From contig JACQUR010000066.1 in NCBI GenBank assembly GCA_016210245.1, positions 1 through 36,552 on the forward strand: 36,552 nt of DNA, in the 5' to 3' direction. This DNA is from Chloroflexota bacterium (GTDB lineage: Bacteria; Chloroflexota; UBA6077; JACQUR01). The position numbers were made by a program, and so were the translations under genes. Shown piece by piece: positions 1 to 36,552 of the stretch (the first letter of the stretch is position 1; the number at the start of each line of letters is the position of its first letter). The notes under the pieces were generated by a model. That model worked only from the letters and a program-made list of their open reading frames with translations. It was not told the DNA's origin and did no database searches.

Positions 1-261
1 GTGCGGGGCTGGGGGGCCTACTTCCGAGTGGGCAACCCCAGTCGCCACTTCACCCTGTCCGGATTGATGAGGAGAGGCTGGAAACGGGGCCAGGTCTCGG
101 GCGGCAGCGCCTGCAAGTACTGCGTGGACAGCGCCGGACCCAACAGCCACCGTGCCAGTCTCCTACTCTACCCCAGTGGCCAGTGGTCAGTGGCCACTGG
201 CCAGTGCTTCTGCCTTCTGCCTTCTGCCTCCTGCCCCCTCACCGCCGGAGCTCCTCGATGA
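1..261 (+). pseudogene. 5'-truncated ORF. The first ~16 codons resemble the group II intron maturase (GIIM) core motif and the rest is unrecognisable. Probable remnant.
   Basis: Translation begins RGWGAYFRVGNPSRHF, close to the GIIM pattern R-G-W-x-N-Y-[YF]-x-x-G-N-x-x-x-x-F. The downstream residues do not continue the family pattern. The frame stays open only by running through heptamer repeats and the antisense of the next gene. Confidence 0.25.
174..234. repeat. Two adjacent heptamer arrays: CAGTGGC x3, ending in the palindrome CAGTGGCCACTG, then CTTCTGC x3 plus a degenerate CTCCTGC
   Basis: Read directly: cagtggc cagtggt cagtggc cactggccagtg (174-206), then cttctgc at 207, 214 and 221 and ctcctgc at 228. 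The arrays lie immediately 3' of the epimerase stop (239-241, minus strand). Confidence 0.9.
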
Positions 262-1177
262 AGTCGCGCAGGCCGGCCTCCAGGTCGTAGCGCGGCTCGT
301 AGCCCAGCTCCGCCCGCGAGCGGGAGAGGTCGAACGGCTGCAGGCGCGGGAACCGGTCGGGGCGCGGCGGGGCGACGCGCACCGCGGTGGTGCCGGGCAG
401 GATGCGCTGCAGCGTCTCCACGATGAGCTGCGGGGTGACCAGGACGCCACTGCCCAGGTTGTAGACCTGGTGAGGCAGGCGCTCGGCGCGGGCGGCCAGC
501 GCCACCCCGTGGGCTAGATCCTTGATGTAGACGTTCTCGTCGACCGGCGGGAAGCCGCTGCCCAGGGGAGCCGGGCGCCCCTCCAGCGCGGCCTTCACCA
601 GGTCGTACATCCCCTGGCCGATGCCGGACCCGCCCGCGTAGTGGCCGTAGCCGTAGACGCCGGCGAAGCGCAGGATGGCCAGTTCGAACTTGTAGGCGGC
701 GGCGTAGGCCCGCAGGATCTGCTCGCAGGCGACCTTCGAGCCGCCGTAGACCTGCCCGGCGCCGCTGGTTGGGAAGTCCTCAGTGAGCGGGGCCGGCTGC
801 GGCTGCGAGAGGTCGTTGACGCCCAGAGTGCTGGCGTGCAGTAGCCGCCGCACCCCGGCCAGGCGCACCGCCTCGGCCACGTTGAGCGTCCCGCCAATGT
901 TGATCTGGAAGCCGCGGTAGGGCACCTGCTGGGCAGCGGTGCCGATCAGGGCGGCGGTATGGATGACCACCTCCGGCCGGACCTCCTGGATCGCCTCCAG
1001 CAAGCCCGGCAGCTCGCGGATGTCGCCCCGCACCACGCGCACGTCGCCGTCGACGACGCGCTGCACGTAGTCCTGGCGCGGCGCAAGGTCGAAGAACGTG
1101 ACCTGGTCCCCGCGCTGGACCAGCTCGCGGGCCGTATGGCAGCCGACCATCCCGGCGCCAGTGATGAACACGCGCAT
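239..1177 (-). CDS. NAD-dependent epimerase/dehydratase (extended SDR family)
   Basis: Rossmann motif FITGAGMVG at the N-terminus and catalytic Y-x3-K (YGGSK). ATG at 1177 is preceded by AAGGGGG. A GTG at 1180 is the alternative start. Confidence 0.85.
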   Translation of the reverse strand: MRVFITGAGMVGCHTARELVQRGDQVTFFDLAPRQDYVQRVVDGDVRVVRGDIRELPGLLEAIQEVRPEVVIHTAALIGTAAQQVPYRGFQINIGGTLNVAEAVRLAGVRRLLHASTLGVNDLSQPQPAPLTEDFPTSGAGQVYGGSKVACEQILRAYAAAYKFELAILRFAGVYGYGHYAGGSGIGQGMYDLVKAALEGRPAPLGSGFPPVDENVYIKDLAHGVALAARAERLPHQVYNLGSGVLVTPQLIVETLQRILPGTTAVRVAPPRPDRFPRLQPFDLSRSRAELGYEPRYDLEAGLRDFIEELRR

Positions 1178-1199
1178 CACTCAACCCCCTTGCTCAGTC

Positions 1200-1227
1200 G
1201 ATTTTGGATTTTGGATTTTGGATTCCG
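1200..1227. repeat. Heptamer tandem repeat GATTTTG x3 plus degenerate GATTCCG
   Basis: gattttg at 1200, 1207 and 1214 and gattccg at 1221. It fills the spacer between the CoxL-like stop (1239) and the epimerase start (1177), both on the minus strand. Confidence 0.9.
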
Positions 1228-1238
1228 ATGGCCACTGA

Positions 1239-3599
1239 CTACTGCCGGCGCGCTGCCGCGATCAGGTCCCGCACCCGGGTTGGGCTGAGCGGGCCGCGGG
1301 TAATCTTGACGCCGAATGGGGCCAGCGCGTCTTCGACCGCGTTGGCGTAGGCGGCCGGAGGGGAGATGGCGCCCCCCTCACCCAGCCCCTTGATGCCCAG
1401 CGGGTTGCGGGGCGAGGGCGACTCCAGGTGCGCCACCTCGAAGTGGGGAATCTCGGCCGCGGTCGGGACCAGGTAGTCCATCAGACTGGCGGTGAGCAGT
1501 TGCCCCTCGCCGTCGTACACCAGCTCCTCGAACAGCCCGCCGCCGATGCCCTGGGCCACCCCGCCATGGACCTGCCCCTCCACGATCATCGGGTTGATCA
1601 TCCGCCCGCAGTCGTGCGCGATGGCGTACTTCAGCGTCCGCACCTGGCCGGTCTCGACGTCGACCTCGACCACCACTGCGTGAGCGCCATTGGTGTAGGT
1701 GACCGTGGGCGGCTCGTAGTAGACCGTGGCCTCCAGGCCGGGCTGCAGGTCCGCCGGCCGCGGCCGACCCGGCTCCAGCGCCTGGGCCACCTCACCCAGG
1801 GACACCTTGCGCCCGGGCAGGCCGACCACCTGGACCTGCCCGTTGCGGATCTCCAGGTCGTCCGGGTGGGCCTCCAGCAGTTGCGCGGCCATCTTCAGCG
1901 CCCTGGCGCGCACCTCGCCCGCCGCCGCGGCGACGGCGTTGCCGGCCGTGACGCCGCTGCGGCTGGCGATGGTGCCGTAGCCGTGAGTCAGGCCGGCCGT
2001 GTCGCCGCCGACGATGGTCACGTCGGCCAGGTCGACCCCCAGGTGGTCGGCGCAGATCTGGGCGAACACAGTCTGGTGGCCCTGGCCCTGCGAGCAGGCG
2101 CCGGTGTAGACGACGACCTTGCCGCTGCCGTCCACGCGGACCACCGCGCCCTCGAACGGGCCCACGCCCGTGCCCTCGACGTAGCTGGAGGTGCCCACCC
2201 CGAGGTAGCGCCCCTGGGCGCGCAACTCGGCCTGCTGGGCGCGCAGCCGCTCGTAGTCGACTAGGGCGAGCGCCCGGCGCATGGTCTCCGGGTAGTCGCC
2301 GCTGTCGTAGACCAGGGGCTGGCCGTCGCGGTAGAGCAGTCCGGCGTCGTAGGGCATCTCGTCGGGTCGGACCGAGTTCCTGAGCCGCAGCTCGGCCGGA
2401 TCCATGCCCAACTGGCGCGCGGCGCAGTCGATCACCCGATCCACGGCAAACACCGCCTCGGGCCGCCCGGCGCCCCGGTACGGTGCAGCCGGCACCTTGT
2501 TGGTTACCACGCACCGCGCCTCGACCCACAGGGCCGGCACGCGGTACGGCCCCATGAGGTGGGCGACCGTGTTGTGGGGCATGGCCAGCCCGAGGTGGTT
2601 GTAGGGGCCGTTATCAATAAGGAAGCGGTCGCGCATGCCCAGGATGCGCCCGTCCGCGTCGAGCGCGAGCTCGATGTCGTGGATCTGCTCGCGGGCGTGA
2701 ATGGCGCTGCGCAGGTGCTCCAGTCGGTCCTCGATCCACTTGACCGGGCGGCCAAGGCGCAGCGCAGCCAGGGCGACCAGCACGTCCTCGGGATAGAGGA
2801 TGGCCTTGATGCCGTAGCCGCCGCCCACGTCCGGGGCGATCACCCGCACCGTGAACTGGGGCAGCCCAAGCAAGTGGGCGATCCCCTGGCGCAGCGGGTG
2901 GGCGTTCTGGGTGGCCGACCAGACCATCAGCTCGCGCCGCTCGGGATCGTACTCCGCTACCGCTCCGCGCGTCTCGATGGTGATGCCCGTGTAGCGATGG
3001 ACGTAGAACCGCTCGCGCACCACGTGGTCGGCGCGCTGGAACGCCTGGTCTACGTCGCCCTTCTGGACGGTGAAGCGAACGCACACGTTGTCGCCCCAGG
3101 CCTCGTGCAGCAGCGGGGCGTCGGGCTGGAGGGCAGCCTCCACGTCGGCCACGGCCGGCAGCGGCTCGTAGTCGACCTCCACCAGCTCGGCCGCGTCCTC
3201 GGCCAGGTAGCGGCTCTCGGCGATGACCATGGCCACCGCCTCACCCGCGTAGCGGACCTTGTCCGGCGGCAGCAGGAAGCTATCGTCGGCCTTGACCTCC
3301 GGCTTCAGGAACTCGACCAGCGCCTTCGGCGCCGTCTTGGCCAGAAAGGGAGGCATGGGCCTGGCCGCCGCGCCCAGGTCGGCGAAGGTGAGGACGGCCG
3401 CCACCCCTGGCAGGGCCAGAGCCGCGCTGGTCTCGATGCCCTTGATCCGAGCATGAGCGTGGGGGCTGCGGACGAAGGCCGCGTGGAGCTGCCCCGGCCG
3501 CTCGATGTCGCCCACGAACCGCCCCCTGCCACGCAGCAACTGCCCATCCTCCACCCGGCGCACCGGTCGCCCGAACCATCCGTCGCTCTTGGCGCTCAT
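1239..3599 (-). CDS. Xanthine dehydrogenase/aerobic CO dehydrogenase family molybdopterin-binding large subunit (form-II CoxL-like)
   Basis: The family-like sequence starts at MSAKSDGWFGRPVRRVEDGQLLRGRG (ATG at 3599-3597, with AGGAGGG 4 nt upstream). The 85 upstream codons in the ORF track look non-coding. The motif PYRGAGR matches the AYRGAGR-type loop of form-II CoxL-like proteins. Confidence 0.85.
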   Translation of the reverse strand: MSAKSDGWFGRPVRRVEDGQLLRGRGRFVGDIERPGQLHAAFVRSPHAHARIKGIETSAALALPGVAAVLTFADLGAAARPMPPFLAKTAPKALVEFLKPEVKADDSFLLPPDKVRYAGEAVAMVIAESRYLAEDAAELVEVDYEPLPAVADVEAALQPDAPLLHEAWGDNVCVRFTVQKGDVDQAFQRADHVVRERFYVHRYTGITIETRGAVAEYDPERRELMVWSATQNAHPLRQGIAHLLGLPQFTVRVIAPDVGGGYGIKAILYPEDVLVALAALRLGRPVKWIEDRLEHLRSAIHAREQIHDIELALDADGRILGMRDRFLIDNGPYNHLGLAMPHNTVAHLMGPYRVPALWVEARCVVTNKVPAAPYRGAGRPEAVFAVDRVIDCAARQLGMDPAELRLRNSVRPDEMPYDAGLLYRDGQPLVYDSGDYPETMRRALALVDYERLRAQQAELRAQGRYLGVGTSSYVEGTGVGPFEGAVVRVDGSGKVVVYTGACSQGQGHQTVFAQICADHLGVDLADVTIVGGDTAGLTHGYGTIASRSGVTAGNAVAAAAGEVRARALKMAAQLLEAHPDDLEIRNGQVQVVGLPGRKVSLGEVAQALEPGRPRPADLQPGLEATVYYEPPTVTYTNGAHAVVVEVDVETGQVRTLKYAIAHDCGRMINPMIVEGQVHGGVAQGIGGGLFEELVYDGEGQLLTASLMDYLVPTAAEIPHFEVAHLESPSPRNPLGIKGLGEGGAISPPAAYANAVEDALAPFGVKITRGPLSPTRVRDLIAAARRQ

Positions 3600-3792
3600 C
3601 AATCCCTCCTGCCCTCCTGGAAAGCCGCTGGGAGGCTCACGCGGTTTGCAGAGCCTTGCCAGAGCGCATTCTACCGAGCGGAGGTGCCGCCGTCCAACGC
3701 GAAGTAGGCCGGGCTTGCGCCGCGGGTGAGGGAAGGAGTGGCAGGCGGCAGCAGGGCGGGCGGCGGTGCGTTGGCGCGAGGGTGGAGTAGGA

Positions 3793-4101
3793 GTGGCCTC
3801 CTGGCACGTTGCCAGCAGCTCGGGGCCAGCGCACGTCGTTTTGCTCTGCACCACCGACGACTCGGTGCTGGAGAGCGCAGAAGTGCTCCTGGCGGTAGCG
3901 TACCTCCCGGTCCGGTGCGCCTGGCGGTGCCACGGAACACTTCTTGCCTCTTCACGGCATCAAATCCCCAACCCTCGTGCCCACGGGCCACAAGGGACGG
4001 GGTCCGCGCTGAAGAGTGCGCCGGCCGGGCTGCGGCGGTTGTTTCTCATCCCCTTGCGGTGCCCCCGTACAGACACATGGAGGAAGCTGTCCTGTCGATG
4101 A
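3793..4101 (+). pseudogene. Decayed paralogous copy of the 5' end (REC-like domain) of the REC-CpaE gene at 5589
   Basis: VLLCTTDDSVLESAEVLLAVAYLPVRC versus LLLCTNDASVLGSAGALGAVGYAPIRC in the 5589 gene: 17 of 27 residues identical by hand alignment. The nucleotide block tgctctgcac is shared, and both copies have ggtggag just upstream. The acceptor-Asp segment (VVLDAEL) has no counterpart, and third-position GC drops in the second half of the ORF. Confidence 0.4.
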
Positions 4102-4120
4102 ATGAGAGATGTCGTATAAT
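4093..4120 (+). promoter_or_regulatory. Candidate sigma70-type promoter (TGTCGA-N16-TATAAT) in a local AT-rich patch
   Basis: TATAAT at 4115-4120 and TGTCGA at 4093-4098. This is the only AT-rich stretch in a 690-bp gene-free gap. It would give a leader of about 165 nt before the ATG at 4292. Confidence 0.35.
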
Positions 4121-4291
4121 GCGACGTATAGGATACCTAAGGTAGCAGATATGGCAGGCTGCGCATGGTGTCCCACTCGGGAGCGAAACGCGCTGGCGAG
4201 CGACGCCCCTGGCTCGAGCGCGGCGCCTCGCCGGTGCGACGGCCGGCCGGGACGAACGGACGCCAGGCCAGGCGAGTGGTGGAGGTGATTC

Positions 4292-4567
4292 ATGGCTACG
4301 AACGGCAAGGTGAGCGTGGCCCAGCAGTTGCAGACGGTGCAGCGCCTGCTCCGGACGGTCGAGCAGGCGCACGCGCTCGCACGGGACGTCAGCCTGGAGC
4401 TGAGCGGGATCCGGGTCTCGTCGTCCACGCCCAGGGTGACCCCGCTCGGCTACTCGTTGGGCATCTGCCTGGGCGACGCCGAGAGCAGCGCCAGTCGGCT
4501 GGCCGGGCTGCGCGGCGAACTGAAGGACCTGGCGGCGCTGTTGGAGGAACTGGAGGCTCCGCGGTGA
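4292..4567 (+). CDS. Hypothetical small protein (91 aa, predicted helical)
   Basis: ATG is preceded by GGAGGTGA with 4-nt spacing. The frame has consistently high third-position GC. I recognise no family. Confidence 0.6.
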   Translation: MATNGKVSVAQQLQTVQRLLRTVEQAHALARDVSLELSGIRVSSSTPRVTPLGYSLGICLGDAESSASRLAGLRGELKDLAALLEELEAPR

Positions 4568-4622
4568 GCCACGACCCGAACCCGTGCGCCTCGAGGCGCG
4601 CGCGCTGTGGCGGTGGAGATCC

Positions 4623-5147
4623 ATGGTGAACGCGCTTGCTCAGCCGAGTGCTATCAAGCGGAAGCGTGATTGCCTGCGCTCCGTCGGGATCTTCGAGCGC
4701 TTGCCGGAGCAGGCGCTGGATCACCTGGCGTTGCTCTGCGAGCACCACACCTGCTCCGATGGTGAGATCGTGTTTCGGCAGGGTGACCGGGGCGACCGCA
4801 TGTACCTGGTGGAGTCCGGCCGGGTCCTGCTGTTCTACTCGGATGCCGCCGGGAATGTCCGCCAGTTGGCAACCGTCGAGCCGGGCGGCTACTTCGGCGA
4901 GCTGGCGCTGCTCTCGAACAACCCGAGGGCGGCGAGCGCCGAGTGCGAGGGCGAGACGGAGTTACTCAGCCTCTCGGGCCACGACCTGAAACGGCTGCTG
5001 GCCGAGAGCGCGCCGGCGATGCGCGGCCTCATCGGGGCAACCAGGGCGTACGAGCCTCCCCAGCGCTGCCCGAGGTTCTGGGAGCGGTTCTGGCCGGGGC
5101 GCGCTCGCGGGCGCGGCCAGCCCAACCGGAAGCGAGATGCGGCTTGA
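4623..5147 (+). CDS. Cyclic nucleotide-binding (cNMP/Crp-like) domain protein
   Basis: cNMP-binding signatures GGYFGELALL and PRAASAEC. ATG at 4623 is preceded by GGTGGAG with 5-nt spacing. The ORF-track GTG at 4584 is an alternative start. Confidence 0.8.
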   Translation: MVNALAQPSAIKRKRDCLRSVGIFERLPEQALDHLALLCEHHTCSDGEIVFRQGDRGDRMYLVESGRVLLFYSDAAGNVRQLATVEPGGYFGELALLSNNPRAASAECEGETELLSLSGHDLKRLLAESAPAMRGLIGATRAYEPPQRCPRFWERFWPGRARGRGQPNRKRDAA

Positions 5148-5338
5148 GTCCGGGGCAGAGCGATCGCGCCCCGTTGCGCCCAGTGCCCCTGAGAAGCTCA
5201 TCCGTCGTCCTGCTCACACCCCGCCTCTCCGTGCCGGCGGGAGCGGCGTCCACGCCGCTGGCGCGGAGTGGGCTGGAGAGGGAGCCGGGCGGTGCAACAG
5301 CGACGCTGCTCCGCGACGGAGCAGGAGACGGACCGCCG

Positions 5339-5599
5339 GTGGCGCGGGAGACGGCCTCGAGCCTCGAGCTGCAGCTCTCCGGCCCGATCGTGTTGTCGGC
5401 GCGCGCCAAGCTGAGCCTGCCGCGTCTCTTCAGGCTGGAGCAGGATGTCGCTCAGGTGGCAGGGGCGGCCGACGCGAGGCTCGAGGTCCTGGAGGATGGC
5501 CATGTCGTGGTCCACGTGCCGCCTCAGACGAGGACCCGGGTGCGCGAGTTCCTCATCCTGGAGGGTGAACTGGTGGAGGGAAACGCTGATGGCCAGTAA
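5339..5599 (+). CDS. Hypothetical small protein. The 3' end is firm and the start is uncertain.
   Basis: The only protein-like frame between 5150 and 5599. Its stop overlaps the next gene's ATG (ATGGCCAGTAA). GTG at 5339 has AGGAG about 12 nt upstream. GTG at 5231 is an alternative start. Confidence 0.4.
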   Translation: MARETASSLELQLSGPIVLSARAKLSLPRLFRLEQDVAQVAGAADARLEVLEDGHVVVHVPPQTRTRVREFLILEGELVEGNADGQ

Positions 5600-6851
5600 C
5601 TCGAGCCCGGGCCGCGGTCTCCTGCTCTGCACGAACGACGCCTCGGTGCTTGGAAGCGCCGGGGCGCTCGGCGCCGTGGGCTACGCGCCCATCCGCTGCT
5701 CGTCGTTCAAGGAGTTTCAGCGCGAGTTCGGCGGCGGGGTCGTGGCGGTGGTGCTCGACGCCGAGCTCCCCAAGCGCGAAACCTTCGCCATCTACCGGGC
5801 CCTGCGCCAGGAGGGCAAGGCGCCGTTCCTCGTCCTGCTTCCACCGCCCAGCTCGGATCAGCCCGCATGGACGATCGACCTGGAGCAGGGGGAGCAAGAG
5901 GAGTTCGCGCGCAAGCCCATCACCACCCCGGAGCTGGTCCTGCGGCTCAACGCGCAGTTGATCCGCTGCGGCGCCGTCGTGCCCGATGGAACCGGGTTCG
6001 AGGTCGCACCCAGCTCGCGGGCCGCGGCCGCGCTCGCGGGCTACGGCACGGTCATCTGCGTCTTCGGCGCCCACGGGGGCGTGGGCAAGACCACCATCGC
6101 GGTCCACCTCGCCCTCGGCCTGGTGCAGTTCACGCAAGCGCGTGTGGCGTTGATCGATGGCGACCTGTGGTCGGGCGACAGCCTGGTGGCCCTGGACCTG
6201 ACCAGCACCCGGACCATTCTCGACGCGACTGCCAACGGCCTGCCCCACGATCCGGAGGTCTGGACCCACGTCCTGGTCGAGCATCGCAGCGGGCTCAAGG
6301 TCCTGGCCCCGCCCTCGCGCCTGGAGGACGTGGAGCGGGTGCCCGAAGGCGCCGTGGCGGCGGCCGCCCAGGGCTTGCGCCGCTACTTCGACTTCGTGGT
6401 GGTGGACCTGGACGACGCGCTGACCGAGCAGACGCTCCAGGTGCTCGAGCAGGCAGACCTGGTGCTGGTGGTCACGACCCCCGAGTTTGGCTCGCTGCGC
6501 AACACGGTCCGCTTCCTGACCGTCGATTCGCAGATCCGCTTGAACAATCACGTTCGGGTCGTGCTCAACCGCTCCAACGCGGGGCTCGACCTGAAACAGG
6601 TCAAGTCGGTCATCCCGCACCCCATCATGGCCATGGTGCCCAGCGACGGACACCTGTTCCTTGCCGCCTGGAACCATGGGTCCACGGTGTTCGAGGTGGA
6701 TGCCGCCGGCCACACCCAGGCCCGGCGAACGCTTGAGACGCTCGCACGCGACGTGGCGGAGCTGTGTCGCCCCGAGGCAGCCAACGCCAGGGGCGGCGGC
6801 TTCTCCCCGCTGTCGGCACTCCGTCGGAAGGTGCTGGCCAGCGCGAAGTGA
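5589..6851 (+). CDS. REC-like N-terminal domain fused to a CpaE/TadZ-MinD/ParA-type P-loop ATPase
   Basis: ATG at 5589 follows GGAGGG. The N-terminal part (LLLCTNDAS...VVAVVLDAELP...FLVLLPP) looks like a receiver fold. The P-loop is ICVFGAHGGVGKTTIAVHLA, followed by ALIDGDL, as in CpaE-like ATPases. Confidence 0.8.
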   Translation: MASNSSPGRGLLLCTNDASVLGSAGALGAVGYAPIRCSSFKEFQREFGGGVVAVVLDAELPKRETFAIYRALRQEGKAPFLVLLPPPSSDQPAWTIDLEQGEQEEFARKPITTPELVLRLNAQLIRCGAVVPDGTGFEVAPSSRAAAALAGYGTVICVFGAHGGVGKTTIAVHLALGLVQFTQARVALIDGDLWSGDSLVALDLTSTRTILDATANGLPHDPEVWTHVLVEHRSGLKVLAPPSRLEDVERVPEGAVAAAAQGLRRYFDFVVVDLDDALTEQTLQVLEQADLVLVVTTPEFGSLRNTVRFLTVDSQIRLNNHVRVVLNRSNAGLDLKQVKSVIPHPIMAMVPSDGHLFLAAWNHGSTVFEVDAAGHTQARRTLETLARDVAELCRPEAANARGGGFSPLSALRRKVLASAK

Positions 6852-6938
6852 AGACCGGCGGGCCGCACAGGCGAGCCGCCTGTGCCACTGGCTCGCCGGG
6901 CAATGGGCAGAAAGGCACGTGCCGAGGGTCTGCCTCGA

Positions 6939-6966
6939 CTGCCTTCTGCCTTCTGCCTTCTGCCGC
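6939..6966. repeat. Heptamer tandem repeat CTGCCTT x3 plus degenerate CTGCCGC. Same unit, in cyclic permutation, as the array at 207-234.
   Basis: ctgcctt at 6939, 6946 and 6953 and ctgccgc at 6960. It sits between the convergent gene ends at 6851 (+) and 6973 (-). Confidence 0.9.
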
Positions 6967-6972
6967 CTGGAC

Positions 6973-7560
6973 TCAGGGCCGCGGCGGCTGGTCCATGCGC
7001 CGGGCGAGCAGGATGTGGTGCTTGTTCACCAGCAGGCCGTCGGCGGCTCGGCCCTCGCCGGTGGGCGTGGTGAGCGTGGCGCGGCCGAACTCGAGGAACA
7101 GCTCCGTGGAACGCCGCAGCACGCCTGACAGGTCCATGTCCCGGAGCAGGTAGACGGGGCCGGCGATGGTGATGCGGGTGGTGAGCACGAGGCTCACTTC
7201 CATCGGAGCCATGCCCCGCGGCACGTAGGTCGAGGCAGGCATAGCCGGCGCCTCAGCCGTGCCCCAGGGCTGCACGTAGGTGACGTGGTCGACCGGCACC
7301 AGTAGCTCCGGTACTTCAGCTCCGTCCTGCACGTCTTCGGTGGAGGCGCGGGTGAGCGCCAGCACGTTGCCCATCTGGTTCAGATACTCGGCGATCCGCC
7401 CCGCGGCCGGCGGCGGCAGCGCTCCATACGCCTCAGCTCCGGTGCGGAGTCCCACCAGCGCCCACTGGAGCGGCGCTCCGCCAATTGGCGCCACGGCTGT
7501 TCTCCTCCCTGGTCCTGGTGTAACCGGCTCGGTCCTGTCGCAGGCGGGTGGTAGCGCCAT
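6973..7560 (-). CDS. Hypothetical protein (195 aa)
   Basis: The protein-like part of the 255-aa ORF begins at the internal ATG at 7560 (MALPPACDRTEP...). No family recognised and no clear RBS. Confidence 0.5.
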   Translation of the reverse strand: MALPPACDRTEPVTPGPGRRTAVAPIGGAPLQWALVGLRTGAEAYGALPPPAAGRIAEYLNQMGNVLALTRASTEDVQDGAEVPELLVPVDHVTYVQPWGTAEAPAMPASTYVPRGMAPMEVSLVLTTRITIAGPVYLLRDMDLSGVLRRSTELFLEFGRATLTTPTGEGRAADGLLVNKHHILLARRMDQPPRP

Positions 7561-7852
7561 CGCATGATGGCGTAGTGAAGTGTAGCACGGAAGTCCTCTA
7601 CCGCCAGACTCCCCGTCGGCTCGCGTTGAGCAGCCGCCCCGCTCCAGGCGCTCCTGCCCCGCTGGTGGGCGCTCGGGTGAGGCGGGGAAGCCTCGGCGGG
7701 CCAGGGGTAGCGCGCGAGTACGTTCGTGCCGCCGTGCCATGCTATAGTGCTGCAGGGTGCGCCCGGCCGAGGGCGACCTGGCAGGCGGGAGCGAGGGGTC
7801 GACCGAGCCCGCCCGCCGAGTGCGTGGAGACGCTGATTACGGGGTAGCCTCG

Positions 7853-8581
7853 ATGCCCGTTGATGACGAGACGCTCCGGGAACTCCTCCGCCTGATCGAG
7901 GCGCGACCGTCCGCGCGAGCGGAGTTGCGACGACTGCTGCTGAGCGACGGCCTGGAGGACGCGCTGCGCAACCTCGCCGGGGCCCAGACGCGGACCGAGG
8001 GGCACCTGGCAAGCCTGGCCGCGCGCATGGACCAGCTCGCCGAGGCGCAGACGCGGACCGAGCGGCAAATGGAGCACCTCGCCGGTCGGGTCGGTGAGCT
8101 GGTCACCTGGCAGGCGGGCGAGGCGGGCCGTCGGAATAGTGAGCAGTACGAGCGGCAGGTACGACGCCGGGCTTTGAGCCTGTTCCAGGGAGGGAGCGGA
8201 GGCTGTCCCACCGAGGCTCGCGTCCAGCAGCGCCTGGAGGATATCCTGGCGGACCTGGTGGCTGCCGAGATCGTCCTCGATCGGCATGACCCATTGCTGG
8301 TCGACCTGATGTGGTGGAAGGACGACTCGTACGCGGTTGCCGAGGTCGCGCTGGTCGTGGAGTGGGACGATGTGTACCGCGCGCACGAACGTGCCGAGAC
8401 CCTGCGCCGGGCCGGCCAGGACAAGGGGGTGCGCGACGTCCTCCCGGTCGTGTTCGGGCAAGCCTGGTCCAGTCCGGAGGTACGTGCAGAGGCAGAGCGC
8501 CTCGGCGTGGCCTGGTGGGTGGGCGACGATCTGGCCCCGCGACTGCTGGAGTATCGGCGCAAGCGTCCGTCTCCTCGCTGA
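7853..8581 (+). CDS. Hypothetical protein with an N-terminal coiled coil carrying a repeated AQTRTE motif
   Basis: ATG at 7853 (MPVDDETLRELLRL...). The motif repeats as LAGAQTRTEGHL...LAEAQTRTERQM. The C-terminal half is globular (LVDLMWWKDDSYAVAEVALVVEWDD). Family not named with confidence. Confidence 0.65.
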   Translation: MPVDDETLRELLRLIEARPSARAELRRLLLSDGLEDALRNLAGAQTRTEGHLASLAARMDQLAEAQTRTERQMEHLAGRVGELVTWQAGEAGRRNSEQYERQVRRRALSLFQGGSGGCPTEARVQQRLEDILADLVAAEIVLDRHDPLLVDLMWWKDDSYAVAEVALVVEWDDVYRAHERAETLRRAGQDKGVRDVLPVVFGQAWSSPEVRAEAERLGVAWWVGDDLAPRLLEYRRKRPSPR

Positions 8582-8711
8582 GCGGCCCGGATCACAGTGC
8601 CCACCGCCAGCACCGACGTGGGCACTGCGCGGATATGGAGGTATTCGAGGGACAGCGGCTCAGACCCTGAGTAGTAGGCTGAGTGAGCTGATCTTGAAGG
8701 GAGGCGGGAGC

Positions 8712-8942
8712 ATGGCAAGAGAGATCGCCCCTCGGGTCGCCGTCGATCCGGCTATTCGCTCTGGCAAGCCGGTGATCCGGGGTACCCGAGTGACGGTGGA
8801 GCTGGTCATCGCCAAGCTTGCGGGAGGCATGACGGCTGACGAGGTGGCCGCGGAATACGATTTGAGTGCGGAAGACGTGCGAGCGGCGCTGGGCTACGCT
8901 GCGAGCGTGTTGGCCGCAGAGGAAGTCCGAGTGACGGCGTAG
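8712..8942 (+). CDS. DUF433-type antitoxin-like protein
   Basis: MAREIAPRVAVDPAIRSGKPVIRGTRVTVELVI...YDLSAEDVRAAL is the typical DUF433 pattern. RBS is GGGAGGCGGGAG. Its stop abuts the next gene's start. Confidence 0.8.
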   Translation: MAREIAPRVAVDPAIRSGKPVIRGTRVTVELVIAKLAGGMTADEVAAEYDLSAEDVRAALGYAASVLAAEEVRVTA

Positions 8943-9320
8943 GTGTGGAAGTTCCTGGTTGACGAGGACATGCCACGCTCGGCAGCCGTGGTCTTGCGTC
9001 AGGCAGGGTACACGGCTGAGGACGTTCGCGACGTGGGCCTGCGTGGGCGGAGTGATAATGAGGTCTTCGCCCATGCCCAGGCCCAGGGGGAGATCCTGGT
9101 CACAGCCGATAAGGGCTTCGCCAACACGTTGCGTTTCCCGCCGGGGACCCATTCGGGCATCATCGTCGTTCGCGTGCCAGATGAACTCCCGACGCAGCGC
9201 ATCAACCACGAACTGCTGCGGGCTCTGCTGGACTTGCGAGACGAGGCCCTGACGGGCGTTCTGGCTATCGTGGAAGTAGGCCGCGTGCGCATCCGGCGCG
9301 TCAGCGGACGCGAGACATGA
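8943..9320 (+). CDS. DUF5615 (PIN-like/Mut7-C-like) putative toxin, partner of DUF433
   Basis: GTG follows directly after the upstream TAG. MWKFLVDEDMPRSAAVVLRQAGY...EVFAHAQAQGEILVTADKGF matches the DUF5615 pattern usually paired with DUF433. Confidence 0.75.
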   Translation: MWKFLVDEDMPRSAAVVLRQAGYTAEDVRDVGLRGRSDNEVFAHAQAQGEILVTADKGFANTLRFPPGTHSGIIVVRVPDELPTQRINHELLRALLDLRDEALTGVLAIVEVGRVRIRRVSGRET

Positions 9321-9331
9321 GCGCGCACCCC

Positions 9332-9351
9332 ATGTTTTTCACGTGAAACAT
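9332..9351. repeat. AT-rich palindrome ATGTTTTTCACGTGAAACAT, 12 nt after the toxin stop
   Basis: Core TTTCACGTGAAA is a perfect palindrome. It could be a weak terminator or a protein-binding site. Confidence 0.4.
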
Positions 9352-9464
9352 CCAGACGACCGAGGCTGCCATTCAGCAGCTCCAGAGCCCCTTGCCCTCC
9401 AGCTCCTCTCCCCTCCGCTCACCTCACCAACACAACCCGAAGCCGAGTCGGGCGCGTTGCAATG

Positions 9465-9947
9465 CTACGCAGCCTGCAGGGCTGGCACCCGGTCCTCCAC
9501 CAGTCTGCCGGTCTCGATATGGTACTTCAGCCCGGCCAGGACCGCTGGCACCATCTTGGTGAAGTTGCGCCTCACCAGCAGTCGGTCCATCAGCAGACCG
9601 ACGAGGCCGAACTTCAGCGTGTATTTGACCGCGAGACGGACCGCGGTTTCGTTCCCAACAGGTCGAACGCCGAGCCAGGCCACTACCTGCTTGAAGGGCG
9701 CGGTGCTGCGGACCATCTCGATGGTGTAGGACTCGCCCGGCCGCCAGGCCGTGACGGTCTCATCGATCGATCCATTCGGATAGAGCTCGCAGCGCCGGGT
9801 GGCTCCGATGCCCTCCCTCTCCTCCGAGACGTAGTACGCCCGGGCGACGCCCGGGTGGTAGTTCGCCACGGCTCCGATGTCCGCCAGGACATCCCACACC
9901 CTCTCCCTTGGAGCCTGGATCCGAATCTCTCCCGCTATGCGAGTCAT
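9465..9947 (-). CDS. SRPBCC (START/polyketide cyclase-like) family protein
   Basis: MTRIAGEIRIQAPRERVWDVLADIG...YHPGV is a typical SRPBCC N-terminus. ATG at 9947 is preceded by GGGGGAAAG. Confidence 0.8.
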   Translation of the reverse strand: MTRIAGEIRIQAPRERVWDVLADIGAVANYHPGVARAYYVSEEREGIGATRRCELYPNGSIDETVTAWRPGESYTIEMVRSTAPFKQVVAWLGVRPVGNETAVRLAVKYTLKFGLVGLLMDRLLVRRNFTKMVPAVLAGLKYHIETGRLVEDRVPALQAA

Positions 9948-10072
9948 GGGTCTTTCCCCCTGAGTCCCTCGGCGGCAAGCCACCGAACGAATTGTCCACT
10001 TCGAGTCTAGCGACGACCGGGCGCCGGGACATCAGGTATTCCCCGTATCTTCACGGAGCCCACGAGGGCAGA

Positions 10073-11638
10073 TCAGCCGAGGAGATCGTGCTGCAGGGCG
10101 AACAGGGTGGCCGCCGCCCGCGTGGACACGCCCGCCTTCAGGTAGATGTGCTCGATGTGCTTGGCGGCGGTCTTGGGGGAGATGGTGAACGCCTGCGCGA
10201 TCTCGCGTGTGGAGAGCCCGCGGGCGACCAATCGGAGCACCTCCACCTCGCGCGTGGTGAGGCCGGCCACGTGGGTACGGCGGCGGCGAGCCGGCGCCCC
10301 AGCCGCCTCCAGGACCGCCTCTGCCGCCTCGGCATCCACCCGACCGGCTCGGACCTCGCGCTGGAGCTCCTCCGCCGCCCGCTGACTATCGAGGGCCGCC
10401 CGGTGGGGTCGGGCCTCGGTCATGGCCTGGTAGCTATCGGCCGCGGCCAGGAGACGCACGGCCGGCGACTGAACCGAGGCCGGCGCAGCCCGGAAGTACC
10501 CCGATCCGTCGAGCCGCTCGTGATGCATGGAGGCCAGCGCGGACAGCTCCGGGCACCACGACACGCGGGCGAGCACGCGGGCGGTGTAGTAGGCGTGCAG
10601 GCGGACCTGCTCCCACTGCCCGGCGGTCAACGGCCCGGCCTTTCCCCACAGCGACGTGGAAACGCCTACCCGGCCGAGGTCATGCACCCAGCCCGCGTGC
10701 CGGAGCAAGCGGGCGTCCCTTTCCGGCAGCCCCGCTCGCCGGGCCGCGCGCTCGGCCAGGTTAGCCACCCTCACCGAGTGCCCCACCAGGTACGGCGACT
10801 TGAGGTCTACAAACTCGGCCATGGCTCGAAGGACATCTTCGAGCCGTTCCTCCGAGAGCGGCGTGGGCCCCCCGGGCTCGGCCTCGAGGACCGCTTCCCA
10901 GCGCGAGGCCACGGAAAGCACGGGTAGCAGGTCGGAAGCCTGGCGGAGGAGCGCCTCGGCGATCTCCGGCCGGTACCAGGTTCCCACCCGCGGCCGCATG
11001 GCCGCGTACACGGCGTCGGCCCCTCGCGCGTCGTGCATGGCCCTCGCGCCCTCAGCGACCTGCATCACCTGCAACGGGACGGAGAGCGCCTCGCCCCAGG
11101 TCTGGCCCGGAAATCCCTTCCCGTCCCAGCGCTCGTATACCAACCCGAGATCGCGCCGCAGCCGTTCGTCGAAGCCCAGTCGCGCTCCGAGCATCTGCGC
11201 CACCTCGCAGGTCGCGCTTCGTCCCTCGGCGAACAACTCGCCCGCCGCATGCACTCGTTCGAGCGCCTGCGCAGCGGCCAGCCCGGGCAAGGTCCGAGCG
11301 AAGACCTCCAGCAGGTACGGGACGATGACCTCGGGGTCGGAGAGGTCCAGGGTTGCAGCCCCGGCGCGCATCACGAGCTCGTCGCCCACCATTGCGGCGA
11401 GCTCGTGGTTCATGGCGGTGCAGCCGACGTGCTGGAGGAGGGAGAGGTAGTACACACGGCGCAGGTCGTCCTCTCCCAGGCCGAGGGCTTCACCCAATTT
11501 CGTGGCCAGGAGGCAGGTGCCCAAACCGGCCTCCATTGGCTGTCCTGACCCGAGGTCCGTTGCCAGCGACAGCACCCCGATCAGCTCAGCGAGCCGCGGC
11601 GGTGAGTCCCTCGCGCTCGGTTTGGCGGTGTCGCCCAT
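10073..11638 (-). CDS. HD/HD-GYP-domain protein with a C-terminal LuxR-type HTH
   Basis: HD-type segments (LLQHVGC..., HDLGRVGV...HHERLDGSGY). The C-terminus LTTREVEVLRLVARGLSTREIAQAFTISPKTAAKHIEHIY is a LuxR/GerE HTH. I chose the ATG at 11638. GTG at 11653 is an alternative start. Confidence 0.8.
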   Translation of the reverse strand: MGDTAKPSARDSPPRLAELIGVLSLATDLGSGQPMEAGLGTCLLATKLGEALGLGEDDLRRVYYLSLLQHVGCTAMNHELAAMVGDELVMRAGAATLDLSDPEVIVPYLLEVFARTLPGLAAAQALERVHAAGELFAEGRSATCEVAQMLGARLGFDERLRRDLGLVYERWDGKGFPGQTWGEALSVPLQVMQVAEGARAMHDARGADAVYAAMRPRVGTWYRPEIAEALLRQASDLLPVLSVASRWEAVLEAEPGGPTPLSEERLEDVLRAMAEFVDLKSPYLVGHSVRVANLAERAARRAGLPERDARLLRHAGWVHDLGRVGVSTSLWGKAGPLTAGQWEQVRLHAYYTARVLARVSWCPELSALASMHHERLDGSGYFRAAPASVQSPAVRLLAAADSYQAMTEARPHRAALDSQRAAEELQREVRAGRVDAEAAEAVLEAAGAPARRRRTHVAGLTTREVEVLRLVARGLSTREIAQAFTISPKTAAKHIEHIYLKAGVSTRAAATLFALQHDLLG

Positions 11639-11781
11639 CGACCTTCGGCTCACGCCTCAGTTATACCTGATCGCTCTCGAAGCCAGTGAGCGGCTCCTCT
11701 CCACGTACCGGACTGCTCAGCGGCGGCCATCGCGCTTCGGTGCGAGGCTGGTTATCCCCGCACGCGGTACCTGGCCCAGTG

Positions 11782-12645
11782 TCAGCCGCTGCCCCAATCC
11801 AGGAACGAGAGCTGCCCGGACGCGAAGAGCGCGCGCACTGTGTGGACGAAGGTGGCGGGGGCCGGGTAGTCGGGATGAGACCGGAACAGGGCGGCAGCTC
11901 GGTCCAACGCATCCATCTCGGCCACGCCCCGCACAACCGCCGCGTCCGCTCCGCTCTGCGCAAAGAGCAGGCGCGCCGGGTTGAGCCGCCGCTGCTCGAT
12001 GGCGGTCTTCACCCTGCGACGGCAGCGGCACGGATTGGTGGGCTCGACGAGCCCGCACTTCCGTTGCATGAAGCCGCGGAGGGCGGCCCGGGCTCGGCTG
12101 AGACGCTTGCGGCAGGCGGCAGCCGAGATGCCGAAGATCTCTGCCGCTTCCCGGTCCGTCACCTGGAAGATCTCGCCGAGGACGTACGCCGCCCGCTCCT
12201 CGCGGCTCAGGCACAGCAGCATCCCCTGCATGCAGCCGATCTTGACCTCCTCCAGCAGCAGCCGCTCATCGACCGCGGCCGAGGCATCCGGGATCGTCTC
12301 GGCCAATCCCTGCTCGAGGTCCTGGGCGAACTCGGCGAAGCTCCTGGCCTGCTGCTCCACCTGCCGCTTGCGGGTGGTCAGCACATGATTGACCGCGATG
12401 CGCCAGGTCCAGGTGCTGAAGCGGCTGCCACGCCGAAAGTCGCTGAGGTGCGTGACGATCTTGATGAGGATCTCCTGCGTGGCATCCTCGGCATCGGCCG
12501 GGTGCCAGAGCATGCGCACGGCCAGGTTGTAGATCCGACCCTGGATCTGCGCCACGAGCGCTTCGAGGGCAGCCCGGTCACCACGCCGGGCTGCCTCGAC
12601 CAGGTAGTCCTCGGATGCTTGCGGTCGTTCAGCGCTGCTGCGCAT
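11782..12645 (-). CDS. ECF-type sigma-70 factor with a ~100-aa C-terminal extension carrying a C-x8-C-x-C motif
   Basis: Region 2 (DAEDATQEILIKIV...FSTWTWRIAVNHVL) and region 4 (LSREERAAYVLGEIFQVTDREAAEIFGISAAACRKRLSRARAAL). The extension is KCGLVEPTNPCRCRRRV... Confidence 0.85.
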   Translation of the reverse strand: MRSSAERPQASEDYLVEAARRGDRAALEALVAQIQGRIYNLAVRMLWHPADAEDATQEILIKIVTHLSDFRRGSRFSTWTWRIAVNHVLTTRKRQVEQQARSFAEFAQDLEQGLAETIPDASAAVDERLLLEEVKIGCMQGMLLCLSREERAAYVLGEIFQVTDREAAEIFGISAAACRKRLSRARAALRGFMQRKCGLVEPTNPCRCRRRVKTAIEQRRLNPARLLFAQSGADAAVVRGVAEMDALDRAAALFRSHPDYPAPATFVHTVRALFASGQLSFLDWGSG

Positions 12646-13039
12646 CTGCCGTCTGCTCCAGAATGCGCTTGAGGTGCTGCAGTTCCTGGTCCATTCCGCG
12701 CTGAGCGGCTCGGAATGCCTCTTCGGGCAACTCTGCCGGCATGCTGAAGGTGAAGGTGTACAGGAGACTTCCCGCGAGAGCGGTCAAGCGCGTCGGCAGC
12801 ACGACCCCGTTTGGGAACTCGATGTCGATGGTGCCCAGGTTGCGGTTGGTCCGCCATTGGATCGGTACCTCGCCGTTGGGCGTAGCCATGATAATCTGAT
12901 CGCCTTCCTGGCGGATGCCCTTGACGAAGTTGATGGCCCAGTGCGGCTGGTTGCGCCAGTTACTGAGATACGCGAAGGCGCGGTCGTATGGCACGTTTTC
13001 CAGGGTTACGCTATGGGTCGAATGGCGCATCCCGGCCAT
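12629..13039 (-). CDS. Small SRPBCC-like protein co-transcribed with the ECF sigma factor
   Basis: ATG at 13039 follows GAGGAGGGGAG. Its 3' end overlaps the sigma start by 17 nt. The fold assignment rests on pattern only (VPYDRAFAYLSNWRNQPHWAINF). Confidence 0.6.
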   Translation of the reverse strand: MAGMRHSTHSVTLENVPYDRAFAYLSNWRNQPHWAINFVKGIRQEGDQIIMATPNGEVPIQWRTNRNLGTIDIEFPNGVVLPTRLTALAGSLLYTFTFSMPAELPEEAFRAAQRGMDQELQHLKRILEQTADAQQR

Positions 13040-13332
13040 GGCTGTCTCCCCTCCTCGATACTGGTTTCAGGAAGTTAGACACTGCTCCGGGGCCAACTGT
13101 GACATCAGCGCGGCGAAGCGATTCAGCCGCCGGGCAAAGACGGCCGCGCGGAGGGGAGGATGGTGGACGTGGCACATCTTCTGCGCGGCCATCCCTCGGC
13201 AGCGAGTCCAGAGTCGAAAGCCGACCGTCGAATTCTACCGTCGCACGCTCACGGTCTGATCGTCGTATCCCTTTCGGCCTTCGGCACTCGACCTCCGACT
13301 CGCTGGAGGATACCGCACGGGAGGGATGCCAG

Positions 13333-14652
13333 ATGCGTGGACGCTGGGGCGCCAGGGCGACCGCCCTGGCTGGAGTCATGTCGCTGGGGCTTGCCATCGC
13401 CGTGGCCATCGCGGCCGACAGTGGGAGCCAGAGCCGAGCGCAGGTGGGGACCGAGAGCCCCCCGCCGGCCAGCACGTCGGAGCCCGCGCTCACCATGGTG
13501 CCCGAGCCCACCACGGCCGCACCGACCGTCGCCCCCTCACCCTCGACCGTCGCCCAGACCAGCGGGCTGGCCTGGGTCGAGCTCGACCGTTACGCCCTCC
13601 GCCCCGGAGAGGCGCTCCAGCTCCGCGGCGGCGGCTTCGCGCCCGGGGAGACCGTGCGGGCGGCGCTGCGTGACAGTGCCGGCGAGCGCGCGCTGGGCGA
13701 CCTGGCCGCCGATGGGGTGGGCAGCCTGGCAGCCAGCCCCCTGCCGCTGCCCGCGCTCGACCGCGGCAGCTATACCCTGGTCCTCACCGGTGACCAGAGC
13801 GGGGCGGTGGTCGAGCGCCGCCTGACGGTGGTCGGCTTCGACCCCTGGGTCGTGCTCGACCACTACACCCTGGCCCCGGGCACCAGCACCGGCTTGCAGG
13901 GTTTCGGCTTCCAACCGGGCGAGGCGGTCCAGGTACACGTGGACGGGGCCACGCGCCCCCTCCAGCGCGCCGAGGCCGACCAGCAGGGCGAGCTGCGGAT
14001 CGAGAACCTGGTGCGCGCCACGCCGGCCGACGTGGGCAAGCACCGCCTGGTCGTCCGCTCCGAGTCCGGCCGCGCCGACCTGGACACGACCTACGAGGTG
14101 CTCCCCTTCTACCCGGTCATGACCCTGGCCGCCTACGCCGGCCCGCCGGGCGCGGAGGTGCGCTTCGACGGGCGCGGCTTCGCGCCCGGCGAGACCGTGC
14201 GCATCCTGCTCGGCCCGGATGGCCGCCTCCAGGAGGTGGCCAGCTTCCAGGCGGACCAGGATGGCGCCTTCCAGGAGGCTGGCCCCTGGCGCGTGCCCTA
14301 CAACGCCCAGGGCGGCGAGCTGCGGCTGGTGGCTGAAGGCGAGCAGAGCCGCGTGGCCCGTGACCAGACGTTCCAGGTCGTGCGCCACCAGCCGTGGCTG
14401 AGCCTCGACCAGACCAGCGGGCCGCCCGGGACCCAGGTCACCGTGCAGGGCGCGGGCTTCGGGGCCGAGGAGCCGGTGGCCCTCTCCGTGGCCGGGCGGG
14501 AGCTGGCCACCGCGACCGCCGATGCCCGCGGCGCCCTGGCCGACGTGGGCCCTCTCGCGCTCCCCCAGGACGCGAGCGGCGAGTTGGAGCTGGTGGCGCA
14601 CGGCCAGGAAACCGGTGCCCAGGCCAGCGCCACCTTCTTCAGCGCTCAATAG
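13333..14652 (+). CDS. Secreted protein with four ~90-aa Ig-like tandem repeats
   Basis: ATG at 13333 follows GGGAGGGA. The signal-like N-terminus is MRGRWGARATALAGVMSLGLAIAVAIA. The repeated pattern is W/V-x-L-D-x-Y-x-x-x-PG-x-x-x-x-x-x-G-x-GF-x-PGE-x-V, four times. Confidence 0.75.
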   Translation: MRGRWGARATALAGVMSLGLAIAVAIAADSGSQSRAQVGTESPPPASTSEPALTMVPEPTTAAPTVAPSPSTVAQTSGLAWVELDRYALRPGEALQLRGGGFAPGETVRAALRDSAGERALGDLAADGVGSLAASPLPLPALDRGSYTLVLTGDQSGAVVERRLTVVGFDPWVVLDHYTLAPGTSTGLQGFGFQPGEAVQVHVDGATRPLQRAEADQQGELRIENLVRATPADVGKHRLVVRSESGRADLDTTYEVLPFYPVMTLAAYAGPPGAEVRFDGRGFAPGETVRILLGPDGRLQEVASFQADQDGAFQEAGPWRVPYNAQGGELRLVAEGEQSRVARDQTFQVVRHQPWLSLDQTSGPPGTQVTVQGAGFGAEEPVALSVAGRELATATADARGALADVGPLALPQDASGELELVAHGQETGAQASATFFSAQ

Positions 14653-14656
14653 GGCC

Positions 14657-16198
14657 ATGGCGGGACGCGGGGACGTTTCGGGACGCGGAGACGCGCGGCA
14701 CGCCCCGCGTCTCCGCGTCCCCGCGTCCCCGCGTCTCTCCGTGTGGCTCGCCACCATCCTGGTCGTGCTCGGGCCGCTGCTCCCGTGGCCGCGGCTGCTG
14801 GCGGCGCCACCGCCTGGCGACGGCCAGCTCCTGGTGCGTGGCCAGCCCGCCTTTCTGGCCGGGGTCAACTACCCCTGGCGCAGCCCCCAGGACTTCGGGA
14901 CCGGCGAATGGGGCCACTCCGGGGTGAGCAACCCGACGACCTACGCGGAGGTGGACACCGACTTTGCCAACCTGGCCGCCCAGGGGGTGCGGGTGGTCAA
15001 GTGGCGCGTGTTCAACGACGGGCGCTACAGCCCCGAGTTCGACGCCCGCGGCTTCCCCACCGGGCTGGACGACCAGTTCTTCCCCGACCTGGACGCCGCC
15101 CTGGCCCTGGCCCGCAAGCACGACCTGCGCCTGGTCCTGGTCCTGTTCTCGAGTGGCTTCTGGACCACGAACTGCACCGCGCCGGAGGGAGTCCACTTCG
15201 GCGGCCACGCCGACCTGCTGCTCAATCCGGCCAAGCGCCACTCCCTGGTGCAGCGAGTCCTCATCCCGCTGCTCCAACACCTCGGCGCCGACGACCGCGT
15301 GCTGGCCTACGAGATCCTGGCCGAGCCCGACTGGGGCATCACCGAGCTGCACCGCGACCCCGACTGGCGCCTCAAGGTGCCGCTGGCGCCCGTGCGCGCG
15401 CTCGTCGCCGAGGCGGCCCGGGCCATCCATACCTACTCGCCCGCGCTGGCCACCCTGGAAACCAACCGTGCCTCCCATCTGCCCGCCTGGCGCGGCCTGG
15501 GCCTGGACTATTACTCCTTCTCCTGGTACGACTGGGTGGAGCCTTACGACCCGCTCGACGTTCCCGCCCGCGCCCTGGGCGTGGACCGACCCGTGGTGCT
15601 GGGCGAGTTCCCGGCCGACGGGAGCGCGTACTACGGCCTGTCGGAGGTGCTGGAGCTCGCCCTGCGCCAGGGCTACGCGGGTGCCTTTGGTTGGAGCTAC
15701 TGGGGTGCCGACCAGATGGGCGAGTGGGCCGCGGCGGTGGAGCAGTATCTCCCCTGGGCGCGCACCCACTGGCCGGCCATCAACCTGGGCGCGGCGGCCT
15801 TGCCCCCGCCGAGGCCGCCGGCCCCGCTGCCGCTCCCCTTTGGCTATGGTGACCTGCGGCTGAGCTTCAGCCAGGGGGCGCTGGTGGTTCAGATGGACCT
15901 GCTGGCGCGCGACCCGGGCCGCTACACCGCCAAGCTCTACCTCCGCCCGGCGGGCCAGCCGGCCAGCCTCGACCAGGCGCTGGAGGTGGCGGGCGGCAAG
16001 CCCCAGACGCTGGCGGTGCGTTTCTCGAACCTGGACGAGGGCCGGCGCTACCAGCTCAGCCTGGGCGTCTTCGATGAGCGGTGGCGTCTGCGCAAGTGGT
16101 ACGACTCGGTGGCGAGCTTCATCGTGCGCGACGGCCAGCTCGAGCAGCCCCAGCTCAGCGTGCAGGAGCGAGAGGACCCCTGCGCTCGCGTTTCGTGA
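14657..16198 (+). CDS. Clan GH-A (GH5-like) glycoside hydrolase with an unknown C-terminal domain. Start uncertain.
   Basis: YEILAEPDW (NEP-like acid/base position) and VVLGEFPADG (nucleophile position) sit in a TIM-barrel-like spacing. ATG at 14657 places the heptamer hairpin inside the first 28 codons. GTG at 14741 would leave the hairpin intergenic. Confidence 0.7.
   Translation: MAGRGDVSGRGDARHAPRLRVPASPRLSVWLATILVVLGPLLPWPRLLAAPPPGDGQLLVRGQPAFLAGVNYPWRSPQDFGTGEWGHSGVSNPTTYAEVDTDFANLAAQGVRVVKWRVFNDGRYSPEFDARGFPTGLDDQFFPDLDAALALARKHDLRLVLVLFSSGFWTTNCTAPEGVHFGGHADLLLNPAKRHSLVQRVLIPLLQHLGADDRVLAYEILAEPDWGITELHRDPDWRLKVPLAPVRALVAEAARAIHTYSPALATLETNRASHLPAWRGLGLDYYSFSWYDWVEPYDPLDVPARALGVDRPVVLGEFPADGSAYYGLSEVLELALRQGYAGAFGWSYWGADQMGEWAAAVEQYLPWARTHWPAINLGAAALPPPRPPAPLPLPFGYGDLRLSFSQGALVVQMDLLARDPGRYTAKLYLRPAGQPASLDQALEVAGGKPQTLAVRFSNLDEGRRYQLSLGVFDERWRLRKWYDSVASFIVRDGQLEQPQLSVQEREDPCARVS
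14662..14740. repeat. Inverted heptamer arrays (GGGACGC-type units) forming a 16-bp perfect hairpin
   Basis: GGGACGCGGAGACGCG (14680-14695) pairs perfectly with CGCGTCTCCGCGTCCC (14706-14721). More gggacgc/gcgtccc units flank both arms. Confidence 0.9.
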
Positions 16199-17465
16199 GC
16201 AGCGCCTCCACCTCGGGATCCAGCGGCGGCAAGGTCGCCTCCTCCAGGCGCTCGGCCCGCCGCGTGCCGCCATCCAGGGCACGGATGAAGTTCTTGTAGA
16301 CCTGCTGCAGCTCCCAGATGATCCCGTCGGAGCCCAGCTCCCACCACTCGCGCGGGGTGAAGTAGGCCGACACCTCCGCTTCGGAGCCACCGTGCCCGAA
16401 CCACTGGATCAGGTGCAGGTTGTCGGACTGGGTCAGCCAGAGCGCCAGGTCCAGCGCGCGCCGGTCGTGGGTCAGGCGGGCCTTGTTGTAGGCGTGGAGC
16501 ATGAGCTGGAAGATCGCCTGCTGGGCGCCGTTGCCCAGGAAGAACTCCATTCCGCCGGAGCCAGCCCAGGTGCTGGGGAAGGCAGGCAGCGGCAGGTGGT
16601 GGCTGCGCTCCGCGTGCGCGGCGATGGCCTCGCTAGCCGTCAGGAAGCGCATCCCCCGCCGATGGACCTCCCAGGGCAGGCGACGCAGGAAGTCGAAGAT
16701 GCCTGTCTCGCGCCAGTGGTGCTCGCCGAAGGTCTCGTAGTCCCAGCCCAGGACCACCAGGTCGCCCCGCGCCTCGCGCAGCCAGTGGGCGTAGGTATCG
16801 GCGAACAGTGGCCAGCCGGACCAGGTGCGGTTGGAGAAGCGGTAGCCCACGTCATCGCTCAGTCGATGGTGCCGCGCCAGCAGCTTCAGGTTGCGCCCGC
16901 TGTGATAGAGAAAGGAAGGCTCGCGCCAGCCCAACACCCACGGCCGCCCATCGATGAAGCTGCCGCTGAACCCTGCCCGGTCCAGGGCCAGGGCGATCGG
17001 GTCCGACATGCACAGCTCGGTGGTATCGGTCACCGTCGGGCGCTGGCCGAAGATCGCCTCCAGGCGATCTTGCGCCCAGGACATGCGGGCGACGAAGCGC
17101 TCCAGGTCGAGCAGCAGGATGAAGCTGTGGTAGGGCTCTACCCCGATCAGCTCCACGTTGGGGTGGGCCACCAGGCGACGGAACAGGTCCAGCAGCCGTG
17201 GGTCCCAGGCCTGCGCCTGGCGGAGAAAGGAGAGGGAGAAGCCGAGGTTGAGCTTCAGCCCCTGCGCCACGAGCTCCGTGAACACCTCCGTGGCCGGCCA
17301 GTAGCAGGTCTGGGCAACCTTGCGGAAGTAGCGCTCGTTCAGCCGTTCGTCAAACAGGCAACGCTCGACGTCCTCGGGGCTGGCGCCCGGCGGGATAGGC
17401 TGGGCCGGCAGCTTCAGCCGCCGCGGCTGGTGGATCACGGTGTAGACGGCGAGGTCCTCAGCCAT
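16155..17465 (-). CDS. Glycoside hydrolase family 57-like protein
   Basis: N-terminal YTVIHQP and WDYETFGEHHW segments are typical of GH57-type enzymes. Its 3' end overlaps the convergent GH5-like gene by 44 nt. Confidence 0.7.
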   Translation of the reverse strand: MAEDLAVYTVIHQPRRLKLPAQPIPPGASPEDVERCLFDERLNERYFRKVAQTCYWPATEVFTELVAQGLKLNLGFSLSFLRQAQAWDPRLLDLFRRLVAHPNVELIGVEPYHSFILLLDLERFVARMSWAQDRLEAIFGQRPTVTDTTELCMSDPIALALDRAGFSGSFIDGRPWVLGWREPSFLYHSGRNLKLLARHHRLSDDVGYRFSNRTWSGWPLFADTYAHWLREARGDLVVLGWDYETFGEHHWRETGIFDFLRRLPWEVHRRGMRFLTASEAIAAHAERSHHLPLPAFPSTWAGSGGMEFFLGNGAQQAIFQLMLHAYNKARLTHDRRALDLALWLTQSDNLHLIQWFGHGGSEAEVSAYFTPREWWELGSDGIIWELQQVYKNFIRALDGGTRRAERLEEATLPPLDPEVEALLTKRERRGPLAPAR

Positions 17466-17474
17466 GACTTGATT

Positions 17475-17576
17475 GCAGATTTGAGATTTGAGATTTGAGA
17501 TTTGAGAGTGCAGAATGCAGAGTGTTCAATCTGCACTCTGCATTCTCAAATCTCAAATCTCAAATCTCAAATCTGC
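17475..17576. repeat. Near-perfect ~100-bp inverted repeat built from AGATTTG x4 arrays
   Basis: Left arm is gcagatttgagatttgagatttgagatttgaga(gtgcaga)atgcagagtg. The right arm is its reverse complement without the bracketed heptamer. It lies between the GT4 stop (17585) and the GH57 start (17465), which run in the same direction. Confidence 0.95.
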
Positions 17577-17584
17577 ACTCACCT

Positions 17585-19024
17585 CTAGAATCTCCCCGCT
17601 CCCACGGGCACCGGTGCGGCGGGGAGCGGCTCGGCGAGCTCGTGCTCCGAGTCGTCGATCGCCGGCTCCGGCTCGTCGATCGCCGCCGCCAGCGCTGCCT
17701 CGAAGGCGCGCGGCACGGTCGACTCCGTCCGCGGGGTGGGCTTGATGGCTCCCTGGCCCGCGGCCAGGAACTCGATCTTGCCGACCAGGTTGTCCACCAC
17801 CCGCTCCCACACGAAGCCGCGCGCCGTGCGGCGCGCGGCCCGTCCAATGCGCGCCCGCATCGCTGGGTGCTCCTTCAAGGAGCGCACGTGCCAGGAGGCC
17901 TCCTCGGGGTCCTCCGTCTCCAGGACGATCGCGTTCTCCAGGTGGGCCACGTAGTCCTCCCCGGTGGCGCCGGTGAAGGCCACTCCGCCCGAAGCCATCG
18001 TTTCCAGGGCGACCAGGCCGAAGGGCTCGCGGCCCGAGTTGGCCAGCACCACGTCGGAGGCAGAGTAGAGCAAGCGCAGGAACTCCAGGGGGATGAAGGA
18101 CTTGACGTTCAGTACGTCGGCCGGCCCGGCCTCGCTGAAGGCGCGAACGTAGCCGGCCACGGATTGCTCGGGCACGCTGACGTCCTTGACCACCAGGCCC
18201 AGGCTGCGGGCATGGTGGAGCACCTCGCCCTCGTGGGGCTCCACCCCGCCGCGGGCGACCAGCACGGTTTCTTGCCCGCGCTCCTTGAGCCGAGCCACCG
18301 TCTCCACGGCCATCAGCCAGCGCTTGTCTGGATCCCAGCGGCCCACCTTGCTGAGCACGACCGGCTTCTGGACGCTGCGGCGCAGCCAGTTGGCTGCCCG
18401 ATGGTCTACCGGGCGCAGCAGCCGCCTGGGGATGCCATTGGGAATGACCAGGGGATTGATCCCGTAGTCCCACATGATGTGCTTCATGTAGCGGCTCACG
18501 GTGGTGATGGTGCTGACGAAGCCCAGCCGGCCCCAGTTGACGCGGTCGAAGCCCATGGTGTTGTTGGCATTCCACAACAGGACCGCCCGATCGCGCAGCC
18601 CAGCGCCCCAAAGAGTATCGCTGATCCGGCACATGGCTTCGGCCGTGTGCCACTCCTCTCCCATGACCACCACCACGTGGCCAGCCTCGATCGCCGGACG
18701 GGCCAGTCGTTCGACTACGAACCAGGGCAACGACTCGTTGAAGTCGTAGAGCTTCTCCTCCTCGCCCTGGTAGACCCCGCCCGGGTAGTACTTGCTGATC
18801 CACTGGCACCAGCGGTGGAGGACCAGCCGCTCCCCGCACCGCTCCTCGAGTCCGCGCGCGTGCGGGTCGCCCACGAAGAGCAAGTGGGTGCGATAGCCGT
18901 CCTCCGCCAGGGTGCGCGACAGCTCTGCGATGCGCATGCCCAGCCCACCCGCCATCGAGTAGCGGTCTGGCCCCTCGAATGAGAGGAGGATGAAGGTTGT
19001 GTTGGCCGGGCCGATAGCTCCCAT
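17585..19024 (-). CDS. GT4-family (GT-B, group 1) glycosyltransferase
   Basis: ILLSFEGPDRYSMAGGLG at the N-terminus. The E-x7-E region is EPFGLVALETMASGGV. Confidence 0.85.
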   Translation of the reverse strand: MGAIGPANTTFILLSFEGPDRYSMAGGLGMRIAELSRTLAEDGYRTHLLFVGDPHARGLEERCGERLVLHRWCQWISKYYPGGVYQGEEEKLYDFNESLPWFVVERLARPAIEAGHVVVVMGEEWHTAEAMCRISDTLWGAGLRDRAVLLWNANNTMGFDRVNWGRLGFVSTITTVSRYMKHIMWDYGINPLVIPNGIPRRLLRPVDHRAANWLRRSVQKPVVLSKVGRWDPDKRWLMAVETVARLKERGQETVLVARGGVEPHEGEVLHHARSLGLVVKDVSVPEQSVAGYVRAFSEAGPADVLNVKSFIPLEFLRLLYSASDVVLANSGREPFGLVALETMASGGVAFTGATGEDYVAHLENAIVLETEDPEEASWHVRSLKEHPAMRARIGRAARRTARGFVWERVVDNLVGKIEFLAAGQGAIKPTPRTESTVPRAFEAALAAAIDEPEPAIDDSEHELAEPLPAAPVPVGAGRF

Positions 19025-19373
19025 CGTGCGTCTCCCTGGTGCTACACCGAGTCCAGCGTCCCGAGTCCACAGTCCCAGGTCGAGTGCAACCGCCCTCTGG
19101 ACTCCGGACTTCCGACGTTGGACCTGGTTGAGGTGTGCCTGTTTGCCACACCCCTGGGCGGTGCCCGGACGAGTGGGATCGTGGGATGGGCCAGGCTACG
19201 CACCAGCCCAAGTCGAGTCATGGGCGCCGTCGACCCGGGGCCGTTCCTGCTACACCAGGGCGCGGACACCGAGTGGTTTCAGGGGGGCAACTCACAGCCT
19301 AACAGCCAGGGGGTTAAAAACGCATAACGTTTGGGGGGGAAGAGATAGCAAAAGCATAACAGTCGAAGGCGAA

Positions 19374-19433
19374 GGGTGGGAGGTGGGAGGTTGAAGGCTG
19401 GAGCTCCAACCTTCAACCTCCCACCTCCCACCC
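19374..19433. repeat. 60-bp palindrome containing GGTGGGA heptamers. Probable terminator of the lipoprotein gene.
   Basis: gggtgggaggtgggaggttgaagg and ccttcaacctcccacctcccaccc are exact reverse complements (24 bp). The centre is ctggagctccaa. It starts 8 nt past the stop at 19441. Confidence 0.9.
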
Positions 19434-19440
19434 GGGCTGT

Positions 19441-20637
19441 TCAGCTCGCCTCGCGCGCCTGGCGCAGCAGGGTGCGGGCGCGCTCCAGCTTGGTGGCGTC
19501 GCCGGCGGCGACCTCCTGCACCGCCCCAACGGCCTGGCGCAAGAGCTGGGCGCCGGGCGAGGTTTCGCCGGCCAGGGCCTGCTCGGCCTGGGCGATCTCC
19601 TTGTCCAGGTCTTTGCGCCGCCGGGCCAACTCGTCCGGGCTGTTGCCCGGGTTGGCCGCGAGATCGCGCAGCCCGGCCAACTGGTTGTCCAGGTTCTGGG
19701 CCACGACGCCCAGGTCGGCCTTCGGCTTCGCGGCTGGCGTCGCCTGCGCGCCGGCCACCTCCTGCCCGGACACCTCGCTCAGCAGCCGCGCGGCGTCGCG
19801 GAACTTGGGCTGGTCGCCGTTGAGCGCGGCCCTGACCGCGCCGCTCGCCGCTCGAAGCTTCTCCGCCTGCGGCGACGAGTCGCCCTCCAGGCTCAGGTCC
19901 GCCTGCGCCACCGCGTCCAGCAACTGGCTCTGCAGGCTCAAGATCCGACCCGGGTCGCGCTGCGCCAGCGCCTCCTGGAAGGCGGCCAGGTCCTTGCTCA
20001 GCTTCTGGGCGAAGCGCTCCAGGTCCACAATCGGCTCGACCGAGGGCGTGGCCGCCGGGCCGGGCGTGCCGCTGGCCGTTGGGGCTGGGCCGACGGCCTC
20101 GCGTAGCGTCTTCTGGGCCGATTCGAGCTTGGGCAGGTCGCCGCTCAGGCCGCCGCGCACGTCGGCCACGGCACCGGCCAGCACCTTCGCCTTGGGCGAG
20201 TTATCGCCCTTGAGGCCGGCCTCGGTGCGGTCCAGGGCCTCGCGCAGCCCCTGTTGGGCCCGCACCAGGTCGGACGAGTTGCGGCGCCGCAGCGCCAGCA
20301 TCAGCTCGTCCAGGTGCTTGCTCAGCTCGGTGCCCTCGTGCTGGGCGCGTTGGCTCAAGGCCGGCACGGGCGTGGCCACCGGGGCGAGCGTGGGCGCGGG
20401 CGTGCGCTGGGCGGCGAGCGCGCCCGGCGAGGGCGTCGCCTGGGGAAGGGCGGCTGGGCTGGGGCTGCCCTCGGCAGGCTCCGGCGTGATCGGGCGGAAG
20501 AGCGCGGGCGCCGGTTGCGGCGTGGGCGGAGCCGCCTCGGTCGGCTCCGCCTGGGGCGTTGGCTCGCTTGCTGGCGCCCCGCAGGCGGCAAGCAGCGGGA
20601 GCATGGCGAGCACCACCAGGGGCCGTAGCATACGCAT
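19441..20637 (-). CDS. Lipoprotein with Ala-rich helical repeats
   Basis: Signal plus lipobox MRMLRPLVVLAMLPLLAAC. There are at least three repeats of L-x-GD-x-SP-x-A-x-x-L-x-x-A-V-x-x-V-x-x-x-L-x-GD. Confidence 0.8.
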   Translation of the reverse strand: MRMLRPLVVLAMLPLLAACGAPASEPTPQAEPTEAAPPTPQPAPALFRPITPEPAEGSPSPAALPQATPSPGALAAQRTPAPTLAPVATPVPALSQRAQHEGTELSKHLDELMLALRRRNSSDLVRAQQGLREALDRTEAGLKGDNSPKAKVLAGAVADVRGGLSGDLPKLESAQKTLREAVGPAPTASGTPGPAATPSVEPIVDLERFAQKLSKDLAAFQEALAQRDPGRILSLQSQLLDAVAQADLSLEGDSSPQAEKLRAASGAVRAALNGDQPKFRDAARLLSEVSGQEVAGAQATPAAKPKADLGVVAQNLDNQLAGLRDLAANPGNSPDELARRRKDLDKEIAQAEQALAGETSPGAQLLRQAVGAVQEVAAGDATKLERARTLLRQAREAS

Positions 20638-20814
20638 GGTTCAACCCTCACAGCGAGTTGCCAGGGATGGTTGGGCTGCACCGGCCGCCAGGCCGCACGC
20701 GGCCCACTCCCTCGCGCAGGTCTCCATCGAAGCCCTGCACGCAGCAGCTTCTACCCTCAGGCTACGGCGGCGGAATTAACGGGCCCCTTGCGATGACATT
20801 AATGGGAGATTAAG

Positions 20815-21840
20815 GTGGCGGCGGTCGGCTGCTCCTACCGCCACGCGCCTCTATTTGCTAAAATCCTCTCTGTGAGAGAGCCCAGGCTGGCGCGAGATGG
20901 TGTTCTGCGCCCCTCTGGAATCATCGATACCCTCTCGGCCGGCTACGGCATCGTCAATCGGCGGATCTGGATCCTCCTCATCCCGATCCTCCTGGACCTG
21001 TTTCTCTGGCTCGGGCCGCAGGTATCTGTGTCGCCGCTGGTGGGGCAGGCGCTGACCCGCTGGGGGGCGCCCGCCAGCCTCACGCTCGAGCAGGTCCAGG
21101 CGATCGACGAGGCGCGGCGCAGCGTCATGAGTGCGGCGGATGAGTTCAACCTCCTGTCGCTGCTGTCGTCCGGCCTGGTCGGGGTGCCGAGCCTGGTGGT
21201 CGTGATTGGCGGGCAGGGACCATTCCAGCTCATCGACAACTGGAGCATGGCCCTCGGGGTAGCGCTGGGGGCCGCACTGCTTGGACTGGCGTCAGGCTGC
21301 ACGTACTACGTCCTGCTCGCGCAGCAGGTGCGCGGCAGCGTTGGCGGCGCCACCCTCCCGTGGCGCGCGCTCGGCCACCTGTGGCCGGCCTGGCGGCGGG
21401 TGATGGGCCTGCTGCTGGTCCTGGCCGGGCTGGGCGTCCTGCTGGGGTTGCCGCTTGCCTTCGTGCTGGCCGGCGCGGCGCTGGTGAGCCCGGTGCTGGC
21501 CAGCATCGGCCTGGCTTGCGTGCTGATGGCGCTGGTCTGGCTGCAGCTCTACCTGTTCTTTGCGCCAGGCGCCATCTTCGTCAGCCAGGTGGGGCCGCTG
21601 CAGGCGATCCGGGGGAGCGTGGCCGTGGTGCGCGCCCATTTCTGGCCGGCGGTGCTCTTGATCACGCTCATCTGGGTCATTCTCCTGGGCATGGCCCAGG
21701 TCTGGGTACGCCTGGCGACGAGCCCGGGCGGCACCCTGGTGGGCATCCTGGGCAATGCCTACATCGCCAGCGGCCTGGTAGCAGCGAACCTCGTCTTCTA
21801 CCAGGAGCGGATGGGGCGAAAAGAGAGTGCTGAGCGCTGA
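20815..21840 (+). CDS. Polytopic membrane protein of unknown function
   Basis: GTG at 20815 follows GGGAGA. It has several hydrophobic spans (IWILLIPILLDLFLWLG, LLVLAGLGVLLGLPLAFVLAGAALV...). Its last five codons and stop lie in the heptamer array. Confidence 0.7.
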   Translation: MAAVGCSYRHAPLFAKILSVREPRLARDGVLRPSGIIDTLSAGYGIVNRRIWILLIPILLDLFLWLGPQVSVSPLVGQALTRWGAPASLTLEQVQAIDEARRSVMSAADEFNLLSLLSSGLVGVPSLVVVIGGQGPFQLIDNWSMALGVALGAALLGLASGCTYYVLLAQQVRGSVGGATLPWRALGHLWPAWRRVMGLLLVLAGLGVLLGLPLAFVLAGAALVSPVLASIGLACVLMALVWLQLYLFFAPGAIFVSQVGPLQAIRGSVAVVRAHFWPAVLLITLIWVILLGMAQVWVRLATSPGGTLVGILGNAYIASGLVAANLVFYQERMGRKESAER

Positions 21841-21915
21841 GTGCTGAGTGCTGAGTGCCTGGGCGGACACGCAGGTCCGCCCCTACTCAGCACTCAGCAC
21901 TCAGCACTCAGCACT
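21826..21915. repeat. Inverted arrays of AGTGCTG heptamers flanking a GC-rich 8-bp stem (GGGCGGAC/GTCCGCCC)
   Basis: agtgctg agcgctg agtgctg agtgctg agtgcct, then gggcggac acgcag gtccgccc, then c tactcagc actcagc actcagc actcagc act. It ends one nt before the gyrB RBS GGAGGAAGG. Confidence 0.95.
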
Positions 21916-21927
21916 GGAGGAAGGCTG

Positions 21928-24900
21928 TTGACTGACCAAGTGGACGTTCTGGACACGCCTCTGGAGACATCGAGCTACACGGCTGCCTCTATCCAGGTGC
22001 TGGAAGGCCTGGAGGCGGTACGGCGGCGGCCTGGCATGTACATCGGCAGCACCGACGTGCGCGGGTTGCACCACCTGGTCTACGAGGTGGTGGATAACTC
22101 GGTGGACGAGGCGCTGGCCGGCTACTGCCGCCATATCACCGTGACCATCCACCCGGATGAGAGCGTGACCGTCGAGGACGATGGGCGCGGCATCCCGGTG
22201 GGGGTCCACCCGCAGCAGCAGCGCTCGGCGCTGGAGGTGGTCATGACCGTCCTCCACGCCGGCGGTAAGTTTGGCGGGGGGGGCTACAAGGTTTCCGGCG
22301 GCCTGCACGGCGTCGGCATCTCGGTGGTCAACGCCCTGTCCGAGAGGTGCCTGGTGGAGGTGCGCGCCTCCGATGTGCCCGGCGTGTGGGTCCAGGAGTT
22401 CCGCCGCGGGGCGCCGGTTGGCCCGGTCCAGCGTACCAGCGACCTCCAGGGCCCCACGGGCACCACCACCACCTTCCTGGCCGATCGACAGATCTTCGAT
22501 AGCCTGGACTACAACTTCGACGCTCTGGCCCAGCGCTTCCGCGAAACCGCCTACCTGACCAAGGGCCTGCGGATCAAGTTCGTCGACGAGCGGCACGAGC
22601 GCGACTACTCGTTTTACTTCGAGGGCGGGATCGTCTCGTTCGTGCGCCACCTGAATAAGACCCGCACGGTGCTGCAGCCGCAGCCGATGTACGTGGAGAA
22701 GCAGGTCAACGGCACGCTGGTGGAGGTGGCGCTCCAGTACAACGACGGTTACGCCGAGTCGGTCTTCTGCTTCGCCAACAACATCAACACGGTCGATGGC
22801 GGCACCCATCTGACCGGCTTCCGCTCCGCGCTGACCCGCACCCTGAACGACTACGCTCGCAAGGTCGGCCTGCTCAAGGAGAGCGACCCCAATCTGACGG
22901 GCGACGACGTGCGCGAGGGGCTGACCGCGATCATCAGCGTGAAGCTGCGCGAGCCCCAGTTCGAGGGCCAGACCAAGGGCAAGCTGGGCAACGCCGAGGT
23001 CAAGACCCACGTGGAGAGCGTGGTCGGCGAGGCGCTGGGCCAGTACCTGGAGGAGCACCCGAGCGAGGGGCGACGGATCATCGAGAAGTGTCTGACCGCC
23101 GCGCGCGCCCGCGAGGCCGCGCGCAAGGCCCGCGACCTGGTCATCCGCAAGAGCGCCCTGGAGGGCCTCACCCTGCCCGGCAAGCTGGCCGACTGCTCGG
23201 AGCGCAACCCGGAGCGGTGCGAGCTGTACATCGTGGAGGGGGATAGCGCCGGTGGCTGTTTGGCGGGAGAGACGCTCGTACCCCTGGCCTCCGGGCTGGT
23301 CAAGACGATGCAAGAACTGGCCGAGGACTGGGCGCGGGGCATTCAGCACTTTGGCTACGCCACCAACGAGGCCGGAGACATCCGCATCGTGCCCTTGATC
23401 GAGCCGCGCCTGACTAAGCGGCAGACGGCCCTGGTGGAAGTCCTGCTGGACACCGGCGAGCGCATTCGCTGCACCCCCGATCATCCCTTCCGTCTGCGGG
23501 ACGGGTCTTACCGAGCGGCCAGCGAGCTCCAGCCGGGCGAGAGCCTGATGCCGCTCAAGACCCGGCGAACGGGCGAGGACGAGCTGCCGGCGCGTGGCTA
23601 CGAGATGGTCTGGATGAACGGGCGGGCGGAATGGTGGCACACGCACCATCTTGCAGACCTCTACAACCTCCTCACCAGCGTGTACACGCGCAAGGCCGGC
23701 AATGTCCGGCATCACCAGGACTTCAACAAGCTCAACAACGATCCACGCAATCTTGTGCGGATGCCCTGGCGAGCGCATCAGCGTCTCCACGCCGAGCTTG
23801 CCGGCGAAATGAGCCGGCGTCTCTGGCAGGATCCGGGTTACCGCGCGCGCAGGATTCGACAACTGAGCGAGCAAGCTGTCCTGCAATGGCAAGACCCCGC
23901 CTATCGCCAGTACATGACCGAGCGGGTCAAGGTACAGCGTCAAGACGCGGTGCTCACGGAGAAGGTGCTGCAAGGCTTCCAGGATTGGTTCGCGTCACTG
24001 ACGCCACAGGAGTACGAGGCGTACTGCGAGCGCATGCGGGGCATGCAGACGGCTTACTGGGCGAGCTTCGACCATCGCCGAGCGCAGTCTGAGCGGACGC
24101 GACGCTTCTTTGAGGAGCATCCGGAAGCGCGAGCGCAGCGACGCGAGGCAGCGCTAACCCAGTGGGGGAACGCCGAGTTGCGCGCCTGGCGATCGGAGAA
24201 GACGCGCGAGCAGTGGCAAGAGGAGGCCTATCGTCGCCTGCATGCCACGCAGGTCAGCCAGTGGTGGCAGGAGCACCCAGAGCACCGCGAGAAGATTGCT
24301 GCTGCTCTCAGGCGCCGCTGGGCCGACGAGCATCAGCGGGAGCGCGCGTTGAACGCCCTGGCCGACTGGCGGGCCTCTACTTCCACCGGCGAGAAGAGTG
24401 AGCGGATCCGAGCAGGGCATGGGCTGAAGGCACTGCTGCTGCTCAATCGCGTGCTGAACTCCAAGGATGTAAGGCAAACTTACGAACAGGTTCGGCTGCA
24501 AGCGGCACCAACGGCTCTGGGCTACGACCGCCTCGCTCGGGACCACTTTGGTGGAGACGAGGCGAGGATGCTCGAGGCTGCGGCCAACGTGAACTGCAAG
24601 GTCGTCGCCGTCCGAGTGCTGGAGGACTCAGCCGACGTCTACGATCTCACGGTCGAGGGCTATCACAACTTCGCGCTGGCGAGCGGAGTGTTCGTACACA
24701 ACAGCGCCAAGCAGGCGCGCGACCGCCGCTTCCAGGCTATTCTGCCTATTCGGGGCAAGATCCTGAACGTGGAGCGGGCGCGCGAGGACAAGATGCTCTC
24801 CAACGAAGAGATCCGGTCCATGATCACCGCCCTGGGCGTGGGCATTGGCGAGCACTTCGACATCAGCAAGCTGCGCTACGGCCGCATCTTGCTGATGGCC

Positions 24901-25326
24901 GATGCTGATGTCGACGGAAGTCATATCCGCACGCTGTTGCTGACCTTCTTCTTCCGCCATATGGTGAAGGTCATCACGGATGGCCACCTCTACATCGCCC
25001 AGCCGCCGCTGTTCCGCGTGCAGAACGGCAAGGAGGTGCGTTACGCCTTCAGCGACCAGGAGCGCGACGCCATCTACGCCGAGTTCCGAAAGAAGAGCCG
25101 GGCGGCCGAGTTCCCCACCCAGCGCTACAAGGGTCTGGGCGAGATGAACCCCGAGCAGCTCTGGGAGACGACCATGAACCCGGACACGCGCACCGTGCTC
25201 AAGGTGGAGCTGGAGGACGCGCTCCAGGCGGACGAGGTGTTCGACATGCTCATGGGCGAGGCGGTGCTGCCGCGCAAGAAGTTCATCCAGGCCCACGCCA
25301 AGTTCGTGCGGAACCTGGACGTGTAG
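21928..25326 (+). CDS. gyrB: DNA gyrase subunit B, interrupted by an intein (650 aa after splicing)
   Basis: YTAASIQVLEGLEAVRRRPGMYIGS, HHLVYEVVDNSVDEA and the Toprim EGDSAGG / SAKQARDRRFQAILPIRGKILNVE. TTG at 21928 is 7 nt after GGAGG. The ORF-track start at 21841 lies inside the repeat hairpin. Confidence 0.9.
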   Translation: MTDQVDVLDTPLETSSYTAASIQVLEGLEAVRRRPGMYIGSTDVRGLHHLVYEVVDNSVDEALAGYCRHITVTIHPDESVTVEDDGRGIPVGVHPQQQRSALEVVMTVLHAGGKFGGGGYKVSGGLHGVGISVVNALSERCLVEVRASDVPGVWVQEFRRGAPVGPVQRTSDLQGPTGTTTTFLADRQIFDSLDYNFDALAQRFRETAYLTKGLRIKFVDERHERDYSFYFEGGIVSFVRHLNKTRTVLQPQPMYVEKQVNGTLVEVALQYNDGYAESVFCFANNINTVDGGTHLTGFRSALTRTLNDYARKVGLLKESDPNLTGDDVREGLTAIISVKLREPQFEGQTKGKLGNAEVKTHVESVVGEALGQYLEEHPSEGRRIIEKCLTAARAREAARKARDLVIRKSALEGLTLPGKLADCSERNPERCELYIVEGDSAGGCLAGETLVPLASGLVKTMQELAEDWARGIQHFGYATNEAGDIRIVPLIEPRLTKRQTALVEVLLDTGERIRCTPDHPFRLRDGSYRAASELQPGESLMPLKTRRTGEDELPARGYEMVWMNGRAEWWHTHHLADLYNLLTSVYTRKAGNVRHHQDFNKLNNDPRNLVRMPWRAHQRLHAELAGEMSRRLWQDPGYRARRIRQLSEQAVLQWQDPAYRQYMTERVKVQRQDAVLTEKVLQGFQDWFASLTPQEYEAYCERMRGMQTAYWASFDHRRAQSERTRRFFEEHPEARAQRREAALTQWGNAELRAWRSEKTREQWQEEAYRRLHATQVSQWWQEHPEHREKIAAALRRRWADEHQRERALNALADWRASTSTGEKSERIRAGHGLKALLLLNRVLNSKDVRQTYEQVRLQAAPTALGYDRLARDHFGGDEARMLEAAANVNCKVVAVRVLEDSADVYDLTVEGYHNFALASGVFVHNSAKQARDRRFQAILPIRGKILNVERAREDKMLSNEEIRSMITALGVGIGEHFDISKLRYGRILLMADADVDGSHIRTLLLTFFFRHMVKVITDGHLYIAQPPLFRVQNGKEVRYAFSDQERDAIYAEFRKKSRAAEFPTQRYKGLGEMNPEQLWETTMNPDTRTVLKVELEDALQADEVFDMLMGEAVLPRKKFIQAHAKFVRNLDV
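23257..24702 (+). mobile_element. GyrB intein (482 aa) with an HNH-type endonuclease module
   Basis: Begins with Cys (CLAGETLVPL) immediately after EGDSAGG. Block B is CTPDHPF. The HNH module is HHQDFNKLNNDPRNLVRMPWRAHQRLH. It ends VYDLTVEGYHNFALASGVFVHN, followed by the +1 Ser (SAKQ). Confidence 0.9.
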
Positions 25327-25535
25327 CAGGCTTCGATCGCCCCACAGACTACGAGTTCCTGCGAAACCGCGCCTGTGGGGTACCCGCCGCGTCATGCCTC
25401 GCTACGATCGCTCATGGTGGGCCTCCTCTCCGCACCATGCATTGCCTGCTGGACAAAGAGCAGCGGATAAGGCCGGGCGCGCCCAGGCGGACTTGGGCGT
25501 ATCCGCGGCTCAGATTGCGGAAGGGGAGGACGAGC

Positions 25536-25557
25536 AAAGCCCCCGGAGGGGGGCTTT
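25536..25557. terminator. Bidirectional intrinsic-terminator-like hairpin AAAGCCCCC-GGAG-GGGGGCTTT
   Basis: A 6-bp GC stem plus A/T extensions, with TTT on both strands. It lies 210 nt after the gyrB stop and 66 nt beyond the ancestral tRNA 3' end fragment. Confidence 0.55.
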
Positions 25558-25623
25558 CACAGCGGGGACAGGGGCCGTTTTCGGCGGTTTGACGCCAGAA
25601 AAGGAGGGACACGGTGGTAGCTT

Positions 25624-25667
25624 GGTAGCCCCGGGGCGACTCGAACGCCCGACAAACGGTTTAGGAA
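25624..25667 (-). repeat. attL: displaced 3' portion of tRNA-Arg (anticodon loop to CC), 44-bp direct repeat of 33445-33488
   Basis: ggtagccccggggcgactcgaacgcccgacaaacggtttaggaa is identical at both sites. Identity ends inside the anticodon loop. Confidence 0.9.
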
Positions 25668-25773
25668 TTCCCGCCTAGCCCTCCGTAGGCGTCCACAAAC
25701 GTCCGCATACCGCACCAAACCGCTCCGCTTCGTCCGCCCTTTTCCGCCCTTTTCCGCCCGAGTCTGCCCGTTT

Positions 25774-25794
25774 GGCTGTCAGATTGGCTGTCAG
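25774..25794 (+). repeat. Arm-type repeat pair GGCTGTCAG-N3-GGCTGTCAG (candidate integrase arm sites, left end)
   Basis: gtttggctgtcagattggctgtcag. A near-identical pair lies at 33336-33356 with the same orientation, the same 12-bp spacing and a similar distance (~100 bp) from the att core. Confidence 0.6.
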
Positions 25795-25848
25795 AATGTT
25801 GCGCTGGCGAAGGCTGGAACGTTGCACGCAGAAAGGGGCGGGCAGCCC

Positions 25849-26059
25849 GTGCGAGCCGCCCGCCCGTGGGCGTCCTGGCAAAACCAGCGAAATGATTTCG
25901 CTGGTTTTCGTGCGAGCCGCCCGCCCGTGGGCGTCCTCTCGGCGGTAACATCGTGTTACCACCGGGAGACGTGCGAGCCGCCCGCCCGTGGGCGTCCTGT
26001 CCTCAGAAAACGGCGAAATGATTTCGCTGTTGTGCGAGCCGCCCGCCCGTGGGCGTCCT
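25849..26059. CRISPR. CRISPR-format array: 4 identical 28-bp repeats and 3 spacers of 33 bp. Atypical, because every spacer is a hairpin palindrome. True nature unresolved.
   Basis: GTGCGAGCCGCCCGCCCGTGGGCGTCCT at 25849, 25910, 25971 and 26032, an exact 61-bp period. Spacers are at 25877-25909, 25938-25970 and 25999-26031. No cas gene is in the window. Confidence 0.5.
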
Positions 26060-26448
26060 ACCGCCCCCGCTCGGCGCACCTCGGGCACCTCGGCCCGTCG
26101 GTGGTCGCCACGTAGCTGGCCAGCGCCGTCCAGCGGTCGCAGCCGCTGGGCAGGAACGTGGCGCGGGCCAGGGGGGCACGCGGTAGCGGGGGTGGCGCTC
26201 CTGGGCGCCAGGGGGCGCCGTGGTCGTGTGGTCAACTTGGTCATGCCCAGGGTCTCCTTCTCCTGCTGTTAGGGGCTCTGCGGCCCGGTGGACGGCCGAT
26301 GCACGCAGGTTCCGGGTTGCGACAAAAGCGACATATGCGACCAAAGTCCGCCCCCTCTCTGGCCACCGTGGTGGTCATCGCGTCCTTCCATAGAAGTGGG
26401 CTCTGCGGCCCGGTGGGGGTCGGAACGTGGTGGCTCCGGCCGCCACCG

Positions 26449-26490
26449 GGCCACTCCCCCGGACGGAGGGCCCCGGCCGGGGGAGTGGCC
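26449..26490 (-). terminator. Strong hairpin directly after the stop of the 26491-26835 gene
   Basis: GGCCACTCCCCCGG (26449-26462) and CCGGGGGAGTGGCC (26477-26490) are perfect 14-bp complements. Confidence 0.7.
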
Positions 26491-26835
26491 CTACTCAGTC
26501 CCCAGCACCCAGCGCTCCCAGGACGCTGCGACCTTCACCACGTCCCCCGACTTCGCGGCCTCGCGTGAGGCCAGGAAGGTAGCCGCGGCCGCCAGCAGGG
26601 CCAGCCGTCGTGCCGCCTGCTCCGGGTCGGGCTGGGGCTCGCTCGGGTCCACCACGGCCAGGGCTCGAATCTGGCCGCCGTCGACTTCCACCCGAACCTG
26701 CTGGCCGCGGGCAACCTGGGGCACGTTGCCCGGATCTGCGAACCTGAGCCAGTGGCCCGCCAGGCGGAGGCCAGCCCGATTGACCACCTCAACCGTGCCG
26801 CTGAGGCTGTCTGCCTTGCCGTTCGTCGCCATCAT
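26491..26835 (-). CDS. Island hypothetical protein (114 aa), possibly OB-fold-like
   Basis: ATGATG at 26835/26832 follows GGAGAGAAGG. The sequence is MMATNGKADSLSGTVEVVNRAGLRLAGHWLRF...VRVEVDGGQIRALAVV. The fold guess rests on the beta-rich pattern only. Confidence 0.6.
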   Translation of the reverse strand: MMATNGKADSLSGTVEVVNRAGLRLAGHWLRFADPGNVPQVARGQQVRVEVDGGQIRALAVVDPSEPQPDPEQAARRLALLAAAATFLASREAAKSGDVVKVAASWERWVLGTE

Positions 26836-27156
26836 CGCCTTCTCTCCAGGGGGTGAACGCCCTTCGGCCGGGACCACCCGGCCGAAGGCGTTCCTGGGGC
26901 TCAGTCGCCAGCGCTATTGCTCCATGCCGTGCGGCAAGCGGGCAAGCTACTGGCGCCACGCCGACAAGCGCCGGGCCGAGAAACGCGAGCAGTACCACCG
27001 ACGGAAAGGCCAGCCCGCGGGCGAGGTGCCACCGGGGCAGGATGGCCAAGGCAGCGCGTAGCGTGCTCTGAGACGCACGTAGGGCCACAGGGCTCTTCGG
27101 CGCTCGGGGTGCGACTCCATGTAGCCGATGCCGAGGTCGGCGAGGGTGGGTCTATC

Positions 27157-27187
27157 GTCTGGCGGTAACACGATGTTAGCGCCAGAC
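27157..27187. repeat. Hairpin GTCTGGCG-GTAACACGATGTTAG-CGCCAGAC. Its core is near-identical to array spacer 2.
   Basis: Outer 8-bp arms are perfect complements. The inner GGTAACACGATGTTA (15 nt) is identical to the minus-sense reading of spacer 2. Confidence 0.85.
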
Positions 27188-27265
27188 GCACGTGGAAGGC
27201 CGACAGGGCTCTTCTCGGCTCAGGGTGGCTCCTGGACCACCGCAGGGTTGTGCGGGATCTCGGTC

Positions 27266-27688
27266 CTACCGCCACCCCAGCCGAGCCGCGATGGCGACCA
27301 GGATGCCCCGACGGCGCAGGTAGAACGTCTCGCGGCTGATGCACAACTCGTCGGCCACCTGCTGCACGGACCAGTGTCGCCAGTAGGCCAGCTCAACCAA
27401 ACGCCGATGCTCGAGTGGCAACTGCTCGTAGACAGCGTGGATGGTGTCCACCACGCGGGCCATTTCGCGCAGCAGACAGTCACTCGCCAGCAGGGTGGCG
27501 GCAAAGCCCGTAGGGTCGCTCACTCGGTGGGAGCCGCCGTGCAGACGGGTGTAGTCCCGCCCGAGCCCCTGGGTAGCAATCTCCTCACGGCGCTGCTCCA
27601 CGGCACGCCGCGTCTCCTGGTACGCCCGCAACTCGGCTTCCAGGAGACGGGCGGTTTCGGGGCGAAGGCGCGTATCGGCACACGTCAT
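27266..27688 (-). CDS. Sigma-70 region-4-like / phage late-activator-like (RinA/ArpU-style) regulator
   Basis: LPLEHRRLVELAYWRHWSVQQVADELCISRETFYLRRRGILVAIAARLGW is a region-4-type HTH. Its ATG overlaps the upstream stop (ATGA at 27685-27688). Confidence 0.65.
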   Translation of the reverse strand: MTCADTRLRPETARLLEAELRAYQETRRAVEQRREEIATQGLGRDYTRLHGGSHRVSDPTGFAATLLASDCLLREMARVVDTIHAVYEQLPLEHRRLVELAYWRHWSVQQVADELCISRETFYLRRRGILVAIAARLGWR

Positions 27689-27915
27689 TGGGCGTGCTGC
27701 TGGCGAAAGGCGTTGAATCTGGCCAGAGCCGCCTGCTGCTCGGGCGTGATGGCCGCGCCTGAGCCCGCGGACTGCCGCGCTCGTGCCAGCCCTTCGAGCA
27801 AATCCAGGTCGGCGTCGCTCACCTGGGACAACGCCCGCGCGGTCGCCACGTCGGCGCTCGGCGAGGCAGGCTCCCGCTGTTCCAGGCGTTGAATGCGTCC
27901 GCTCAACTTGCACAC
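27685..27915 (-). CDS. Island hypothetical protein (76 aa)
   Basis: Translationally coupled at both ends: a 13-nt overlap upstream and an ATGA overlap downstream. The sequence is helical. Confidence 0.55.
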   Translation of the reverse strand: MCKLSGRIQRLEQREPASPSADVATARALSQVSDADLDLLEGLARARQSAGSGAAITPEQQAALARFNAFRQQHAQ

Positions 27916-28310
27916 GGTCGTGCCTCCTTCCGTTGCGCCGCGCCCGCCTCCAACTCGGCCACCCGCCGCTCCAGGTTCTCACTCTCACGCAGCCTGACGC
28001 CCAGCTCCAGAATCGCTTTCGCCGCGCCCAACCTGGTGGCAGGCGGGCCGCTCGCCAGCAATCCCCGCAGGGCGGTTACCGCCTCGCCCGAGGCCGCGCC
28101 CAGGGCAGCCACCGCCGATGCCAGCGTCGCAGCCTGCGCCGCGGCCAACTGGCTGCGGAAGGCGGGATCTGCCAGTCGACGGCGTACCGTCCGCTCGCTG
28201 ACGCCCGCCTGCTTGGCCGCGCTCTGGAGAGTCTGGCCGCCCGACAAGGCGACCACCAGGGCCGAATCGGCGCTGTGGCGGCCATTGGCGGCCACTGGCG
28301 GCCTCATCAC
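27903..28310 (-). CDS. HTH protein of the type often annotated as phage small terminase / HTH_23-like
   Basis: LSGGQTLQSAAKQAGVSERTVRRRLADPAFRSQL, followed by ...RLGAAKAILELG...ENLERRVAELE. An ATGA overlap links it to the upstream gene. Confidence 0.6.
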   Translation of the reverse strand: MMRPPVAANGRHSADSALVVALSGGQTLQSAAKQAGVSERTVRRRLADPAFRSQLAAAQAATLASAVAALGAASGEAVTALRGLLASGPPATRLGAAKAILELGVRLRESENLERRVAELEAGAAQRKEARPCAS

Positions 28311-28756
28311 GCGCCCGCCATGAGCAGGGCCAGGCTCGTCCGCCGCGCGGCCAACTTCTCCTCGGACGCAGCGTGCCGCCGTCGCCGCGCGGCCAGTTCG
28401 CCCTCGGCGTCCCGAATCGCGGCCGCGCTGGTCGCTACCTGGTTCTCGGCATCCGCGATGCCGTGATGCAGGCCGACGATTACCATCTCCACGTCGCCGC
28501 GCACGGTCGCTGCCCGCTCGCGCTGGCGGGTTAACTCGAGCGCTCGGCCCCGTAGGCGGGCGAGAACTAGTTCCAAGCCGTCGCGCTGGCTCACCAGCCT
28601 GGCCAGCGTCGATGGGTCGGGGGGCGCCACGTCGAACGCGCGGTTCAACTCAGCCAGTTCGTGTTCCCGCCGTTGCACCTCGCGGCCTGCGTCCTGCTCC
28701 CGCTGTTGCGCCTGCTGCTCCTGCTCGATTGCTTGGGCCAGTGTTATCGTTGCCAT
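28307..28756 (-). CDS. Island coiled-coil protein (149 aa)
   Basis: ATG at 28756 follows AAGGAG. The sequence is Gln/Glu/Arg-rich with heptad-like character. Confidence 0.6.
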   Translation of the reverse strand: MATITLAQAIEQEQQAQQREQDAGREVQRREHELAELNRAFDVAPPDPSTLARLVSQRDGLELVLARLRGRALELTRQRERAATVRGDVEMVIVGLHHGIADAENQVATSAAAIRDAEGELAARRRRHAASEEKLAARRTSLALLMAGA

Positions 28757-29032
28757 GACGTTGCTCCTTGTTGCGTTGGGTTGGGGCCGAACGGGTTAGC
28801 CTGCCATTCGTGCTCGGCAAGGAACGCCTTGAGACTACCGCGCCGCATCAGCCTGTCTCGCTGGCCCGCTACCACGCCTTGCTCGGGTGCCGTGAGCGTC
28901 GCGGTCGGCACGTCGACCACCCAGGCCGTTGCCAGGGCGCCGTGAGCGTCGCCCGAGCAAGGCGTGGTAGCGGGCCAGCAACTCGCCCACCGTCCTGGGT
29001 GGGGTCGGGGTGGTCGTCTGCGTCGACTTCAC
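28744..29032 (-). pseudogene. Small island gene whose coding signal switches frame inside an inverted repeat (frameshifted or recoded)
   Basis: GTG at 29032 overlaps the upstream TGA (GTGA) and reads VKSTQTTTPTPPRTVGELLARYHALLG with very high third-position GC. Past about 28950 the +1 frame carries the coding-like signal (DAHGALATAWVVDVPTATLTAPEQGVVAGQRDRLMRRGSLKAFLAEHEW...) and ends at the TAA at 28744. Confidence 0.35.
28861..28978. repeat. Perfect 27-bp inverted repeat separated by 64 bp, with a 14-bp direct repeat on the inner side of each arm
   Basis: ctggcccgctaccacgccttgctcggg (28861-28887) and cccgagcaaggcgtggtagcgggccag (28952-28978). gccgtgagcgtcgc occurs at 28889-28902 and 28939-28952. 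Confidence 0.95.
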
Positions 29033-29502
29033 CTTCGCCCCTCCAATCCGCCCCGCTGCACCTCGACCACGGCCATGACAGCCCGTGCCGCCGCCTCCGT
29101 GCAGGGCAGGCAGCGGTAGATCCGCTCTGGTAGCAGTTCAGCACCGCACCCCAAGCATGCCTGCGGTCGGGGCAGCAGGTGGTCGGGCTGGGCAGGGTAG
29201 AGCGGCAAGCCCTGCTCGCACCAGGAGCAGCGCTCGGCCTGCTGCTCGGGGTAACTCAGCCAACGGCGATGGGTCGGGCAGTAGCCACCCATGTCGGCGG
29301 GCAACAACAGCGGGGGTGCCGCAACGGTTGCGAGTTGCTGGTCAGCCAGGATGCGCAACAACTCGGGCTTGTGGGCCAGCAGTTCGGCCTTCAACTCGGG
29401 TGTGAGTGTACCCCTGGGCGCGCTCACACGCAGGTGCTCACCATCGACTCTCAGGCGCACGTCCGCCGCGCCCAGTCGCTCCAGTAATGTGGCCGCGCTC
29501 AT
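29029..29502 (-). CDS. Protein with a TubC-N-like docking-type N-terminus and a Cys-rich (zinc-ribbon-like) C-terminus
   Basis: LLERLGAADVRLRVDGEHLRVSAPRGTLTPELKAELLAHKPELLRIL, then CPTH...CSWC...CLGC...CLPC. Confidence 0.65.
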   Translation of the reverse strand: MSAATLLERLGAADVRLRVDGEHLRVSAPRGTLTPELKAELLAHKPELLRILADQQLATVAAPPLLLPADMGGYCPTHRRWLSYPEQQAERCSWCEQGLPLYPAQPDHLLPRPQACLGCGAELLPERIYRCLPCTEAAARAVMAVVEVQRGGLEGRR

Positions 29503-30863
29503 AGCTGGGCCTCCTCTCGTTCGGTCGGGGTGGGTGCCCAGGGCAGTTCGCCCCCGAAGGTGCTCATCGGGGGCTGAAGGTGCTCATTATTCTGGACGTG
29601 AGCATCTTCGGGGTGGATGAGCATCTTCGGGGGCAGTTGCCACGTCCAGGGCCCGGCCATGCCCTGCTTGGTGGGCGTGATGCCCAGGGCGGTCTTGGCT
29701 CGGCGCAGCGTAATCTCGCTGATGCCTGCCGCTCGCGCCTCGCGCTGTACGTCTTTCGCTGGGCTCGGCCCGTCCGCCAGCAGCTCGCGCAGGAAGTCCC
29801 TTGCCTCGGCCAGCGCGCCCCGTTCCTCCCCGTCGGCGCTCTGTGCCAGCAGTGATGACGCAGTGTGTTGCACCGCACCCTCCCAGACCACGCGCACGGC
29901 GCCGCCTGCAACAGCCTCCAGGTGGTAGGCCAGCGCTGGCGGGGGCTCGGACAGGTTAGACTTGCTGCTGGCCAGGATGCGACGCGCCCCGTCGGGCAGG
30001 TCAGGGTCTGGCGCCACCAGCAACCCGCTCCGCACGGCGCCAATGATGCCGATGCTACCGCCGCCACGATAGAGCGGGTTGCCCCCCGTCGCCTTGTTCA
30101 GGTGGCGCACGGCCACCACGGCTACGTCTGTTTCGGCAGCTAAGGCGGCCAAGGGTGCCAGCACTCGCCGCACGTCCGCGTCGCGGAAGCTATTGGTGGC
30201 GCTGGGTAGAAACGCCATCACGGGATCCACGACCACCAGTCGGGCGTCGACGCGGGCGATGGCCTCGCGGATGGCGTCCAGGTCGGCCACAGTCGGCAGG
30301 TCCGGGCGCGCCGTCGCCGGTCGCTCGGGGTCGGGACTGGGTTCGAGCCGCAGCACTGCCTTGAGCGCCACGATGCGCGATACATCCGCCCCGGCCGCAT
30401 CTAAGCGGGGACGGATGGTATCGGCTAAGTCATCCTCAGCAGACAACAACACCACTCCGGCCGGCCCATCCAGGTCGCTCCGGGCGCCGTCGGGCATGGT
30501 GCCCCCCACGCTCACCCTGGCGGCCAGGTCTGTGGTGATGGCGGATTTGCCCAAGCCTGGGTCCCCGTCCAAAACGGTGAGTTTGCCCAGGGGCACACGC
30601 CCAGGCCACAGCCAGGAGACGCGCTCGGGCTGCACGTCGGCCAGCGAGACCAGGACCGCCCCCGTGGCTGGGGCGGGTTGAGGCGGGGGCATGGTGGTTG
30701 CGGGTGGCGCCGCGTGGTCCTGCCCGTTGCGGGTGGCGCCCGTCGCCGTCTCGGGCCCGGGCTCGCCAGCGCGCAACAGCGTGAACTGCCAGTGCGCACC
30801 GTCGAAATGGTCCCGGTAGTGCTCGCCCTGCTCGGGACGGCACTGAGCGATGCAGTCGTGCAT
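29499..30863 (-). CDS. AAA_25/RepA-like (RecA-fold) replication ATPase
   Basis: WLWPGRVPLGKLTVLDGDPGLGKSAITTDLAARVS (Walker A), VVLLSAEDD, and the C-terminal HTH-like ARAAGISEITLRRAKTALGI. I chose the ATG at 30863, which overlaps the upstream stop (TGATG). Confidence 0.8.
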   Translation of the reverse strand: MHDCIAQCRPEQGEHYRDHFDGAHWQFTLLRAGEPGPETATGATRNGQDHAAPPATTMPPPQPAPATGAVLVSLADVQPERVSWLWPGRVPLGKLTVLDGDPGLGKSAITTDLAARVSVGGTMPDGARSDLDGPAGVVLLSAEDDLADTIRPRLDAAGADVSRIVALKAVLRLEPSPDPERPATARPDLPTVADLDAIREAIARVDARLVVVDPVMAFLPSATNSFRDADVRRVLAPLAALAAETDVAVVAVRHLNKATGGNPLYRGGGSIGIIGAVRSGLLVAPDPDLPDGARRILASSKSNLSEPPPALAYHLEAVAGGAVRVVWEGAVQHTASSLLAQSADGEERGALAEARDFLRELLADGPSPAKDVQREARAAGISEITLRRAKTALGITPTKQGMAGPWTWQLPPKMLIHPEDAHVQNNEHLQPPMSTFGGELPWAPTPTEREEAQL

Positions 30864-31114
30864 CACGCTGCACCCCGCTGGTCGCGGCAGTAGCAGCACC
30901 CGCACGGGTCGGGCAGTATGTTCCGCTCCGCCGCCACCTCGGCCGGCGGGATGGTCGCACGGTGGCACCCGCTGCCCACCGGCGGATACGCGGGCACCAG
31001 CCGACCGGCGGCGCCCTGCCGCCAGGCGCCCAGCAGCTCGCACACCACGATACCGTCCCTATAGCTGCGCAGCACGCGATGGCCGCGGGGGCAGTGGGTC
31101 GTATCAGTGGCCAC
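30863..31114 (-). CDS. Small Cys-rich island protein (83 aa)
   Basis: High third-position GC. Cys/His clusters HCPRGH, VVCE, GCH and PCGCCYC. It is coupled to both neighbours. Confidence 0.5.
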   Translation of the reverse strand: MATDTTHCPRGHRVLRSYRDGIVVCELLGAWRQGAAGRLVPAYPPVGSGCHRATIPPAEVAAERNILPDPCGCCYCRDQRGAA

Positions 31115-31304
31115 TGCCCGCCACCTCGGCCATGCGGTCGCGGACGAACCGCTCGACCTCGGCCGCCGGGACGCGCATGGCCGAGCCGACGCGGATGGCC
31201 CGTAGCTCGCCGCGGGCGAGTAGCTCGTACGCGACCGTGCGGCTCACGCCCAGCGCCTCTGCCGCTTCCGCCACGCGGTACAGGACTCGTCCTACTGCTG
31301 CCAT
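31104..31304 (-). CDS. Excisionase/AlpA-MerR-like HTH DNA-binding protein
   Basis: LYRVAEAAEALGVSRTVAYELLARGELRAIRVGSAMRVPAAEVERFV is the classic Xis-type HTH_17 pattern. RBS is GGAGGT. Confidence 0.8.
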   Translation of the reverse strand: MAAVGRVLYRVAEAAEALGVSRTVAYELLARGELRAIRVGSAMRVPAAEVERFVRDRMAEVAGSGH

Positions 31305-31325
31305 GTCATACCTCCGTTCGGGCAG

Positions 31326-31398
31326 TTGCGTTCCGCCCGTGTCCGTAGTATACTATTCCCGATGTGGCGAAAGGGTCGGCACATCGCGGCCACATCGC
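31326..31398. promoter_or_regulatory. Divergent switch region: TTGCGT-N17-TATACT promoter with a palindromic -10 (AGTATACT), plus operator-like repeats
   Basis: TTGCGT at 31326-31331 and TATACT at 31349-31354. AGTATACT reads the same on both strands. GATGTGGC at 31361-31368 is inverted relative to GCCACATC at 31389-31396. CACATCGC is direct at 31380 and 31391. Confidence 0.4.
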
Positions 31399-31426
31399 CA
31401 TTTCAGTGGGGCGGGAGGGAGGCGAC

Positions 31427-32131
31427 ATGCCACAGAAGCCGATAGCCCAGGATTGGCGGGACCAGGTGTACACCCTGTGCGGCTCGGGCAGGAAGCGCTC
31501 AGTCGTAGAGATGTTCCAGCTTCTAGAGGCGGAGGGAATCAGGCTCGGGCGAAACGACTATCCGAGCAAGCGCTCACTCAACCGAATCCGAGACGACTTC
31601 CACCGGCTGCCCGAGCCGCAGCAGCGCGAGTACGGCCAGGTACGCTGGCCAGACAGCTTCGGGCGGGGCGACCTCCCCTGGGAGGCCGGCCGCGCGGCGC
31701 TGGACTTGCTCCGCTTCCACGATGAGCAGGGGCTCGACCGTCCAACCGTGCGCCATGTCCGCTGGTTCTGGCGCGTGGGCATGGCGGCTCCTGGAATCCC
31801 CACCCAGGACGCGGACCGGTTGTCCGAGCACCTTGCCACTGCCGAGTTTTTGGCCGTGGCCAATCTCGGGACCACGGAGGTTCAGGGGCTCGAATGGCTG
31901 CTCGCCTACCAGCCGTGGCGGAGCGACGATGATGCCGCGGCCTACCAACGCCTGGCCGCACGGCAGGACGTACCCAGGTATCCCACGCTGGTGGCGACCA
32001 GCGTCCTGGATGGCACCCCCGAGGCGCTCAGGAGCTTCTATCAGGCTCTGCTCGGCCCCACGTCCGGACAGGAGCGGTACGAGCAGGTCGCCCGTGCCCT
32101 CTATAAGGAAGGAGAGGCCACCGATGGCTAA
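31427..32131 (+). CDS. Island hypothetical protein (234 aa) upstream of and overlapping the integrase
   Basis: ATG at 31427 follows GGGAGGGAGG. It overlaps the integrase start by 8 nt. No family recognised. Confidence 0.65.
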   Translation: MPQKPIAQDWRDQVYTLCGSGRKRSVVEMFQLLEAEGIRLGRNDYPSKRSLNRIRDDFHRLPEPQQREYGQVRWPDSFGRGDLPWEAGRAALDLLRFHDEQGLDRPTVRHVRWFWRVGMAAPGIPTQDADRLSEHLATAEFLAVANLGTTEVQGLEWLLAYQPWRSDDDAAAYQRLAARQDVPRYPTLVATSVLDGTPEALRSFYQALLGPTSGQERYEQVARALYKEGEATDG

Positions 32132-33275
32132 GCAACGCGGCCGCCGTGGGCACGGGGAGGGTTCGATTCATCAGCGCGAGGATGGCCGCTGGGTGGCGGT
32201 CGTCGACCAGGGTTGGAAGGACGGCAAGCGCCAACGCAAGTACCTCTACGGAGAGACGCGCAGGGAGGTGAGCGAGAAGTTGAAGGCAGCGCTGCACGAC
32301 CAGGCGGCAGGCCTGCCGTTGCCCTCAGAGCGGCAGACGGTGGGCCAGTTCCTGGAGCGCTGGTTAGAGGATTCGGCCAAGCCCAATGTACGCCCCCGGA
32401 CCTTCACCCGCTACCACGACCTGCTCACCCTGCATGCCATCCCGACGCTCGGCAAGCGCCCCCTGGCCAAACTCTCGGCCCAGGACCTCCAGGCGCTGTA
32501 CGGCCAGAAACTTGACCAGCTCGCCGCGCGCACGGTCGGCCACCTCCACCGGGTGCTGCATTGCGCGCTACGGGACGCGCTGCGCTGGGGGCTGGTGGCG
32601 CGGAACGTGTGCGATGCCGTCCAGCCGCCCAAGGTGGCGCGCCCGGAGATGCAGGTGCTTGCGCCCGAGCAGGCGCGCCAGTTGCTCGCCGCTGCCGATG
32701 GGGAGCCCCTGGAGGCGCTGTACGTGCTGGCCGTCACGGCCGGACTGCGCCAGGGCGAGTTGTTCGGCCTGAAGTGGCAGGACCTCGACCTCGAGGCCGG
32801 CCGGCTCCAGGTGCGCCGCACCCTGGGCCGTGTGCGCAAGCAGGGCTTCCTGGAGAGCGAGCCCAAGAGCGCCCGCAGCCGCCGCAGCATCACCCTCACG
32901 CCCCTGGCCATCGGCGCGCTTCGGCACCACCGGGCGCGCCAACTCGAGCAGCGGTTGGCAGTCGGCTCGGCCTGGGAAGACCGCGGGCTGGTCTTCTGCA
33001 ACGCGGTCGGTCGGCCCCTGGAGCCCAGCAACCTGCTGCGCCGCTCGTGGCGGCCGCTGCTGAAGAAGGCTGGCCTGCCCCGGATCCGCTTCCACGACTT
33101 GCGCCATACCGCAGCCACGCTCCTGCTCGCCCAAGGGGTGCATCCCAAGATAGTTCAGGAGATGCTCGGCCACAGCACCATCAGCCTCACCCTGGACACC
33201 TACTCCCACCTCCTGCCCAACCTCCAGGACGAAGCGGCCGCCAAGATGCAGGCCATCCTGGTCCGCCTGAAGTAG
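32124..33275 (+). CDS. Tyrosine recombinase / phage integrase
   Basis: ATG at 32124 follows AAGGAAGGAGAGG. The N-terminal arm/SAM-like region is GSIHQREDGRWVAVVDQG...KRQRKYLYGETRREV. The catalytic region is GLRQGEL...RFHDLRHTAATLLL...LGHSTISLTLDTYSH. Confidence 0.9.
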   Translation: MAKQRGRRGHGEGSIHQREDGRWVAVVDQGWKDGKRQRKYLYGETRREVSEKLKAALHDQAAGLPLPSERQTVGQFLERWLEDSAKPNVRPRTFTRYHDLLTLHAIPTLGKRPLAKLSAQDLQALYGQKLDQLAARTVGHLHRVLHCALRDALRWGLVARNVCDAVQPPKVARPEMQVLAPEQARQLLAAADGEPLEALYVLAVTAGLRQGELFGLKWQDLDLEAGRLQVRRTLGRVRKQGFLESEPKSARSRRSITLTPLAIGALRHHRARQLEQRLAVGSAWEDRGLVFCNAVGRPLEPSNLLRRSWRPLLKKAGLPRIRFHDLRHTAATLLLAQGVHPKIVQEMLGHSTISLTLDTYSHLLPNLQDEAAAKMQAILVRLK

Positions 33276-33294
33276 CCCGCGCGGCACCCGAACC

Positions 33295-33335
33295 AAACGC
33301 CCCGGCATGGTCCCGAAGGCCATCCCGGGGCGTTT
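33295..33335 (+). terminator. Intrinsic terminator of the integrase gene
   Basis: AAACGCCCCGG (33295-33305) pairs with CCGGGGCGTTT (33325-33335). It lies 20 nt after the stop. Confidence 0.65.
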
Positions 33336-33356
33336 GGCTGTCAGTTAGGCTGTCAA
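33336..33356 (+). repeat. Arm-type repeat pair GGCTGTCAG-N3-GGCTGTCAA (right end)
   Basis: gtttggctgtcagttaggctgtcaa, the counterpart of 25774-25794. Confidence 0.6.
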
Positions 33357-33443
33357 GCGGGCGGGCTGCCCGCGCCCAGGGTCGGAAACCCTCCCGAAAA
33401 CCACAACATCTTGTGGTTGACCGCATCAAAACCACAAGATGTT

Positions 33444-33519
33444 GGGTAGCCCCGGGGCGACTCGAACGCCCGACAAACGGTTTAGGAAACCGCTGCTCTA
33501 TCCTCTGAGCTACGGGGCC
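33444..33519 (-). tRNA. tRNA-Arg (anticodon CCU). The 3' terminus encodes CCC rather than CCA.
   Basis: Hand-folded cloverleaf: acceptor GGCCCCG/CGGGGCT (G1-U72), D arm GCTC-AGAGGATA-GAGC, anticodon arm GCGGT-TTCCTAA-ACCGT, variable TTGTC, T arm GGGCG-TTCGAGT-CGCCC, discriminator A. Confidence 0.9.
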
Positions 33520-33574
33520 GGGGCGGGCGCGCGGCGGGGTGCCTTGCCCGCCTACGCTGGCGCTCGCGCACCAC

Positions 33575-33583
33575 ATTATACCA
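33575..33583 (-). promoter_or_regulatory. Extended -10 element TGGTATAAT upstream of tRNA-Arg
   Basis: The plus strand attatacca at 33575-33583 reads TGGTATAAT on the minus strand, about 55 nt upstream of the tRNA 5' end. Confidence 0.5.
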
Positions 33584-33626
33584 GAGAGCCGGATGCTGGG
33601 AGCGCGTCGGCGGGCGCGTGGGGCTG

Positions 33627-35102
33627 CTAGCCCCCTCCCTGGACCAGGAAGATCTGCACCCCCTGCACCTGGCGGTGCTGGAGCACCGCTCGGTTCGCCA
33701 GGTAGCGGCGGGCCTCGGCCTCGGCCGAGGTCGCTTCCGCCGGGTCGAGCAGGCCGTAGTCGCGCACGTACCAGAAGCGAGGGCGGCCGCGCACCGCGTC
33801 GCCCAGAGCCGCAGCGTCACCCTCGGGCAGCAGCACCTCCTCCAGTTGCCCACGGTTGTAGTAGGCGAAGGGCGTCTCGCTGAACGGGCGGGTGTGGACC
33901 ACCAGGTCGCCGGGCGCCGCTCGCGCGCGAACCACCTCGGCCGCGGCGCGCAGGTCGGAGCGCCCGTAGTAGGGGTCGCCATACAGGGCGGGTAGGTTCG
34001 CGGCCACGGAGGCGACGACCAGCCCGACCAGTGGCCAGCGCAGGATGCCCATCGGCACCCGGTCCAGGCCCCGCGCGGCGACCACCCAGAAGGCGGGGAC
34101 GGCAAAGCAGAGGTAGCGAATGAGGTACAGCGGGGCCAGCCACCAGGAGACGAGCAGGGCGGCAGCCACGGGGCCCGCGACCGCCAGCGCTGGCAGGAGC
34201 ACGCTCGGGCTCCACGGCGCCGAGGCCAGCGCCAGGGCCAGCAGGCCCAGGATGAGCCAGCGGGCGACGCGCAGCAGCGGGTCGGTGCCCAGGCCGTGGT
34301 CGGGCGGGGAGTAGGAGATGAAAGCACGATAGGTGTCCCACAGCACGCCCGGGTACGGCGGCTCGATCCAGTAGCTCCCCTTCAAGGTGGTGAACTGGAC
34401 CAGGAAGGCGGGCAGCCAGGGGAGGAAGAGCAAGCCTGCCAGGCCCAGGGCAGCCCAGGGGGACCATTGCCAGCGGCGCCGGAGCGCCAGCGCCAGGCCC
34501 AGGTACAGCGCCTCGGCCAGGACCAGGAACACGGCGTAGTAGTGGGTGTACAGGGCCAGGGCGGTGGCCAGCGCGTAGCCGGCCCAGCGCCAGCCGCCGC
34601 GGGCCAGCGCCTGGACGAGCAGCAGCAGGGAGGTCGTCGCCAGCAGCGACAGGAGGGCGTAGGCCCGCGCCTCCTGGCTCAGGTCGACCTGGAACGGCGC
34701 CAGGGCGGTGAAGAGGCCCGCCAGCAAGCCGGCCCGCCACCCGAACAGGGTGCGTCCCAGCAGGGCGGCCACGGCCACGGTGGCCGTGCCAAACACCACC
34801 GAGGGCAGTCGCAGCCAGCCATCACCCTGGCCAAGGAGGAGCCAGTAGTGCAGCAGCAGGTAGTAGAGGGGCGGGTTGGCCTCGCCGGTGGTGGCGGCGA
34901 GCAGCGCCGGCAGGTCCAGGGCCGCCAGGCCAGCACTCACCGCCTCGTCGAACCAGACGCTCTTGCGCTCCAGGCCCGCCAGGCGCAGCGCGAGTCCAAG
35001 GCCGGTGAGCAGCAGGAGGTCGAGCAGGTAGCGCCACTCGGACCTGCGAACTGGCAGCAGCTTCGGGCGAGGGCGGGCTACCTGCGGCGGCGCTGCCGCC
35101 AC
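33627..35102 (-). CDS. GT39/ArnT-like (PMT_2) membrane glycosyltransferase
   Basis: SVWFDEAVSAGLA...ANPPLYYLLLHYW...LRLPSVVFG and about 10 hydrophobic spans, then a soluble C-terminal domain. GTG start at 35102. Confidence 0.8.
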   Translation of the reverse strand: MAAAPPQVARPRPKLLPVRRSEWRYLLDLLLLTGLGLALRLAGLERKSVWFDEAVSAGLAALDLPALLAATTGEANPPLYYLLLHYWLLLGQGDGWLRLPSVVFGTATVAVAALLGRTLFGWRAGLLAGLFTALAPFQVDLSQEARAYALLSLLATTSLLLLVQALARGGWRWAGYALATALALYTHYYAVFLVLAEALYLGLALALRRRWQWSPWAALGLAGLLFLPWLPAFLVQFTTLKGSYWIEPPYPGVLWDTYRAFISYSPPDHGLGTDPLLRVARWLILGLLALALASAPWSPSVLLPALAVAGPVAAALLVSWWLAPLYLIRYLCFAVPAFWVVAARGLDRVPMGILRWPLVGLVVASVAANLPALYGDPYYGRSDLRAAAEVVRARAAPGDLVVHTRPFSETPFAYYNRGQLEEVLLPEGDAAALGDAVRGRPRFWYVRDYGLLDPAEATSAEAEARRYLANRAVLQHRQVQGVQIFLVQGGG

Positions 35103-35282
35103 TGCACGTAACCGGCGCGTAACTCACGGCCGAGCAGGAAGGCCACCACCCAGCCCGCCACGAACAAGGCCATCTGAGCAGGCTCCACCAGCGTCCCCAA
35201 CAGCAGCGTGCCACCCACGCGGGATGGCCAGGTGCGCATTATGGGACGCCAGAACCGGCGGCGTCAAGGCGCGGCCGAGCTT

Positions 35283-35338
35283 GAGTGCTGAGTGCTGAGT
35301 GCTGAGTGCTGAGTGCTGAGTGCTGAGTGCTGAGTGCT
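35283..35338. repeat. Heptamer tandem repeat GAGTGCT x8. Same unit as the arrays upstream of gyrB.
   Basis: Eight exact copies read directly. The array ends 10 nt before the stop of the four-helix-bundle gene. Confidence 0.95.
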
Positions 35339-35348
35339 GAGAGAAGAG

Positions 35349-35738
35349 TTATTTGTTTGGTTTGACGTTTTTTCTTTGTTTTTCAACAGAAACTCGAAGA
35401 CCACCTATAACTCTGGAAACCTCTTCTGATTGAAGGCGTAGTTGGTCGAATCGAGATTGATCCAGATAGCCCACATCGAACGCAACATAGAGGTGTGAAC
35501 GAACCTCAGCACAAGAAGATTTTGCTGTGGAAAGAAATTGATGAAATTCTCCCAATCCACTTCTCTCGAAGCCCTCGGCAACATTTGACATGATAGAAAC
35601 GGCCGCTCGTTGAATTTGCCCGGATAGTCCAAAGTCTTTAACGAATTTGCCCTGTCGAGAGACTTCGTAGACCGCACGAGTTAATGCTCTGGCTTTCTGC
35701 CAAGCGATCAGCTCTTCAAACCTCTCTACTTTGCTCAT
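35349..35738 (-). CDS. Four-helix-bundle protein (23S rRNA intervening-sequence protein / Avd-like family)
   Basis: [20 protein letters not shown]...[20 protein letters not shown]...[23 protein letters not shown] matches the family pattern. Two 60-nt lines counted by hand are 45% G+C, against about 70% in the flanks. Confidence 0.85.
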
Positions 35739-35768
35739 CGTTCATCCTCTTAACTCTTGATGTTTTTA

Positions 35769-35803
35769 CTCAGGACTCAGGACTCAGGACTCAGGACTCA
35801 GGA
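35769..35803. repeat. Heptamer tandem repeat CTCAGGA x5
   Basis: Five exact copies. The DUF423 stop codon (35798-35800) lies inside the last copies. Confidence 0.95.
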
Positions 35804-36166
35804 CTGATAGACCCCCCACGCCAGGCAGGCCCACCCGGCCAAAAAGGCCAGGCCGCCGAAGGGGGTGACGGCCCCCAGCCAGCGGACGCCGGTGAGGCTC
35901 AGGGCGTAGAGGCTGCCGGAGAAGAGGATGGTTCCGGCGAGGAACAGGTAGCCGGAGGCCGAGACCGCCGGGCCGGGCCAGCGGGTGACGGCCCAGGCCA
36001 CGGCGAGCAGGGCGAGGGCGTGGTACATGTGGTAGCGCGCGCCCACCTCGAAGACGTTGAACAGGTCGGGCTCCAGGCGGGTCTTGAGGGCGTGCGCGCC
36101 GAAGGCGCCGGCGGCTACGGCAAGGAAGGCAGACACAGCGCCGAGGGAGAAGAAGAGGCGATCCAT
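35798..36166 (-). CDS. DUF423 (YgdD/TMEM256-like) membrane protein
   Basis: FGAHALK...ARYHMYHALALL...GTILFSGSLY pattern. ATG at 36166 follows AAGGGG. Confidence 0.8.
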   Translation of the reverse strand: MDRLFFSLGAVSAFLAVAAGAFGAHALKTRLEPDLFNVFEVGARYHMYHALALLAVAWAVTRWPGPAVSASGYLFLAGTILFSGSLYALSLTGVRWLGAVTPFGGLAFLAGWACLAWGVYQS

Positions 36167-36174
36167 AATCCCCT

Positions 36175-36552
36175 TTAGATACAACCCAGCGCCTGCAACT
36201 GGAGTTCACATTGCGCCGGGCTTTCAAACTTGATCGTCTGGATGCCGAACCGGGCTGCGGCTTCGAGGTTGACCTCCACGTCGTCTACGAAGAGGGTTTC
36301 AGGTCCCTTCAGCTTGTGTTTCTCCAGGAGGTGAGCGTAGATGCCCGGCTCCGGCTTAATCAGGTGGATGCGGCAGGAGATGACCTTCCCCTCGAAGAGG
36401 TCCCAGAAGGCGTATGTCTTTTCGAGATGCTCGATCGAGGCGACGTGCATGTTGGACAGGCAGAACAGCCGGTGGCCCTTCGCCTTCAGGCGATACAGCA
36501 GGGCGACGGTGTCCGGGATCGGGACCAGGGCGGCGGGCACTCGATGCAGGAA
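36175..36552 (-). CDS. HAD-superfamily hydrolase (subfamily IA-like), 5' end outside the window
   Basis: LSNMHV..., IKPEPGIY and LFVDDVEVNLEAAARFG (motifs II-IV). The frame is open to the window edge and the DxD motif is not present. Confidence 0.75.
   Translation of the reverse strand, partial: FLHRVPAALVPIPDTVALLYRLKAKGHRLFCLSNMHVASIEHLEKTYAFWDLFEGKVISCRIHLIKPEPGIYAHLLEKHKLKGPETLFVDDVEVNLEAAARFGIQTIKFESPAQCELQLQALGCI

Follow-up and report, generated by a model that had tools for sequence, protein, structure and literature searches.

Why should nine gene junctions in one short contig carry tandem arrays of 7-nt units, several of them facing their own complement, and what, if anything, do these arrays belong to? 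The window (the whole stretch analysed, 36,552 nucleotides) is one complete metagenomic contig, 36 kb of the genome of a Chloroflexota-like bacterium with 69% G+C, and about 79% of it is coding. The nearest relatives of its GyrB N-extein are from Chloroflexota MAGs and Sphaerobacter, the top one with 85% identity. An Rfam scan of the window returned tRNA only and no rRNA. An RT-like peptide at the contig start (frame +1, 1-171) was dropped, being without Pfam support.

Part of the answer is already in print. Heptanucleotide units are the commonest class of long simple-sequence repeat in most genomes, the repeat-rich species include Burkholderia, actinobacteria and Xanthomonas, and polymerase slippage by 7 nt has been proposed (Mrazek et al. 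2007, as reported in PMC4679880 and PMC4692102). The dominance of heptamers, their occurrence at high G+C, convergent inverted pairs and 7-nt slippage are thus all published, and the view of the original prediction that such repeats are unusual in a high-G+C genome is not supported. What sets the window apart is its polar inverted pairs anchored at stop codons and a link to the PF05635 protein family, the latter not found described; a search of the literature for the PF05635-repeat link and for the repeat strings of the window returned nothing relevant.

Period 7 dominates the repeats of the window

An exact-periodicity scan of the window for arrays of at least three copies returned nine of period 7 and none of periods 4-6 or 8-15; the mean expected by chance for period 7 was 0.0 (200 first-order Markov simulations of the window). 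Tandem Repeats Finder agreed, giving period 7 at all nine sites of the original prediction but one, 14662-14740, which has period 8. There is about 1 array per 4 kb, and the 36 kb contain no fewer than seven different units; CTGCCTT and GTGCTGA each recur, as had been noticed, at two sites. Every array is intergenic, 0-14 nt from a stop codon, which bears out their assignment to gene-end spacers, and in two cases the first repeat unit supplies the stop codon through its TGA. The preference extends beyond this contig, since 609 kb of array-bearing contigs held 35 non-target arrays of period 7 against 14, 3, 4, 4 and 3 for periods 4, 5, 6, 8 and 9. The earlier proposal of a 7-nt-specific mechanism therefore stands in so far as period 7 is strongly and specifically favoured; the slippage idea behind it is not new. 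The arrays are also dynamic: at orthologous junctions in two loci that are 82% identical (L110 and L176) the copy number differs and the loop is inverted.

Since the window is a single metagenome contig, and in other assemblies repeats often lie at contig ends, the arrays could be an artefact of assembly or amplification. However, they are internal, the genes beside them are intact and have stop codons inside arrays, and the same architecture recurs in finished genomes of isolates and in plasmids (Chthonomonas, Nostoc, Riemerella and, in published tables, Xanthomonas). The probability of an artefact is next to negligible.

Inverted arrays form stable hairpins of constant polarity

Near the contig start, an imperfect heptamer array, (CCAGTGG)4.9, occupies 173-206 on the plus strand (Tandem Repeats Finder, period 7) and contains the palindrome CCAGTGGCCACTGG, with a 12-bp stem (fold -26 kcal/mol, z -2.6). 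The C-rich array (CTTCTGC)4.1 follows at 207-235 (+), ending 3 nt from the stop of an epimerase-family gene (239-1180, minus strand). A solo array without significant fold, (GATTTTG)3.6 at 1200-1224 (+), lies in the 58-nt spacer between the stop of a molybdopterin-binding dehydrogenase gene (1239) and the epimerase start (1180), both on the minus strand. Two convergent genes, 5445-6851 (+) and 6973-7740 (-), enclose (CTGCCTT)3.7 at 6939-6964 (+), on whose 5' side a short G-rich partner, GGGCAGAAAGGCA, lies at 6905-6917; the fold of 6890-6975 has -41.6 kcal/mol (z -2.8).

Four sites had been singled out as self-complementary hairpins, mostly without a U-tract, and the folds confirm the hairpins, at -63 to -84 kcal/mol. 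At 14662-14740 (+), inverted octamer arrays, GGGACGCG-type then CGCGTCCC-type (unit CCCCGCGT, 4.1 copies, period 8 in Tandem Repeats Finder), form a hairpin that fills the spacer from the stop at 14652 to the GTG start at 14741 (fold of 14655-14745, -80.3 kcal/mol, z -9.4). The hairpin at 17470-17581 (+) has 55-nt arms that are 93% complementary, (TGAGATT)n with GCAGART units and then the complement, including (AGATTTG)4.4 at 17477-17507 and its complement at 17544-17574; it fills the 119-nt spacer between a glycosyltransferase stop (17585) and a GH57 start (17465), both on the minus strand (fold of 17465-17585, -82.5 / -83.7 kcal/mol, z -16.6 / -13.6). A degenerate heptamer palindrome at 19374-19433 (+), GGTGGGA GGTGGGA GGTTGAA GGCTGGA followed by its complement (97% complementary), lies 7 nt from the stop of gene 19441-20637 (-) (fold of 19368-19440, -62.9 kcal/mol, z -10). 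The fourth hairpin, 21826-21915 (+), consists of (GAGTGCT)n, an inner G+C-rich stem-loop at 21861-21882 and (AGCACTC)n, with arms placed at 21825-21858 and 21885-21915 by Tandem Repeats Finder (fold of 21820-21920, -81 kcal/mol, z -11.2). The stop codon of gene 20815-21840 is inside its left arm, and its right arm is followed by the gyrB ribosome-binding site GGAGG and the start, TTG at 21928 or GTG at 21937.

The hairpins could be RNA elements selected in the host, either intercistronic terminators and attenuators or REP-like mRNA-stabilising stem-loops, for which repeats would offer an easy route to long stems. Very stable hairpins do fill spacers between co-directional genes, and constraint is hinted at by a distant orthologous pair (L121 and L161, 68% flank identity) whose 80-nt arrays do not differ in length or sequence. 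Against this, direct reading of the sequence revealed no T-run after any of the four hairpins on either strand, so that none combines a stem-loop with the U-tract of an intrinsic (Rho-independent) terminator, and solo arrays do not fold. By crude gene calls, arrays have no orientation bias relative to neighbouring genes and occur in tandem, convergent and divergent spacers about as random intergenic placement predicts. Moreover, no period-7 arrays were present in 80 loci of other genomes retrieved through the GH57 protein or in a Chloroflexota relative with 76% GyrB identity (L081), loci in which synteny is lost and which serve as a negative control only. We consider host-selected RNA elements improbable.

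The order of the arms is not random. In contigs retrieved by (GAGTSCT)x3, the arrangement (GAGTSCT)n then (AGSACTC)n within 150 nt was found in 32 pairs and the opposite one in 1; the G-rich arm is also 5' in eight of nine inverted pairs built of other units and in all hairpins of the window. Three inverted pairs of the window (17470-17581, 21826-21915 and 35282-35805) have in common a phased TGAG core, a pattern for which control loci totalling 1.21 Mb gave 0 matches. At the S positions the two arms frequently fail to complement each other, and perfect pairing is therefore not strictly maintained. The spacers of ORF-less hairpins are mutually unrelated, which argues against a classical miniature transposable element; neither an empty site nor a transposase was found, and visual inspection of 30 pairs made no direct duplication evident in their flanks, the repeat structure obscuring short duplications.

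The unit itself is less informative. Arrays of GAGTSCT matched more than 120 metagenome contigs with G+C from 0.32 to 0.72. In viral contigs, though, a composition-matched permuted heptamer gave 16 array stretches against 26 for GAGTSCT; as the control is nearly as frequent, the wide occurrence of this unit alone is not evidence of a special sequence, and GAGTSCT was dropped as a special conserved unit, while the association of phased TGAG arrays with PF05635 genes was retained.

A foreign PF05635 gene lies between the last two arrays

The arrays beginning at 35282 and 35768, which had been taken for separate sites, turned out to be inverted partners around a gene at 35349-35738 on the minus strand. 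Its 129-aa product belongs to the 'four helix bundle' family PF05635 / TIGR02436 (23S rRNA intervening-sequence protein, S23p), with matches to Pfam PF05635 (7e-34), TIGR02436 (2e-30) and PDB 2GSC (1e-12), and weakly to the Avd family of diversity-generating retroelements (PHROGs, E = 1.5e-4). PADLOC gave no anti-phage defence match for the protein, and no RT domain was found among the window ORFs with Pfam. The GC of the gene is 0.44 and its GC3 0.36, against a GC3 of 0.91 in its neighbours: it is compositionally foreign cargo between two arrays.

On the gene's own strand, (TGAGTGC)8.6 at 35282-35341 (+) reads as a C-rich 3' arm, (AGCACTC)n, that begins 7 nt past the stop codon, and (ACTCAGG)5.4 at 35768-35805 (+) as a G-rich 5' arm, (TCCTGAG)n, placed 29 nt upstream of the start. 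The two units, TGAGTGC and TGAGTCC (the complement of ACTCAGG), differ by one base, and the arms pair in the minimum-free-energy fold at 6/7 nt per unit. The cassette thus delimited (35282-35805) has a PMT_2 gene and a DUF423 gene as neighbours; the DUF423 gene (35798-36184, minus strand) ends on the first TGA of the 35768-35805 array. It contains the only PF05635 gene of the window, which has about 10 arrays, and among the genes that flank these we saw no functional coherence (window ORFs, Pfam).

Heptamer arrays flank PF05635 genes in other phyla

Homologues were reached from both sides. Sampling by array gave three contigs (L134, L099 and L140), each with a 52-67% identical PF05635 gene in the layout of the window. 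Sampling by protein used the best 120 of 6424 homologues at E <= 1e-20; these best 120 are 73-82% identical, come from several phyla (named sources being Chthonomonas, an Actinobacteria MAG, Hydrogenedentes and Anaerolineae) and occur in unrelated gene contexts. In 5/5 independent metagenome or genome contexts retrieved by protein, phased TGAG arrays lie upstream and CTCA arrays downstream of the gene. Distant homologues (30-43% identity) on plasmids behave likewise, 21 of the 22 records having a period-7 or period-8 array on a flank, mostly as inverted complements and with units other than those of the window, where the lag-7 identity score has a background rate of 0.2-0.5% in controls. The plasmid hosts are Nostocales, which dominate the plasmid matches of the window's protein, Chroococcales, Riemerella, Gemmatirosa and Azospirillum. 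Flank duplex energy was abandoned in favour of the lag-7 score, because random high-G+C flanks average -57 kcal/mol and the measure does not discriminate.

Repeat-bracketed PF05635 genes thus occur in this contig and in at least seven other phyla, including Armatimonadota, Cyanobacteriota, Bacteroidota, Gemmatimonadota and Pseudomonadota. As a rule the order of parts is 5'-(purine-rich unit)n-ORF-(complement)n-3', and the upstream arms have Shine-Dalgarno-like motifs immediately before the start codons. There are exceptions: the arrays are direct, not inverted, at PF05635 genes of Pseudanabaena and Chthonomonas, and PF05635 genes without arrays were seen in Calothrix PCC 7716, in the viral contig L272 and as a second copy in L278. 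A search of viral contigs for PF05635 relatives returned one distant match, without arrays. Some of the other window arrays have counterparts here. The CTTCTGC unit of 207-235 resembles C-rich arms beside PF05635 genes of Stanieria, Nostoc PCC 7120 and Gemmatirosa, and period-8 arrays like that at 14662-14740 flank such genes in Gemmatirosa and Picosynechococcus. GATTTTG, CCAGTGG, GGTGGGA and the octamer were not seen beside a PF05635 gene in the loci examined, so for most units of the window the tie to the cassette is one of architecture. The claim that the arrays reflect a generating mechanism rather than a mobile consensus element must accordingly be given up in part, as the window has phased TGAG pairs, one of them bracketing a foreign PF05635 gene, and homologues in other phyla share this repeat-bracketed layout.

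The simplest alternative is that the repeats are born by plain slippage and that there is no element, PF05635 genes having inserted preferentially into existing repeats or hairpins, or arrays having nucleated at short inverted duplications made by insertion. Slippage, in print already as a hypothesis, would account for the general dominance of period 7, seen even in loci retrieved with the permuted control unit, for units that vary from site to site and for arrays that far outnumber PF05635 genes. But in protein-retrieved loci of 3-20 kb the arrays crowd around the PF05635 gene and are seldom seen elsewhere, phyla and units alike keep one orientation to the gene, with the purine-rich arm upstream of it and the complement downstream, and a 32:1 polarity is not predicted by unbiased slippage. 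We regard slippage without an element as rather unlikely.

A probable selfish cassette and its putative ORF-less relatives

The reading we favour, and hold to be probable, is that heptamer arrays prone to slippage build the stems both of a selfish, IVS-like cassette and of hairpins related to it that have no ORF. Arrays would lengthen and shorten by slipped-strand mispairing (after Mrazek 2007) and, as 7 is not a multiple of 3, would be confined to spacers. A typical pair would be inverted and polar, 5'-(G/purine-rich unit)n - spacer - (complementary unit)n-3'; it would begin at or beside the stop codon of the preceding gene and in many cases take up the whole intercistronic gap. In a full-length version the spacer would carry the PF05635 gene, as a counterpart outside rRNA of the 23S-rRNA IVS, itself viewed as a selfish element with a bordering stem cleaved by RNase III. 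The arms are predicted to pair into a duplex of 30-55 bp, which could let the element reside in an operon, excised or insulated at the RNA level. TGAG-type arms would present TGA in all three frames to ribosomes coming from either side, and upstream arms are rich in Shine-Dalgarno-like motifs. The window would then hold one cassette, probably imported recently (35282-35805), four long ORF-less hairpins (at 14662, 17470, 19374 and 21826) with a shorter one at 6905-6964, and a few arrays without a detectable partner.

A wider version is possible, though we lean against it: PF05635 genes might be selfish intercistronic cassettes with polar inverted heptamer termini across phyla, and orphan arrays either their ORF-less derivatives or arrays made or propagated in trans by the PF05635 protein. 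The STRRs of Nostocales, the GGGAATC arrays of Xanthomonas and the arrays of this Chloroflexota contig would be, quite tentatively, such orphans. Avd is an adaptor for the reverse transcriptase of diversity-generating retroelements. By analogy, the PF05635 protein might act in trans as, for example, a nucleic-acid adaptor for a polymerase or RT, and in that case PF05635-linked machinery, not generic replication slippage, would underlie both the 7-nt period and the 5' position of the G-rich arm.

Comparison with known systems

One close parallel is the IVS of 23S rRNA in Leptospira and Coxiella, an S23p ORF within a 28-bp stem that is excised by RNase III, is horizontally transferred and is regarded as a selfish element (PMC4990558). 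Like it, the cassette 35282-35805 encloses a PF05635 ORF between complementary stem-forming termini and has a foreign composition and signs of horizontal acquisition. However, the IVS is inserted at helix 25/45 of 23S rRNA, whereas the cassette lies between protein-coding genes in a window without rRNA, and its stem, unlike that of the IVS, is made of tandem heptamers. REP/BIME and miniature inverted-repeat transposable elements likewise form hairpins in intergenic DNA, often lack an ORF and exist in many copies. The window copies differ from them in having no common consensus and arms that are internally periodic; over these 36 kb the hairpins differ in unit and spacer and are not near-identical copies, and Pfam revealed no RAYT (IS200/IS605-like) or other transposase gene among the ORFs. 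Nor is this a diversity-generating retroelement (Avd + RT + TR/VR), the neighbours being PMT_2 and DUF423 without an RT, and the Avd match weak.

Cyanobacterial STRRs (Calothrix/Anabaena), reportedly described in 1990, are short intergenic tandem heptamers with several unit families per genome, and the heptamer arrays that flank PF05635 genes on Nostocales plasmids fall in the same group of organisms. The classical units are CCCCAGT, TTGGTCA and CAACAGT, and STRRs are usually described as direct arrays, not hairpins. No unit of the window is a rotation or complement of these three, and the host, of another phylum and another G+C content, is not a heterocystous cyanobacterium. The term STRR-like is thus apt for the form of the arrays and not for their unit sequences or host.

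With the published long heptanucleotide repeats in general, the window shares tandem 7-nt units far above chance, a favoured period of 7 and an intergenic location (one site having period 8). It differs from the repeats of Mrazek, Guo and Shah (2007), as summarised in the later papers, in being denser, in its polar inverted pairs anchored at stop codons and in the PF05635 link. Xanthomonas also combines high G+C, intergenic heptamers and inverted pairs, with 70-75 convergent GGGAATC pairs per genome and, at conserved junctions, copy numbers that differ from species to species (Rehm et al. 2015, PMC4692102). The only PDB relative of the PF05635 protein is XCC0516 of Xanthomonas, and in the published tables a GGGAATC array abuts this gene and overlaps its annotated start, a connection not drawn by the authors (PMC4692102). 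TAACTGA of Beggiatoaceae, Cyanobacteria and Bacteroidetes is intergenic, has a TGA core in its unit, forms direct repeats near start codons and shows a patchy cross-phylum spread that suggests horizontal transfer; in contrast to the window, it is a single unit, almost never inverted (1 indirect repeat in 169 sets), with no PF05635 link reported (MacGregor 2015, PMC4679880).

For both TAACTGA and GGGAATC it was proposed that arrays are binding sites of a sequence-specific DNA- or RNA-binding protein or adopt non-B DNA such as G-quadruplexes. In the window, G-quadruplexes could arise from G-rich units, among them GGTGGGA and GGGACGCG, and the Shine-Dalgarno-like motifs of upstream arms right before start codons would also suit bound sites. 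But Xanthomonas has one dominant unit, read as G-quadruplex-forming (PMC4692102), whereas no single specificity fits the variety of units found here, most of which (AGATTTG, GATTTTG, GAGTGCT) are not capable of such structures, and no common function was seen among the flanking genes. We consider this explanation highly improbable.

The association of arrays with PF05635 genes links two long-unexplained bacterial features, tandem heptamer repeats and the S23p / 23S-rRNA-IVS protein family, and if it holds genome-wide each becomes an experimental handle on the other. It also has practical sides: the arrays break short-read assemblies, provide neighbouring genes with stop codons, which changes annotated gene ends, and put 50-bp perfect duplexes and Shine-Dalgarno-like repeats directly before essential genes such as gyrB. 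In addition, CRISPR-Cas, restriction-modification and BREX-like operons contain PF05635 cassettes, and annotation usually counts these as parts of the system.

Heptanucleotide arrays at gene ends

The original prediction placed heptanucleotide arrays at nine sites in the window, and Tandem Repeats Finder and an exact-periodicity scan recovered eight of them as such; the remaining one, at 14662-14740, is octameric, with CCCCGCGT repeated 4.1 times (period 8, Tandem Repeats Finder). Counting exact arrays of at least three copies, the window contains nine with period 7 and none with periods 4-6 or 8-15, and 200 first-order Markov simulations of the window gave a mean of 0.0 period-7 arrays expected by chance. 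The arrays at 35283 and 35769 had been treated as separate loci, but the unit of one (TGAGTGC) and the complement of the other (TGAGTCC) identify them as inverted partners, at 35282-35341 and 35768-35805. A short G-rich stretch at 6905-6917 is the partner of the array at 6939. A phased TGAG pattern occurs in the window as exactly three convergent pairs (17482/17545, 21831/21886 and 35282/35769). The earlier observation is confirmed, apart from one period that had to be corrected and one pairing that had to be added, and its interpretation overall is partly supported.

Four hairpins had been proposed, and four sites give very stable predicted folds: 14655-14745 (-80 kcal/mol, z -9.4), 17465-17585 (-83 kcal/mol, z -16.6), 19368-19440 (-63 kcal/mol, z -10) and 21820-21920 (-81 kcal/mol, z -11). 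None of them is followed by a T-run, in agreement with the claim that a U-tract is mostly lacking. The placement of the arrays in spacers at gene ends also held: with gene calls based on GC3 and Pfam, ~79% of the window is coding, every array is intergenic and a stop codon lies 0-14 nt from each. The TGA of the first unit is itself the stop codon of the gene at 20815-21840 (21838-21840) and of the DUF423 gene at 35798-36184 on the minus strand (35798-35800), so that the arrays define the C-termini of both proteins. Several hairpins occupy the whole gap between co-directional genes. The hairpin at 17470-17581 takes up the space from the glycosyltransferase stop (17585) to the GH57 start (17465), and the gyrB ribosome-binding site lies directly 3' of the 21826-21915 hairpin.

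Hairpin-forming heptamers had been considered unusual for a genome of ~70% G+C, but they have already been published. According to Mrazek et al. (2007), as presented in PMC4679880 and PMC4692102, heptanucleotides outnumber every other class of long simple-sequence repeat in most prokaryotic genomes, and the repeat-rich species include high-G+C Burkholderia, actinobacteria and Xanthomonas. In Xanthomonas there are ~186 arrays of GGGAATC; convergent inverted pairs number 70-75, and array length differs among species at conserved junctions. The heptamer families of Geobacter metallireducens have been depicted as hairpins. The suggested length-specific mechanism was likewise anticipated, since the proposal of Mrazek et al. 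(2007; via PMC4679880, PMC4692102) was that 7 nt is the DNA segment gripped by the polymerase, favouring slippage.

A PF05635 gene bracketed by inverted arrays

Between the last two arrays of the window lies a PF05635/TIGR02436 'four helix bundle' gene (35349-35738, minus strand). The PF05635 family was first found as the ORF of 23S rRNA intervening sequences (IVSs). Read on the strand of the gene, the cassette consists of (TCCTGAG)5, a leader with a ribosome-binding site, the ORF and (AGCACTC)8, and in the minimum-free-energy fold the 35282 and 35768 arrays pair with each other. The gene has a GC content of 0.44 and a GC3 of 0.36, compared with a GC3 of 0.91 in its neighbours, which identifies it as a recent import. 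The sole PDB relative of its protein is Xanthomonas XCC0516, and PHROGs returned a weak match to the Avd family of diversity-generating retroelements.

The same arrangement was reached from the arrays and from the protein. A metagenome scan for three copies of GAGTSCT (S being G or C) gave at least 120 contigs, with a G+C of 0.32-0.72; in three of the 120 array-selected contigs listed there is a PF05635 gene, 52-67% identical, with the same layout each time. The protein-first search gave 6424 relatives at E <= 1e-20, the best 120 of which are 73-82% identical to the cassette protein, with Armatimonadota, Actinobacteria, Hydrogenedentes and Anaerolineae as the named sources among those 120. TGAG-phased heptamers upstream and CTCA heptamers downstream were present in all five independent protein-fetched contexts (a 3.4-Mb contig, the Chthonomonas calidirosea genome and three restriction-modification or BREX-like operons), and the phased TGAG pattern had no match in 1.21 Mb of control loci. 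Plasmid homologues (30-43% identity), mostly from Nostocales, plus Riemerella, Gemmatirosa and Azospirillum, have the same architecture with other units, including GGGGAAA, AAGGTTY, TCAGGAG, GGGTGTA, GGGAGTA, GAGGACG, AAAAGCT and the 8-nt CTCCTGCC. A period-7 or period-8 array lies on at least one flank in 21 of the 22 plasmid-homologue records inspected; usually the arrays are inverted complements of each other and the purine-rich one is upstream. The lag-7 score used for the flanks is reached by 0.2-0.5% of random 100-nt segments. In Xanthomonas, GGGAATC repeat #15 overlaps the start of XCC0516 (Rehm et al., supplementary table; PMC4692102). An incomplete literature search found no paper stating a link between PF05635 and heptamer arrays; what appears to be new here, and worth following up, is the PF05635 cassette with its bracketing repeats and the fact that it recurs in several phyla.

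Operons, too, can hold a PF05635 gene together with its flanking arrays. In the loci L305, L306, L311, L312, L287 and L293, from plasmids and metagenomes, such genes lie between cas10 and cmr3, between cas6 and cas4, between ribonucleotide reductase genes and in restriction-modification or BREX-like clusters; the Xanthomonas PF05635 gene adjoins bccP. The upstream neighbours of the gene in L277 and L287 likewise take their stop from the repeat unit (GAC GAG GAC TGA). L293 has CTCA-phased arrays at 381-405, 3243-3267, 5026-5050, 5583-5600 and 13585-13609, all in one orientation, inside or between long called ORFs of its BREX-like operon; arrays in this orientation lack stop codons, and gene calls may run straight through them.

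Polarity and change of the arrays

The 120 GAGTSCT contigs listed (609 kb) contain 163 exact arrays of period 7, 35 of them with other units, and 14, 3, 4, 4 and 3 of periods 4, 5, 6, 8 and 9, respectively. Thirty of these contigs have an inverted pair within 150 nt, and among the contigs listed the polarity 5'-(GAGTSCT)n...(AGSACTC)n-3' outnumbers the opposite one by 32 to 1. Of nine inverted pairs built from other units, eight also have the G-rich arm 5', as do all hairpins of the window. In viral contigs, a permuted control heptamer was nearly as common as GAGTSCT (16 vs 26 stretches), so the wide occurrence of a unit is not special in itself.

Comparison of orthologous junctions shows that the arrays change. 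Two metagenome loci (L110 1153-1222 and L176 208-285), 82% identical, have an inverted GAGTGCT pair in common, but its copy numbers differ and the loop is inverted in one relative to the other, which implies recombination between the arms. Another two (L121 5267-5346 and L161 1300-1379) share an identical 80-nt (GGACTCA)11.4 array, followed immediately by a ribosome-binding site and ATG, despite flanks that are only 68% identical, reflecting either a length constraint or a recent exchange.

Composite nested arrays occur at L122 3060-3290 and L187 540-720, in the order (CGGATTG)n, (GAATTAC)n, (CACTCAG)n, (CAATCCG)n, and show that several units can stack in one spacer. The 40.8-kb contig IMGVR_UViG_3300005578_000008, labelled viral (L211, L218, L219, L223, L227), has at least 14 GAGTSCT arrays, a density comparable to that of the window.

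A possible counterpart of the intervening sequences

We consider it reasonably probable that these are heptanucleotide simple-sequence repeats changing by slippage, that they are typically arranged as polar inverted pairs with a stop codon as the anchor, and that the pair carrying PF05635 is a counterpart of the IVS outside rRNA. Like an IVS, which is an S23p ORF inside a stem cut by RNase III, horizontally transferred and regarded as selfish (PMC4990558), the window cassette has an S23p-family ORF between complementary arrays that pair in the predicted fold, but it lies outside rRNA. The cassette and the hairpins without an ORF are probably related, judging from the shared architecture and from the TGAG core in two of these hairpins. 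Several points weaken this reading: the window has about ten arrays and one PF05635 gene, the spacers of the ORF-less hairpins are mutually unrelated, the arms are imperfectly complementary at the S position, and a few PF05635 genes are flanked by direct arrays or by no arrays at all. Inspection by eye of the flanks of 30 pairs, where repeats obscure short duplications, revealed no target-site duplication, and no empty site was seen. The main rival, that arrays form by slippage on their own and are simply places where small selfish genes come to insert, seems to us unlikely. Three features may allow such an insert to lie harmlessly within an operon: the TGA that TGAG-type arms would supply in all three frames and both directions, the abundance of Shine-Dalgarno-like motifs in the upstream arms, and the duplexes of 30-55 bp that the arms would form.

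Host lineage and neighbouring elements

The window is a complete contig of 36,552 nt. Its GyrB N-extein shares 85% identity with one JGI protein, and the figure drops to ~76% for Chloroflexota MAGs and to 72% for Sphaerobacter. Period-7 arrays were absent from 80 GH57-fetched loci of other genomes (1.2 Mb) and from L081, the locus of a 76% GyrB relative, and the array density of the window is therefore lineage-specific.

The gyrB gene (21928-25326) carries an intein between the GyrB and Toprim domains (Pfam Intein_splicing, residues 482-954 of the ORF read from 21841). The first 171 nt of the window (plus strand, frame 1) are open and encode a peptide (...RGWGAYFRVGN...CKYC...) without a Pfam match that recalls the C-terminus of a reverse transcriptase or maturase; the frame enters the first arrays without a stop. 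A 7.8-kb integrated element (25624-33488), in which there is no heptamer array, has one copy of a perfect 44-nt direct repeat at each end, at 25624-25667 and at 33445-33488; the second copy is the 3' part of a tRNA-Arg-CCT on the minus strand. The element encodes a tyrosine integrase (31722-33275) and an AAA_25/RepA-like protein (29499-31043), and carries four 61-nt iteron-like repeats at 25848-26062.

Follow-up and report, generated by a model that had tools for sequence, protein, structure and literature searches.

The window, that is the whole stretch of 36,552 nucleotides of Chloroflexota DNA that was analysed, contains a 7.8-kb island integrated in a tRNA-Arg(CCT) gene, and a short array of direct repeats lies 181 bp inside the end of this island. 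Perfect 44-bp att repeats (25624-25667 and 33445-33488) mark the boundaries of the island, which carries the following genes and sites:

25624 to 25667, minus strand: attR, which duplicates 44 nt from the 3' part of tRNA-Arg.
25772 to 25795, plus strand: two copies of TTGGCTGTCAGA, putative arm sites for the integrase, to which a partner site lies at 33332-33355.
26491 to 26877, minus strand: p128, a lineage-specific protein of 114 aa from its likely start, encoded by the last island gene before the array.
27266 to 27688, minus strand: RinA-family phage late-gene regulator (TIGR01636, 49.3 bits against a cut-off of 31.9; phrog_36).
27903 to 28310, minus strand: TerS-like HTH protein, a weak assignment (phrog_2538, 1.1e-5; Sf6_terminase, 0.005, below cut-off).
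29029 to 29502, minus strand: TubC_N-domain protein, syntenic with the helicase gene in relatives.
29499 to 30863, minus strand: AAA_25 RepA/DnaB-like helicase, the island replication protein.
31104 to 31304, minus strand: excisionase-type HTH protein (HTH_17; TIGR01764 above its cut-off).
32130 to 33275, plus strand: tyrosine integrase (PF00589, 1.5e-26; phrog_1, 1.6e-74).
33445 to 33519, minus strand: tRNA-Arg(CCT), whose 3' 44 nt (33445-33488) are attL.

The att repeats, the second of which lies inside the tRNA-Arg(CCT) gene, together with the integrase gene bear out the original prediction that the array is carried by an integrative element. The prediction had also placed every upstream island gene on the minus strand; this has to be corrected, since the plus strand carries both the integrase gene and an ORF of 255 aa. 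The predicted structures of this ORF and of p128 reached a pLDDT of about 45 and were unusable. The island resembles PICIs and phage satellites in its small size (7.8 kb), its tRNA integration and its direct att repeats, and also in gene content: as expected of such elements, it encodes an integrase, an excisionase-type regulator and its own replication helicase, to which a TerS-like gene and a RinA-family late regulator are added. It differs from them in the weak TerS assignment, in its Chloroflexota host and in having neither a recognisable capsid-remodelling gene nor a known helper phage. For a packaging-redirection gene there is the weak TerS-like match (phrog_2538, 1.1e-5); the RinA-family match is above its cut-off.

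The array and the sequences related to it comprise:

25836 to 25848, minus strand: R1-complementary flank; in the minus-strand RNA it is predicted (MFE structure) to form with R1 a 13-bp GC hairpin containing two G-U pairs, followed by CCUUUCU, a candidate array terminator.
25849 to 25876, minus strand: repeat R1, exact 28-mer, the last repeat if the array is read from the minus strand.
25877 to 25909, minus strand: unit S1, 33 nt, 45% GC, a perfect palindrome with a 14-bp stem and a 1-nt loop between A4 and T4, bidirectional-terminator-like.
25910 to 25937, minus strand: repeat R2, exact 28-mer.
25938 to 25970, minus strand: unit S2, 33 nt, 61% GC, with the 7-3-7 palindrome GGTAACA-TCG-TGTTACC.
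25971 to 25998, minus strand: repeat R3, exact 28-mer.
25999 to 26031, minus strand: unit S3, 33 nt, 45% GC, the S1 hairpin in variant form, displaced by 4 nt; its minus strand reads stem, then GUUUUCUG.
26032 to 26059, minus strand: repeat R4, exact 28-mer, leader-adjacent if the array is read from the minus strand.
26060 to 26490, minus strand: leader-position stretch of 431 bp between p128 and the array, non-coding and GC-rich, with two 19-nt direct repeats (26273, 26398) and several hairpins.
27156 to 27188, minus strand: the island's S2-homologous palindrome, 33 nt, 15-bp arms with one mismatch, within a degenerate 'GANIVLPPDDRPTLADLGI' coding remnant.

The 28-mer GTGCGAGCCGCCCGCCCGTGGGCGTCCT is present four times in the window, always on the plus strand and without mismatches, and the count stayed at four even when three mismatches were allowed; none of 100 shuffles gave a match. 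The repeats follow each other at 61/61/61 bp and leave three intervening units of 33/33/33 nt, so that the geometry given in the original prediction was recovered exactly at all four positions. The scores of a degenerate fifth repeat, sought in the array flanks, were at background level, and the repeat edges are abrupt. CRISPR arrays are recognised by at least three near-identical, regularly spaced direct repeats of about 23-50 bp, which the four identical 28-mers at their 61-bp period provide, and by units of uniform length that are unrelated in register, as is the case here (33 nt each; 10/33 identity). The repeat has a GC content of 82%, and the units S1, S2 and S3 have 45, 61 and 45%, a composition foreign to the window and genome (about 70%).

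In type I-E of E. coli, a repeat of 29 nt and a spacer of 32 nt work as 28 + 33. The 61-bp unit of the present array matches this type I-E/I-F geometry, and the resemblance to type I-E arrays extends to the 28/33 split and, on the minus strand, to a short repeat stem followed by an 8-nt tail, here GCUCGCAC. A G directly follows three of the four repeats on the same strand. The array departs from type I-E arrays in the lack of a match to the CRISPR-DR models of Rfam, in a tail unlike the AUAAACCG type, in a 5-bp stem at chance level, and in having no nearby cas gene and no AT-rich leader. The stem was as stable as those of shuffled 28-mers (z = -0.2 and -0.06); the predicted likeness to Cas6-processed repeats therefore holds for the layout of stem and tail, but not as a statistical signal.

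No Cas family was found among the 30 ORFs of the 36.5-kb window, in agreement with the cas-less carrier of the original prediction, and no cas gene adjoins the array over this distance. The 23-nt core of the repeat had no match in 185,579 species-representative genomes, in JGI metagenomes or in IMG/VR, and two-copy gapped half-repeat scans of IMG/VR returned coding tandem repeats only. Classification of the repeat had been proposed; Rfam, its CRISPR-DR models included, gave no family at E <= 10, and with its core absent from the genome, metagenome and viral collections the repeat could be assigned to no described family. Six-frame peptides of the array, a search meant to catch spurious ORFs called over sister arrays, had no carrier among 5.8 billion predicted proteins, and no paper containing the array sequences was found in the literature. 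A comparison of homologous islands, likewise proposed, was made with the relatives of the AAA_25 helicase: none of their 89 loci (738 kb) contained a CRISPR-like array. These loci share with the island only the integrase, excisionase, helicase and TubC genes, and the distal module that bears the array is lineage-specific.

The array could on these grounds be an inert relic, a CRISPR fragment that was gained by recombination and has no present function. Such an origin agrees with the lineage-specific distal module and with the lack of a cas gene in the window, of a promoter, and of a relative of the repeat in the collections searched. However, the four repeats are still 100% identical, and a relic leaves the hairpins found in all three units unaccounted for; we regard it as quite improbable. 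The reading that we prefer, with a probability of roughly 45%, is that of a CRISPR-type mini-array, orphaned and cas-less, in which four 28-nt repeats enclose three 33-nt spacers and which forms the last feature of a 7.8-kb island with phage-satellite gene content. A mobile-element mini-array was one of four candidates put forward in the original prediction, and it fits best. The prediction was right about the CRISPR format and about an integrative carrier that lacks cas genes.

The units themselves were then compared by structure and by sequence. The perfect hairpin predicted for S1 was recovered by a palindrome search (14-bp arms, 1-nt loop) and folds with a z of about -6. A 20-nt core of S1 is identical to the sequence at the top of a terminator between convergent genes of phage contig L091; the core that this terminator has in common with S1 and S3 covers 19-20 nt only, which is at chance level. 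S3 folds well on the plus strand only, by means of a G-U pair (z = -3.0 against -1.0). The 17-mer GCGAAATGATTTCGCTG, which had been noticed as a common core, is indeed present in both S1 and S3, and these units are identical at 22/29 positions when offset by +4, against 10/33 in register, the chance level. The 7-3-7 palindrome of S2 is likewise present as described and can be extended to 11 bp with one mismatch; the plus strand of S2 translates as LGGNIVLPPGD. The palindromes are centred on unit positions 18 (S1), 15 (S2) and 22 (S3). These shifted centres and the out-of-register likeness of S1 and S3 suggest fixed-length capture from similar sources rather than duplication of a 61-bp unit followed by divergence.

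S2 was identical at 28/33 positions (28/29 contiguous) to positions 3588-3616 of viral contig L090, within an MT-A70 methylase gene, whereas the 26 other viral matches to its 15-base core reached just 16-22/33. Within the island, S2 matches 27164-27183 with 19/20 identity and indels in the flanks, and the island homologue of the S2 source segment extends over 24 aa at 62% (E = 5.5e-4). L090 has a GC content of 44% and is for this reason improbable as the true target of S2. Because of the match to the phage methylase gene (28/33) and that to the degenerate island copy (19/20), S2 looks like a real spacer, whose palindrome would derive from its source. A second tight palindrome, such as might place the origin of S1 and S3 in the same gene as that of S2, was not found in L090, and a degenerate GGNIVLPP scan gave, besides L090, unrelated palindromes only. 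Matching of the units to phage and mobile-element DNA gave a protospacer-like match for S2 (28/33 with L090); blastn of the whole array against plasmids and phages yielded chance matches only. The claim that the spacers are not spacer-like is not supported in view of their foreign GC content (45-61% against 70%), the variable palindrome offsets, the out-of-register homology of S1 and S3, and the protospacer-like viral-contig match of S2 (28/33) with a diverged copy within the island.

The all-hairpin content of the units, on the other hand, was borne out by comparison with background 33-mers, with S3 well folded on the plus strand only. Among background 33-mers, only 1.2-2.2% have a perfect stem of 7 bp or more, and three hairpins in three units are expected by chance at about 1e-5. 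The bias is real and significant. An intergenic origin of the units was considered as its cause and rejected, the proportion of such stems among the non-coding 33-mers of the island being just 2.2%. Ordinary adaptation predicts no spacer set made up entirely of hairpins, and this counts against the mini-array reading. It is conceivable, though unlikely, that the hairpin-only content was selected and is not accidental. CRISPR-format guides that are all self-paired or terminator hairpins could serve as a multi-copy, guide-dead decoy against the host Cas machinery, or could preserve functional palindromic sites, of DNA or RNA, that were copied from rival elements. If true, a phage satellite would here have put the CRISPR array format to a new use.

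The first of these possibilities corresponds to a repeat-mimic decoy RNA, similar to RNA anti-CRISPRs: an array descended from CRISPR would be kept because it supplies many repeat RNAs with self-paired or terminated guides, which tie up host Cas6/Cascade and shield the island or a helper phage. Besides the hairpins in 3/3 units, far beyond chance, the perfect conservation of all four repeats is consistent with such a role, and so is the minus strand, where a hairpin and a U-rich tail come after three of the four repeats (S3 then GUUUUCUG, S1 then UUUUG, R1-flank then CCUUUCU). Solitary repeat units and Racrs are documented on cas-less prophages and plasmids (PMC10651486). The array is like them in having cas-less repeat copies on a mobile element and structured, terminator-like sequence after repeats. 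It has, however, four repeats with canonical, full-length spacers of 33 nt, whereas the solitary repeat units among Racr candidates are spacerless (PMC10651486); a Racr is expected to consist of a repeat that lacks a spacer of functional length and lies immediately downstream of a promoter, and here no sigma-70-like promoter was detected at 25300-27000. Further, S2 has no U-tail and a palindrome inherited from a natural gene segment, and the palindrome offsets vary, unlike those of designed units. The mimicry is putative, as neither a cognate host repeat nor a cognate system is known. We judge the decoy unlikely, if still the most credible of the rival explanations.

We also considered an array of protein-binding sites acting at the DNA level in packaging (pac/cosB-like), partition or replication, with the TerS-like or RinA-family protein on the 28-mers and dimeric factors on the palindromes. 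Iteron and centromere arrays, of which sopC of F and plasmid iterons are examples, are similarly made up of identical repeats at regular spacing, have palindromes in their vicinity and belong to a replicating mobile element. Both candidate binding proteins, the TerS-like HTH protein and the RinA-family regulator, are encoded on the island, the array adjoins the att region, and a link to CRISPR-Cas could not be shown. In addition, the S2-like palindrome recurs at 27156-27188, and its retention at the nucleotide level in a phage of 44% GC hints at a functional DNA site. However, arrays of duplicated sites keep their register, whereas here conservation is confined to 28 of each 61 bp, the units in between are unrelated and share no register, and the palindromes shift (18, 15, 22). 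The period of 61 bp amounts to 5.8 helical turns, which puts the sites out of phase; the island lacks genes for ParA and ParB; and its TerS-like protein is a weak match, at 1e-5 and below the Pfam cut-off. The 13-16-nt iterons of the relatives lie directly after the helicase gene, and the island has a separate origin candidate, an inverted repeat with 33-nt arms at 28860-28979. The iteron/centromere candidate of the original prediction is accordingly disfavoured, and DNA sites in general appear rather improbable.

A repetitive antitoxin RNA of a type III toxin-antitoxin system, the remaining candidate, shares with the array the short tandem units, the position at an operon end and the mobile element. 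It was rejected as scarcely credible: the units are not contiguous identical repeats, since 28 of each 61 nt are constant, and no ToxN-, CptN- or TenpN-like toxin was found among the island proteins, p128 giving no match in Pfam, PADLOC or NCBIfam.

Returning to the mini-array, its flanks were inspected for signs of transcription and polarity. The flank at 25836-25848 matches repeat positions 6-17, and the hairpin that it forms with R1 is stable on the minus-strand RNA only, because of its two G-U pairs. No sigma-70-like promoter was found between 25300 and 27000, and no coding signal in the leader-position stretch at 26060-26490. An ORF crossing the array (25675-26244, minus strand) is without coding signal and absent from the protein collection. 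We suppose that the units were inserted singly by a Cas1-Cas2-type molecular ruler, either in the present lineage or in a donor; the adaptation behaviour of type I-E systems has been described (PMC4027179). The array would be transcribed on the minus strand, downstream of the island gene string, and transcription may stop at the hairpin of R1 and its flank. The RNA could then be processed and used in trans by a CRISPR-Cas system of the host. The spacers would be aimed at foreign or rival mobile DNA: S2 possibly at a gene of the 'GGNIVLPP...DLGI' family from a phage or an island, S1 and S3 at one terminator-like hairpin in two variants. Mismatches would spare the S2-like site that the island itself carries.

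In known viral mini-arrays, the spacers are directed against relatives of the carrier (PMC11656645). The mini-arrays of viruses and other mobile elements, validated in the Saccharolobus portogloboviruses SPV1 and SPV2, are likewise short, cas-less and located on a mobile element (PMC11656645). At least one spacer of the present array, S2, resembles a gene of phages and, in diverged form, of the carrier itself, which fits the targeting of relatives or rivals. The array differs from them in its three spacers, all hairpin palindromes, where the viral arrays have one or two, and in its carrier, a tRNA-integrated island with phage-satellite gene content from a Chloroflexota. If the mini-array reading is true, a satellite-like Chloroflexota island would carry a portable CRISPR memory without a cas gene, and the strategy of viral mini-arrays would be extended to islands of the satellite type and to a phylum that has been little studied. 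That only palindromic spacers were captured or kept would point either to an unrecognised acquisition bias or to structured guides that serve as decoys or in regulation. Both options are directly testable by comparing arrays among sibling islands, several of which are present in the same genome, four of them on the contigs with HY690_03900, HY690_05210, HY690_00605 and HY690_15325; at least four more copies of p128 are present elsewhere in the source MAG (locus tag HY690_).

A repeat scan of the window bore out the predicted arrangement: the 28-mer GTGCGAGCCGCCCGCCCGTGGGCGTCCT is present in four copies, starting at 25849, 25910, 25971 and 26032 and all on the + strand, and their period of exactly 61 bp leaves three intervening units of 33 nt (S1 to S3). 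No further copy was found in the window with up to 3 mismatches allowed, 100 shuffles yielded 0 copies, and no degenerate extra repeat is present on either side of the array (best local scores of 16-18, against a background mean of 18.6). The GC content of the repeat is 82%, that of the window about 70%. The palindromes and the shared 17-mer described in the original prediction were all found again:

25877-25909, S1: perfect 14-bp palindrome with a 1-nt centre
25938-25970, S2: 7-3-7 palindrome GGTAACA-TCG-TGTTACC, reaching 11 bp with one mismatch
25999-26031, S3: contains the 17-mer GCGAAATGATTTCGCTG, common to S3 and S1

The repeat itself had been likened to a Cas6-type hairpin. The layout does resemble one, but the likeness ends there, since the 5-bp stem is no stabler than in 28-mers shuffled at constant composition (z = -0.2 and -0.06).

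The carrier of the array could be delimited from a perfect repetition, at 25624-25667, of the 3' 44 nt of a tRNA-Arg(CCT) gene, which bounds a 7.8-kb insertion. Its description as a cas-less integrative element was upheld by these att repeats, by the integrase and by the absence of any Pfam Cas family among the 30 ORFs of the window. The features of the island are:

33445-33519, minus strand: tRNA-Arg(CCT)
32130-33275, plus strand: tyrosine integrase
31364-32131, plus strand: 255-aa ORF, no assigned product
31104-31304, minus strand: excisionase-type HTH protein (TIGR01764)
29499-30863, minus strand: AAA_25 RepA/DnaB-like helicase
29029-29502, minus strand: TubC_N-domain protein
28307-28756, minus strand: 149-aa protein
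27903-28310, minus strand: HTH protein with weak small-terminase similarity (phrog_2538, 1.1e-5)
27685-27915, minus strand: 76-aa protein
27266-27688, minus strand: RinA-family late-gene regulator (TIGR01636, above cut-off)
26491-26877, minus strand: p128, a lineage-specific protein

By gene content, the island resembles a small phage satellite (PICI-like). The array starts 181 bp inward from attR, and the 431-bp gap separating it from p128 contains neither a coding signal nor a sigma-70-like promoter. Pairs of GGCTGTCAG occur close to both island ends and look like putative integrase arm sites. Adjoining attR (25733-25795) are 2.7 copies of TCCGCCCTTT and 2 of TTGGCTGTCAGA, and adjoining attL (33332-33355) 2 copies of GTTAGGCTGTCA; these repeats are likely bound by the integrase arm domain and the excisionase. 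An inverted repeat between the 149-aa and TubC_N genes (28860-28979; 33-nt arms, 94% complementary, 54 nt apart) is a candidate island origin or regulatory site. A 45-codon ORF on the minus strand at 26241-26378 is equipped with a GGAAGGA ribosome-binding site and encodes a CxxC...C motif. Its stop codon and the ATG at 26244 that opens an ORF running into the array overlap as ATGA; both ORFs are absent from the protein collection and have a weak coding signal. The neighbours of the island are ordinary chromosomal genes, coding for glycosyltransferases, a molybdopterin oxidoreductase and GyrB, the last of these (21841-25326, 1161 aa) with an intein-like insert (CLAGETLV ... VHNS).

In register, the three units are unrelated to one another: S1 and S3 are identical at 10/33 positions, rising to 22/29 at an offset of +4. 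The palindrome centres fall at unit positions 18, 15 and 22, so that their offset is not fixed, and the GC contents are 45%, 61% and 45% for S1, S2 and S3 (about 70% in the window). Together with the relatives of S2 outside the array, these features speak for fixed-length sampling of the units from other DNA and against their divergence from a single 61-bp unit. In IMG/VR, an exact-core scan with S2 retrieved a single contig, the viral contig L090 (44% GC), which matches S2 at 28/29 contiguous and 28/33 overall positions, against only 16-22/33 for 26 other contigs with the same 15-base core. The matching segment, in the N-terminal domain of an MT-A70 methylase gene that belongs to a phage replication module, encodes VRLGGNIVLPPE, and the + strand of S2 reads LGGNIVLPPGD. 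The island has a 33-nt palindrome of its own at 27156-27188 (15-bp arms, one mismatch), identical to S2 at 19/20 positions. The frame across it reads GANIVLPPDDRPTLADLGIGYMES, with 62% identity over 24 aa to L090 (E = 5.5e-4, local database), the coding signal being otherwise lost around it. Judged by these alignments, the island carries a diverged copy of the L090 methylase-gene segment. S2 can thus be assigned to a gene family of mobile elements whose DNA is itself palindromic in this segment, its hairpin being, on the same comparison, inherited from the source gene and not designed. For S1, a 20-nt core is identical to the upper part of a bidirectional terminator that separates convergent genes on another phage contig, but a match of this length is compatible with chance in a database of that size.

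The island palindrome is situated in an interior stretch devoid of coding signal (26878-27265), between 31-nt direct repeats (27081-27111 and 27197-27227, 81% identical). This stretch also contains pieces of a phage 'GGNIVLPP..TLADLGI' HTH domain in two different reading frames and the peptide SHPE(P/R)RRAL in duplicate; it resembles a gene that has decayed or been frameshifted. L090 (3588-3616) and the island have in common a nucleotide palindrome with the core GGTAACATCGTGTTACC and arms of 14-15 bp, inside the homologous coding segment. That a phage gene of 44% GC and an island of 70% GC share it suggests selection on DNA or RNA structure itself.

Hairpins, counted where a perfect stem of 7 bp or more encloses a short loop, were found in 1.2-2.0% of 33-mers drawn at random from the window, the island or related loci. 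Three hairpins in three units would arise by chance with a probability of about 1e-5, or about 4e-4 with S1 and S3 treated as a single event, and the enrichment seen in the original prediction is real. An intergenic origin does not explain it, the rate in the non-coding parts of the island being only 2.2%. The bias may reflect either preferential capture of palindromic sources or selective retention of hairpin units; that hairpin content was itself selected, as a decoy or as a store of functional palindromic sites, seems rather unlikely. A guide-dead decoy resembling RNA anti-CRISPRs (PMC10651486) would account for the hairpins and the repeat-then-terminator pattern, but fits poorly with the canonical spacer length, the natural origin of S2 and the variable palindrome offsets, and we consider it unlikely.

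The closest relative of the island helicase (79% identity) is encoded by a 'Chloroflexi bacterium' MAG (locus tag HY690_). All three p128 homologues come from the same MAG, two of them in the same 90%-identity cluster as the p128 of the window. This MAG has at least four more p128 copies (P0121, P0122, P0123 and P0125; 73-96% identity), two of which are truncated at contig ends, in keeping with an island present in several copies; the copies suggest several sibling islands or strain variants. The 89 loci (738 kb) around helicase relatives contain no CRISPR-like array and have nothing in common with the island beyond a core of integrase, excisionase, helicase and TubC genes. In 2/89, iterons of 13-16 nt, direct and inverted, directly follow the AAA_25 helicase gene (L061, 4670-4890; L059, 2560-2820) and are probably replication origins. 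The array could be a set of DNA-binding sites for packaging, partition or replication, as hinted by the TerS-like and RinA-family genes of the island and by a phage of 44% GC in which the S2 palindrome is conserved at the nucleotide level. However, its units are out of register, its period corresponds to 5.8 turns, the island has no Par genes and the iteron pattern of the relatives is different; we regard this explanation as improbable.

The 23-nt repeat core had zero matches in 185,579 representative genomes, JGI metagenomes and IMG/VR. Gapped two-copy scans with each repeat half gave coding tandem repeats only, blastn against plasmids and phages chance matches only, and Rfam, which holds CRISPR-DR models, nothing relevant at E <= 10. 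Array-encoded peptides, used to look for spurious ORFs called over sister arrays, had no match among 5.8 billion proteins.

Several features indicate that the array is likely transcribed on the minus strand. This is the strand of the genes upstream, it places the 8-nt tail after the repeat stem, and on it S3 and S1 are hairpins followed by U-tracts (GUUUUCUG and UUUUG). In the same RNA, the first repeat (25849-25876) and its flank (25836-25848) form a GC-rich hairpin of 13 bp with CCUUUCU behind it; the two G-U pairs of this hairpin would be C-A mismatches on the + strand. Against this polarity, the stem of S3, counted in the original prediction among the hairpin palindromes, folds well only on the + strand (z = -3.0 vs -1.0), one of its pairs being G-U. 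The suggestion of a type III TA-like RNA was rejected, as the array lacks the defining features of that class, and its likelihood is negligible.

Our preferred reading, held tentatively at a probability of about 0.45, is a cas-less mini-array, built by a ruler, whose RNA is used by the host CRISPR-Cas in trans. A Cas1-Cas2-type ruler of type I-E/I-F geometry would have built it; the effective E. coli I-E unit is 28 + 33 = 61 bp. Transcription would proceed by read-through from the island gene string or from an unrecognised promoter, and the RNA would serve a CRISPR-Cas system supplied by the host. S1 (old, leader-distal) and S3 (new, leader-adjacent) would be spacers acquired one after the other against variants of a single target locus, and the island's own S2-like site would be spared through mismatches and indels. 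An inert relic is a distinctly improbable alternative. The proposed use of the mini-array follows the logic of viral mini-arrays, in which the repeats equal those of the host and most spacers match elements related to the carrier (PMC11656645). Mobile elements with cas-less mini-arrays are already a known class; what this case would add is its carrier (a satellite-like island integrated in a tRNA gene in Chloroflexota), a repeat that has no relative among public collections, and a set of spacers palindromic without exception.

The window also contains perfect intergenic tandem repeats of heptamers, in 3.6-8.6 copies, at 173-235, 1200-1224, 6939-6964, 17477-17574, 21825-21915 and 35282-35805. 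Two different heptamers often lie close by, such as AGATTTG (x4.4) with TCTCAAA (x4.4), TGAGTGC (x8.6) with ACTCAGG (x5.4) and, around the gyrB start, GAGTGCT (x4.9) with ACTCAGC (x4.4). These repeats are reminiscent of the short tandem heptamers of cyanobacteria.
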